Of a stretch of DNA of 64,000 nt, positions 1 through 64,000 are shown in pieces. The stretch spans positions 5,433,888 to 5,497,887 of the forward strand of contig NC_092676.1 in assembly GCF_964355755.1 (NCBI RefSeq). Reading direction: 5' to 3'. The position numbers were made by a program, and so were the translations under genes. The stretch comes from Antedon mediterranea (taxonomy: Eukaryota; Animalia; Echinodermata). Within the stretch, counting starts at the first letter, position 1, and the number at the start of each line of letters is the position of its first letter. The notes beneath the pieces were generated by a model. The model made no database searches. It worked only from the letters and a program-made list of their open reading frames with translations, and had not been told where the DNA came from.

Positions 1-3000
1 AAGACTATGGCCATATGAAACCTATATATTCAGGGTACACATTGTTTGGTAACTAAGCCAGTGTTAATGTACAGTAAAACAAATTAATCATATCAGACTA
101 TAGAATACTCCATGAATATGATATTATTTATTATTTTATTTGATTAATTTATGGCAAATACAAACATTAACTTGGCACAAATAGCTTTATTGTGCCAAGA
201 AGTGGGAAAAGAGGCCAATAGCTTCTGTAGGCCCTTCCAGCATGACACGATAATAATTTATAGAGAATGATGTCACAGTACTGAACTTGGCAAAGCATAA
301 AGGAAATGCACAACCAATACGTCTATTAAGTAACAATGAAATTAAACTCCCGAGGAATATCATCATATCCCTATGGAAAGTTTATGGGATTGTGCCTTAT
401 CCCAACGGAAAATGTATGGGGTTGTGTCCTTTTGAAACAAGTCTTCCTATACATGGTGATACACTAACACAAACTGTACTATGTATGCATGTAATGTTAC
501 AGTAAATAATCCTCTATATGTTTTTCCAATATATTAATAATACATGCACGACATGACTAAATTTATAACTATGAATTGAATTTAGATCAGAGGCATAAAG
601 TTTCTAGGAAAAAACAATCAAACGTAGTCCTACATCCTTTTTTGAATAATAAACATACAATGTTTAAACTCTTTTTGTGAATAATTTTAAAGAGAAAACA
701 GATGAAATATAGCAACACAAATAAGATTCCTATTGCGGATTGCAAGCCAGTTTAAATTATACATCGTTTGTGATGTCAATTTTTATTATTGTATTTTTCA
801 GGGATAGATCCATTTTTGTGTTCATGATGCATGACAAAAATATGCAAACAAGAGGTTTATAAACAAGACATTTTGGGGGTGGGGTGGGGGTGCGGGGGAG
901 GGATATGTTTATATAAATGGAAAGGATGTTTCCATTGAAGCAATCAAATGAAATAATATTATGTTACATGCTGTTTGTTAATATATATACCTATGTTTTT
1001 AGAGGGAAGAATACAGTAGGGAAAGGGTTAGGTTCAGGCAAAAAAGAAATCTTTACTCTCTGAGGTAGAAATTTGAATCAATCTATGTGTATCAATATTT
1101 TAAAAAAATAAATACAACATTTTAATTTTGTTATTGGAAATGATGTTGACACTGAGATAATTATCAAATGGAACTACTGTACAAACATTAATATTAATAT
1201 AATATATGTTAATATATACATTCTAATGATATTTACATACTGTAGACCTATGTTCTTTTAAACCATAGAGAAAGGTTGAGAACTTTTGTAAGTCTTTGAT
1301 TGACACTGAAGTGTTTAGGGTGATGTCATGAATAATGTTGCCAAACTTCCGACAACATCAAGCACTTACGAAAGTTAAGAAAAGAAAAGCTATCGGAAAA
1401 AATTCATACAAAAGCAGCAGCTGATATAAATAAAAAAATTGCAAAATGTTTGGCATGTTTCCGAAATAATTTGATCCCTTTAATGGTCTATATAGAGAAA
1501 TTATGAAAATCATAATTTCATTATTTTAGCAGCCAATGTAAATGACCTTGTAGTTAATAATAATCATTCAATTCATAATGGTTGAGTGACCAGTAACAAG
1601 GAATGAATTCACTGATATATACATCCTGGTAATCCAAATTAAATTCTACAGCACTTGAAATTAGACCTACCACAATGATATTGACACTGATTTTCCGGTA
1701 ATAAATTACCAACATGGATCTCGTTGTTCTGGCATGATGGAAATTGTTACATGTTCACACTCACAAATATTATTTATTATGTACCAACACAGAAGCTCTA
1801 TTCACACAGAATTGTAGTAAGCTCAGTGATGTAACCACAAGAAATAATAGCGGGGGGGGGGGGGGGGGGGGGGGTGTGAATCAAGGGATGGTGGGGGGGG
1901 GGGGGTCCCTTTAGCTCAGTGCCCCCACATAAATTTCGTAAATTGTTATGCAAAGGCTCAGCCCTTCATTTCACTATTTTTAGGCCCTGCGATCCACCCC
2001 CACATTTTTCAAAATCCTGGATCAACCACTAAATAAAATTGTCGGTTTTCGTAAGAAAAGGCAACAATCTCTGTTCAAGTCACTGGGTTGTCAAAGGCCT
2101 CTGTGAAAAAGTGGACAGGTTGAAACCTTACCAACCGTACTGGTGCCTACAGCTCTGAAGTTGAAACCCAGAATTATTGCTGATTAAAAACGCAAGGAAA
2201 AAGTAATATTGCAGCGACTTATTCGTGAAAATTAAATGTGAAAATGGTCCCACTAAAAGGTGTAGATTTTTCATTTATGTATGTATGGAAAAGAGGTTCG
2301 AAAATAATTGCGGAATTGAGCTGTTCAAAATTTTAAAATTTGTTCATAATTTCCTTAACTGCCAGCAAGTAGGTGTGCCGACATAAGGATGTGATGATTT
2401 TTTTTACCATACTGTTGGTGCTGAGATTATAATTAACAGTGTGTGGTATCTGAAATTTAGTTTATACTGTAAGTACATGAAGGTACGGGATTTTATTGAG
2501 CATGGCGCTACTAGGTCAAATGGTATCCTGTATAAATATACTATAAGTAAAATACTTTAATTATCTGTGTTGCAATTGCCTAGTAGCCCCACTTCGATCT
2601 TATTTAAATAAATGTCATGCATACAAGGTGTTATAAGTTGACTATGGTCAGCTCAAAGTCTACAGACAACGATCTCTTTTATCAGTAATGTTGTTTGCTT
2701 GCTAGGGTTGGTACCAATTTAAACGATGATACAATTGCCTATACGTGCGGTATGGCGATAGCAGGCCATGAGAATTATCTACTAAGGTAGCCATTAAGTA
2801 TGCATGAATATATGACTTGGCTTTTCTAACATGCAGGCCAACCATGATGGGTTAATAATTCATAATTCTCAAACATTTGATGACTAATATTAATAATTCT
2901 TTCTCCATTTGCGACCTTATTTTCAGTGATAACATATTCTTAGGAATGGGTAATAATACTAACTTTCGCCTAGCAAAACTACGAGTTTACAAATACCATA

Positions 3001-3081
3001 CAAAACGCTCTTGTTTATGTCCATATGTACAGTATATAAACTCCCAAGTTTTGCTGTGGAAGAGGTATTATTCTGTCTTAC

Positions 3082-3119
3082 GCAAGCTTGTGTTCAGCAA
3101 TAGCAGTTTGTTTCATAAC
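3082..3119 (-). CDS. NHERF-like gene, putative small exon 4 ([13 protein letters not shown])
   Basis: TAG acceptor, open frame in phase 0, GTAAGA donor; the pyrimidine tract is weak. Confidence 0.45.
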
Positions 3120-6100
3120 CTATTTTCCCCTTCTTTCAACACATAGATATCAAATTTAAAATTAGGTGAACCAGTCCCAATCAAAGTCAAGGTATTAACC
3201 AATGTAATAGTGTAATCTGTTCAGCCTATGGCCCATGTCATCATAAAGAAATAGGTTAAATTTGATGTACATGTGCAATTGTCTTACCTGTGGTTTTGCT
3301 GGTTCTACTGGGGCTGGTACTACTGGAGCTTGGACTACTTGGGCTGGTATAGGTACTTCCTCTTCTTCATGCTCTTCTTCTACAACTACTACTGGTGATG
3401 GCACCTCTTCCTCTTGATGGACTGGTTCTGGTTCTGGTACTGGTTCTTCAGGTGGAGGAGGAGGAGGAAAGTCGTCGCCAGAATCTGATGGCTGTTCTTC
3501 TACTTGTGATTCTAATTGTGTTTCTACTGGTGCTGGGTATTCTTCTGTTTTCTCTTCTTGGTTGTCAACTGGATCTTCTGTGATGGCGATTGCTGCCGCA
3601 GCAGCTACTGGAACTTCAATTTCTTCACTAGACTGACTTACACCATTTACCTGTACATATAAATAAAAAAACATTCAGGATCATGTCAAAACTTCTACTG
3701 CAGTTACTGCAGTAACTTCATTTGTTACTCCAACACATGATTCAGTTTGTTTCTATGTGGAGGTCTATATGGCATTTACTATAATCAACAGTGGATGACT
3801 GTAAAGAATAAATTCAATGAACACTGGTTAGTGACAAAGGTGTATCACGATACAGTACTTCAGTTAGTGTTTGGGGTGTTTCACAACATTATTTAGAAAC
3901 TTTATAACATTGATGGTACTTTACTGGGTTCTTTATTTCTTACGTCTCCTAAGCTGGTGTATCCAGGATATTATTATTATTTTTAAATTACCTCAGGCTT
4001 TTCTTCTGCTTTTCCATTCTGTTGTGGTTTTTCTTTTTCCTCTTCTTTGTATCCCGTTATCATTTCTTTTTTTACGGTAACCCCTCGTTTCTTAAACCAA
4101 GCGTCTAGGTCTTTGTCAACGACCAATAAAATGGTCACGCCTGGTTTCGCTTTTATCCTCGCTACGACTTGTGAATGTGTTTCTCGTTCAATATTTACAT
4201 GATTTACTTCAATAACTCTGTCACCAGCTAACAGTCCTGCTCGTTCTGCAGGAGAATCTAAAGAGAGAAATTGATAAATATTTCATTTCATTTATATAAA
4301 AAATGGCTGGGGCTTCTAAAGACACAGTGAAGCTCTATAGCCAGTCTCAGCTATTCATAAAAGACAATGTTAAAATAAACTAATTATTCATATTCTATAG
4401 AAATATACATGAACTCCAAGAGCACACACCCCCGTCTAGGCATATGAAAATCACATATTCCCATACAGCTATAAAACCATCCTTTAAAATCTTATGAAAA
4501 TCGAGCACTCATTTTTTGAGTAATCCTGCTAACTAACAAACACAGAAAGGAACACACCCGATTGACCTCATAACCTCTCGCCATTTTGTTGCAGGTAAAT
4601 ATGTTGTAGAAATACCAAATCCTAATATTCATAATTAACAGGCATAGAACAAATTCTAAAATGAACATTATTAAAAGAAACAAACAATAATAATTAATAT
4701 TTAAATTTCTAAATAAATGATGTATGTTGAAATGAGATACCAATAATAATTAATTTTCACAAAGGAAGACACAGACAATAAACTAATTAATATTCATATT
4801 ATTCTTGAAGAAACAAACATTATCTTGTTGAAATATAAACCATAGTGAATATAAATTTAATATGTTCTCGGTACTATTCTTCAAATACAAATTATCATCT
4901 CCTTAAACAATAAATTTTTATTTGGTTGATGGCTTTGCAGTAGTAAAGAATTAAAGATTAGCTGGTATATAAGAGTGAAATAACAACTCCATAAATGTGT
5001 TTTAATAACAACCAAATTATCGACAATTTGTTATGTCAATTTAGGAATCATTTCAAAATTATTCTGCTGTAGTTACTGCAGTAACCGTATTTTTTTACTG
5101 CAATAATGTATGATATCATTTTGTTTCTATTATTACAACCAAATTATCAACAATTTGTTATGTGTTGTCAATTTAGGAATCATTTCAAAATTATTCTGCT
5201 GTAGTTACTGCAGTAACCATATTTTTTTATTGCAATAATGTATGATATTATTTTTTATCTATGTACTGTAGGTTTACAGGTATGAGTCACTGCCATCAAC
5301 TTGTATATATTTTTTTTACCAAAAAGAGCTTGACCAAATAATTGCATAAACAGGTTTAAATAGTAAACAAATGTAATTACTGCAGTAACTGCAGTAGAAT
5401 AATTACACGGTCCTGGCGGAACTAATCTATCCCCTCTCCCACTCATCAACCTACACCCATGTTTGTTTATTTATTATTTACTAAAGAACACTCAACACCT
5501 ATCACTATTGTAGTTATGATCCTATTCAATTCAATTCACTACAATGAAGGATATTCATTTTAGTGGTCACAAATTAATCATGAACTCTCCCCTGAAATTG
5601 ATTTCTTTCAAACACATGTTTGCTTATAAACAAAAGAACATATTTTATAAGTTATTTCTAAAAAACCATGTCAAATAAATGTTTTCTTCATCTGTTCACT
5701 TTCTTATTTGTTTAAGCATGGAGGTATAAAAATCAAATAAAGCTAGCCTACCACAAGTGTCAGTGTTTTAAGTGTCGGTACTACACCTAAGTTTTTTTTA
5801 TTGCGATTTGATTTTACAACTGTTACTGTTATACATCTTGCATTGTTAACTTTATTTCAATTAAACTGTAACAAATCATAACACAATTCAACACCTCAAT
5901 TTAAAAGTAAAACTATAAAAAAATCATTGAAAAATCAATGGAACACTCCACGATTTATTTAAACCTTGTTCACATGTCTGACCATAAAACCAATCGCGAG
6001 CGGTCAACTGTTCTCTAGTCGATTGGTGGTTGGAGCGAGAATGTGATCATTTTGTTTTGCAAAAAATAACTTTAAAACTCTTGGATTTGAATTCAACCAT

Positions 6101-9100
6101 GTGTAAAGAATAAAAGAAAAACTCCCACGATAACAACTGCCATTCAGAATTCAATAAGATTTCAAAGGCAAAGAATACTTTTGGGTTGACATGAATGGTT
6201 ATATATATAGGTGACTCATTTAACGGATCAGTAGTTATACTTTGTGACCGAGACTGGCCTTCATATTGATAGAATTGTATGTATAGTAATAGTAGACGGA
6301 CTTTTATATGGGTGTACAGTACCATGACTGTACAGTAACTGGAGGTTCACTGATCCACCTAGCGACACAGCTTATCACTGGGTGGATCCCAGGCATTTTT
6401 GATAATTTAAGATCTCTTTCAAACACATTACCAGATTTAGGCTGATAGACAAAGGCCTAAGCCAACTTCAGAAAGTCGGAAAAAATGTGAAGGAAGGAGA
6501 AAAGGAGATTGGGAAAATGTGAGGGTGAAAAGGGAGAGGAAAATGGGAGGGTGAAAAGGGAGAGGAAAATGGGAGGGTGAAAAGGGAGAGGAAAATGGGA
6601 GGGTGAAAATGGAGAGGAAAATGGGAGGGTGAAAGGGGAGAGGAAAATGGGAGGGTGAAAGGGGAGAGGAAAATGGGAGGGTGAAAGGGGAGAGGAAAAT
6701 GGGAGGGTGAAAGGGGAGAGGAAAATGGGAGGGTGAAAAGGGAGAGGAAAATGGGAGGGTGAAAGGGGAGAGGAAAATGGGAGGGTGAAAGGGAAGAGGA
6801 AAATGGGAGGGTGAAAGGGGAGAGGAAAATGGGAGGGTGAAAGGGGAGAGGAAAATGGGAGGGTGAAAAGGGAGAGGAAAATGGGAGGGTGAAAAGGGAG
6901 AGGAAAATGGGAGGGTGAAAGGGGAGAGGAAAATGGGAGGGTGAAAGGGGAGAGGAAAATGGGAGGGTGAAAAGGGAGAGGAAAATGGGAGGGTGAAAAG
7001 GGAGAGGAAAATGGGAGGGTGAAAGGGGAGAGGAAAATGTGACGGTAAAGGGGGAGAGGAAAATGGAAGGGTGAAAGGGGAGAGGAAAATGTGACGGTAA
7101 AGGGGGGAGAGGAAAATGAGAGGGTGAAAGGAAAATGGGAGGGTGAAAGGGGAGAGGAAAATGTGACGGTAAAGGGGGAGAGGAAAATGGGAGGGTGAAA
7201 GGAAAATGGGAGGGTGAAAGGGGAGAGGAAAATGTGACGGTAAAGGGGGAGAGGAAAATGGAAGGGTGAAAGGGGAGAGGAAAATTTGACGGTAAAGGGG
7301 GAGAGGAAAATGTGACGGGGGAGAGGAAAATGTGACGGTAAAGGGGGAGAGGAAAATGGGAGAGGAAAATGTGACGGTAAAGGGGGAGAGGAAAATGGGA
7401 GGGTGAAAGGGGAAAGGAAAATGGTATGGCATAGTGGGAAAGGGTATGGAAAAAAGGGTGCTTTTCTGTAACCTCTCAGCATATGATTAGTACATGCATT
7501 GATAGGTACAGTAGCATATTTGGGCAATTTATAACCAAATATACAGTTTTATACTCTCTCAAACATACACCTTTTCCAGTACTGTACATATTTGTACACT
7601 ACTGTACTACTATGAAATAATACAACCACTTGTTTCTATTTATACAGATTCACTAGTATTATCTGTGTTTATAATACTCTGTTTATGTTTATGACCTGAA
7701 TATAATGGTAGGAATGTGTGAATCTTTTCACTTCAATTCACCCTGATGCCTGAATTCCAGCTGTCACTGCTGTATCAATGTACTGTACAGTACATCTTAT
7801 TTTAACATAACTCACTATATAAAACAACGAAATACCAATACTGAATATAGTTGGTATACAGTACAATATGAATATCCCATTAAACAATATGAATATTCCA
7901 ACTCCACATTTACAAGGACTGATACATTCTGTAGAGTTTCAAGATTAAATCGTAAAATATGTGTTAAAAAGTATGGGTAGGAATATTACTGTTTTACAAA
8001 TAATGAATGTTTATGTGTTTCATGAGTTTAAGTAATGTCATGATGTGAATGATGATAAAGTTATATGTCAACGAGGCGAAGCCGAGTTGAAAGATAACTT
8101 TTCATCATTCACCAAATACCATTATTTGTACCATTACACGAATATAGAACTCATCCAGCTGGCTAATTCTGTTTGTTTTTTTCAACGATTCTACATTGTG
8201 GAGATGTTCCCATTAAAATAATCAAAATCATACAAACAAAAGCTAATTTAAATGTAGTAATAGTGCATACTATTGCACACCATGTGACCCACAATCGTCC
8301 AATCAAATGACCGGAATTTATTTAGGTGTTATAAAAACAATACTACTGTACATTTATATATATTAATGTATTCAATGTACTAGTTGAATGGTGGGAATAG
8401 GGTATTCCTGAGTTGAAAGATTGACTATTCTATTGTTGAATAGGGTAGTCATTACTTTAAACAAATTTAAATCTAACTAAAGTAATCAGAATAATTTTAT
8501 CCCACTAGGACAATAGGATGGACATACAAAAAAGTGTACACTTGGTCATTGTTGTGATAACAGTTTAGCATTGACCTCAAGGTCAAGTACAACATGGTTC
8601 TTGAAACTCAATAGGATCCTATATATTCTAATTCTTAAACAATACTTTTATTTACATGAAGGAATTTAAAACCACATAATTGCATAAAAGCAGTAATATA
8701 AATCTAGCCTTGTACAACAGGTTTCTTGAACTCAATAGGATCCTATATTCTTAAAGGAAGGAATTTAAGACCACAGAATTTATATAAGGTGTATTTAGTC
8801 CTGTACTGTACAACTGGTTTCTTGACCTCAATAAGATCATATATATTCTTAAACAATACTTTATTTAACATGAAGGAATTGAACATCACAGAATTGCATT
8901 TAAGCAATTCTGTAGTGCAACTCCAGCTTTCATTTCCATGGCATACCTAGACACCTTGTACTTAAGAAATCAAATGGTGCGGTTTTCGCATAAAAAGGCA
9001 ACATTCTCTGTTCAAGCCACTGGGTTGTCAAAGGCCTCTGTGAAAAAGTGGACAGGTTGAAACCTAATACCAACCATACTGGTGGCTATATGGCTCTGCT

Positions 9101-12100
9101 ACTATAGTAGAGCCTAGAGGGTACAGAAAAAGCGAACGATGATGGTGGGTATATGTTTGATGTTCCCACTTGAGGCCATGGGTCAACGACTGTACCGTTT
9201 ATGGAGAGGGGTGTTCAATGTGTTTATGAAATACTGTACAGAAATATCACCATATGCCATATTTTTGGTTTATCCATGTATTAAAGCAAGGCACACAAAT
9301 GCCTGGGCGATGTGTCAGCCATGATGTAAAGAATTTAATCAAACATGATTATTTTAATACTTCATTAGTTCTAATACCCATTAATCAGATATTAGGACAT
9401 ATACAAATATATGGGCTTAATTAATTAGACCTTGCTCAAATATATAGGCCTAATTAGTTAGGCCATTGTTACGGTATACTTAAATTTCACATTTAATTGG
9501 AGCTAAGATATAATTTATCATCCACTAAATCATTAGCTACTAATAGTACTATCATAATACTATTATGATAATTGATATTGAGAAAATTAGGAGAACATTT
9601 TAGACTCACTTAAAACTAAAAAAAACACAAAAAAACATACTGTAGTAGTTTACATAATATTTTGGGAGTATTTTTTAGGCCTACACTAAAAATGTTTAAA
9701 AAATGTTCAAAAATAGTAATTAATATTATTACAGGAATTTTTAAATTCATACAATACTGCTTTGTTTTACCATGTAGTAGTATAGTGTATTGTACCCACT
9801 GGATCCGCCTCTGATAATTGTTTTCTCAATACTGTATAACACAAAGTCTAATTTACACGGAAAAAAGAAATTTTTACCATCTACACAGTATAGTGTACCC
9901 CCTGGATCTGCCTCTGATATTTATTTTCTTTTTTAAATACTGTAAAACACACAGTCTAATTTACACTGAAATAATTTTGTTATTTTTTTTAAACATCTAC
10001 AGTATACAGTAGTGTATTTATTGTACAGTACCCCCCCTGGATCTGCCTCTGAAATTTAATTTGTTATTTTTTGTTAACATCTACAATATAGTGTACCCCC
10101 TGGATCTGCCTCTGAAATTTATTTATTTTTTTCAAATACTCTATAACACGACACAGTCTAATTTACACGGAAAAGATTTTCATTTTTTTAAAAACATCTA
10201 CAGTACTGTATAGTGTATTGTACCCACTGGATCTGCCTCTGATAATTTATTTTCTTTTTCAAAGACTGTATAAAATATAACACACAGTGTAATACACGCT
10301 AGAATGGATACTAAAATGAACACAGTGTCTAACAATATAAACACTATCAGATTATACTACACACAAAAACACCAGACAAAAATTAAACATGTATTTGATA
10401 CAAATCCTTCTATTCATCATCAACGACAGGAGTGACATGTATTTTTGAGGTGATCTTTTGTTTGCAGGGTAATGAGGCGTAAGCTTAGGCATTTGCTAGA
10501 TAAGTACACCCCAATACCTAATCCTAATATTGATATACTACTGTACAGGCTACGAAATATATATTTATATATATAAACACATCAGGCAAAGAACATTAAT
10601 TCTAAACCACCCGGTGATATACTGAAATTTAATTAATTTGAAACGATAAAGATGAGGAAATCTGTGAGAATGAGAAAAAGTCGCCCCAACCGAGACTCGA
10701 ACTCGGACCGTCTGCTTGATATGCAGTTTGTCCTAACCATTAGACCACTGGGGCTTTCATGGTACTGTTCAAACTCGATTGGATAGCGATTCTTTAACAT
10801 TCTCGGCGTGGTACGGCGGAACAGCACTAGTCCCTCAATTGTACGCACGCGCACCAGAGATCAAATTGATACGCCCTCATCTATTCAGTATTTTTATTCA
10901 CGAAGCGGGATCTCCGAAGAGATACTTTTATATATATAAACACATCAGGCAAAGAACATTAATTCTAACCCGCCCGGTGATATACTGAAATTTAATTAAT
11001 TAATTTGAAACGATAAAGATGAGGAAATCTGTGAGAATGAGAAAAAGTCGTCCCAATCGATATATATATATATATACTGTATTTATCCAATCTGCACAAG
11101 TACTGTTTCGATTTTATTAGATCTCGTCAGTGCAGCTCAGGTTTCGAAATGAAATGTACAGTACCGCAGAACTGGCACAATATATAGGCTGAACCAGTTA
11201 TGTTATTTATAATGTTCTCCCAAAACCAAATTTGTAAGTAAAATTTACGGAAATAATTTACGAAAATAAAAAAAATCACAAGTATAGTCAAACATGTACA
11301 CAAAACTGTACAACCACTAGTGATTAATTATGTGTGTAGGCTTGGGAAACTATCTGTAGAATAAGGGATCATGTCAGTTTTATTCTGCTGCAGTTACTGC
11401 AGTTAACTACATTTTTTTTACTCCAATAATGTATGATATAGTTTGTGTTAATGTAGAAAGCTTATGAGGCAGTTACTGCAATAAATAGTGTATATTTTGA
11501 GAAAAAAAAGCTTACTAAATAATAATATAATAAAACGGGTTAAAATACTTTTTTTAATGTAAAGTTATTTACTGCAGTATTCTGTAGAATAATTTAATAA
11601 AAATCACTCACTACAATAGATAGTGTGTATTTCGACAAAAAAACCTTGCTTAATAATGATATTACATACAGTAATAAAACAGGTTTAAAGTACTTTCTTT
11701 TAAATGTACAGTAGTTACTGCAGTGTAGAATAATTTTTTACATGATCCCTAAATGGTTTTTTAGAAGAAATCTAATGAATTTCTGAGATATAAAATGTAA
11801 TAATTGTTCTTATCGAGACAAAATATAACACCAGCGAGTCTGTTGTATTTAAGATATAGATCAATTCTACATACAAAATAGCAATACAGTGTTTATGCAC
11901 TCAACTATGAGGAATCAGTGTACACTGTATAAAATACTGTAGCAATTAATATTACACATTTCCAAATCAATAACACGGACAATGAAGAACAACACCTTTA
12001 TATCTATAAATACAGGTAAACATGTATATTGTTGTCTGTGCCTGGTCAGTGAAATACAGTAGGAAAGATGATACTCTCTCCTCATCCTTCGGTTTAGGCT

Positions 12101-15100
12101 ATTAAGTTGTTGGGCATAATGCATAATAAAAAACGGTTAGAGAGATCATCTGCTGATTTGCTGAGCCTAAGGGCCTGTTCAGACCTATGGAGTTATTCTT
12201 TCTTATCGTAGGTGCCGTACAACTCCATAGGTCTGAACCAGGAAAAGATTAGTGGCCACCTCTTACGACACTGATCTTTAGTTTGTTCCGACAGCATAAA
12301 ATACAAGAACAGTGAACGATGCTTACGATACAAAAGTAATGCATCAACGATTTTGATTTCTAACCAATCAAATTTACTCCTGCAGACCCAAATCGGTGAC
12401 ACTTCAGTTTCAAACGAAAGCGTTAGTTAAGCAAATCTGAACAATTTGTATAATATGACATTGCTTGCGATAAGTACAGTTGGTGTTCTCAGAACTGGGT
12501 CATCCTGATTTATGGTTGTTGGTGTTCCTATGGTTCCTGGGGTTTCCCAGTTCCTGGCTTACACTAGTATATAATACCGCCGGATATTGTAATAATCCCG
12601 ATCCAATCATATCCTATCCTGCAAGGAGACTTCATTAATTTTTTTCTTTCAACTCTATAATACTGTATACTGTTACGGTATCTTTGGAATTAAATATTTC
12701 TAAAGCTCTGTCTACACTATCAAACTTTATATGACAAAAAAATGTGATTTGCCAATATATGATAATGATGTCATATCACTACCATATTTGGTTATATCAC
12801 TACCATACTTGGGCACATCACACTTTCTTGTTATGAACTAGTTTGATAGTGTAGAGAAAGCTACAGATATACCGATATTTTTCATTTCGTATAACTCAGC
12901 CATTAATGTACTTCACACACAGAGTTTGTTAAATGTCAAAATGGTCATGTCATACTGTATAAAGAAACGGTTGTCAAGGAGGCAAATTTCCTCTTTAAAT
13001 TCTTCAATAAACTAGCATACTGTATGTTGACAGTAGATCTACCTATTCAAATGCTACAGTACTTCCTGGTTTTGGTTTAGAGTACACAAAGTGTTCATTC
13101 AATAATTAAGAAATACCTGAGTAAACTTAACACCTTAATCAGGGGCGGATCCAGCATTATAGATTGGGGTTGGGGGTGGGGAGAGGGCTAAATATTTTAT
13201 AAGTGATAAAAACCATTCGTCGGATTGCAGAAAAATGAAAATAGCATTATTTTATTTTAAAAAGACATGGCGCCTCTTAGTTGGAATTGAGGGTGGGGGG
13301 GGGGGGGTAAAGCCTGTTTATTTTCCGCCTAAGCAAAACATTGCCGTTCAATTGGATTTGCCGGCGCCGAACCAGAACCATGCCGGAACAGGTGTGAAAG
13401 ACCAAGCCTGTCATTACAGGGACAAGAAATAACCTGTCCTCCCTCTAGTCTCCCCACAATATGGACTTCTGTGCCTCTTTGTTTTTTATGGTAGATCTAC
13501 AGTTACTACATACAGATAATAATAACAATAATGGAAATTTGTAAAGCGCAAGCATCCGTCTAAAAAAAGACGCTCACTGCGCTACTGACAACAAAGAACA
13601 TGAAAAAAGTTACAAATCTTAAAGACTATACAGTATATTATTGTATACTGATAACAAGTCTACAGCAAATTACCATGCATAGCATTTAATTACCTTTGTA
13701 CTTACACTACAGTAGTACGATAATAAATAATCTATAATTATTAATAAGCGAGATTTTATTACAAATGACTTCTAGGCCTACAGTACAGTACATGAATTAC
13801 AGTAGGATGCAATGTCTATTAAACGTTGTAACAGCTGTAAATTGAAATATGTTGTATACAAATAGTTAAATTAAATCAATCACTTTAGAAACTAGGCTAA
13901 ATTTTATATTTATTCAGCACATACAGTAATTAAGATACTGTATACAGTACAGTAGTATAGAGAACCCCCAGATTTTAATAATAATAGGCTACTTTTAATG
14001 GTGACATCACCAATAAATAAATTTTCCTAAATTTAAAGATGTCGAAAATTACAAAAAAAATTACCGTATTTATTCGAGTAAATGCACGGCTTTAAATAAA
14101 CTCCTCCCTCGACTGAATGTCCTCAATAGAACATCGATTAGAATAAACGTCCCACCCCCACCACACTACTCTCAAATAAATGCCCATGGGCCTTTATTTT
14201 TTTCTCAAACAAACGGCCCGCCACATGCATACTGTATATACAGTATTCAGTATAACAAGCATTTTGATAAATGTATACAGTATTATCACTTTTGCAAAGT
14301 AAAAAAGATGGAATACAATATATTCAATTTTAAGATATTAACTATCTAGTCTTTTAAGGCGAGCAAGTGCGATCACTCACCTAACACACTCTTAAACTGC
14401 CCTTGAGGTGTGTGATTTACAACATGCTTAAATTTGGTAAACTTCTACACACCAAAATACTAACAGCACAACTACAACACGCACCCCTGAATGTATTGAG
14501 GAGTGCAATTTGTAGCACACCTATAATTTTCAAAAGACAAGGCCTGTATTACTGTAACTGTACAATTTGACTAGGTAAACATTGATAATACATGTACAGT
14601 ACTGTACTATATAATCACAACACACTCTTCAAAGTGATATCAAATTTCGATGGTAAATATAATTATCTAATGATACGAGAGGTAGAATGAATCAATCACA
14701 TGTTTCATGATTTCGCATCCAGGTGCTAATCACAGCTACTGTAATCTCTTCATTTTTCAGATACTGGTGATTTTCACAATCAGTCAATTTATTTTATAAA
14801 ACACCTCGATTTTTGTCATTTGGTTTGACAATTGTTTGTGTAATATTAGTTGTATTGTGCATAAATAAAAGGTACGCAGCATTTTTTCATCACTTTATTC
14901 ATTAATGACACAGCTTTTTCGCATTGATACCATGTGGTTAGATCAAGCTCAAAGCTTACGTTTTTTCTGTACCGAGTAAAGTGTAAACATACGCATTACT
15001 AACCAATTATCCAACATTCCCTGTGGAGAAACCGGATTAAACTCATCAATCATCATGGCAACTACTGCATGAAAACCAATAACAGTATTAAAATCTCAAA

Positions 15101-18100
15101 TCACAATAATAAACAAAATGAAAATGCCATGTACTGTATGTGTACATGTTTCTATAGAAAAAATCCAAAAGCACGGATACCGTAAATCTTCTAATTGTAA
15201 CCCTGGGATATTATTCTTTGATTGTTTTTTAGGGTGGGTTACTATTAGAGGGATCCAGTCAAGTCGCCCCATCGCAAAGTCGCCCCAAACAAAGTCGCCC
15301 CATACAAAGTCGCCCCATCGCAAAGTCGCCCCAAAACAAAGTCGCCCCGACACAGTCGCCCCATCGCAAAGTCGCCCCATCGCAAAGTCGCCCCAACGCA
15401 AAGTCGCCCCATCGCAAAGTCGCCCCATCGCAAAGTCGCCCCATCGCAAAGTCGCCCCATCGCAAAGTCGCCCCATCGCAAAGTCGCCCCATCGGAAAAA
15501 GTACCTAGTTAAATTTCGCAAACTTTATTTGACAACAAATTTGCCTATATATGGACATAAGCCTAGCACTACCATAAACTATATGGGCATCAAACTTACC
15601 ACAATTTGTAAAAAAAAATCCAAACTATTGCGTGTGGAGGATAATAACTCGCAAACGTATTTTTTTATTAATTTATTATTACATTTTTTTGCAGATAATT
15701 CAAATTCATTACTATGGATCATATCCAAATGCTATTTGGATTATGTTATTCGACATTGGAGACTTATGGACGATAACGAATTCAAGAACTGTTAGGAACT
15801 TCATATCATAGCCTGCAGTAGGCCTACACGGATAAATGGATTTCGTGGCGCAATTATTTATCTTAATATTTGAAACATACAGTATAAATATGTTCAATCA
15901 AATAAATTTGTTTGCATACACAGAATAATACTCGTCATAAATGATACAGTGACATTCAAGCATCTACGCTAGAACATTAGACCTTAAACATAAAGCGATT
16001 TCCTAAACCGATACCCCCTAAACCATAAGACTTGCTAATTCTTGACTTATTCCACACATTATAATAAACAATGATATGATACAGACGTCTCTATGAGTAT
16101 GTAAATTTGTTAAGCTGTATTATTATTTTTATGTCCTGTATTTTTGTTGTTCTGTTTTTGTTTTATTTACTTTTTTAAGTTATATATATATCGTATGTAC
16201 AGTTTAAGTATTGTTTATTCCCATACATAATTAATTAGTTTACATTTTGTTTTGATGTTATGAATTAATTAGAACGTTGGCTTATGTTACTTGTAATTTT
16301 GTCTGTAAAATGGATGCACCATTAACTGATAAATGTGTGCCACCGATATAAATGTGTTCCTATGAATAAATAAAAATTGTTTTCATTTTTACACTTTGTA
16401 ATTTCATTTAAATGTGATTGTATCCTTCCATTCTAAATTATTTTTCAATGTTTAATTGTATGTGCATTATATGTATTTTCAAACCGCTTTATATAGTATT
16501 GTAGTATTTTTATATTTTAATTTCTTAGTTTGGACTGTCAGGCCCCGCGGGCTATAGTAATTGAGTTTATTTTTGGCGTCCATAGCCGACGACGAAATTT
16601 TTTTTTTCTTATCTTGTATTTTACTGTATATTTTTATGGCTTAATAAATGAATGAATAAATGAATGAATTGTATTCTTTATAAACGAACAAGCTTTAGCC
16701 CATCAAGTCAACGCCCATCTGGAGTGATGGACAGTTGTTAATACAACGCCCTTGCATTGTTCTATTGATGGTCTTGATGTCTTAATTCCCCTAATAATAG
16801 CCATTGTTTTGACTGCTGTATCAACATTTTCATAACGATTTACCTTTCATAACCATTCCAATTTGTTTTAAATCAAAAACCTAGACTTTCGATTAGAACA
16901 TAATTATATTTGATATACAATCATTCAATTACGTCCGTTTGATTATTATTAAATTTGCTATTATAGATATTATAGTCCTAGAGTATAGCTATAATAGCTA
17001 TACTCTAGGACTTCTGTTATTTCAAATATTTACATTCAACATTAATTCAAGTAATAAACAAGTGTCTTTTTTATTTTATATCATCAAAACCAACAGCAAC
17101 GAAAGTTGCAACCCGTACAGGTACCGATACAATAAATACTCTATATGAAGCAAACTTGAATAACCTAGTAAAATATTTCGTTGATATTAAATCATGTGTA
17201 TTTGTTAGTTTGTTAGTAAATGTCTTTAATCAAATCAAATTATAGGCTTAGTGTTATATGTTGCGATTATTTTTATTATCTTACTGGTACTGTATTTGTT
17301 TTACCGATATCGAATTTAATAAATGTTTCCTAAAATGACAGTCCACACCAGAACATGTTTTGGAAGATCTTCAATTCAATTTCGTTTCAACTTTTACCAA
17401 AAAGAAACAGTAATACATCAATACATAATATAAGGTTATCTATAATTAATACGGTAGCATATACGAAATATGATCTAATTTGATATACAGACTTGTTGTA
17501 TACTTGTGGATTTGGTTTCATAAATAAATATGCACGAGATTCGCCATTGAATGGGTATACTTAACCAAGTAATACATAAGTGTACTGGACTTTTTAAAAG
17601 GCTGAAAACGTCTGTTAACAAACATATAAGAAACACATACAATACTGCAAGTTTAAAAGAAACATTCACAAAAAAAAATAAATACAACAAAATTAAATGA
17701 CACTGCACAATCTTTCGATTTTTTTTCATTTATAGTATTTACTTTTTGATATGGAAATATTTTCTAACAAAGGCTGAAAGTGATCTAAATGGGACAATAC
17801 AGTATATCGTACATAATTTATATAATAAATTAAGCAATAAAAATTATGATATTTCTATTTTATAATAAATCTTAAACAGGCAAAGGTATCTTATTTTTGG
17901 TCACCGAACATACACGCACGTGATTTGTTTTTTAGACATCATCTGCGCCAATGGAATCTGTTTAAATTATACTGCATTGTTAACGAAATTGGTCCTATGT
18001 CATCGTTTAATAATAAACACACCATTGGTCAATATTGTTTTAAAAAAGCCATTACTTTTTTAGTGAAAAGAGCCAATAGTACTTTGTTTTAAAGTTTGCG

Positions 18101-21100
18101 TTGTTACATAGTTATACATCACGGCACGCAATAGGTTCCTTTTGTAATAATGAACTCCAATAGTAATTCATAATTGGACAAACAATGTTAATCACCGAAA
18201 ACCGATATACTGTACGTGATCTTCACGTATAAAAATGCTGTAATCTTCAGTCAAGTCACCATTATAGAAAAAAATTATTGAACCTCGACATTGCTTTCCT
18301 GAGAATCTATAACAATTTGTACTTTGCTTTAATTTTTACGTGTAATTAATTTGTGTCTGACGATGGACACTCGACATCGTACACGAAGACGACCAACTGT
18401 GCCTCCAAAGTTTCCCTGCATCAAATGCAATAAGGAAGTTACAAGAAAACAGCAAGCCATGAAATGCGATGGTTGCCGCAGATGGCTACATCGATCCTGT
18501 TCTGCAGGTAAGTTTGATTCGTATTTTTTACAATTGCTTTTAATAATGTCTGTGGAATAAGCATGCAGGATTGGTTGTTAATTATATATAGATAAAGACA
18601 GAACTAATGCATTCTTAAATAAACCAAACACAATAAATGAACTTGTAGGCATATGATGACGTTTGAATTAATTTAAAGCAGAAAAACAAAATGCAAATTT
18701 AGGCAATGTTAAGGTTGTTAGATATATAATCAATTAATAATTCATTTTCTTATCTGTTATGATATTAACTTGAAAAACACTTTTGACAACACACTCAATA
18801 GTGGTGCAGTCAACTTAACCAACATACAAAACTAAAAAAAAACCGTGGATCCAAAACCGTTATGAACAAATTCAAAATATATATACTGTAGTACATTCTG
18901 CTATACACAGACACTAAATACAATAAAAATAAAAACAATGTAATGGCTTTTCTTTGAGTAAGACATTAAATAACAAAGAAAGTAAGAATAAAGTAAACTG
19001 TATAAACAACAATGCTGTCGAGACAGCTTTACAAGATCTATTGTACTGTAGGATTGAAGACTAATCTATATATTAATGCTACTAAATTTTCCCTTTCACG
19101 TATCTCCTCCAAAACCACTGATGTTTATTGATGGGCCGCATACGATAAGCTGATAGGTTTTCTGAATTTTAAGGATAAATACTAAAAAAGGCAAAACATA
19201 ACAATAATTTGACCATGTCTTTTTGTTTTATTATTCACATACATCTTAATATTCATCACATCACATCTTAATTATATAACTTGTATATTAACAAACTAAG
19301 AAATTTCAAAATATTAAAATCATTGGAATAAACAAAAATGTAAATGAAAAAAAAAACACACACACACAAACAAAACGATTCCAAATGGTGTGATAACAAA
19401 ACTTAACAATTCGTGTTACCGCGGCAATGTGTTTTTCATTCGATTTATGTTCACTTTTTTTATTGTATGAATGTATCAAATAATGAATACACAACGAAAT
19501 ACACACCCAAAATAATATAGTTTTTTTATTCTGCTTTTTATTCATTTATTATTTATTTAGATAAATAGTATTGTACTCTTCGTACTCTTGATGTTATAAT
19601 GTTAAACTACAGAATGCTAGTTTAATAATTTAATAATAATGTAATAAGTTAAATAACTGTTATACGTTCATTTGTAGGTATAACACTAGCGTTTTACAAT
19701 GATTGTGTAAAGCGAAACGTTGAATTCGATTGGAAGTGTCCGACATGCACATGTGATGGTATACCCAGTAGACCAAAACCAATTTCAGCAATGGTGGTAC
19801 GTTTTCAAATTATTTTCAAATCAAATATGTTGCATTAGTTACAGACACTTAAAGAAATTCATCTGCAGTTATTGCTCCCACCGAAATGGTGAATATGTAT
19901 GGCTACATTGACAATTGGAATCTCTCAATGCTCTCCATCGCCATTGCGTTTTCTAATTGAATGTTAGATAATTAATAATTATACGAAAAGAATACAATAT
20001 AACATTATTTTTTTTGCATTTCTTTACACAGGATATCGAGTCAATATTGCCACAGCATATGCAAGCCTTACCACATGTAGAAGACGTATGTACCGATACT
20101 GCTATCGACCGACACATATACGAGGAAGACCAGCAACCGAACACTGATGATGATGCCACGGACTCAATCGATGACCAGCTTGACTTCGTACCAATTGCAG
20201 ACCAACAACGTGTTGATGACAGCGACTCAGCTGACAGCATACACGAAGAATCGTTGGATGATCCAGTTGCGAATCAAGAAACAGATGATGACATTCCAGG
20301 CCACATAATGTTCAAAGTTATACAGTCCTCATCTCAGCGAGGCCACCCAAAACTTATAGATACCAACGGCTTTTCATATGTTATGCGAAGAACTGATTCT
20401 GTATCGACACATTGGAGGTAAGGTTCATTCATTCATAATGATATATGTTTTTTCAAATAAACTCCACAGAAATAGCGATTGATTTGTACATGATATGTGC
20501 TATATTCGCCATTAATCGTAAGCATTGACTGCTCTTCACCTTAAACATCAATTCGTATATGTATGCTGTTGATAATACACTTCTTCCATTTCATGTGCAT
20601 GTATGTCGAAACCTGTAAAAGGCAAAATACTGTTTCGATTTTGTTTTGTACGATCCATAATATGTCACAAACGTGTTTTTTTTAAAAATTAAATCGGAAG
20701 ATTTAACATGAAAACGTTCACATTTAGCTAATCAAAGTAGAATATCACATAGAGCCCTACATTTAGTACCACTCTCAGACATCGATAGATTATGACCTAA
20801 ATTAACGTCTTTCACATGTGTTTTCTTCAAGATGTTCGATAAGGAACCGCAAGTTAAAATGCGGAGCGACGGTAAAACAAAGGGGCTGCGATGACTTCCA
20901 ACCAGGACCAGTACCGCATAATCATCCAGGGAAACCAGGTGAAGACGTGGTGACGGAGGTCGTGAAAAATATTAAGTTTCAAGCCGCTTCGAATGTCTTT
21001 AGATCTGCTGCAACAATTGTGGAGGATGTCCTCATCGAAAATGTAACAGATGCACCAATGCCGTCGCTACCCAGAGTCGACAACCTGATCAGGACGGCCA

Positions 21101-24100
21101 ACAGGATCCGAGAAAGCCAGCGACCAAACCATCCGACGAACCTTGAATTTGAATTGGCACATGAAAACATTCCAGAAGGTATTTTTATCTGACATTAAAT
21201 TATTGATAGATAAATGTTTTTATTTCAGTTATCTGAAAAGTTAACTTTTGGCTGTAGACAACCATCAGAAGTTTATTATATTACAAAAACGATGGAACAA
21301 CTATTTATGTAACTATTTAAAATTATGGACCATCGCCCGCAACTGACCTTAATATTAGACGATGTTTCATGTATCCTTTTTATTAAACAAATCCAACGAC
21401 AATTGCTTTATTCCAAATGTAACATTGTTAAATACTTGTTTTTTAAGGTCAGAAATTTACCCAACGACATTTTTATCTGTTATAGGATTTTTGCTGAAAG
21501 ACATTTTACGCCGTAACGGCAGAAGACATCTCGTTTTTGCACGTCCTGATCAGCTTACTCTACTGGCGAAGGCAAAGAAACTGTACATAGATGGAACGTT
21601 CAAAGTAGTAAGACGGCCATTCTACCAACTGTTCTCAATACATTGTTTTGTCAAAAAGGATGGGTCGACAAAACAGGTACCGCTTGCGTATGCATTGATG
21701 TCGGGTAAGAGCAGCAGCGACTACAAGACAGTATTGAAAGCGATAGTGGCAGGATCCCCAAGTAGACCAGTAGTTGAAGAAGTGATGATGGATTTTGAGG
21801 CAGGGATGTGGAAGGCAATTGAGGCAGTATTTCCAAATGTAAGCTTTCTTATAATTTTTATTGACCTGTAATCTCTTTACTTTTTATTTTCCCTTTTTCA
21901 AAGGCGTTGATCTGGAGTATCTGTGCAATCGTAGCTACAACGTCCCGTTGGGCTCTTTTTATCAGGCTGGCGGATTACTTACAATGAAACTGTATTTTTT
22001 TGTAATTATCTATTTTGTTATCAAACAGGTTAAACGACAGGGGTGTGCTTTCCATTGGAAAAATGCTGTGTGGAAGCACATTCAAGCAATTGGCTTGCAA
22101 CGAGCGTACCTACGCAAAAACAGAACACATACTCTGCTCAGGGAGTTGATGGCCTTGCCCTTTCTGCCAGCTCAGAAAATTGGTGACGTATTTGATGGTT
22201 TGCGAGAACGCGCTCAGACAAGAAAGTTGCACGAGGTATGTCAATTTTTAATTCACTAATATCAGAGTGGCAAATTCTGGCAAAATTATTCTTTCTGGAA
22301 TAACTTGGCCGAATTCTGGCTTCATTTTACCTACTTCGGGCAACCGTTGTGATTTCAAATTAAGAGCAACTTTAGACTGTTTAATGCATTTTTTTTTCAA
22401 ATTCGATGTCCAATATTGTGACTTTTCCGCTATAGATTGCCTCTTAATAAAAGCCTATAAACGTGCCGATTTGTAGAATAAACCAGTTATTTTTTTTATA
22501 AAGCATTATGATAACAGTCGATTTTGATCCAGCGGTATATTGAACACCGGCCTATGAAGCAGGTGGTTCGGTGACCATTTCCATTCTCGCAGATATTCTC
22601 ATCTTTCTTTGTCATATTTTTCTAAATTGCAATAACAGTTATATTTTTTTTTCAGTTGTTCGAGTACATTGAAGAAACGTGGCTTCGTGGAGCATCGTGG
22701 AATCCAAATGATTGGAGCATTTATATGCAAAGCATTAGGACCAACAATGATGCTGAAGGTCTGTATAACATTTCATAGAGCATTCTTGTATATAGACAAT
22801 ACTCCCCAGATGTTAATTAAAAAATGTAGACTAATGTATAATACGATATTGGGTACCGCCACTAAGTAATGATTGTCATTGGTGATATCATTGCCTATAG
22901 TACACAACACTTTTTTTGTGTATAATACATGTGTATGGCAACACCTGGCAACAACTACCATTAACTAGTAGGCCTACATTTACAATGCTTTCAAAGTAAA
23001 CTAATGTTTATTTTCTCATGTTTTTCAGGCTGGCATAATAGACTAAACCACAAAGCCGAACACAGCATGAATATGTACAAGTTGATCGAATGGTTGTGGC
23101 GTGAATCTGCAATTGTGAATCTTCATATACGTCTCGTTTCTGAAAAAAAGCTTTCTAAAAGGCAGAAAAGACAGCATGTAACCAGGCAAGGGAGGGTTTT
23201 CAAGCTGTGGGGAGATTACAGGGGGGAATTAATTGACGCCAATCAGCTGCTAAGAGGGTGTAGCAAAGTGTATGGGCATGCTCCTTTTAGCCAGTAATGT
23301 TGACTGTCCTGTTTATTGTAAATATTGTTGTGAAAAAAATGTGAATGTTTTATAAATAATTTTTAACATATATTCAATGAAAAGTTATATTTCTAAATTT
23401 CGATTTAGCGCACAATGGTTACAATGTTTATATCTACATTATATGTTTTTTAATCGGACATTTTTTATTTATTTTGTAAATATTTGAAAGTTTTGTTAAT
23501 AAATTATTTTACATTCAATAAATAGTTGTTTTTTTTACTTAATAAAATAACTGCCGAGCATTTCTGCAAGATTTTAAAGTAACTTACCTACACGGACGTA
23601 TGACAGACATTGCTCAGTTGTACGGTATAGTTATTTGTTGGAAAGTGCTTCAAAGAAGCTGAAAATGATGTAGGGATACTAAAAAAGGGTAACTAGCCTA
23701 ATATATCATTGTATTCTGATCTATGATGGGGGCATAATAGGTGGGAAAAGGATTCCCAGGTATGATGAGAAGGGTATACCCCCTCTATATACTCACTGTC
23801 TGCTTTCTAATAATAAGAAGCCTAATTCCTTATACCTGTAATGTATATAACAAAACAAAAGAGGGTATGTATGCTACTATAGTAAACGGGGCGACTTTGC
23901 GATGGGGCGACTTTGCGATGGGGCGACTTTGCGATGGGGCGACTTTGCGATGGGGCGACTTTGCGATGGGGCGACTTTGCGATGGGGCGACTTTGCGATG
24001 GGGCGACTTTGCGATGGGGCGACTTTGCGATGGGGCGACTTTGCGATGGGGCGACTGTGTCGGGGCGACTTTGTTTTGGGGCGACTTTGCGATGGGGCGA

Positions 24101-26026
24101 CTGTGTATGGGGCGACTTTGTTTGGGGCGACTTTGCGATGGGGCGACTTGACTAGCATCCCTATTAGAAGGAGGGTTACTATTAGAGTAGTGTGTTACTA
24201 CAGTATTACTAATCTTAAATTAGGCACCTGAAAATAGTAACCCACCCCAACTTTTCCGGTCAGCAACTCATAGCAAAATAATAAGACAGATCTCTAACTT
24301 TATTTTATAAACTCAAAAACACTCAATCCTTCCCCACTCCCAAGATCAACAAAATATGGCTGTACCATAAGTTTTTGTGACTCTAATAGTAACTCCCATG
24401 GGCTACTATTATTAGAGTAGTGACCAGGGTTATTATTATAGATTGACTTAATTAAAGGTGGGGACTATTAGAAGGGGGTTACTTTTAGAGTGTGGGTAAC
24501 TATTAGAAGATTTATGGTATCTCTTTGAAACTAATTTGACAAAAATCACGTTGTAGGCTAATACTCTGTATGTACTAAAACCGATTTTTCATTTGCTGGT
24601 CGTTTGTAGTTGGTGATGTAGATAGATGCTCGCGCCATTCAGGAACCATCTGAGATGAGGTCAAATTGAGACCGTGATTGCGTTGTAGCAAAAAAATTGT
24701 TTTTAAAACCGGTTTTGAAAATCAGGCCTAGAATCAATTTTTTTTGTTCTTTTTATAACACGTTCACTGCCACGGCGTATTTATACGTCAAAAATTGCGT
24801 GTCGCTACTTGCCAAGACGTAATACTACGTCAAAATCGTAGCACTTTTGTATTGTATGTAGAATCGCTGGCAGTGGTGATTGGAACAGGAATTATCGCAT
24901 GGCAGTTTATGAATGATGTACGTAAACGATAATCTAAAAATAAATGTCATATGTTTGTTTGTGTTTATTCCCTCATGCATTGAATATGGCGCCCTCACAC
25001 TCAATATAATCATCTCAAACTGGACTTGGCACTGGGACAGAAATTACGGAAAATGCCTTGGCAGTCAATGTGTTAAGTTGGCAAGAAAATATTTGATTCT
25101 TTTATAAAATACCAATTTCGCAAAGATTGTGATCCAATTTCAGTTAGATGGTAAGTTGTTCATTACATGAGAGTGTCTCTGAACTTCAACATGTTCTTTA
25201 CTTTACTTATCTATGCAAAGAAAGAGAATTACTGTAGTTACAGTAATAGTATCAAATACTGTACTTGTCAAGTATAAACATAAAATTAATTTCAGGTGAT
25301 TTTCAGAAAATGACTAATATTGATAAATTGAATGAGAAAACCATTGTTGTTTAGATGTTCCTCACAAGAGGGCTTTACTGTATCTGTTTCAGAGCTGGTC
25401 GCAGAGAAAAGTAAAATGCACACAAAAAATACAGTGCCGTAAATAACCTACAAAACTTAACTTGCTAAAAAAACATGATTTTTATAATAAAAACAAAGTT
25501 TTTGTTCACAGTCACACCTTTCAACCATGACATATGAAACAATCATTCATTGTTATTGTTGTCTATTTAATCCTTTAATTAAACGAAGACAAGAAATCAA
25601 ATGAAGTTAATTTCTAGAATTGTAAATTAGAAAACACCACATAAATATTTCCGACATTAATTATTTTATATAGGCCCCTTTAATTGAAAATACAGACCTC
25701 TCTACATAAGACTAAACTGTAAACACAAGTGTCTATTAGCTAGGCAGGTACTTAGTCTAGCCAGAGCTCACGCACTCAGTGGATAGTCACAAAAAGAAGC
25801 AACCATTCACATAGAAATCATGAATCATCTAGGCTAGGCCCGAGAGTGTTTACTTACCTTGATCAACCGCCCTGATATATTGGCCGTGTTGGCCCTTTTC
25901 ACCGTGGAGATTGAAGCCATAACCCGCCGGTCCTCTTTCAATAGTGCATAACCTTGGCTCACTTGGTGGAACGTCAGATTTTGATTTAGATGACCGAGAC
26001 CTCCTCTTTTCTTTGTCACTCACCAT
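3082..26026 (-). CDS. NHERF/EBP50-like PDZ scaffold protein, multi-exon, 3' end not resolved
   Basis: Exons 26026-25858, 4257-3992, 3650-3288 and putative 3119-3082 join in frame via GT-AG sites. They give [69 protein letters not shown]...LLVVD, an NHERF-type PDZ domain, followed by a Glu/Pro-rich region. Downstream exons and the stop codon were not found. Confidence 0.88.
3288..3650 (-). CDS. NHERF-like gene, exon 3 (Glu/Pro/Val-rich linker)
   Basis: 363 nt, phase 0-0, CAG acceptor and GTAAGA donor; lies inside ORF 3195..3674. Confidence 0.82.
3992..4257 (-). CDS. NHERF-like gene, exon 2 (C-half of PDZ)
   Basis: Pyrimidine tract + AG acceptor, phase 1; (D)[58 protein letters not shown]...; donor GAG|GTAATT. 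Confidence 0.9.
5010..5260. repeat. Tandem duplication of about 126 bp (fragment of the GTTACTGCAGTAAC MITE family)
   Basis: ACAACCAAATTATC..CAATTTAGGAATCATTTCAAAATTATTCTGCTGTAGTTACTGCAGTAACC occurs twice. Confidence 0.75.
6509..7422. repeat. Purine-rich 26-bp minisatellite
   Basis: Unit AAAATGGGAGGGTGAAA(A/G)GGGAGAGG, about 35 copies; variant AAAATGTGACGGTAAAGGGGGAGAGG in the right third. Confidence 0.95.
9780..10290. repeat. Degenerate tandem repeat, about 80-125 bp unit
   Basis: Five copies of GTACCC..CTGGATC(C/T)GCCTCTGA with recurring ACACAGTCTAATTTACAC. Confidence 0.75.
10566..11060 (-). mobile_element. tRNA-related repeat element with about 125 bp direct repeats, flanked by (TA)n
   Basis: About 10570-10693 is repeated at about 10932-11060. 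Minus-strand 10754-10682 has A box TGGTCTAATGG, B box GTTCGAGTC, an acceptor stem GCCCCAG/TTGGGGC and a T stem CCGAG/CTCGG. Confidence 0.6.
11365..11749. mobile_element. PIF/Harbinger-like MITE
   Basis: TIR GGGATCATGT/ACATGATCCC with TAA on both flanks; related fragments near 3678 and 5040-5400. Confidence 0.65.
12704..12862. mobile_element. Short palindromic MITE (AGCTCTGTCTACACTATCAAACT family)
   Basis: Imperfect TIR AGCTCTGTCTACACTATCAAACT / AGTTTGATAGTGTAGAGAAAGCT; second copy at 54557-54720. Confidence 0.65.
15251..15493 (+). repeat. Left TIR made of 16-bp tandem repeats
   Basis: (AAAGTCGCCCCATCGC)n, about 14 units with ordered variants. Confidence 0.93.
17940..18260 (+). promoter_or_regulatory. 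Putative transposase promoter
   Basis: Several CCAAT/ATTGG boxes (about 17947-18177), TATAAAAA at 18228 and TCAGTC at 18247, upstream of ATG 18363; motif evidence only. Confidence 0.3.
18363..23297 (+). CDS. MULE transposase with PHD finger and FLYWCH domain, 8 exons, about 642 aa
   Basis: Exons 18363-18507, 19678-19796, 20032-20417, 20832-21178, 21486-21838, 22029-22235, 22656-22758 and 23029-23297 are all GT-AG and phase-compatible (1929 nt). Motifs: CIKC..CDGC..WLHRSC..WKCPTC (PHD); GFSY..HWRC..C..HNH (FLYWCH); YIDGTF, MMDFEAG, GCAFHW and [10 protein letters not shown] (DDE triad plus CxxH). Confidence 0.92.
23886..24160 (-). repeat. Right TIR made of 16-bp tandem repeats
   Basis: (GCGATGGGGCGACTTT)n, about 16 units; mirror image of the left arm including variant units. 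Confidence 0.93.
24759..25072. mobile_element. piggyBac-like MITE
   Basis: Imperfect TIR CACGTTCACTGCCACGGC / GCCTTGGCAGTCAATGTG, flanked by ATAA and TTAA. Confidence 0.5.
25858..26026 (-). CDS. NHERF-like gene, coding exon 1 (N-half of PDZ)
   Basis: ATG at 26026; [56 protein letters not shown]; donor G|GTAAGT, phase 1. Confidence 0.9.
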
Positions 26027-26546
26027 TTTGGAAATTGGAAATACTTCACCTAAGTTCGGATGAACAATCTACGATAACTATTCCTAAGGATCGTGTCTTG
26101 ATCTAGAAGTTATAAGTGTGTAGTTTATGTGTGTCTTCCGTAACATTTATTTGTTTAGACTAGCGTCCGTATACACACCATTACCGCGAAAGTAACAACC
26201 TTTGAACTTAAGTACAAACTCGACAACCACCACCCACAACAACTAACGAATGGTGGCGCTATTTATGGTTACTAAGTGATGCAGAAATGGAATAAAATAA
26301 TTGTCAATTTTAACCGATTCACGTTTTTTTTAACATTTTCCAATTCAGTATGCGAAGCAGTTTACCATAACGCCAATTCAACATCTGCAAGGAGCCAATT
26401 TCTTATATATTATAAACCAACAAAATCATCATAAAAAATGATAGCTGAAGATGAATGATCACTTATAAGAAGTTTATCATCAGCATCCTGGAATCATATG
26501 ATCTGACTTTAAGGTACACTTGCGAAAAAATCCAACAGTAATTTTT

Positions 26547-26613
26547 GGGTAGCATTCGAACCCACGACCTCCAAATAACTAGCCTGGCATTCATACCTCT
26601 AGACCACCGAGCT
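26547..26613 (-). mobile_element. tRNA-derived (Pro-like) SINE head or tRNA relic
   Basis: GCTCGGTGGTCTAGAGGTATGA...GGTCGTGGGTTCGAAT carries A and B boxes, but the acceptor and anticodon stems are broken. Confidence 0.5.
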
Positions 26614-28651
26614 TGTGCTGATGAATAGATGTTAGATTCGAGCCCAATAAGCAGTCGGTACTTTGGCACAATGCATGCAAAAGCCGTTTCCCCATTTTTC
26701 ATTGTTGTTCATAGAGCTCAAAGCTTCACGTTGGGAGGTTTTAAAAATTAACATAGAAATCATTATAAAGATTTAGGCATTTTGTCCCCTAAAAACAATG
26801 AGGATTAATAAAATCAGACTTTGAGTTATTTCACTTCCTTAGAAAAAAACAAACACACACATATATGACTTCACTTTGACTTTGACTAGACCTGTTTGTT
26901 TTAAATTACATTTTTTTTAAGTAAACAATTTTCTTTCCGATCAAAGTTTTGTCAAAGTGAATAACTATTATGCGACATTAAAATGGTATATAAAAAAAAT
27001 CAGGGACAGTATTTTTAAATTTATATTATTTTGAACGCCCTCTATTTTGTTGAATTCACAACAATGAAATATAACAACGTTGATAATAATTAGCATGCTA
27101 TTGTTTCACTTTATTAAGCAGAATCTCATAAATAATTTACATTCAAATTTATAAACGTATATCATATATATCTAATATATCTAATATCTAAAAACTTTAT
27201 CCAATCCACAGAAAGTTCAAACGTTGAAACGTCACTACTAAGTACGCCAATCAACGACTCAACCGAAACCAAAGATTCAGCCAATCAAATTTAACCTAAG
27301 AATATTGTTTAGAAATCTGTTAATATCATTAGCTGCATCAAAGCCATTATGTAGTATGCATAATTGATAACAATACTTACGATATTATTAGAAATACATG
27401 TATATACAATAAGTTTCTGCGTCACAATATTAAATGATATATCATACTCAATTGTTTTCTGTATACGTTAATACGCAGGGGTCTTGCTTAACAACCATGT
27501 GGTTGACAGGCCATGGTTACAAAGATTTAGGAGTGGGCGAATTGAGTTTCAATTTACAAAATAAAATGAAACCTAAAAAGTCTCAAACTTAAAATACAAA
27601 ATATTTTGGTTGCTAATAACTAATTTACAAAATTGAAAATGGGGGCTTCTATATATAAATTTACGTAAGGATAAAATTTGGTAAATCGCGCGATACTTGT
27701 AGAATGTTTACTCGATGATATATAAAGTTGGTTCGTACTTTCGGTACTGATTTTAACCACCTGATGTAACCCTGTTTACTAATTAAATTAAGTTAGATAA
27801 TTAGTTATTGACAATTAAAACGAATTTAGGTTCAACGATTTGCCCCAAATAGGGGTGTTTTCTGATCGTGGTATACACTGTCTAATGGATGATGTTCATC
27901 TTGAAAAATACCCGCACAAAACTTAAACTTAAAACCTTAAGATATACAGTAGTATTGCAATACTTAAAATATTGTAAATACGTATTAACCATTTTTGGTC
28001 GCCATTTGAATCGCAAATTTCATACTGCGAGTGTGGGTACAGTTAGATATATATAAACACATACAAATAAACTTTATTACCGTGAGTGTGGGTAGGCCGT
28101 ACTGTTAGATATATAAACGCCCAATATACAAATAAACTTTATTACTGTGACTGTGGGTACTGTTAGATATATAAACACATAATATACAATTAAACTTTAT
28201 TACTGACAGTTGCTTCTCAACGTTTGCATTAATAATTCAAAAAATATAAACGTCGTAGTGGTGTATCGTCACATGTACTTTTCAATCGACTATGACAGTG
28301 AGAGTTTTAACACAAAGTATTAAATCGAAAATGTTCTACTGTATAGTGGTATATTATTTCTAGGCCTATAAAACATGAAAAAATATTTCGTTAATGAGGG
28401 GATAAAGAATATATTTAAAAATTGTTCCTCTTTGTACACACGCTCTTCCCCATCCCTCAACCCTAACGTTACAATACATACAAAACACAAATTGGGTTTC
28501 TTTAAATGAGTCCAAATCAAAAATGTGACAAGTTTCTCTTTCGGAAGTAATTCCCAGGGTGCTAATTTTAGTTGACTACATAAATCATCGTGTCTATTTA
28601 TTCGTTTCTGTAAACGACAATATGGTGGGGATTCACCGCACACCCGTCATT

Positions 28652-28803
28652 GAAGCTTGATTCTAACTAGGACGTAAACAAAAGGACGGAAGCGCAACGT
28701 AAGAAATCTGACCAATCACAAGCGATAGCTTATTCGTAACAGTCGCTTGTCATTGGTCAACTCGGCATACGATCTTGCGTTGCGTCCTAGTTGGAACCAA
28801 ACT
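28652..28803. mobile_element. Palindromic MITE (AGCTTGGTTC..CTAGGACGCAAC family)
   Basis: Inverted ends ..ACTAGGACG / CGTCCTAGTTGGAACCAA; other copies at about 59080-59220 (inverted) and 61298-61431. Confidence 0.6.
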
Positions 28804-29070
28804 ATATAGTCACCATACTTCACAAAGTTGTTTACTCTCAAAGTTTGATGATATTCAATGTAGAGTAAACGTAACAAGGAAAGTGTTCAAATAATACATT
28901 ATGAAAAGAATGATATAATAGATATAAATATATGCAAACCATGTATTGAGAATACTGTAACTTACAATGATTAAAAAGAAAGTATAGGACCTACAAAATG
29001 AAATGTAGATCTGAGGTTTTAGTAGCAGAATGAAAGTAGAAAACCTAAATGTTGAAATCTGAGTTTTCCA

Positions 29071-29732
29071 GACACACACAGCCTCACTCTGCCTATATCT
29101 AATGAAACTAGACACACCCAGCCTCACTCTACCTATATCTAATGTAACTAGACACACCCAGCCTCACTCCATCTATATCTAATGGAACTAGACACACCCA
29201 TACTCACTCTACCTATATCTAATGGAACTAGACACACCCATACTCACTCTACCTATATCTAATGGAACTAGACACACCCAGCCTCACTCTACCTATATCT
29301 AATGAAACTAGACACACTCAGCCTCACTCTACCTATATCTAATGAAACTAGACACACTCAGCCTCACTCTACCTATATCTAATGAAACTAGACACACTCA
29401 GCCTCACTCTACCTATATCTAATGAAACTAGACACACTCAGCCTCACTCTACCTATATCTAATGGAACTAGACACACCCAGCCTCACTCTACCTATATCT
29501 AATGAAACTAGACACACTAAGCCTCACTTTACCTATATCTAATGAAACTAGACACACTCAGCCTCACTCTACCTATATCTAATGGAACTAGACACACCCA
29601 GCCTCACTCTACCTATATCTAATGGAACTAGACACACCCAGCCTCACTCTACCTATATCTAATGTAACTAGACACACCCAGCCTCACTCTACCTATATCT
29701 AATGTAACTAGACACACCCAGCCTCACTCTAC
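29071..29732. repeat. 40-bp minisatellite upstream of LGR copy 1
   Basis: GACACACCCAGCCTCACTCTACCTATATCTAATGAAACTA, about 16.5 copies, no spacers. Confidence 0.96.
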
Positions 29733-30072
29733 AAATCATGGATGAATTTGGTTGTACAGTATACATCATGACGTCGTAGTCAGTAAAACAGAGTTCAGCT
29801 TATTATTCCATTCAACAATCCTAGTTAACTAGTCCATGTGTTTTATAAATCTTGTGCTTATTACATGAATATTATATAATATCAATATAGTATTAAGTAT
29901 TAACAATTGTATTAATGCATCCGGTGATGTACTTCATCTAAATGTTTAATAATTAAAAGTAATATCTACAGGTAAATGAAGATAGTAACAAAGTGTATTG
30001 TTCGTATACTGAACTAACTCGCAGAAGTAAAGTTTATTAAATTAATTTTTACGAGTGAATTAAGTTAAGAAG

Positions 30073-30361
30073 ATGTTCATCTTAAGAGGAATCATACTAC
30101 TGTTTTATATTGCTATATTGATTGCATTGTTATTTTCTCGGTGTTTTAGTATCAGCTTCACTGACGTTAACGTTACCGATCGTGTCACCGATTCCGTTAT
30201 CGATCATGTTGCCTACCCGGTTACCGAGACCAATCATGTTACCGATCATGATGTGACCGATTCTGATATTGATCCTGTTACCTATATAGTTACCGATACC
30301 AATCCTGTTACGGATCCTGTCACTTTTCCGGTTGTCAAGACCAATCCTGTTACCCTTCCCG
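30073..30361 (+). CDS. LGR exon 1: signal peptide + VTD(H/P) repeat segment
   Basis: MFILRGIILLFYIAILIALLFSRCFS hydrophobic leader; donor G|GTATGA in phase 1 matches exon 2. Confidence 0.78.
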
Positions 30362-33300
30362 GTATGATTGCTTTACTTTTTAAATTTCATTATGAATTTA
30401 TTAATTAAGAATATGCTTATACTATAACTATACAGTATTATCACTAAATTTGATGGACATGTTATATTGATGACGTAGCCTATCTTTGAACCGTAGACGT
30501 TGTACTAAAAAAAAGAACGAAACTAAAGAACTAAAAACATCGAAAGCACTCTCTTGTACACTTTTAAATAACGTTTATTTTTACGTTGACTTTACTGTAA
30601 CTTAATTTGTTAGCCGATTAATTTTTATTGTAATTAATTGGACTTTCACAGCTAGACATGTCTGACTAAAGACTGAAGATTGCATTTGTAACAATAAATA
30701 TTTTTTTAAATGATATTTTCCCCTTTTTCCTTTCATGCCTACAACGGCGCAGATCCATTTTTAATAGTGGGGGCGGGGGAGGGGACGTATACAAAATTAA
30801 ATACTTCGCAATCGATTTCTGAGCACATCAAAATTGTCACGATTTTGTGTCTTTGTCTACGATCTATGTTGTATAATAATACTTTTAGTTTTCGGTTTAA
30901 TTTATGAGCATGTCAATGTGATACATTCTACGTGAAAAAGTCGAGCTAATGTTTTTGATTTGTCCGACCTTGAATGTAAAAAAAATTAGGCCTAATGGTC
31001 GATGAACAAAGTTAACAAACTCATAGAATAATAAATAAAGACGCATACAACATAAGTTCTGGCTTAAAGAGTTTAATTAGTAAATGAACATTCGCCCATG
31101 TAAAACTGCACATAAAGGTCATAAGCAAAGTTTTATAGCAATAATTTTCCAATTCTAAGTAAGCACAACAGGGATGCTCAGAGAAAAGTAGCCCGCGGCA
31201 GGTGCCAAGGCACCGCCAAGAGCAGGCTTGAAAATGTTAGGTATGACAACATACAAGAAGTTCAAGTAAATGGTAACAACTGTATAATACATTGCCTTTA
31301 CAGTACGTTCCACCGTACCGCCGTATTCTGCAATCGCCCAGTTCGCGCTAATGCGGATTGAAGCGGCGCTAATGCGGATCGAAGCGGCACTAAACATGCA
31401 TGCCAAAACACAATACCACAGAGAGATTCAAGGAGCCGCCGCCCGGAAGAATACAATCATTAACAAAGTTTTTAGGCACTGGTCCTTATGGGCCACTGGT
31501 TATATTCACGCAAAATCTATTCTTTTTAGGTATTGTATTTTCTGAAAATAATTTTCAATAATTTAATGATTTTGCTGTTGAAAAGTGAAGGGACAATCCC
31601 CACTAAAAAATATAGGGGAGGGGGTGAGGGTACATCTCCCCTCGTACCCCCAGGATCGGCGCCGGTGCCTTCCTAACGTATCTCCGAATTGTCTTGTTCT
31701 TTACAAAAGCAGAATGTCCAGTCTACTGCCATTGTGAAGTGTTGCCTACTGGTGGTCACAGAGTACGATGTCGTCGTCCATGGAGTATTAATAATATCCC
31801 AACTATCAACAAGTATAATAATCTTGTTCACATAACAGAATTGTAAGTATATGGTTATTGTGAGGCAAACCATCTAACTATAAAATCTACTATATAACTT
31901 TAAAATATGTAATAACTGTTGTACATAATTTTTTTTAGTACCTTTGATTAAAATTCAATACAAATTTGAAATGCCAGATAATAATAATAATTACCACCGA
32001 CCCAGGCCATCCACACCAATCATGATCAAATTTCTGTATTACTATTTGTGCAGCGAGAAAAACAAAACGTAAATGTGAACGCAGGTGTACTCATTTCATA
32101 ATATAGTAACATGCACACAAATGCTAACAGTTATTTTTCAGTCAGTAAGCCTATAAAGTTTTCAACAAGTTCTTAATGAAAAATGTTCAATGTTTACCAA
32201 ACAGCTTGAATATTGTAATTTTACTGTATTGTTTTAATTTGAGAGGATTCGTACAAAAACCGAATAAGTATTTGATAGCAGTTTGACAGTATTAAACCTG
32301 TTGTTCTGCAGTTTAAAATCTGAGAAAAACGACAGAAGAATAGATTCTCTTTCTTGAGCTATACTCGTTCACTTGATTTCTATCCATCCGTTCATCCGGG
32401 TAAACTAAAATACAAACAGAGAAACAATTGACACGACGCAATGAAGCATGTCCCTAACGTATACTATACGGCCTAACATACATAAATCGCCGTTAACATA
32501 GGCATACTATCATCATTATGTATATCAAACATAACTAACTCAAAAATAATTAATAAATACAAATTATAATAATTTCGTTGTTTAATTTGTTTGAAAATAA
32601 ACAATGTTTGGTAATAAAAGTTGACATATCAAACAGCTTGAATATTGTAATTGCTACTGTACATTGTTTTTACTTTGAAGGTATTTGAGCCATAACGAAA
32701 TAAGTACATTGCCAGCCAATGTATTTGATAGATTGACAGCACTGACATACCTGTAAGTATTTAGATCATATTAATTTCTTTGTTTAATTTGGTTTAAAAA
32801 TAAAAATTAAAAATAATGAATATAATAATGTATATTATGCTTTGTATCATTTAATAAAACCACTTATAAGCATTAGTAAAATATTTAATATTAACAAATT
32901 ATGATACCAAATATTTAGAATTTGCTTTAGAAATTATGTCTATGAGAATAACACTTTCTTATTAATATAATTAATTTTTGCCTAATTAAGTATACTCATC
33001 AGCATTCACTATGTAGATAATGTCCCTATCATTGACTGAAATACTATAAAAATAATTTAAAATGTATAAGAAAAAAAAATTGATGTATCGAACATCTTGA
33101 ATATTGTAATTGTTACTGTACATTGATTTTACTTTGAAGGTATTTGGGGGTGGGGGAGTGGGAGGCCGGGAAGGAACAAAATAAGTACATTGGCAGCCAA
33201 TGTATTTGATAGATTGACAGCACTGACAGAACTTTAATTATTTTTGCTCTTTTAATTTGTTTAATTAGTTATTAAAAATAATTAATAAAATAATGTATAA

Positions 33301-36300
33301 TAATAAATATTATACATTGTATCATTGTATAATGTAATCAATACATACAGAGTTTAAAAACCACCTAGCATTAGTAAAATATTCAATCATTAGGCCTATC
33401 AATAAATTATTAAAAAAATATTTAATACTGTTTTTCAGTCATTAAACCTATACAGTTTTCATCTTGAATTTCTTAATGAAAAATGTGAATGTTCAATGTT
33501 TACCAAACAGCTTGAATATTGTAATTTTACTGTATTGTAGTTTTTACTTTGAGGGGATTCGTACAAAAACCGAATAAGTATTTGATAGTAGTTTGACAGT
33601 ATTAAACCTGTTGTTCTGAAGTTTAAAATCTGAAAAAAAAAAACGACAGAAGAATAGATTCTCTTTCTTGAGCTGTACTCGTTCACTTTATTTCTATCCA
33701 TCCGTTCATCCGGTAAACTAAAATTCAAACAGACAGAGAAACAATTGACACGGCGCAATGAAGCATGTCCCTAACGTATACTATACGGCCTAACATACAT
33801 AAATCGCCGTTAACATGGGCATACTATCATCATTATGTCTAACAAACATAACTAACTCAAAAATAATTAATAAATACAAATTATATAATGTAAATACCTG
33901 ATACTAGGGCTCACTTAACAAGATTCTGTCTCCACACGGAGCATTAAAGGTGTACAACAACGTTAATACAACGTATCGCCTATTGTGCACAACTTTCATA
34001 CTATCAACAGTTACTACAAGAAACCGTAAATAGCTTAATTTACATATCAAGGTATCAAGGTGCGATGTACATACATAACACCTGTATCTTGATCATAATA
34101 ATTTCATTATTTAATTTGTTTGAAAATAAACAATGTTTGGTAGTAAAAGTTGACATATCGAACAGCTTGAATATTGTAATTGCTACTGTAAATTGTTTTT
34201 ATTTTGAAGGGATTTGAGCTGGAACCAAATAAGTACATTGCCAGCCAATGTATTTGATAGATTGACAGCACTGACAGAACTGTAAGTATTTAGATCATAT
34301 TAATTTCTTTGTTTAATTTGGTTTAAAAATAAAAATTAAAAATAATGAATATAATAATTGTATATTATGCTTTGTATCATTTAAAACCACTTATTAGCAT
34401 TAGTAAAATATTTAATATTAACAAATTATGATACCAAATATTTAGACTTTGCTTTAGAAATTATGTCTATGAGAATAGGCCTTTCTTATTAATATAATTT
34501 ATTTTTGCCTAATTAAAGTATACTGATCAGCATTTACAATGTAATGTCCCTATCATTGACTGAAATACTATAAAAATAATTTAAAATGTATAGTAGTTTG
34601 ACAGTATTAAACCTGTTGTTCTGAAGTTTAAACGCTGAAAAAACGGCAGAAGAATAGATTCTCTTTCTTGAGCTATACTCGTTCACTTTATTCCTATCCA
34701 TCCGTTCATCCGGTAAACTAAAATACAAACAGAGAAACAATTGAAACGGCACAATGAAGCATGCTATACGGCCTAACATACATAAATCGCCGTTAACATA
34801 GGCATACTATCATCATTATGTCTATGAAACATAACTAACTAAAAAATAATTAATAAATACAAATTATATAATGTAAATACCTGATACTATGGCTCACTTA
34901 TACAAGATTCAGTCTCCACACGGAGCATTAAAGGTGTACAACAACGTTAATACAACGTATCGTCTATTGTGTACAACTTTGATACCATGAACAGTGACTA
35001 CAACAAACCGTAGCCTAAATTACATATCAAGGTATCAATGTGCGATGTACATACATAACACCTTGATCATAATAATTTCATTATTTAATTTGTTTGAAAA
35101 AAAAACAATGTTTGATAGTAAAAGTTGACATATCGAACAGCTTCAATATTGTAATTGCTACTGTACATTGTTTTTACTTTGAAGGGATTTGAGATATAAC
35201 CAAATAAGTACATTGCCAGCCAATGTATTTGATAGATTGACAGCACTGACAAAACTGTAAGTATTTAGATCATATTAATTTCTTTGTTTAATTTGGTTTA
35301 AAACTAAAAATTAAAAATAATGAATATAATAATGTATATTATGCTTTGTATCATTTAATAAAACCACTTATAAGCATTAGTAAAATATTTAATACTAACA
35401 AATTATGATACCAAATATTTAGAATTTTCTTTAGAAATTATGTCAATGAGAATAACACTTTCTTATTAATATAATTTATTTTTGCCTAATTAAAGTATAC
35501 TCATCAGCATTTACAATGTAATGTCCCTATCATTGACTGAAATACTATAAAAATAATTTAAAATGTATAAAAAAAAATAAAAAATGATGTATCGAACATC
35601 TTGAATATTGTAATTGTTACTGTACATTGATTTTACTTTGAAGGTGTTTGGGGGTGGGGGAGTGGGAGGCCGCGAAGGAACAAAATAAGTACATTGGCAG
35701 CCAATGTATTTGATAGATTGACAGCACTGACAGAACTTTAATTATTTTTGCTCTTTTAATTTGTTTAATTAGTTATTAAAAATAATTAATAAAATAATGT
35801 ATAATAATAAATAGTATACATTGTATCATTGTATAATGTAATCAATACATACAGAGTTTAAAAACCACTTAGCATTAGTAAAATATTAAATCATTAGGCC
35901 TATCAATAAATTATTTAACAAATATTTAACACTGTTTTTCAGTCAGTAACCCTATACAGTTTTCATCAATTTCTTAATGAAAAATGTGAATGTTCAATGT
36001 TTACCAAACAGTTTGAATATTGTAATTTTACTTTATTGTAGTTTTTACTTTGAGAGGATTCGTACAAAAACCGAATAAGTATTTGATAGTAGTTTGACAG
36101 TATTAAACCTGTTGTTCTGAAGTTTAAAATCTGAAAAAACGACAGAAGAATAGATTCTCTTTCTTGAGCTATACTCGTTCACTTTATTTCTATCCATCCG
36201 TTCATCCGAGTAAACTAAAATACAAACAGAGAAACAATTGACACGGCGCAATGAAGCATGTCCCTATCGTATACTATACGGCCTAACATACATAAATCGC

Positions 36301-39300
36301 CGTTAACATAGGCATACTATCATCATTATGTCTATCAAACATAACTAACTAAAAAATAATTAATAAATAAAAATTATATATTGTAAATACCTGATACTAG
36401 GGCTCACCTAACAAGATTCTGTCTCCACACTGAGCATTGAAGGTGTACAACAACGTTAATACAACGTATCGCCTATTGTGCACAACTTTCATACCATGAA
36501 CAGTGACTACAACAAACCGTAGCCTAAATTACATACCAAGGTATCAAGGTGCGATGTACATACATAACACCTGTATCTTGATCATAATAATTTCGTTATT
36601 TAATTAGTTGGAAAATAAACAATGTTTGGTAGTAAAAGTTGACATATCGAACAGCTTCAATATTGTAATTGCTACTGTACATTGTTTTTACTTTGAAGGG
36701 ATTTGAGATATAACCAAATAAGTACATTGCCAGCCAATGTATTTGATAGATTGACAGCACTGACAGAACTGTAAGTATTTAGATCATATTAATTTCTTTG
36801 TTTAATTTGGTTTAAAACTTAAAATTAAAAATAATGAATATAATAATGTATATTATGCTTTGTATCATTTAATAAAACCACTTATAAACATTAGTAAAAT
36901 ATTTAATATTAAAAATTATGATACCAAATATTTAGACTTTGCTTTAGAAATTACGTCTATGAGAATAACACTTTCTTATTAATATAATTAATTTTTGCCT
37001 AATTAAGTATACTCATCAGCATTTACTATGTAGATAATGTCCCTATCATTGACTGAAAGACTATAACAAATAATTAAAAATGTATAAGAAAAATAAAAAT
37101 TGATGTTTCGAATATCTTGAATATTGTAATTGTTACTGTACATTGATTTTACTTTGAAGGTATTTGGGGGTGGGGGAGCAGGAGGCCGGGAAGGAACAAA
37201 ATAAGTACATTGGCAGCCAATGTATTTGATAGATTGACAGCACTGACAGAACTTTAATTATTTTTGCTCTTTTAATTTGTTTAATTAGTTATTAAAAATA
37301 ATTAATAAAATAATTTATAATAATAAATATTATACATTGTATCATTGTATAATTTTTTTTTTTTTTTTATTCGGTATATAAAAATATATTACAAAACGAC
37401 AGTCAAGGACTGAAATGAATTGTATTACAAATAAATAAAAATTAGTTAAAATTGCTATAAAAATAGAAACATCTTATTAAAATTAGATACCGTACCATAA
37501 AATTATAAAACATACATGAATAAAAATAATGTAATCAATACATACAGACTTTAAAAACCACTTAGCATTAAAATATTCAATCATTAGGCCTATCAATAAA
37601 TTATTAAAAAAATATTTAATACTGTTTTTCAGTCAGTAAACCTATACATGCAGTTTTCATCAATTTCTTAATGAAAAATTTGAATGTTCAATGTTTACCA
37701 ATCAGCTTGAATATTGTAATTTTACTGTATTGTTGTTTTTACTTTGAGGGAATTCGTACAAAAACCGAATAAGTATTTGATAGTAGTTTGACAGTATTAA
37801 ACCTGTTGTTCTGCAGTTTAAACGCTGAAAAAACGACAGAAGAATAGATTCTCTTTCTTGAGATATACTCGTTCACTTTATTTCTATCCATCCGTTCAAC
37901 CGGTAAACTAAAATACAAACAGACAGAGAAACAATTGACACGACGCAATGAAGCATGTCCCTAACGTATTATACTATACGGCCTAACATACATAAATCGC
38001 CGTTTACATGGCAATAATAACATCATTTTGTCCATCAAACATAACTAACTCAAAAATAAATAAATAAATACAAATTATATAATGTAAATACCTGATACTA
38101 GGGCTCACTTAACAAGATTCTGTTTCCACACGGAGTATTAAAGGTGTACAACAACGTTAATACAACGTGTCGCCTATTGTGCACAACTTTCATACCATGA
38201 ACAGTGACTACAACAAACCGTAAATAGCCTAAATTACATATCAAGGTATCAAGGTGCGATGTACATACATAACACCTGTATCTTGATCATAATAATTTCA
38301 TTATTTAATTTGTTTGAAAATAAACAATGTTTGGTAGTAAAAGTTGACATATCGAACAGCTTGAATATTGTAATTGCTACTGTACATTGAAGGAAGGAAC
38401 AAAATAAGTACATTGGCAGCCAATGTATTTGATAGATTGACAGCACTGACAGAACTTTAATTATTTTTGCTCTTTTTATTTGTTTAATTAGTTATTAAAA
38501 TAATTAATAAAATAATGTATAATAATAAATATTATACATTGTATCTTTGTATAATGTAATCAATACATACAGAGTTTAAAAACCACTTAGCATTAGTAAA
38601 ATATTCAATCATTAGGCCTATCAATAAATTATTACAAAAATATTTAATACTGTTTTTCAGTCAGTAAACCTATAAAGTTTTCATCAATTTCTTAATGAAA
38701 AATTTGAATGTTCAATGTTTACCCAAACAGCTTGAATATTGTAATTTTACTGTATTGTTGTTTTTTACTTTGAGGGGATTCGTACTAAAACCGAATAAGT
38801 ATTTGATAGTAGTTTGACAGTATTAAACCTATTGTTCTGCAGTTTAAACGCTGAAAAAAACGACAGAAGAATATATTCTCTTTCTTGAGCTATACTCGTT
38901 CACTTTATTTCTATCTATCCGTTCATCCGGGTAAACTAAAATACAAACAGAGAAACAATTGACACGACGCAATGAAGCATGTCCCTAACGTATACTATAC
39001 GGCCTAACATACATAAATCGCCGTTAACATAGGCATACTATCATCATTATGTCTATCAAACATAACTAACTCAAAAATAATTAATAAATACAAATTATAT
39101 AATGTAAATACCTGATACTAGGGCTCACTTATATAAGATTCTGTCTCCACACGGAGCATTAAAGGTGTACAACAACGTTAATACAACGTATCGCCTATTG
39201 TGCACAACTTTCATACCATGAACAGAGACTACAACAAACCGTAAATAGCCTAAATTACATATCAAGGTATCAAGGTGCGATGTACATACATAACACCTTG

Positions 39301-42300
39301 ATCATAATAATTTCGTTGCTTAATTTGTTTGAAAATAAATAAAAAAATAATTCATAACTATGTTTGAAGTATTTACAGCATTTAGATAAAAGCTGACCTA
39401 TCAAACTGCTTGAAAATTGTAATTGTTACTGTACATTGTTTTTACTTGGAAGGTATTTGGGTTATAACCGAATAAGTACATTGCCAGCCAATGTATTTGA
39501 TAGATTGACAGCACTGATAACACTGTAAGTATTTAGATCATATTAATTTCTTTGTTTAATTTGGTTTAAAAATAAAAATTAAAAATAATGAATAAAATAA
39601 TGTATATTATGCTTTGTATCATTTAATAAAACCACTTATAAGCATTAGTAAAATATTTAATATTAACAAATTATGATACCAAATATTTAGAATTTTCTTT
39701 AGAAATTATGTCTATGAGAATAGCACTTTCTATTAATATAATTTATTTTTGCCTGATTAAAATATACTGATCAGCATTTACAATGTAATGTCCCTATCAT
39801 TGACTTAAATACTATAAAAATAATTTAAAATGTATAAAAAAAATAAAAATTGATGTATCGAACATCTTGAATATTGTGTACAACTTTGATACCATGAACA
39901 GAGACTACAACAAACTGTAAATAGCCTAAATTACTTACCAAGGTATAAAGGTGCGATGTACATACATAACACCTGGATCTTGATCATAATAATTTTGTTG
40001 TTTAATTTATTTGAAAATAAACAATGTTTGGTAGTAAAAGTTGACATATCGAACAGCTTCAATATTGTAATTGCTACTGTACATTGAAGGAAGGAACACA
40101 ATAAGTACATTGGCAGCCAATGTATTTGATAGATTGACAGCACTGACAGAACTTTAATTATTTTTGCTCTTTTTATTTGTTTAATTAGTTATTAAAATAA
40201 TTAATAAAATAATGTATAATAATAAATATTATACATTGTATCTTTGTATAATGTAATCAATACATACAGAGTTTAAAAACCACTTAGCATTAGTAAAATA
40301 TTCAATCATTAGGCCTATCAATAAATTATTACAAAAATATTTAATACTGTTTTTCAGTCAGTAAACCTATAAAGTTTTCATCAATTTCTTAATGAAAAAT
40401 TTGAATGTTCAATGTTTACCCAAACAGCTTGAATATTGTAATTTTACTGTATTGTTGTTTTTTACTTTGAGGGGATTCGTACTAAAACCGAATAAGTATT
40501 TGATAGTAGTTTGACAGTATTAAACCTATTGTTCTGCAGTTTAAACGCTGAAAAAAACGACAGAAGAATATATTCTCTTTCTTGAGCTATACTCGTTCAC
40601 TTTATTTCTATCTATCCGTTCATCCGGGTAAACTAAAATACAAACAGAGAAACAATTGACACGACGCAATGAAGCATGTCCCTAACGTATACTATACGGC
40701 CTAACATACATAAATCGCCGTTAACATAGGCATACTATCATCATTATGTCTATCAAACATAACTAACTCAAAAATAATTAATAAATACAAATTATATAAT
40801 GTAAATACCTGATACTAGGGCTCACTTATATAAGATTCTGTCTCCACACGGAGCATTAAAGGTGTACAACAACGTTAATACAACGTATCGCCTATTGTGC
40901 ACAACTTTCATACCATGAACAGTGACTACAACAAACCGTAGCCTAAATTACATACCAAGGTATCAAGGTGCGATGTACATACATAACACCTGTATCTTGA
41001 TCATAATAATTTCGTTATTTAATTTGTTTGAAAATAAACAGTGTTTGGTAGTAAAAGTTGACATATCGAACAGCTTCAATATTGTAATTGCTACTGTACA
41101 TTGTTTTTACTTTGAAGGGATTTGAGATATAACCAAATAAGTACATTGGCAGCCAATGTATTTGATAGATTGACAGCACTGACAAAACTGTAAGTATTTT
41201 ACTCATATTAATTTCTTTGTTTAATTTGGCTTAAAAATAAAAATTAAAATAATGAATATAATAATGTATAATATGCTTTGTATCATTTAATAAAACCACT
41301 TATAAGCATTAGTAAAATATTTAATATTAACAAATTATGATACCAAATATTTAGACTTTGCGTTAGAAATTATGTCTATGAGAATAACACTTTCTTATTA
41401 ATATTATTTATATTTGCCTAATTAAAGTATAATCATCAGCATTTACAATGTAATGTCCCTATCATTGACTGAAATACTATAAAATAATTTAAAATGTATA
41501 AAAAAAATAAAAATTGATGTATCGAACATCTTGAATATTGTAATTGTTACTGTACATTGATTTTACTTTGAAGGTATTTGGGGGTGGGGGAGTGGGAGGC
41601 CGGGAAGGAACAAAATAAGTACATTGGCAGCCAATGTATTTGATAGATTGGCAGCACTGACAGAACTTTAATTATTTTTGCTCTTTTAATTTGTTTAATT
41701 AGTTATTAAAAATAATTAATAAAATAATGTATAATAATAAATATTATACATTGTATCATTGTATAATGTAATCAATACATACAGAGTTTAAAAACCACTT
41801 AGCATTAGTAAAATATTAAATCATTAGGCCTATCAATAAATTATTTAAAAAATATTTAATATTGTTTTTCAGTCAGTAAACCTATACAGTTTTCATCAAT
41901 TTCTTAATGAAAAATGTGAATGTTCAATGTTTACCAAACAGCTTGAATATTGTAATTTTACTGTATTGTAGTTTTTACTTTGAGAGGATTCGTACAAAAA
42001 CCGAATAAGTATTTGATAGTAGTTTGACAGTATTAAACCTGTTGTTCTGAAGTTTAAACGCTTAAAAAACGACAGAAGAATAGATTCTCTTTCTTGAGAT
42101 ATACTCGTTCACTTTATTTCTATCCATCCGTTCATCCGGTAAACTAAAATACAAACAGAGAAACAATTGACACGACGCAATGAAGCATGTCCCTATCGTA
42201 TACTATACGGCCTAACATACATAAATCGCCGTTAACTAATTAACAAATTATGATACCAAATATTTAGAATTTTCTTTAGAAATTATGTCAATGAGAATAA

Positions 42301-45300
42301 CACTTTCTATTATTAAAGTATACTGATCAGCATTTACTATAAAAATATTTCAAAATGTATATGAAAAATAAAAGTTTACATATCAAACAGCTTGAATATT
42401 GTAATTGCTACTGTACATTGTTTTTACTTTGAAGGTATTTGAGCGGGAACTACATCCGTACATTGCCAGTCAATGTATTTGATGGATTGACAGCACTGAG
42501 AGAACTGTAAGTATTTAGATCATATTAATTTCTTTGTTTAATTTGGTTTAAAAATAAAAATAAAAATAATGAATAAAATAATGTATAGCACTGTAAGCAT
42601 TTCTTTGTTTAATTAGTTATTAAAAATAAATAATAAAATAATTTATAACAATAAATATTATACATTGTATTATTTTGTAATGTAATCAATACATACAGAT
42701 TTTAAAAACAACTTAGCGTTAGTAAAATATTTATTCATTATCAATACATTCATTTAAATAAAATATTATTACTGTAATTGATAGTTTTTAAAGATATTTA
42801 ATGATAGGCCTAATGGTAATAAATACATAAACATTTTCAAATATATTTTGTCTATAAATATTTCCTAATTAAAGTACTCATCAGTATTTACTATGTAGAT
42901 AATTCATTGACTAAAAGATTATAAAAAAATTCAATAATAATAATATAATATAATCAAGATGATGCTCATTTCTTTCACAAATGCTTTATGGAAATATATT
43001 ATTGTTTATACCTTAACCGTATAATATAAGTTTGTTAATATTATACAGAGGTCTAAATTGTTACTGTTGTACAAAAACAATAGTAGCTTAATTGTTTAAA
43101 GATCCATTATTCATTCATTTGATTTATTGATGGTCAAAAAGAGTAAAATAAAGTATTTGAAATTATTTTCTATTGTTCAAAGTTAAAAATTCACAAACAA
43201 ATATAAAAATGAATTAAATATTATTAATTAGTCTTAATTTAAACAGGTTATAAATTATTATATTACTAAAAATATTAAGATGCACTGCACTCATTGTTAA
43301 AATATGCTATAGAAATTGTGTCTATGAGACTTTCCTATTTTAACATTATAAGTATCATATCAAACAGCTTGAATATTGAAGTTTTACTGTACATGTTTTA
43401 TACTTTGAAGGTTCTTACATGGTAACCAACTAAGTACATTGCCAACCAATGCCTTTAATGGTTTGACATCGTTGACATATCTGTGAGTGTTTTTTTATGT
43501 TTACCATAAAGTTTTTCATAATGTACATCCAGTAGGGTAATCTATACATCTTACAAGATGCCTTTTTTTAGTCGCGTGCAAACGTGACTCTACAACTCAC
43601 TATGTCGGTGGGTCAAATTTGAGTACGTGAAAGCGCCCCGTGGTCAACAATGTTTCTTGGTGTCCCCTTAGGGAAGCCTTTTAGGTTCGTGTTATCTCCA
43701 GTTAGCCTATCATTTCCAAAATTACTGTAAAAATTATATTCATTGTCATTTAGGTAGTTGGTTATGGGATTATAAATACAAAAAAGATACCTTTATTGTC
43801 AAATAATGTGCATCTGTTTATGGGCGATGTATTTGTGTTTGACACTGCTTAAATTTAAAAGCATTTAGGCTTTTAACAATAATTTAAAGTTTATAAAAAA
43901 AAGAAAGTTGGAAGTGACAGTTTGGCTTCTGTAACTATAAATTTAAAATTACCAGGATTTAAACATTTTTAATGGTTTCTGTAAATGTTTAGATATAGAA
44001 ATTTGAACATATTTTATAATTATGTCTAAATGGATCTGGAAATTGCATAATTTAACTTTTGTTTATTTATAAGGTCTATTTTGTAGTTGTCATTTCCATA
44101 TACTTTCAGTACGTCTTATATCTAGTTGGAAGCTGGAATGCTCATTTATTTTGAATGTCAATTATTTTGCAAGTACAATGTATCCATTCATAAAGTGATT
44201 TTGTATTACTAATGGTAGTTATTTATTTTCAATAAAGCTAATATCTAATTTATCTTGTTTGCAGGAATTTAGATAACAACGCTATACATATTGCACTACA
44301 TTGCAATATTGCAATGTAGTGCAATATGTATTAATAAATACAAAAAAATTAATAATGTATATTATGCTTTGTATCATTTAATAAAATCACTTAATATTAA
44401 CAAATTATGATACCAAATATTTAGAATTTTCTTTAGAAATTATGTCTATGAGAATAACACTTTCTTATTAATATAATTTATTTTTGCCTAATTAAAGTAT
44501 ACTCATCAGAATTTACTATGAAAATAATTTCCCTATATCATTGACTGAAATACTATAAAAATAATTCAAAATGTATAAGAAAAACAAAAGCTGACCTATC
44601 AAACTGCTTGAAAATTGTAATTTCTACTGTACATTGTTTTTACTTTGAAGGGATTTGGGCTATAACCAAATAAGTAAATTGTCAGCCAATGCATTTGATG
44701 GATTGACAACAATGATAACCCTGTGTGTATTTTTTCTCGTATGCATTTCTTTGTTTAATTAGTTATTAAAAATAAATACGAAAATAATTTATTATAAAAA
44801 AATAATATTATGCATTGTTTCATTTCATAATATAATCAATACACAGATTTAAAAAAAAACTTAAACTAAAAAATAAAAAAAAATAAAATAAAATATTCAA
44901 TCATTATCAATACATTATTCATTTAAATAAAATATTAATACTGTAATTGATAGTTTTTAAAGTGATTTAATGATTATGTGATTATGTTAATAAATACATT
45001 AACATTTTCAAATATATTTTGTCTATAAATATTTCCTAATTAAAGTACTCATCAGTATTTACTATGTAGATAATTCATTGACTAAAAGATTATAAAATAA
45101 TTCAATAATAATATAATATAATTAAGATGATGCTAATTTTTTTCACAAATGCTTTATGGAAATATATTATTGTTTATACCTTAACCGTATAATATAAGTT
45201 TGTTAATATTATACAGAGGTCTAAATTGTTACTGTTGTACAAAAACAATAGGAGCTTAATTATCGATTATTGATGTTTATACCTTAACCGTATAATATAA

Positions 45301-48300
45301 GTTTGTTAATATTATACAGAGGTCTAAATTGTTACTGTTGTACAAAAACAATAGGAGCTTAATTATCGATTATTGATGTTTATACCTTAACCGTATAATA
45401 TAAGTTTGTTAATATTATACAGAGGTCTAAATTGTTACTGTTGTACAAAAACAAAAGAAGCTTAATTGTTTAAAGATCCATTATTCATTCATTTGATTTA
45501 TTCATGGTCAAAAAGAGTAAAATAAAGTATTTGAAATTATTTTCTATTGTTCAAAGTTAAAAATTCACAAACAAATATAAAAATGAATTAAATATTATTA
45601 ATTAGTCTTAATTTAAACAGGTTATAAATTATTATATTACTAAAAATATTAAGATGCACTGCACTCATTGTTTAAATATGCTATAGAAATTGTGTCTATG
45701 AGACTTTCCTATTTTAACATTATAAGTATCATATCAAACAGCTTGAATATTGAAGTTTTACTGTACATGTTTTATACTTTGAAGGTACTTAGATGGTAAC
45801 CAACTAAGTAAATTGCCAACCAATGCCTTTAATGGTTTGACATCGTTGACAAACCTGTGAGTGTTTTTTTATGTTTACCATAAACTTGTTTATAATGTAG
45901 ATCCAGCAGGTTAATCTATACATTTTACAAGGTGCCTTTTTGTCATCCAGGTATAGGAGGCCTGTTAAGCAAACTCTGTCTGGGCCAAATCGCTTCGGTC
46001 AGACATGATTTTAAAGGCTGGACTAGTTTTGTCTAAATCGGTCAGTCCTGTTTTGGCACCGGATCAACTTTGCGTCTTGCTACACTTCATTCACAACTGT
46101 ACTATTAAGCAGAATATATTTTATTTGAAATACCCGTTTTGGTACTTTTTTAATTATTTGTTGATTGCTACAGTATGTACATGTGGAAACTAATACTTTT
46201 CAATATTTGCAAATATTATCAAATTTGATCATGACAATTTATTTAGATGATAATAATATAAAAAAAACATTAGTTATATAAATACGAATAAAAAAAACCA
46301 TTATTAACATGGATGGGACTAGTTAGAAATAATACAAATGCCTCATTAAATGCAAATATGGAAAATAAAGTTGATATATCTATCAAACAGAATGGATATT
46401 TTAATTCACTTTCTATGCATTTTCTTTGAAGGATATTCCACTGTGAACAATATTATGGCAGTACATGCTTGTAAGTATTTTGTGCATATTTTTATGAATT
46501 GTTCGATAGTATAGTTCAAATAATCAGAATCTGTTTTAGCAATTATGTTTGTCCTGATGTTCACTTAATTTTTTTTGATAGCAAAAATGAAATCACAGGC
46601 AAACCAAACATTAATAAATATTAGTATCTAAACTTCTAAGTTAATTAACAAAAAATTATAATTTGTTTAACTTCATACTGTACATTCTTTTTCAAGTGAA
46701 ACAAATCAAATACGTACATTGGAAGCCAATGCATTTAATGGTTTGAAAGTATTGCAAAAGCTGTGAGTATTTGTTCTTTCAATTTGTATTTACTGGTATA
46801 CACACTTTCATTTCAGAATGTTTGTGAAATAATTTTCCAGATCAAAAATACACTTTTATCATTCATCACCTTGGTGTAGTACTGTAAATCTCAGTTCCCC
46901 AAATATAAAACAGTAAATATTTGTTTTATAACATACATAGGCCTACCTACTACATAGAATATAGTTATATGTTGCTTATTTTGTCTCATAAACCTTGCTT
47001 TATCCATTAACTCAAAGTAACCTACAGTACTTCAGTCATGTCTGTTTATCTTGTGATCTCTGAATTATAAATGTAGTCAAATGGCCAATCTTAGCTGTTT
47101 TATAAATTGCAGTTACCTGTTATATACACACAGCACCAGCAAAGTAACAGGCCTAGAAAACAAACCAAAACAAATTAAAAATAAAAGATCTTTTTTCCTG
47201 GAAGATTTATGAATTCTCAATTATGTTTATGTCCCATAATGATAGTTGAACTATCATCTGCTTTTGACCAATCAGAAGACTTGAATCTTTTAATGTGATA
47301 TATAATAAATAAATAAAATAAACAGAAAATATATTTCTACATTCTTTCCTTCTTCGGAGTGACACAAGGGAAACCAATAGATTGTGATAATTTGATCTTG
47401 AGAATAGTTATTTAAAAAAAAAAATCAATTTTGTAATTTTATAATACTTTCATTGATTTACCTTGAAGGTGGTTGAACGATTTCAAGATAAGTACATTGC
47501 CAACCAATGCCTTTAATGGTTTGACATCGTTGACAGAATTGTGAGTGTTTTTATGTTCATGTTTATACCGTAAAGTTTTCCATAATTTAGATTTCCTTAT
47601 TTTAACATATCAAACAGTTGAATTTTGAATTTTTAATGTGCATGTTTTATACTTTAAAGGCGTTTAGATGGTAACCAACTAAGTACATTGTCAACTAATG
47701 CCTTTAATGGTTTGACATCGTTGACAGAACTGTGAGTGTTTTTTCATGTTTACCATAAAGTTTTTCATAATGCACATCCAGTAGAGTAATCTATACATCT
47801 TACAAGATGCCTTTTTTTAGTCGCGTGCAAACGTGACTCTACAGCTCACTGTGTCAGTGGGTCAAATTTGAGTACGTGAAAGTCTTCATGTCCCCTTAGG
47901 GAGGCCTTTTGGGAGGTTCGTGTTATCTCCAGTTAGCCTATCATTTCCAAAATTACTGTAAAAATTATATTCATTGTCATTTAGGTAGTTGGTTATGGGA
48001 TTATAAATACAAAAAAAAACAATAATTTAAAGTTTATATAAAAAAGAAATATAGTAGTGACAGTTTGGCTTCTGTAACTATAACTTAAAATTTAAATTTA
48101 CCAGGATTTAAACATTGTTAATGGTTTCTGTAAATGTTTAGATATAGAAATTTGAACATATTTTATAATTATGTCTAAATGGATCTGGAAATTGCATAAT
48201 TTAACTTTTGAAGTTTATTTATAAGGTCTATTTTGTAGTGTAATCTCCATATACTTTCAGTACGTCTACTATCTAGTTAGAAGCAGGAATGCTTATTTAT

Positions 48301-51300
48301 TTTGAATGTCAATTATTTTGCAAGTACAATGTATCCATTCATAAAGTGATTTTGTATTACTAACGGTAGTTATTTATTTTCAATAAAGCTAATATCTAAT
48401 TTACCTTTTTTTACAGGAATTTAGATAACAACATTATAACTTCCATAGACCCAGATGCATTTTCTTCTGTTGCTGCATCACTTTCAATTTTGTAAATTAA
48501 CATTATGTCATTTTTGCATGTCTATAACACATACTTAGGCTTTAAAAAATGTTCTTTTGCTGTCATCCGCCCGCCCCCTAATTATCGAAAAAATTAGGGG
48601 CGGACAAAAAAAGAGTTATATTATCGTTGAAGGCACTTACATAAATTAAAAAATACTATATAATATTTTGCACCCAAGCGCCACACTCTGCATCCGCCCG
48701 GCCCTGCCAATACATTGTTAGTATTATTTTTGTTAATAATAACAAATGATAATACAGTACAGTATGTAACAGGAATCGGATTATAAACATTGTCACGATA
48801 TTTCAAATAATCATGTTTGCAGGATTTTTTATTTAATTTGTTTTTTTGATTGCAAAAATATAGTTTATATACTTCATACTGTGCATTCTTTTTCAAGTGA
48901 AACAAATCAAATAAGTACATGGGAAGCCAATGCATTTAATGGTTTGAAAGCATTGCAAAAGCTGTGAGTATTTGGTCTTTCAATTTGTATTTACTGTTAT
49001 ACACACTTTTATTTCTTTATTTCTTTCTTTCTTTCTTTACCCATAAATATAAATTATAAACATTGTAATAATATACAAATAATAATAATTATATCAAGGG
49101 AAGGGCTAAAAAATAGTTAAAACTAATCAAGTTCAGCCCCTAAACATTGAAGTATAAATAGTTATATAAATAAATTAGGGCTACTTGTCTAAAATAAAAT
49201 TAATATACATAAACATTTTTTTTTTTTTAAATACACTTTCTCTCAAATATATACAATATAATTCTCTTATAAAATAAATAAATATCACTATACAAACAAA
49301 TAGTATGTTTTCATTTCTTTTTTGAATTTGCTTTTTGTTAGAAACCTTAAATAATCCGGGATTTCATTCCAGAGCTTTGCACCAGAATACTTGATGGAAT
49401 GTTGTCCTATGTTTGTTCTATATTTTGGTACATACAACTTTTTTCTAGTCTGAGACCTTGATGAATAACGAAAATGAATATACAAAAAATATTTAGGAGT
49501 TGTATCTGGAAATTTACCATGTAAACTATCATGAACAAATAAAGTAATTAAATACTGATGCTGCTGATAAATATTTAAAATTTTAAGTTCTTTGAATAAT
49601 AATGATGTTGGTGCTAGTCTAAGAAATCAGAAGAGTTTACAATATCATTTACATAAATAAGAAACAATGTAGGTCCTAAGACCGACCCTTGTGGTACTCC
49701 ACAAGTTATTGACTTCTCATTAGACTCTATTCCATTTACACTGATACATTGTTTCCTATTATATAAATAATTTTTAAATAAAGCTAATGGCAACCCTCTT
49801 ATCCCATATGCATTTAACTTATCCAGTAGTATTTGATGATTGACTGTATCGAATGCTTTCTTTAGATCTAAAAATATTCCAACAACTATGTTTCCCTTAT
49901 CTAATTTCTCAGACAAATTTTGTACTAACTCAATAATAGCAAGTTTTGTGCTGTACCCTTCTCTAAATCCATACTGTTGATGATATAATAAATCAAATTT
50001 ACTTAAATAACATAAAAGTTGCTTATTTATAATTTTCTCAAATACTTTACTAAATTGTGGCAATACAGATATTGGTCTGTAATTCCCTGGATCTGATGGC
50101 AGACCCTTTTTAAATAATGGAAATACCTTTGCTTTTTTTAAGTCATCAGGGAAGATCCCTGTAGATAATGACAAATTAATTATATACGTAAAAGGTCTAG
50201 ATATATAATCTGCTGCATATATAATTAATTTAGGATTAATTTGGTCCAAGCCTACAGCTTTATTCTTATCTAAACCCTTTAAGATATCATTTACTTCTTC
50301 ATCAACAACATAATTGAAAAATAATGAATTTTGGGGTACAGTTGATAAATATATATTATGATTTACATTTGTGTTATCAATACATTCTTCTGCAAGATTT
50401 TTTGCAATTGAAACAAAATAATCGTTGAAACCATTAATTATTGCTGTTTGATTAGTTTCTATATTAACATTGCCATCACATGATTTAATTTCTAATTTAT
50501 TAGGTAATTTCATTTTCTTCTTACCTCTTCCTAAAATATCATTAATAATTTTCCATATTTTATTTGTATTACCACACTTTTCTTCAAATTGATCTGAGTA
50601 ATATTTCTGTTTTGCTGTTCTTAAGGTGTTTGTAAGACAATTTCGATATCGTTTATACTTTGCTAACATATCTACATTGTAATTAATTTTCATTACCTTT
50701 GAAAATAACCTATGTTTATGTTTAATTGATTTTTTTATACTAGAATTAATCCATGGTTTCTTTAGTTTCTTTCTTAACAGTTAACAGTTTTTAAAACTAA
50801 TGGTGCATGTTTATTACAAACTTCTAGAAATAACCTTTTAAACTCTGTGTAAGCAGAATTTACCTCTTGACTATCAAATACTTCAGACCAATTTACATTC
50901 ATAAGATCATGTTGGAAGTGTTGGATATTAAACTTGGAAAATTTTCTAAATTTGATTTGATCAGTCTGTTGGAAGTAGTCATTAAAGTTCTCTAACATAC
51001 AAAAAGTAGCCAAATGGTCTGATATATCTAATTCTATGGTTCCTGAAGTTAAAAATCTAGAATGTATATTTGTATACACATGATCAATCGTTGTTCTTGA
51101 GCTACTGGTTATTCGTGTATATACATTAATAAGTTGTATAAAGTTTAAGCAAGACAAGCTATTTTTTAGACTTAAAGCATCTGCAGCATTTAAATTACTT
51201 GCATTAATATTAAAATCCCCAATTAATATGCATTCAGTACCTTGTTGTTTAATATTTGCAAGTGACAATTCTAGGCTTTCAATAAATTCCTCAACGTTTG

Positions 51301-54300
51301 TATTTGGTTGCCTATATAAAACTCCAACTATGAGGGATTTATTTTGACCAACATCTATTTCCAGCCATAAAGACTCAGAATGATGTACATTATAATCAAT
51401 AGCCGTATAATTAATTGAATCATGTATGTACGCTCCTACTCCACCTCCTCTTTGATTAATACGACATTTAGTTTCCAACGAAAACTAAATTTCAGAATGT
51501 TTGTGAAATAATTTTCCAGATCAAAAATACACTTTTATCATTCATAACCTTGGTGTAGTACTGTAAATCTCAGTTCTCCAAATATAAAGCAGTCAATATT
51601 TGTTTTATAATAATATACAGATACCTAATACATAGATTATAGTATGTGGCTTATTTTGTCTCATAAAACTTGCTTCATCCATTAACTCAAAGTGATTTAC
51701 AGGTCTTCATCCATGTATGTTTATCATGTGCTCTCTGAATCATAGATAGTCAATGGCCAATCTTGGTTGTGGTACTGGTTGCAGTTACCTTATACATACA
51801 CACAGTACCAGCAAAGTAATGGACCATGAAAATAAAACAAAACAAATTAAAAATACAAGTTCTTTTTCCTGGAAAATTTATGAATTTTCAATTATTCCTA
51901 TGTCCCAGGATTATCATCTGCTTTTGACCAATCAAAAGACTTGAATCTTTGAATGTGATATATAATAAATAAATAAAATAAACAGAAAATATATTTCTAC
52001 TTTCTTTCCTTCTTCAGAGAAACACAGTGGAAACCAACAGATTGTGATAATTTGATCTTGAGAATAGTTATTTAGAAAAAAAATAAAAATTTTGTAATTT
52101 TATAATACTGCCATTGATTTACTTTGAAGGTGGTTGAACGATTCCAAGATAAGTACATTGCCAACCAATGCCTTTAATGGTTTGACATCGTTGACAGAAT
52201 TGTGAGTGTTTTTATGTTCATGTTTATACCGTAAAGTTTTCCATAATTCAGATTTAGCAGTGTTTAGCTAGCTTTTAAAAACACATTGTGTCTATGAGAA
52301 TAACTCATTTTAACATATCAAATTGAATTTTGAATTTTTACTATACGTTTTCTATACTTTGAAGGCGTTTAGATGGTAACCAACTAAGTACATTGCCAAC
52401 CAATGCCTTTAATGGTTTGACATCGTTGACAGAATTGTGAGTGTTTTTATGTTCATGTTTATACCGTAAAGTTTTCCGTAATTCAGATTTAGCAGTGTTT
52501 AGCTAGCTTTTAAAAACACATTGTGTCTATGAGAATAACTCATTTTAACATATCAAATTGAAGTTTGAATTTTTACTATACGTTTTCTATACTTTGAAGG
52601 CGTTTAGATGGTAACCAACTAAGTACATTGCCAACTAATGCCTTTAATGGTTTGACATCATTGACAGAACTGTGAGTGTTTTTTCATGTTTACCATAAAC
52701 TTTTTCATAATGCACATCCAGTAGAGTAATCTATACATCTTTTTACAAGATGCCTTTTTTTAGTCGCGTGCAAACGTGACTCTACAGCTCAATATGTCAG
52801 TGGGTCAAATTTGAGTACGTGAAAGTCTTCATGTCCCATTAGGGAGGCTTTTTGGGAGGTTCGTGTTATCTCCAGTTAGCCTATCATTTCCAAAATTACT
52901 GTAAAAATTATATTCATTGTCAATTAGGTAGTTGGTTATGGGATTATAAATACAAAAAAGATACCTTTATTGTCAAATAATGTGCATCTGTTTATGGGCG
53001 ATGTATTTGTGTTTGACACTGCTTAAATTTAAAAGCATTTAGGCTTTTAACAATAATTTAAAGTTTATATAAAAAAGAAAGTTGGAAGTGACAGTTTGGC
53101 TTCTGTAACTATAACTTAAAATTTAAATTTACCAGGATTTAAACATTGTTAATGGTTTCTGTAAATGTTTAGATATAGAAATTTGAACATATTTTATAAT
53201 TATGTCTAAATGGATCTGGAAATTGCATAATTTAACTTTTGAAGTTTATTTATAAGGTCTATTTTGTAGTGTCATCTCCATATACTTTCAGTACGTCTAC
53301 TATCTAGTTAGAAGCAGGAATGCTTATTTATTTTGAATGTCAATTATTTTGCAAGTACAATGTATCCATTCATAAAGTGAATTTGTATTACTAACGGTAG
53401 TTATTTATTTTCAATAAAGCTAATATCTAATTTATCTTTTTTTACAGGAATTTAGATAACAACGCTATAACTACCATAGACCCAGATACATTTTCTTCTG
53501 TTGCTTCATCACTTTCAATTTTGTAAGTTAACATTATGTCATTTTGCATACTTAGGCTTAAAAAAATGTTCCTTTGCTGTCATCTGGCCTCCCCCTAATT
53601 ATCGAGAAAAAAAAATTAGAGACGGACAAAAAAAGTATTATTTTTTTATTTGAGGGCGCTTAAGCAATAAAATCTTTACTACTATACTTTGACTCCATTG
53701 CAATATTGCAATATAGTGCATGTGTATTTATTAAGAAATGCTAGTGTTAGTGTTAGTTGTTATTAAATATTAAATAATGAAGGAAAGGGTGAAACAAACA
53801 TTGAGTTCTAGAAAAACAGTTGATGAACGGAAAACCACCTTACAGTTAAAAGATGATATTGTTGGCAACTCTGATAATTCTTGTACATTTGTGCTACGTT
53901 AACAATGTAGTTTGAATTTGTTGTTTTTTAGAAAGCTAAGAGGCAACAAGTTACAGGTGTACAGAGATAGAACATTTCAGCAACTCATAGGCTTAAAAGA
54001 ATTGTAAGTAATGATAGATCCCACACAATTTTACATAGCTTAGGTTCAAGACTGTGTTTCGGCTTAATATTAGTAAAAAGAGAAATATTTTGGCTCATAT
54101 AGCATTTCATAGGCATACTAGTTGAGCTTAAAACACCGACTGGTGAGCTAACATAAAAATGACAAGACTACAGACTTTAGACAAGTCTAAATTTTACAGA
54201 TACGTCTGTGTAAAGTATGAATGTGATTTTCTGCAACTCCAGTGATTTATTAACTCATAGGCATTTTGATAATGATGATATAGTTGGAGGTATAATTTTT

Positions 54301-56242
54301 GTTGATTATGTTTAATTAGAAATATCCTAATATTTCATTAAATTTCAATTAAACAGAATTAACTGAATAAGATAACTAAGTGATTCTGGTAAATATTTTA
54401 TTTATATAAATTATTGGTATTTTTTTTATCTGTGTAATATTTTAATGATGAATTATATCAAACACATATCTTTAAATTAGTTGATTATTATCATTGATAA
54501 AGTGAAAAATTAGCAAGGACAAGTTTACTGATTTTATATATTTAAAGATATGTTTTAAGCTCTGTCTATACACTATCAAACTGATTTGACAAACAAGTGT
54601 GATTTGCCCATATATGGTAGTAATATTCTCAAATATGGTAGTGATATGACATCATCATGACCATATGAGCATATCACATTTTTTGTCACATAAAGTTTGA
54701 TACATGTACATGGAGCTTTAAAATAGTCAGATACCTTCTTGAAATACATAAATGCGATACTAGATTTGTGTTTAAGTAACAAGAGCACCTGCTAAGACCC
54801 GCCCGTATGAATTTTATAATTTTTTTGAACATAAAAATCAAAAGAAATTAGAAACTGTGTTGTTCAAGATCAATCAAATCACATCATGATCAGTAAGAGC
54901 AATTAATAACAATTTTATTTTTCTATTTGATTATAATTTTCACCAAAGAAAGTGTAAATATTGCCTTTAATTTTTAATGAGATACACCCAACTTATACTT
55001 ATTTTGCATTTATTTCCTTTTGTATTTATTCATTTGTTAACTTAGTTGCCAGCGGGTATTTCAAGAAACGCATTGAAGGGTAACATGTAATTCTAATTTC
55101 AGAATGTTGGTACATGACTATTTAAAACCTATCCCAAAATATAATAATAGTGTCCTTTAAGATACAATGCAAAAATAATAACTAAACAGTAATTATTTAG
55201 TTGCTTTGTTTACTTTGACTTTTACAGGTACTCTGATTTCTCAAGTCTCTGTTGCCTCGTTGGCGCCATCGATGTCTGCGAGCCTTCAGATGCATTTTCA
55301 TCGTGTGAAGACTTGCTAAAAAATGAACTTCTCCGTGTGTTGATGATGATTATCGGGTTATCTTCGGTCATTGGCAATGTAGTTGTAATCGTTTCACGAA
55401 AGTTTAAAAAGGATAATGATTCAGGTAACAATGTTAATAGGGTCCAAACCACACTAATTACTAATCTTGCCGTGTCCGACTTGCTGATGGCAGTCTACTT
55501 GATCATCATTGCGAGTGCGGATATACACTTTCGTGGACGGTACGCGACAGCTGCAAGGAATTGGAAGAGCAGTTTTCTTTGCAGCTTTGCCGGGGCAATT
55601 TCTACTATCTCTGGGCAATGCTCAGTGTTTACACTGATGCTGCTGAGTGTGGATAGAGCTATTAACATTGTTAATCCATTTAGTACGAAACGCCTCAATC
55701 GTACAAAATGTAGAATCATTATCGGCTTCGCATGGCTATTTTGGATTGTGCTGAGTTTTCTTCCAATAACTGATATTTCATATTTTGGGGATAATTACTA
55801 TGGCAAAGAGAGTGTGTGCCTCGCTCTGCCGCTGACAAAGAGTCATTGGCAAGGCTGGGAGTATGCAGTCGCCATGTTTGTTGTATTTAACAGCATCGGG
55901 TTCATTGTAATAACAGTGAGCTACCTCGTAATCTTCTTATCGGTAAAGAGATCGGGGGCCACTGTCAATAGAGGACAGATGAGGAAGGAACAGTTGAAAA
56001 TGGCGAGGAAACTAGGCTTAATAGTTTTCACAGATTTCTGTTGCTGGGGTCCGATTATAGTAATGGCAATTGGTTCTGAGATGGGTTGGATGACGATTCC
56101 TGATGAAATATATGTTTGGGCAGCGACATTCATCATCCCCATCAACTCCGCAGTCAATCCGTATCTTTACACAATTGCTTATATGTTTAAGTGCAAAGTG
56201 CGTCAACCGGCAGTTGTACAGATTCCACTTAATACATTGTGA
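30073..56242 (+). CDS. Leucine-rich repeat-containing GPCR (type C hinge, GRL101/RXFP-like), up to 24 exons, about 969 aa if all intact exons are used
   Basis: Signal peptide/Thr-Asp-rich exon, LRRNT exon, 20 single-LRR exons plus a 39-nt mini-exon (all phase 2-2), and a terminal hinge+7TM exon; the summed length of 2910 nt is in frame. Confidence 0.88.
30742..31667. mobile_element. hAT-like non-autonomous element in LGR intron 1
   Basis: TIR CAACGGCGCAGATCC / GGATCGGCGCCGGTG; flanks CATGCCTA and CCTTCCTA (6/8 match); also present in the paralog from about 63249. Confidence 0.5.
31710..31842 (+). CDS. LGR exon 2: LRR N-terminal cap
   Basis: AECPVYCHCEVLPTGGHRVRCRRPWSINNIP..ITEL (CPxxCxC..C); phase 1 to 2; donor GTAAGT. 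Confidence 0.85.
32681..32752 (+). CDS. LRR exon A1 YLSHNEISTLPANVFDRLTALTYL
   Basis: 72 nt, AAG acceptor, GTAAGT donor, phase 2-2. Confidence 0.85.
33140..33233 (+). pseudogene. LRR pseudo-exon type B (other copies 35644-35737, 37160-37253, 41574-41667; fused forms about 38393-38456 and 40090-40153)
   Basis: A G-rich insert of +22 nt shifts the frame, and the donor GT is mutated to TT. Confidence 0.8.
34210..34281 (+). CDS. LRR exon A2 DLSWNQISTLPANVFDRLTALTEL
   Basis: 72 nt, AG/GTAAGT, phase 2-2. Confidence 0.85.
35185..35256 (+). CDS. LRR exon A3 DLRYNQISTLPANVFDRLTALTKL
   Basis: 72 nt, AG/GTAAGT, phase 2-2. Confidence 0.85.
36699..36770 (+). CDS. LRR exon A4 DLRYNQISTLPANVFDRLTALTEL
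   Basis: 72 nt, AG/GTAAGT, phase 2-2. Confidence 0.85.
37354..37525 (-). mobile_element. Short poly(A)-tailed retroposon fragment
   Basis: Poly-T next to TTTATT (AATAAA on the minus strand), ATAAT target duplication; absent from sister repeat units. Confidence 0.7.
39453..39524 (+). CDS. LRR exon A5 YLGYNRISTLPANVFDRLTALITL
   Basis: 72 nt, AG/GTAAGT, phase 2-2. Confidence 0.85.
41118..41189 (+). CDS. LRR exon A6 DLRYNQISTLAANVFDRLTALTKL
   Basis: 72 nt, AG/GTAAGT, phase 2-2. Confidence 0.85.
42435..42506 (+). CDS. LRR exon A7 YLSGNYIRTLPVNVFDGLTALREL
   Basis: 72 nt, AG/GTAAGT, phase 2-2. Confidence 0.85.
43411..43482 (+). CDS. LRR exon A8 FLHGNQLSTLPTNAFNGLTSLTYL
   Basis: 72 nt, AG/GTGAGT, phase 2-2. 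Confidence 0.85.
44265..44331 (+). pseudogene. Truncated D-type LRR exon (NLDNNAI..) fused to a 48-bp palindrome
   Basis: The acceptor and first 7 codons match the exon at 53448; the rest and the donor are missing. Confidence 0.75.
44651..44722 (+). CDS. LRR exon A9 DLGYNQISKLSANAFDGLTTMITL
   Basis: 72 nt, AG acceptor, weaker GTGTGT donor. Confidence 0.72.
45164..45465. repeat. Three tandem copies of a roughly 100-bp intron segment
   Basis: TGTTTATACCTTAACCGTATAATATAAG...GTACAAAAACAA three times; single copy in the paralogous intron near 43003. Confidence 0.8.
45785..45856 (+). CDS. LRR exon A10 YLDGNQLSKLPTNAFNGLTSLTNL
   Basis: 72 nt, AG/GTGAGT, phase 2-2. Confidence 0.85.
46432..46470 (+). 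CDS. 39-nt mini-exon IFHCEQYYGSTC
   Basis: TTTGAAG acceptor like the LRR exons, GTAAGT donor, open in phase 2-2. Confidence 0.62.
46697..46762 (+). CDS. 66-nt LRR exon E1 ETNQIRTLEANAFNGLKVLQKL
   Basis: AG/GTGAGT, phase 2-2; lacks the first two LRR codons. Confidence 0.78.
47469..47540 (+). CDS. LRR exon A11 WLNDFKISTLPTNAFNGLTSLTEL
   Basis: 72 nt, AG/GTGAGT. Confidence 0.82.
47660..47731 (+). CDS. LRR exon A12 RLDGNQLSTLSTNAFNGLTSLTEL
   Basis: 72 nt, AG/GTGAGT. Confidence 0.82.
48417..48491 (+). CDS. 75-nt LRR exon D2 NLDNNIITSIDPDAFSSVAASLSIL
   Basis: CAG acceptor, GTAAAT donor, phase 2-2. Confidence 0.75.
48898..48963 (+). CDS. 66-nt LRR exon E2 ETNQISTWEANAFNGLKALQKL
   Basis: AG/GTGAGT; no partner mini-exon seen upstream; core Leu replaced by Trp. 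Confidence 0.62.
49016..51488 (-). mobile_element. 5'-truncated CR1/L2-group LINE (APE endonuclease + RT), non-functional
   Basis: EN motifs GGGVGAY, GVLYRQP, IGDFN, TIDHVY and SDH. RT motifs NYRPIS, QYGFR, FLDLKKAFDTV and GVPQGSVLGPTLFLIYVND. (GAAA)n tail and ATTTC on both flanks; the empty site is seen in the paralogous intron near 46810. Confidence 0.92.
49288..51478 (-). pseudogene. Disrupted LINE ORF2
   Basis: Frameshift at a 7-bp tandem duplication TTAACAG (about 50774-50787); internal deletion near 49614 removes the [Y/F]ADD motif and thumb. Confidence 0.85.
52130..52201 (+). CDS. LRR exon A13 WLNDSKISTLPTNAFNGLTSLTEL
   Basis: 72 nt, AG/GTGAGT. Confidence 0.82.
52365..52436 (+). CDS. 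LRR exon A14 RLDGNQLSTLPTNAFNGLTSLTEL (hybrid)
   Basis: 72 nt, AG/GTGAGT; 235-bp period. Confidence 0.82.
52600..52671 (+). CDS. LRR exon A15 RLDGNQLSTLPTNAFNGLTSLTEL
   Basis: 72 nt, AG/GTGAGT. Confidence 0.82.
53448..53522 (+). CDS. 75-nt LRR exon D3 NLDNNAITTIDPDTFSSVASSLSIL
   Basis: CAG/GTAAGT, phase 2-2. Confidence 0.85.
53932..54003 (+). CDS. Last LRR exon KLRGNKLQVYRDRTFQQLIGLKEL
   Basis: 72 nt, TAG/GTAAGT, phase 2-2. Confidence 0.85.
54557..54720. mobile_element. Palindromic MITE, same family as 12704-12862
   Basis: AAGCTCTGTCTATACACTATCAAACT ... AAAGTTTGATAC..GGAGCTTT. Confidence 0.6.
55228..56242 (+). CDS. LGR terminal exon: hinge + rhodopsin-type 7TM domain
   Basis: CAG acceptor, phase 2; hinge YSDFSSLCC..CEPSDAFSSCEDLL; NLAVSDLLM, SVDRA, CLALP, FTDFCCWGPI, PINSAVNPYLY; stop TGA. 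Confidence 0.95.
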
Positions 56243-58648
56243 TTTAATTATTTATTGTGCAAATCTATATTTTAGCGTTGTTTTGCTTATGAAATTTTCA
56301 TCTATCGTATTCATGTGATCTTTAGCATTTAAATCGTAGTATTATGATAACAATGATTTGACTTAAGAAATGGTTACATTAGTAGATTAATTAAGATAGA
56401 TTAAGTTTATCTTATAATAGTTTAATCCAGACCCATCCCCATTTTTAATTCCAGCCATCCTCTTTTTCGTTGTAGTTTAAGTGTTTCTGAGATTGTGTTG
56501 TAATTGTGTTTGTTTCTGCTAACCATGCTAAGTGGCTGGCGGGTTTGTTTCTGCTGTTGTTTTTCGTTTAAAAGTTAAAAACAAATAAATTGTAGTTCAT
56601 ATTTTTGTTAGCCGGTCTACATAGACTAATCTGTGTCAAATCTAACGGTCAGTTTGCTTATTATATATTGACTGTTTCATACATAATTATGATAAGTTAT
56701 TCATTATCTTTCTCGTTCCTGTCGATTTGACATCTGGTAGAAAACGATATTTTGTAACGTTACATTTCAATCTTATATTCTTATCTCAAGTTACGGAGAA
56801 TAACATATAATGTATAGCATATTATTATCAACCACTTTTGTTGTCAAAAATATGCTTACATTTAATTGTTTTGACAAATAAAAAATCATTATATATATCA
56901 TTTAAACAAAATAATGCTCGTTAAAAGCATTTTGTATATATTTCTGTAACCAATTTTTATTTTAAATATTTTTTTTAACGAAATGGCTAATTTACAGAAT
57001 GAAAATGTCCCCAAAAAAGCACATGGAAAGTTAATGTGTGAAAAAGATTTAATAGCTATATTTAGATATAATTCAATGCAATTGATGATTATCATTACGT
57101 AACGATTTAGTAAAGTTTGAAGAATTGAAGAATGTAGTTTGTTATGCTATTACGTGTTAAGATTTTATATTCATTATTCTATATGCTGTTTGACTTTTGT
57201 ATCAAATTTTCATAGAAAAATCTATTGTCCCCTAAAAACATGCAAAATGAAAAAAAAAATAATCAGACTTTGAAAAGGGCCATTTGGTAGTTTTATTAAC
57301 GTTGTTCACTTCTGTAGAAAAAAATAAATAAACATTTTTATTTCACTTTAAAAAAAAAAATAAAAAGAAACGGTTAATTTTAACCAAAAACCATTGTCTG
57401 GCAGAAAATTTAGGTGCTTTTTACTTTAATTTACTTTTTCAGGTAAATATTTTTTTTCGATCCAATTTTTGGTCAAAGTTATTGACTATTATGGGATATT
57501 AAAATGGCATAATCAATAACAATTTTAAAAAAAACACTTTTTTTCATTGGTGCTATTGTAGATTTAAACAATTCATAAATGTAGTTTTGTGTATGATAAA
57601 TTAGTTGACGATTTAGTCAATTTAAACAAGAATTTATTGGTATGTTTGTTAATGTTTATTAATGTTTTAATTATCTGAAGATTTCAATAGATTTAAAGAT
57701 GTATTGTACCTTAAACACAAACAAATGAAAGTCAAAATATTCTAAATTTAAATTGGCCATATCAAAGTAATATTAAAGTTATTCACTTTAAGTCGAAAAT
57801 TCGAGCCAAAAACAACAAGTTTACGTAATTAACACGTAAATTAGTTTGATTACATTTCGTCTGGAAAATCGTCACGAGCGAAAGTAAAATAAAGATTTAA
57901 AACCAAAAGTATGCATTATGCATGATGCTAATTAGGATTGTTTACAACTCGTCACGGTTGAGAAGGTGTTCAGATCGCGAGGAAGTTTTATGATTATGCA
58001 TACATAGTAGCCAAAAAAGCGCGTTGCATTATGAGATATGTTTTGATCGAAAACTTTGACTGGAAGTCACAGTTTTTTTAAACTAAAAAACGTCTGTATT
58101 TCAGTAAAATAATTTTTTTTTTCGACTAATTTTTGGGGAAAGTTAATAACTATTATGATACTTCAAAATGACCAACCTTTTTTCAAAATCTTCTAATTTT
58201 TATTTTTTGGAATTTGACAAAGGGACAATACATCTTTAAACAATTCATAAATGTATAGTTTTTGTTAAATAATTCATAAATGTATACTTTTTGTTGGTAA
58301 TCACTAAATATTTTACAAATTAAAATGGCATAGGCCTATTCAACAAAAATAAAAAAAAAACTTTTGTTATTGGTGCTATTGTAGATTCAAACATTTCATA
58401 AATGTAGTTTTGTGTATGATAAATTAGTTGACGATTTAGTCAATTTAAAAAAGAATTTTTTTAGTGTAGTTTGTTAATGTTTATTATTGTTTTAATTATC
58501 TGAAGATTTAAATAGATTTAAACAATTCATAAATGTATAGTTTTTGTTGGTAATCAGTAAATATTTTAGTAGATTTCGAGATTGTTGTTTGGTATATGTA
58601 TTTTGTCATACTTTCGTAACAGATTTTCCAATAAAAAAATCTTGTTAA

Positions 58649-58800
58649 GGCTAATTTACATAGACGAGCGGTAACGGTAAGCGGAAAATCGCGTAGCTTG
58701 TCGCACATATCTACACTGCGCGCGTTTCCGCTCATATTTTGGTTTCCACTTACCGTTTTTTTCACCGCTTTCAGTTACCGCTCGTCTGTGTAAATTGGTC
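58649..58800. mobile_element. PIF/Harbinger-like MITE
   Basis: TIR GGCTAATTTACATAGACGAGCGGTAAC / GTTACCGCTCGTCTGTGTAAATTGGTC; TAA and TTA flanks. Confidence 0.68.
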
Positions 58801-60119
58801 TTAAGGAAGTAATATCAATCCTACTATTAAAAAGATAATGTGCAAAAGAAGTTTTATCATGTGTGCTATAATTTGAGTATTATTATTTGAGTAACAAAAG
58901 GACATCATTATCATGGTACTGTTACACCGTTCGTCGTCATAGGAATTATAAAATACTCTACTCAAATATATTTCTAAACCAGATAATTTATTTACATATT
59001 ATACTTTCAAAAGTTTTATCTTGAGCTCCGTCATTACCTCAAGTCATCTTTCCCGCGATCAAGTTCATTTTAATCGTTTAAGCTTGATTCACATTAGGAT
59101 GCAACGCAAAGAGTTGACCAATGACAAGCAACAGTCGAATAAATCCATCGCTTGTAATTGGTCAAACCCCTTACGTTGCGTTACGCCGTTGTGTTGCGTC
59201 TCTAGTGCGAAGAACCAATCATTGTTTATAGCTGTAGAGTATTGTATGTGCTGCGGCCTGTGAGCAATGTTATTCAACATAGATTATTCAACATATTTAA
59301 AGACCACTACAGTACTGTGGCCTTTTCTTCAATTCTACACGGACAACCGGACCCACCCTTCCTCACGTTTAAGCGTTCCTGATGTAGTAGCAAACGTTAT
59401 TTATGAAAGCTCCATTTTAATAAATATCTCATAATTCATTTCTGCAAATGAGAGAGGATATAAAAATCGCCATGCTTTAAACTTACACATTTTCTTTCCA
59501 CTTTATCTGATATATGAGTCGTATGGATGCATGTCATGATAATTGTTTCTGATTGGTCAGTTTAGGCCCCTGCTATTGTTTCACTTTATTAAGCAGAATC
59601 TCATAAATAATTTATATTCAAATAAATAAAGCAACAAAATAGTCAAATTGACTGGCAGTCAATGGCTTTTTGGTTGAATTTAACCATTTATTTTGTCATT
59701 TTATAAGTGAAAACATTTTTTTAATCTGTTTTTTTTCTACGAAAGTGATTAGGCCCTACCTTTTTTAAAACTAAAATCTAATCTATTCAAAGTCTGATTT
59801 TATTAATCTTTATTTTTCATGTTTTTGGGGTGCAATACATCTTTAAAATATAATATCAAAACATTGTTGGCCAACAAAAAGTTCAAAACCATAATGTTAT
59901 GTTATGCATAATAATTGATAACAACACTTAGATATATACAATACTTTCCTGCGTCACAATATTAAATATCTATATATATAAAAGGCAAACACAAAAGGTT
60001 TGTTCCTGATTCTCGCCGCGGTACAACATCCGATTGGTGTGAATTCTGTACTCAACATCAATCTCGCAACGAAGATGGTCATGGGATAACAAGTTCGTAA
60101 ACCAAATATATATTGAATT

Positions 60120-60700
60120 TTGACTTGGGTCAAAAGGCTACTTAGTCCTGACCCTGGAAAATGGAAATCTATCCCAAATTATTATATGTACACAATTGAA
60201 TATACAACTTATATTAGTATAATGAATACAGACAATCACACAATGTTAAAGAATATGCCACCCTTTTATCAAACACTTTTAGAAGAACTGGTGAATCTAA
60301 ATAATATTGTTAGTTCTGTCCACACAACGCTAAAGAAATTAAATCCTAAAGTATGAGAGAACAAGTATTCAACAGTAAATGGCAAATAAATGTATTTTAG
60401 CTCTTTGATAAATTCAGGATTTCGAACAGTAAATGATATTATTGTAAACAGCAAACTGATAACATATCATGAACTTCTTCCTAAGTTATCTAAGAAAGAA
60501 AATGTGTTCATTGATATTTTGCTCTTGTTAATCCTATACCAAATCAATGGAAATAGTTTTAACTTATACACCAAGTATTGAAAGTGAATCAGAAAAAACA
60601 CTGTACCACGATTCCTGTACATTTTAGAGACATCCTATTCACTGTAAAGTCTCTATCCCACATTTTAGTTTTTATATCCTCAATTTTTTATTTTACATTA
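60120..60700 (+). mobile_element. Degraded L1/Tx1-like ORF2 C-terminal fragment
   Basis: WVKRLL...GKWK, LKNMPPFYQTLL, GFRTVNDII; broken frames; similarity judged by eye. Confidence 0.45.
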
Positions 60701-60827
60701 CGTATACTTGTGGCTGGTCCTCAAAAGAGAAACCCAGAAAAAAAACTACTAAAAAAGTATGTCTATGTAGGCCTATCGACACTTTTTGTGCTTATATACA
60801 CGTGAATTGTGTATTTTGTTGATCATA

Positions 60828-61288
60828 GTTAATTGTGTATTGTTATTAGTTTCTGTAATGACATATCTGAAGTTTAATTACAAGAGGGTATTGTATTGAT
60901 TATTGTTAATTGTTTATTGATTGATTAATGTTAATTGTGTATTGATTTATTATTGTTAATTGTGTATTGTATTGATTATTGTTAATTGTGTATTGTATTG
61001 ATTATTGTTAATTGTGTATTGACTGATTATTGTTAATTGTGTATTGTATTGATTATTGTTAATTAGATGTTGAAGCTTGGTTCTCACTTGTATTGATTAT
61101 TGTTAATTGTGTATTGTATTGATTATTGTTAATTGTGTATTGTATTGATTATTGTTAATTGTGTATTGTATTGATTATTATTAATTGTGTATTGTATTGA
61201 TTATTGTTAATTGTGTATTGTATTGATTATTGTTAATTGTGTATTGTATTGATTATTGTTAATTGTGTATTGATTGATTAATGTTAAT
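60828..61288. repeat. 26-bp AT-rich minisatellite
   Basis: (TTGTGTATTGTATTGATTATTGTTAA)n, about 14 units. Confidence 0.88.
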
Positions 61289-61698
61289 TAGATGTTGAAG
61301 CTTGGTTCTCACTAGGACGCAACCAAAAGGACGGAAGGGCAACGTAAGAAATCTGACCAATCACAAACGATAGCTTTTCATTGGTCAACTCGGCATACGA
61401 CCTTGCGTTGCGTCCTAGTTGGGACCAAACTATATAGTCACCATACTTCACAAAGTTGTTTACTCTCAAAGTTTGATGATATTCAATGTAGAGTAAACGT
61501 AACAAGGAAAATGTTCAAATAATACATTATGAAAAGAATGAAATAATAGATATAAATATATGCAAATCCTGTATTGAGAATACTGTAACTTACAATGAAT
61601 AAAAATAAAGTATAAGACCTACAAAATGAAAAGTAGATCTGAGGTTTTAGTAGCAGAATGAAAGTAGAAAACCCAAATGTTGAAATCTGAGTTTTCTA

Positions 61699-62240
61699 GA
61701 CACACCCAGCCTCACTCTACCTATATCTAATGAAACTAGACACACCCAGCCTCACTCTACCTATATCTAATGAAACTAGACACACCCAGCCTCACTCTAC
61801 CTATATCTAATGAAACTAGACACACCCAGCCTCACTCTACCTATATCTAATGAAACTAGACACACCCAGCCTCACTCTACCTATATCTAATGAAACTAGA
61901 CACACCCAGCCTCACTCTACCTATATCTAATGAAACTAGACACACCCAGCCTCACTCTACCTATATCTAATGAAACTAGACACACCCAGCCTCACTCTAC
62001 CTATATCTAATGTAACTAGACACACCCAGCCTCACTCTACCTATATCTAATGGAACTAGACATACCCAGCCTCACTCTACCTATATCTAATGTAACTAGA
62101 CACACCCAGCCTCACTCTACCTATATCTAATTAAACTAGACACACCCAGCCTCACTCTACCTATATCTAATGAAACTAGACACACCCAGCCTCACTCTAC
62201 CTATATCTAATGTAACTAGATACACCCAGCCTCACTCTAC
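61699..62240. repeat. 40-bp minisatellite upstream of LGR copy 2
   Basis: Same unit as 29071-29732, about 13.5 copies. Confidence 0.95.
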
Positions 62241-62581
62241 AAATCATGGATGAATTTGGTTGTACAGTATACATCATGACGTCGTAGTCAGTAAAACAGA
62301 GTTCAGCTTATTATTCCATTTCAACAATCCTAGTTAACTAGTCCATGTGTTTTATAAATCTTGTGCTTATTACATGAATATTATATAATATCAATATAGT
62401 ATTAAGTATTAACAATTGTATTAATGCATCCGGTGATGTACTTCATCTAAATGTTTAATAATTAAAAGCAATATCTACAGGTAAATGAAGATAGTAACAA
62501 AGTGTATTGTTCGTATACTGAACTAACTCGCAGAAGTAAAGTTTATTAAATTAATTTTTACGGGTGAATTAAGTTAAGAAG

Positions 62582-62870
62582 ATGTTCATCTTAAGAGGAA
62601 TCATACTACTGTTTTATATTGCTATATTGATTGCATTGTTATTTTCTCGCTGTTTTAGTATCAGCTTCACTGACGTTAACGTTACCGATCGTGTCACCGA
62701 TTCCGTTATCGATCATGTTGCCTACCCGGTTACCGAGACCAATCATGTTACCGATCATGATATGACCGATTCTGATATTGATCCTGTTACCTATACAGTT
62801 ACCGATACCAATCCTGTTACGGATCCTGTCACTTTTCCGGTTGTCAAGACCAATCCTGTTACCCTTCCCG
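62582..62870 (+). CDS. LGR paralog (copy 2) exon 1; the gene continues beyond the window
   Basis: Three visible substitutions relative to 30073-30361 (V>M, I>T, one silent); same donor. Confidence 0.78.
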
Positions 62871-64000
62871 GTATGATTGCTTTACTTTTTAAATTTCATT
62901 ATGAATTTATTAATTAAGAATATGCGTATACTATAACTATACAGTATTATCACTAAATTTGATGGACATGTTATATTGATGACGTAGCCTATCTTTGAAC
63001 CGTAGACGTTACTAAAAAAAAGAACGAAACTAAAGAACTGAAAACATCAAAAGCACTCTCTTGTACACTTTTAAATAACGTTTATTTTTACGTTGACTTT
63101 ACTGTACCTTAATTTGTTAGCCGATTAATTTTTATTGTAATTAATTGGACTTTCACAGCTAGACATGTCTGACTAAAGACTGAAGATTGCATTTGTAACA
63201 ATAAATATTTGTTTTAATGATATTTTCCCCTTTTTCCTTTCATGCCTACAACGGCGCAGATCCGTTTTTAATAGTGGGGGCGAGGGAGAGGACGTATACA
63301 AAATTAAATACTTCGCAATCGATTTCTGAGCACATAAAAATTGTCACGATTTTGTCTCTTTGTCTACGATCTATGTTGTATAATAATACTTTTATTTTTC
63401 GGTTTAATTTATGAGCATGTCAATGTGATACATTCTACGTGAAAAAGTCGAGCTAATGTTTTTGATTTGTCCGACCTTGAATGTAAAAAGTAAAAAAAAA
63501 TTAGGCCTAATGGTCGATGAACAAAGTTAATCGAACATGACACGCCACACAAACTTCATTTTTGCTACTCGGAGACTGCGGCAATTAACAAACTCATAGA
63601 ATAATAAATAAAGACGCATACAACATAAGTTCTGGCTTAAAGAGTTTAATTAGTAAATGAACATTCGCCCATGTAAAACTGCACATAAAGTTCATAAGCA
63701 AAGTTTTAAAGCAATAATTCTAAGTAAGCACAACAGGGATGCTCAGAGAAAAATAGCCCGCGGCAGGTGCCAAGGCACCGCCAAGAGCAGGCTTGGAAAT
63801 TTTAGATATGACAACATACAAGAAGTTCAAGTACTGTAAATGGTAACAACTGTATAATATAATTTATGTCTATAGCAATATCATAATCAACGTTATAAAA
63901 TTAAACTTTTTCGTTTTGATCTGGAGTAGACAAAACATTGCCTTTACAGTACGTTCCACCGTACCGCCGCATTCCGCAATCGCCCAGTTCGCGCTAATGC

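Follow-up and report, generated by a model that had tools for sequence, protein, structure and literature searches.

The array of single-LRR exons in this window (the whole 64,000-nucleotide stretch of Antedon mediterranea DNA that was analyzed) probably belongs to a germline-diversifying recognition receptor, in which duplication, gene conversion and selection on the predicted binding face would keep a GRL101-like LRR-GPCR matched to a changing non-self or environmental ligand.

Results

The gene lies on the forward strand. Exon 1 (30073..30361) encodes a hydrophobic signal segment and a mucin-like spacer rich in Thr, Val, Asp and Pro, and ends in phase 1. Exon 2 (31710..31842) encodes a Cys-rich N-terminal cap (CPxxCxC...C) with a first degenerate repeat, ends in phase 2 and has no Pfam match. 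Between this cap region and the 7TM exon lie 20 exons flanked by AG and GT, each encoding one LRR and all in phase 2-2; 16 measure 72 nt, two 66 nt (46697, 48898) and two 75 nt (48417, 53448). The array begins with seven young 72-nt exons, here called block A (32681..42506; starts 32681, 34210, 35185, 36699, 39453, 41118 and 42435), which differ pairwise by 1-15 nt and are housed in duplication units of 1.0-1.7 kb. These are followed by two group B exons (43411..43482 and 45785..45856) on either side of a divergent group A exon with the weak donor GTGTGT (44651..44722), by a set of five exons (46697..48963; starts 46697, 47469, 47660, 48417 and 48898), by a set of four (52130..53522; starts 52130, 52365, 52600 and 53448) in a block that duplicates 46810-48639, and by a single-copy last LRR exon (53932..54003) conserved among Antedon paralogs. 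The hinge (LCC...CEDL) and a rhodopsin-family 7TM of the GRL101/RXFP type share one exon (55228..56242). In the predicted splice form, exons 1 and 2, the 20 LRR exons and the 7TM exon join into a continuous 956-aa frame whose only stop is at its end, and 19 of the 20 LRR exons yield distinct peptides. This inventory bears out the number, sizes and common phase of the one-LRR exons given by the earlier sequence-only reading. Its cassette consensus (xLxxNxISTLPANVFDRLTALTxL) fits the first 7-8 exons and fails for the remainder, and its description of all 20 as intact stands in the sense of spliceable, not of canonical, since the 66-nt exons lack two beta-strand residues and exons 47469 and 52130 lack the conserved Asn. 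The acceptor is AAG in 17 of the 20 LRR exons and CAG or TAG at the penultimate-type, last and 7TM exons; introns are at least 119 nt long. Neither a second 7TM exon nor a second signal exon was found within the array, and one intron holds a LINE fragment with endonuclease and reverse transcriptase on the reverse strand (49288..51484). Exon 1 of a tandem paralog, absent from the sequence-only reading, starts downstream on the forward strand (62582..62870), with 3 differences in 289 nt and with upstream and intron sequence 94% identical.

Fourteen broken cassettes, all on the forward strand, accompany the live exons: seven of a deletion type (32233..42060; near 32233, 33552, 36053, 37747, 38773, 40470 and 41983), six frameshifted and donor-less (33140..41667; near 33140, 35644, 37160, 38385, 40082 and 41574) and one truncated version of the 75-nt exon of penultimate type (44265..44290). 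About 15 had been claimed; the fifteenth, a degenerate forward-strand cassette at 46432..46470, is a 39-nt in-frame mini-exon with acceptor and donor intact. Exons that depart from the norm, namely those of 66 nt, the 39-nt one, those without the Asn and an internal penultimate-type copy, may be signs of decay, an observation that counts against our preferred explanation. The 14 broken copies trace to about three breakages, later multiplied inside the 1.0-1.7 kb duplication unit; the units are 80-96% identical to each other and carry private indels. A G-rich insertion is present in four of the six frameshifted donor-less copies, whose remaining 55 exon nt are nearly identical to live exons. 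Conversion driven by G-quadruplexes was considered and is unsupported, as the strict motif occurs in only two dead copies, both from one insertion. Dead exon 37160 differs from live exon 36699 at 1 of 55 positions in the exon remnant versus 31 of 169 in the flanks (p 0.0014), and a diagnostic base of the dead type also occurs in live exon 41118. This homogenization of live and dead cassettes within the exon suggests gene conversion, which, judging from these sequence patterns, likely homogenizes the cassettes in general. Diversification by duplication and conversion, as first proposed from the letters of this DNA, thus agrees with both the duplication units and the live/dead exchange.

Variation in block A is concentrated at the predicted binding face. 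At first and second codon positions, 9 of 12 face sites are variable. Elsewhere in the coding sequence the figure is 4 of 34 (p 1e-4 for the contrast), and in flanking intron it is 18 of 112 (p 5e-5). These p-values are optimistic, since the face positions, although those of the standard LRR motif, were chosen post hoc with the alignment already seen, and the copies are related. The six concave-face codons hold 14 extra codon states, all non-synonymous, and the eight exposed convex codons only 3 extra residues. Because the face codons are close to either end of the exon, conversion that leaves those ends untouched could mimic part of this pattern. In the five group B exons, face variation did not exceed that of the intron (4/12 versus 18/78, p 0.48). 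Outside the window gene, the relative P0136 has 11 near-identical repeats with an entropy of 1.78 bits at face and 0.59 bits at convex positions. The entropy test scored 10 of 11 relatives, P0012 being left out for too few regular repeats; the contrast was weak in P0005 (1.74 versus 1.49) and P0038 (2.32 versus 2.03) and absent from true GRL101 orthologs (1.39 versus 1.35; 1.74 versus 1.90). A structure model of the relative P0128 (pLDDT 78.7), which serves as a stand-in for the spliced window protein, places strand at the face positions in each repeat. The face excess in block A, the duplication and the cassette differences among paralogs sustain the earlier view of a rapidly remodeled LRR ectodomain on an LGR-type 7TM.

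The 7TM exon product matches PF00001 (E 7e-33), and its best-matching solved relatives are RXFP1 (E 5e-46), FSHR, LHCGR and TSHR, so that it sits near the receptors for glycoprotein hormones and for relaxin. An LRR ectodomain, Cys-containing hinge and 7TM follow one another in the predicted in-frame splice, as they do in relatives and in the P0128 model; the short hinge is of type C, and the 7TM groups with GRL101-like receptors. The N-terminal LDLa module, at least one of which marks type C LGRs, is lacking: exons 1-2 gave no Pfam match, an LDLa-rich relative had no tblastn match outside the gene, and close relatives are without PF00057. In quick trees (63 chosen of 144 proteins, then 28 proteins, with vertebrate RXFP/LGR sequences left out), the window 7TM fell within a crinoid-only, LDLa-less GRL101-like clade (27 of 63 entries, SH-aLRT 99; in the second tree 10 of 28, SH-aLRT 100), separate from the place of true mollusc, arthropod and echinoderm GRL101, which Antedon P0028 occupies. 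The window gene is one member of an expanded crinoid family, which corrects the sequence-only reading's picture of a single-gene receptor system. Thirty A. mediterranea protein models in 16 clusters belong to the LDLa-less clade, 13 of those listed lying on one 30.6-Mb contig, and the closest 7TM matches are from the same species (95% and 87%). Cassette number and order differ among the Antedon paralog models; P0125 and P0128 are identical downstream and differ in their first cassettes. Among the read variants listed for the 7TM exon, 9 of 13 are synonymous. One read set, X3, matches the introns at 0-1 differences and may be the source itself, hence not independent. Contigs of four sequencing runs over 52690-56400 held no clean splice joint, and run X9, guessed to be RNA, also spans intron and genomic repeats and was not counted as transcript data. 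No RNA set figured among the ten runs listed, which speaks neither for nor against expression. A search of the openly accessible literature, supplements aside, found no description of this LDLa-less crinoid receptor family.

Discussion

We propose that one-repeat exons were multiplied by tandem duplication, with unequal crossing-over as the putative duplicating process, and that the cassettes were then likely homogenized by conversion, while positive selection likely keeps altering six predicted face residues per repeat. The outcome would be binding surfaces that differ among paralogs, and probably among alleles too, on a conserved 7TM that presumably signals through a G protein in response to an evolving non-self or environmental molecule. 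Since the exon junctions fall inside the beta-strand, adding, losing or skipping an exon builds a new strand from two cassettes and keeps the frame. Recognition of a microbe or parasite is about an even prospect for the ligand; a chemosensory or conspecific cue is possible at a somewhat lower level of confidence, and any other class is rather improbable. Sensory tentacles of both a sea star and a snail show enrichment of GRL101-like genes, which favors chemosensation over immunity.

The cassettes share with lamprey and hagfish VLRs a typical 24-residue LRR, a conserved frame and a variable concave face. In VLRs, somatic assembly proceeds in lymphocytes and depends on a deaminase. The 24-residue LRRV consensus (PMC4731796) is matched, but this motif is generic to typical LRRs. 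VLR germline genes are, in the part of the source available, described as incomplete, with flanking donor cassettes, and as assembled somatically into proteins with LRRCT and stalk (PMC12264053). The window gene is instead complete, with internal spliceable exons, and has hinge and 7TM where VLRs have an LRRCT, a stalk and either a GPI or a single TM anchor. With the closest full-length relative as query, VLRA ranks far below RXFP1, IGFALS, LGR4/5 and TLR13; a search with the P0128 LRR region returned mostly bacterial or metagenomic and Capsaspora LRR proteins and no new isoform series. The window gene is not a VLR, and a special relation to VLRs finds no support. It was likely diversified in the germline, not assembled in body cells.

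Several other explanations might account for the array. Clonal receptors might arise if body cells copied or deleted cassettes. A variable face on 24-residue cassettes and dead cassettes exchanging sequence with live ones would fit such a process, but the gene is complete and each live cassette is flanked by splice sites of its own, and we consider somatic assembly extremely unlikely. Combinatorial exon skipping, by which one gene would yield many cassette subsets, is compatible with germline diversification, and as the main diversifier it is an unlikely though conceivable candidate. In arthropod Dscam, which such skipping would resemble in its effect, repeats are encoded by modular exons whose omission keeps the frame. 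For human NLRP3, stochastic skipping of modular, in-frame LRR exons is on record in the available portion of the source (PMC6642158). These are other protein classes, and no indication of mutual exclusion appears in the window gene. All 20 LRR exons share phase 2-2, but this is a precondition only and follows automatically from duplicating one exon; the AAG acceptor shared by 17 of them, as opposed to CAG/TAG at the penultimate-type, last and 7TM exons, may likewise go back to one ancestral exon, and introns of this length impose no steric exclusion. Two Anneissia RefSeq isoforms of the same clade, XP_033096707 (X1) and XP_033096713 (X2), differ by exactly one 24-residue repeat, although the pair is a gene-model difference of one exon. 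A decaying or nearly neutral paralog, with repeat-driven exon churn devoid of adaptive meaning, would fit the broken copies from about three events, the non-canonical exons, the LINE insertion and the group B result; it appears improbable given the open 956-aa frame, the non-synonymous block A face changes above the intron rate, the face/convex contrast that recurs in further crinoid and brittle-star genes, and the mostly synonymous 7TM variants.

Most known LGRs are hormone receptors present in single copy. An ordinary relaxin- or IGF-type peptide-hormone receptor, with a repeat number of little consequence, would agree with RXFP1 as best solved relative and with the proposal, in the accessible text of an ambulacrarian survey, that GRL101 is an IGF receptor (PMC8286064). 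The same text reports one ortholog per LGR type, and in crinoids a single gene for each of three insulin-related peptides, with one receptor apiece (PMC8286064), so dozens of changing-face receptors are uncalled for; with true crinoid GRL101 in a separate clade and no LDLa in the window gene, this reading is very doubtful. Expansion of the array by the assembly could draw on one 823-bp exact repeat (38403/40100), but this contains no live exon, no other exact repeat exceeds 186 bp, the units have private indels and diverge by 4-20%, and the same cassette types occur in an independently assembled congener, leaving such an artifact most improbable.

The window gene has partial parallels among related receptors. 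All close relatives carry the RefSeq name 'GRL101-like', and GRL101 or type C2 LGRs (Lymnaea GRL101; Antedon P0028) share the LRR ectodomain and 39-46% identity across hinge and 7TM; the window gene differs in lacking LDLa, in having up to 20 young LRRs versus about six old ones, and in belonging to a many-copy clade. The modeled P0128 finds its best fold match in LGR4, but RXFP1/RXFP2 and LGR4/5 are single-copy, with fixed repeats, conserved host ligands and, in RXFP, one LDLa. In Biomphalaria sudanica, a hyperdiverse tandem GRL101-like cluster, SudRes2, shows structural variation between haplotypes and maps to schistosome resistance, although the validated variant lies in a neighboring non-GRL101 gene; the snail receptors retain LDLa and carry an additional C-type lectin domain, and LRR exon multiplication is not among the features described in the available part of the source (PMC12297450). 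Brittle-star models P0038 and P0051 from Amphiura filiformis have 16-19 tandem 24-residue repeats, a GRL101-like 7TM and no LDLa, yet stand apart as a lineage: their union with the crinoid group in one clade, a grouping defined once the first tree was known, is rejected (p-AU 0.0025). The LRR expansion is therefore likely convergent, and on this sequence evidence the brittle-star array likely evolved independently. A bolder and so far speculative extension, to which we give little weight, is that diversifying selection, refreshing from dead cassettes and combinatorial skipping together create an anticipatory VLR-like repertoire, reached by splicing, on dozens of crinoid GPCRs, with many binding surfaces per gene coupled straight to G-protein signaling, and that this evolved again in brittle stars.

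Collectively, the window gene bears on the ways in which invertebrates could generate varied recognition in the absence of recombination in lymphocytes. A GPCR clade that is expanded, LDLa-less and equipped with modular, fast-changing binding faces would count as a new kind of variable sensor, and as a case of convergence on the design principle of VLRs.

Architecture of the cassette array

Scanning for AG..GT segments that give an LRR reading recovered all 20 intact, phase 2-2, one-LRR exons (cassettes) proposed by the sequence-only reading (16 are 72 nt long, and two each 66 nt and 75 nt), 19 of which encode distinct peptides. Exons 1 (30073-30361) and 2 (31710-31842), the 20 cassettes and the 7TM exon (55228-56242) join into a 956-residue frame with a single stop, whose final exon encodes a hinge of type C and a 7TM of the rhodopsin family; no second 7TM was found elsewhere within the 64-kb window. 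Interspersed are 14 broken copies, the remaining one of the roughly 15 originally counted being a 39-nt in-frame mini-exon. Seven are of deletion type, six are frameshifted and donor-less, and one is truncated; together they represent about three breakages propagated inside a 1.0-1.7 kb duplication unit. Donor-less cassettes at 33146, 35650, 37166 and 41580 carry a G-run insertion, and two G-run copies match the strict G-quadruplex pattern. Since the G-run cassettes retain their acceptor, inclusion would yield a frameshift and stop, and a function as poison exon or secreted-form exit is possible.

The longest exact repeat in the array (823 bp, 38403-39225 and 40100-40922) contains no live, spliceable exon and the next longest is only 186 bp, so the array is unlikely to be an assembly expansion. 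Standing far above the others, the 823-bp repeat itself could be the latest duplication, a conversion tract or a local assembly error. The intron after exon 48898 holds a LINE fragment (Exo_endo_phos + RVT_1; 49288-51484, minus strand) at the edge of the 3' block duplication, and the last intron a small, very high-copy inverted-repeat-like element (54550-54760).

On the plus strand, 32.5 kb downstream, lies a tandem paralog (62582-64000; upstream part 61295-62581) whose cassette array falls beyond the window end. Its exon 1 differs at 3 of 289 nt, identity to the window gene is 94% across 2.1 kb, and a 40-bp minisatellite precedes both exons 1. The window also contains several pieces of a MULE transposase (19972-23297, plus strand; PF10551 at 21359-21868) bounded by inverted 16-bp tandem arrays (15249-15498 and 23888-24162), and, further upstream, an exon of an unrelated gene that codes for acidic, proline-rich sequence (3195-3674, minus strand; no Pfam match).

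A crinoid-only receptor clade

The best solved relative of the window 7TM is RXFP1, and the closest database proteins are 'GRL101-like' models from Antedon mediterranea (95, 87 and 87/86%) and Anneissia (55-59%). A 7TM phylogeny, built as quick trees of 63 and 28 rows, placed the window gene in a crinoid-only clade lacking LDLa modules (27/63 rows, SH-aLRT 99; 10/28 rows, SH-aLRT 100), nested among LDLa-bearing crinoid receptors and apart from the true GRL101 ortholog, P0028. In Antedon the clade numbers 30 protein models, some partial, in 16 clusters; among the matches listed, 13 share one 30.6-Mb contig. In contigs from four sequencing runs the 7TM exon occurs in several versions that overlap and differ, consistent with multiple gene copies, and 9 of the 13 variants listed (best-supported 40 rows) are synonymous. 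Two Antedon models, P0125 and P0128, are built from the window's cassette types in changed number and order; they have different starting cassettes and are identical downstream.

Where and how cassettes change

We defined the face, the predicted concave binding surface, as the six positions marked x that surround the strand in the motif LxxLxLxxNxL, which are predicted strand in the structure model of P0128. In block A, seven young 72-nt exons at 32681-42506, first and second codon positions vary at 9/12 face sites, 4/34 in the rest of the exon (p 1e-4) and 18/112 in flanking intron (p 5e-5), p-values to be read knowing that face positions were set after alignment inspection and that cassette copies are non-independent. 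All 14 extra codon states at the six face codons are non-synonymous; the other 17 codons hold four non-synonymous and one synonymous extra state, and the exposed convex positions three extra residues across eight codons. Face variability in the second cassette group (five exons, including 43411 and 45785) was not above intron (4/12 vs 18/78, p 0.48). Face entropy exceeds convex entropy in the model P0136 (1.78 vs 0.59 bits), as it does in P0128, P0125, P0006, P0002 and P0051 and weakly in P0005 and P0038; the true GRL101 models P0028 and P0017 have no such contrast.

One dead cassette (37160) and a live one (36699) differ at 1/55 exon bases and 31/169 flanking bases (p 0.0014), and the dead type's base occurs in live exon 41118. 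This combination makes gene conversion, as the sequence-only reading had supposed, the likely route of exchange; recent inactivation explains part of the exon identity. We consider it improbable that combinatorial splicing is the main diversifier, even though every possible cassette subset preserves frame, a single repeat is all that distinguishes two RefSeq isoforms of Anneissia, and stochastic skipping of LRR exons is reported for NLRP3 (PMC6642158). An AAG acceptor is found in 17/20 cassettes, with CAG/TAG in the penultimate-type, last and 7TM exons, but this commonality may be plain inheritance.

Relation to known systems and potential role

The suggested likeness to VLRs holds insofar as the LRRV consensus (PMC4731796) describes these cassettes too. 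That consensus, however, is generic to typical LRRs, and VLR germline genes are described as incomplete, with flanking cassettes used for their assembly (PMC12264053), whereas the window gene is complete. Among matches to P0128, VLRA ranks far below RXFP1, IGFALS, LGR4/5 and TLR13; the best fold match is LGR4, and the LRR region best matches bacterial and Capsaspora proteins. Reported amphioxus VLR-like proteins also carry the LRRV motif without somatic assembly (PMC10199209). We reject VLR identity for the window gene; its design is VLR-like. The Amphiura filiformis GRL101-like receptors P0051 and P0038, with 16-19 regular tandem LRRs, resemble it, but a joint clade with the crinoid group, a grouping chosen once the first tree had been seen, was rejected (p-AU 0.0025), indicating an independent lineage.

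There is precedent for LGRs, for exon-modular LRRs and for expanded GRL101-like clusters, and an ambulacrarian LGR survey reports one ortholog per type (PMC8286064). Of an LDLa-less, cassette-diversified crinoid clade we found no account in the literature searched, mostly outside subscription papers.

The analysis shows that the exons are modular and arranged in duplication units, that the gene belongs to a multigene clade and that change in block A is biased towards the face. We propose that unequal crossing-over would add and remove cassettes, conversion would maintain their uniform frame, and selection would alter face residues. Because the exon junction lies inside the strand, every new pair of neighbouring cassettes would create a new strand. 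Passing on the signal would fall to the two conserved repeats at the end of the array, together with the hinge and the 7TM.

The evidence at hand would fit immunity and chemosensation alike. A snail parasite-resistance region is reported to hold a variable GRL101-like cluster, which points to immunity, although the validated variant sits in a gene adjoining that cluster (PMC12297450); reported enrichment of GRL101-like transcripts in sensory tentacles of Acanthaster (PMC6267866) and Charonia (PMC13403566) points to chemosensation. The face-changing pattern is that expected with a changing ligand, and we therefore infer that these crinoid receptors may recognize a non-self or environmental ligand.

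Follow-up and report, generated by a model that had tools for sequence, protein, structure and literature searches.

The window analysed here, 64,000 nt of the genome of the feather star Antedon mediterranea, contains a predicted animal GPCR gene whose LRR exons, judging from the sequence, quite probably evolve in concert, with selection maintaining a diverse binding face. Near-identical exons of this gene vary at six x positions, a pattern like that of immune receptors and likely the result of selection for diverse binding, in a family mostly taken for hormone receptors. The host gene of these A exons is likely GRL101-like; its best homologues are GRL101-like proteins with identities of up to 95%. 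The model, built from splice signals alone, spans 30073-56242 (+) and comprises 23 exons that encode 955 aa with no internal stops. It places an LRR ectodomain, a Cys hinge and a 7TM in one frame and in the same order as in its relatives, with the following features:

30073..30361, + strand: exon 1, ATG at 30073, phase-1 GT donor
31713..31842, + strand: predicted exon 2, AG/GT, open frame, phase 1 to phase 2
32681..32752, + strand: LRR exon A1, LRR_8 match; variable codons at 32682-84, 32688-93, 32697-99 and 32745-50
34210..34281, + strand: LRR exon A2
35185..35256, + strand: LRR exon A3
36699..36770, + strand: LRR exon A4
39453..39524, + strand: LRR exon A5, a mosaic of E1-like upstream flank and ends with A-type core and downstream intron
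41118..41189, + strand: LRR exon A6, codon-11 base common to dead B copies
42435..42506, + strand: LRR exon A7
43411..54003, + strand: 13 further LRR exons of older types, all phase 2
Of these, + strand: D1 43411, E1 44651, D2 45785, G1 46697, F1 47469
Next, + strand: D3 47660, H1 48417, G2 48898, F2 52130
Further on, + strand: D4 52365, D5 52600, H2 53448, last LRR 53932
55228..56242, + strand: last exon, Cys-rich hinge and rhodopsin-type 7TM, GRL101-like by 7tm_1 (E 7e-33) and homologues
62582..62870, + strand: second copy of the gene, exon 1; 3 of its 289 nt differ from the first copy

Exon 1 is predicted to encode a hydrophobic, signal-like start followed by a low-complexity stretch rich in Thr, Asp, Val and Pro, and its product gave no Pfam match. 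A Pfam scan was likewise without match for the product of the Cys-rich exon 2, which from its motif we take to cap the LRR arm at its N-terminal end. The model contains up to 20 LRR exons, with phase 2 throughout; A1-A7 are 72 nt long and code for one LRR each. For the second gene copy, the window stops upstream of the LRR exons.

A first-pass annotation of this DNA had described a 45-nt core common to A1-A5, silent sites included, between variable exon ends. We found this core exact in all five exons (starts 32700, 34229, 35204, 36718 and 39472), and the letters given for the ends were verified as well. From this core, A6 deviates by one base (codon 11, Pro to Ala) and A7 by four. In agreement with the reported lack of synonymous differences among A1-A6, no pair of these exons uses two different codons for one residue. 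A hand count of the minimum path among them comes to about 14 replacement steps and one silent step, the latter being required on the path that links the codon-3 variants. Variation was also correctly assigned to the x positions: codons 1, 3, 4, 6, 22 and 23 are the six x of LxxLxLxxNxL, and codon 11 varies once besides. The probability that all six x codons fall among the 7 variable of 23 codons is 7e-5. The framework codons L2 and N5, situated between variable ones, are unchanged in 7 of 7 A copies, and codons 22-23 form a 5-nt variable island flanked by 46 and 49 identical nucleotides. A structural model of a relative predicts a strand at repeat positions 23, 24 and 1. As A3, A4 and A6 are nearly identical to one another, the signal is carried by A1, A2, A5 and A7.

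Among A1-A6, 12 of the 18 x-codon columns are variable, as compared with 40 of 341 columns in the flanking introns (Fisher p 2e-7, a value overstated, like those that follow, because columns are not independent events). Other exposed codons vary in 0 of 27 columns. When A5 was dropped, 8/18 x columns were variable vs 30/342 intron columns. The x excess persists on removal of any single copy (p at most 7e-4); p rises to 0.09 when A1 and A5 are left out, and with A1, A2 and A5 removed the excess is gone. The x-codon signal hence depends on few copies and few independent events. Calibrated on the introns, omega amounts to 9.5-10.5, or 7.8-8.8 without A5, and replacement divergence at x codons is about 6-10-fold the intron rate, in tree-free counts as well as by likelihood with every topology tried. 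The expectation of dN/dS above 1 at x positions, with introns as the neutral reference, was thus borne out. We rejected an exon-only omega of 30 (A1-A7) as a rate, because homogenised silent core sites deflate dS and inflate exon-only dN/dS.

Elsewhere in the gene, D1 and D2 differ at 4/18 x columns vs 15/553 other columns (p 0.002), and x enrichment is slight in the C-terminal duplicates (H, F, G, D3/D5). The Antedon paralogue XP_071956026.1 (P0215), with its own core and 11 distinct repeats, showed a mismatch of 0.66 at x and of 0.11 at other exposed codons; for P0207, the values were 0.67 vs 0.0 over 4 repeats. Single-copy GRL101 and LGR5 proteins gave ratios of 0.9-1.15, with older repeats in these controls near saturation.

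The array brings its own neutral controls in the form of dead exons and introns of equal age, so that the test of selection is unusually clean. The dead copies are of two kinds, B and C:

33140..33232, + strand: dead B exon without its donor GT and with a G-rich insertion close to codons 3-4
35644, 37160 and 41574, + strand: other dead B copies
38404 and 40101, + strand: 5'-truncated B copies that retain their cores
32246..32300, + strand: decayed C exon, altered acceptor, internal deletion
33556, 36057, 37751, 38777, 40474 and 41987, + strand: other decayed C copies

The six dead B copies carry an A-type core with 1-2 differences, and seven C copies occupy the same repeat unit as the A and B exons. 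In the dead copies of the repeat unit, only 2 of 18 x-equivalent columns are variable, vs the 12 of 18 in A1-A6. The lesions that inactivated B are located at the variable 5' end.

Comparison of exon families shows 0-1 differences in the 45-nt core and 22-47% in the flanks; D1 and F1 differ at 1/45 core positions and by 40-47% in their flanks. The four-gamete test was failed by 24 of 45 informative column pairs, and mosaic units likewise point to concerted evolution or shuffling; the one-repeat exons of equal phase lie in tandem units that include the dead copies. Conversion restricted to the exon centre, which the first-pass annotation had named as a possible cause of the pattern, is a real process between exon families; however, it cannot explain A1-A4 and A6, with flanks that differ by just 4-6%. 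We hence dropped it as a full account of these exons; it fits the A5 5' end and the differences between D and F. Some variants look like older exon types, i.e., the A5 ends resemble E1, A5 codon 6 resembles dead C, and A1 codon 23 resembles D1. Part of the excess may therefore be old variation, and the x variants, instead of having arisen as fresh point mutations, may be old alleles that conversion spread and selection retained.

Short tracts anchored by conserved splice flanks and core could also import older exon ends with no selection at all. Such neutral mosaicism would build on a core homogenisation that is real, as D1 and F1 illustrate, and A5 is a visible mosaic. Micro-conversion typically gives multi-base codon changes, and the family of at least 28 close Antedon sequences contains possible donors. 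Neutral import predicts, however, that flanks diverge more than exon ends, and A1-A4 and A6 show the opposite. It moreover requires tracts no longer than about 12 nt at codons 22-23, where in-window donors match only nearly. When we simulated anchored import from 7 in-window donors (38 settings, 500 runs), neutral short tracts failed to give the joint pattern in more than 1/500 runs at any of the 38 settings. The pattern is also absent from the dead copies, and variation within the pool of donors is likewise found mostly at the x positions. We consider this explanation unlikely.

We regard as very unlikely a targeted mechanism, comparable to lamprey VLR assembly, by which the ends of exons are swapped or mutated in germ line or soma and for which dead exons and paralogues serve as donors. 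Conserved anchors on both sides of the variable ends would suit it, as would LRR exons that, being all of phase 2, permit in-frame skipping or swapping, and the 5' position of the B-inactivating lesions. A base of A6 recurs in dead B and a codon of A5 in dead C, although ordinary conversion also predicts such sharing. Unlike an incomplete germline gene, this gene is a complete open frame, and its dead copies are without hypervariation. The changes affect all four bases and include both transitions and transversions, unlike a deaminase spectrum, and deaminase-type hypermutation is therefore unsupported. Relaxed constraint, with x codons merely free and the remainder of the repeat under purifying selection, is hardly credible: x positions of all LRR proteins tolerate change, but variation at the intron rate would give about 2/18 columns (simulation) rather than 12/18, other exposed codons have an exon-only omega near 0.9 (15 exons) and so no strong constraint, and column counts and intron-calibrated omega contradict it unless introns are strongly constrained over 300 nt.

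Diversifying selection on the binding-face x codons, as the first-pass annotation had suggested, thus draws support from the intron-calibrated excess, the simulations and the dead-copy comparison. On this reading, a predicted cell-surface GRL101-like GPCR has an LRR arm coded one repeat per exon. These repeats are copied and likely made uniform by unequal crossing-over and gene conversion, and selection likely maintains different residues at the six x positions predicted to line the ligand-binding face. We infer that conversion is the homogenising force and that selection, not mutational bias, holds the x codons apart. The x residues presumably contact a ligand that would be variable, foreign or social (microbial, allorecognition, chemosensory) and not a conserved hormone, and diversifying selection would then act on ligand specificity. 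The variants may be new, or old alleles exchanged among family members.

In a homology search, the rhodopsin 7TM was closest to GRL101/RXFP-type LGRs (7tm_1 E 7e-33), and 7TM and LRR/hinge together suggest an LGR-type rhodopsin GPCR of GRL101-like kind. RXFP1 (relaxin receptor) is the nearest solved structure by sequence in a search run on the relative P0001. With the P0001 LRR region, close cassette donors were absent from the best 120 of 2115 matches, mostly generic LRR proteins. The nearest relatives form a large crinoid (Antedon) family, of which Antedon mediterranea has 28 or more close sequences. A quick IQ-TREE of 55 rows places the gene inside a crinoid clade (SH-aLRT 99-100), separate from an urchin/hemichordate/snail/insect group that includes the Lymnaea row (support 93), and hence apparently outside the single-copy bilaterian GRL101 clade. 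LDLa-like motifs were absent from all six frames of 28000-32700, and tblastn with two LDLa-bearing relatives as queries found no match there; the gene thus appears to lack the multiple N-terminal LDLa repeats of GRL101 proper (type C2 LGR).

Lymnaea GRL101 and its orthologues, type C2 LGRs, share a related rhodopsin-type 7TM, an LRR ectodomain and a Cys hinge with the window gene (PMC8286064, PMC6267866). GRL101 is described there as a single-copy gene whose product bears many LDLa repeats, and an IGF-like ligand has been proposed for it; in the window gene, by contrast, LDLa was not detected and as many as 20 LRR exons are present, and it falls in a separate, expanded crinoid clade. The closest parallels in mode of evolution are found in other kingdoms. 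As in HNWD/NWD genes of Podospora anserina (het-d, het-e), repeats here probably evolve in concert within and between genes, few interaction-face codons per repeat are likely under diversifying selection beside conserved framework codons, and dead loci keep intact repeats (PMC1805685). HNWD/NWD are intracellular fungal NACHT proteins with a WD40 propeller and act as allorecognition receptors, whereas here extracellular LRRs, one per exon, belong to a predicted animal GPCR. Ectocarpus LRR-ROCO genes share a 72-nt exon per LRR, intronic dead exons, exon shuffling and positive selection at about four concave-face positions (PMC3341825). They differ in coding for a brown-alga intracellular GTPase, in exon register and in their many opposite-strand dead exons; a motif scan at the window gene found no opposite-strand dead LRR exons. 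Concerted evolution and shuffling of repeats, as in HNWD and ROCO genes, appear to be present in the window gene, as does diversifying selection at binding-face codons, the latter from few independent events.

Jawless-vertebrate VLRs likewise have 24-residue typical LRR modules and concave-surface variation, but they lack a 7TM and arise by somatic, deaminase-assisted assembly of cassettes into an incomplete gene (PMC3900441); the germline model in the window appears complete and open. Human red/green opsins show similarly narrow coding divergence peaks amid homogenised introns, read as selection resisting gene conversion, unlike the present case in which repeats lie inside one gene and the same codons are concerned in every repeat (PMC3924837). 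We discarded an LRR-GPCR expansion in placozoan immunity as a precedent, since PMC6321704, in the portion available, instead describes C-type-lectin adhesion GPCRs.

The pairing of repeats that evolve in concert with a binding face under diversifying selection is characteristic of non-self receptors in fungi, algae and plants. Here, it would be found on the ectodomain of an animal GPCR, in a lineage with relatives that are regarded as single-copy hormone receptors. It is an improbable extension of this reading that the expanded LDLa-less GRL101-like GPCRs constitute a variable recognition repertoire of crinoids, in which exons, dead copies and paralogues trade binding-face variants and same-phase exons are perhaps skipped or recombined per cell, as a VLR-like sensor coupled directly to G-protein signalling. 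In general, the finding points to an unstudied crinoid recognition family, represented by 28 or more close sequences from Antedon mediterranea, and provides a testable candidate for specificity in immunity, allorecognition or chemosensing in crinoids, the least studied echinoderm class.

The hypervariability at the x codons of the A exons (codons 1, 3, 4, 6, 22 and 23) is a real feature of this gene. All seven copies are 72-nt AG/GT exons in one common phase, with end sequences exactly as the first-pass annotation gave them. The 45-nt core at the exon centre, described there as shared by A1–A5, is indeed identical in these five copies, with a single mismatch in A6 and four mismatches in A7; A3, A4 and A6 are mutually 1–2 nt apart. 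Among A1–A6 only the six x codons vary, together with codon 11 once. Read across the intron, the x codons are the six x positions of the LxxLxLxxNxL motif, an assignment first made with the shorter LxxLxLxxN, and we set this class by the motif prior to counting. Framework codons L2 and N5, which separate variable codons, do not change in any of the 7 A exons. No synonymous codon pair occurs among A1–A6, again as first noted, yet the codon-3 variants cannot be connected without one silent step.

The unit repeated over 32.2–42.5 kb comprises one live A exon and two dead exons, B and C. Together with the introns, the dead copies served as neutral controls of the same age as the A exons.

LRR exons and dead copies
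32681..42506 (+), A1–A7, live one-repeat LRR exons
Within the A array, dead B, 6 copies; disrupted by a G-rich insert or truncated at the 5' end, splice donor missing
Within the A array, dead C, 7 copies; altered acceptor, internal deletion
43411..54003, older LRR exon types D, E, F, G and H

Among A1–A6, 12/18 x-codon columns vary versus 40/341 in gap-free intron, in which any 18 contiguous columns hold at most 5 variable ones. Elsewhere in the exon, the other nine exposed codons have 0/27 variable columns and the framework 1/24. Pairs of copies differ on average by 28% at x codons and by 6–7% in the flanks, and the equivalent dead-copy columns vary at 2/12 (C, 5' end) and 0/6 (B, 3' end). 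With branch lengths shared with the introns, omega at x codons was 9.5–10.5 on a star tree and on 5 topologies taken from 105 (the three best, the median and the worst), and 7.8–8.8 without A5 (5 of 15 topologies plus star), which supports the diversifying selection suggested earlier. Few independent events underlie the x excess, and hence its p-values (≤5e-6 against omega = 1) overstate certainty. The excess holds after removal of any single A copy; p is 0.09 when A1 and A5 are dropped, and the excess is gone when A1, A2 and A5 are dropped. D1 (43411) and D2 (45785) repeat the pattern, differing in 4/18 x columns and 15/553 others; C-terminal duplicate pairs show little x-enrichment. The insert that breaks B (33146, 35650, 37166, 41580) falls on hypervariable codons 3–4; its four G runs are G-quadruplex-like, where local GC content is ~27%. 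As one ancestral event, it is only a hint of breakage at these codons.

Recombination among the units is evident, as 24/45 informative column pairs are incompatible. A4 and dead B1 differ at 1/45 core positions with flanks 22–27% diverged, D1 and F1 (47469) at 1/45 with flanks 40–47% diverged, and core third positions differ at 0/15 in both pairs. From these alignments we infer that centre-focused conversion, or strong silent constraint, exists. Core homogenisation lowers exon dS, and the exon-only omega of 30 is therefore not quotable as a rate. Conversion restricted to the exon centre, raised in the first-pass annotation as a possible explanation of the whole pattern, predicts flanks more diverged than the exon ends. 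It stands for the 5' side of A5 and the D/F contrast, and fails for A1–A4, A6 and the island of codons 22–23, which in A1–A5 has identical sequence on either side (46 and 49 nt). When tracts of 10–60 nt were imported neutrally in simulation from 7 in-window donors, with or without 6-nt anchors and with or without removal of core changes, the joint pattern arose in 1/500 runs under 4 settings and in 0/500 under the remaining 34. Several A variants resemble older exon types without an exact match; old alleles that have resisted homogenisation and new mutations are equally plausible, and either origin requires selection. The A exons carry the divergence-peak signature that PMC3924837 reports for opsins.

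At the protein level, annotated Antedon paralogues repeat the x-position pattern, in examples chosen by eye among 29 proteins, many with truncated annotations. The 11 distinct repeats of P0215 (XP_071956026.1; own core, 62% 7TM identity) show 18 extra residues over 6 x versus 3 over 9 other exposed positions; the respective counts are 8 versus 0 for the first 4 repeats of P0207, and 13 versus 10 for 6 older repeats of P0005. Across 30 distinct repeats of the family that share one core type, entropy averages 2.4 bits at x versus 1.3 elsewhere. Single-copy GRL101 and LGR5 proteins gave ratios of 0.9–1.15, though near saturation; of 30 proteins examined, 10 held too few repeats for scoring. The P0005 LRR arm, modelled from its single sequence (mean pLDDT 69.5), resembles typical LRR horseshoes, with the Nogo receptor as top match (TM 0.77). 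In this model the strand covers repeat positions 23, 24 and 1; 3, 4 and 6 come after it and 22 before it. By established LRR knowledge, positions 23, 1, 3 and 4 are predicted to face the concave surface, and 6 and 22 are edge positions. VLR variability is concentrated on this surface (PMC3900441).

The gene model, based on splice signals alone, has 23 exons on the plus strand (30073 to 56242; 955 aa, zero internal stops). It opens with a signal-like exon rich in Thr, Asp and Pro and a Cys-rich cap exon, continues with 20 LRR exons and closes with an exon for the hinge and 7TM (Pfam 7tm_1). The degenerate exons G1, G2, F1, F2 and E1 may be skipped in splicing. No LDLa motif was found upstream of the LRR exons, either in six frames of 28000..32700 or by tblastn with two LDLa-bearing relatives. 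Among 32 hits, the best relatives of the last exon are Antedon mediterranea GRL101-like sequences (14 clusters, 28 sequences, 61–95% identity), and 5 clusters are from Anneissia, which points to a feather star as the likely source animal. A quick tree of 55 rows, with one short hit omitted and without the closer Antedon paralogues of the 61–95% set, placed the gene in a crinoid clade apart from the urchin/hemichordate/snail/insect GRL101 group. A survey of ambulacrarian LGRs counted one GRL101 in each species and just one gene for crinoids (PMC8286064). At least two rounds of duplication seem to have affected the D–H block.

Further elements
61295..64000, second copy of the gene's 5' region, 32.5 kb downstream, ~94% identical to 28650..31289; either tandem paralogue or uncollapsed haplotype
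28700..28860 and 61340..61490, conserved CCAAT-like and TATA-like words in front of each gene copy, then a 40-nt minisatellite (29070..29732, 61696..62240); possible promoter and untranslated exon
32655..32681, intron just upstream of the A exons; its translation resembles residues 48–56 of P0001 (annotated N-terminus, Antedon paralogue), which suggests that this start was called wrongly and that the acceptor flank is conserved between distant paralogues
44265..44290, broken-off 5' part of a third H-type exon
46432..46470, 39-nt open phase-2 mini-exon between D2 and G1, good acceptor and donor, not LRR-like; either decayed repeat or real insert
49288..51484 (-), LINE fragment with endonuclease and reverse transcriptase ORFs, in the intron after exon G2
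15249..24162, ~9-kb Mutator-like element with a spliced MULE transposase inside (Pfam MULE, 21359..21868); inverted ends of 251 nt, 98% identical, consisting of 15-nt tandem units
3195..3674 (-), open frame rich in Pro and Glu; probable exon of an adjacent opposite-strand gene

The evolutionary design of the gene matches that of Podospora HNWD and Ectocarpus ROCO genes, as described in PMC1805685 and PMC3341825. In a search of mostly open-access main texts, we found no paper that treats this crinoid family and none that reports selection of this type on the ectodomain of a GPCR; the term 'GPCR' is absent from the accessible text of a 2026 immune-diversification review (PMC13428168). A microbial or allorecognition ligand has close to an even chance of being correct. 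Chemosensory or reproductive cues are conceivable at somewhat longer odds. Sensory tentacles of Acanthaster (PMC6267866) and Charonia (PMC13403566) show enrichment of GRL101-like transcripts. Some other ligand is improbable, and a conserved hormone would not predict x-codon diversity of this kind. Unequal crossing-over would duplicate and delete same-phase one-repeat exons, and conversion would hold their cores alike and so exchangeable. Selection would retain different residues where the stacked repeats make the predicted binding face. Each gene may thus present a different surface on a fixed scaffold, coupled to G-protein signalling.
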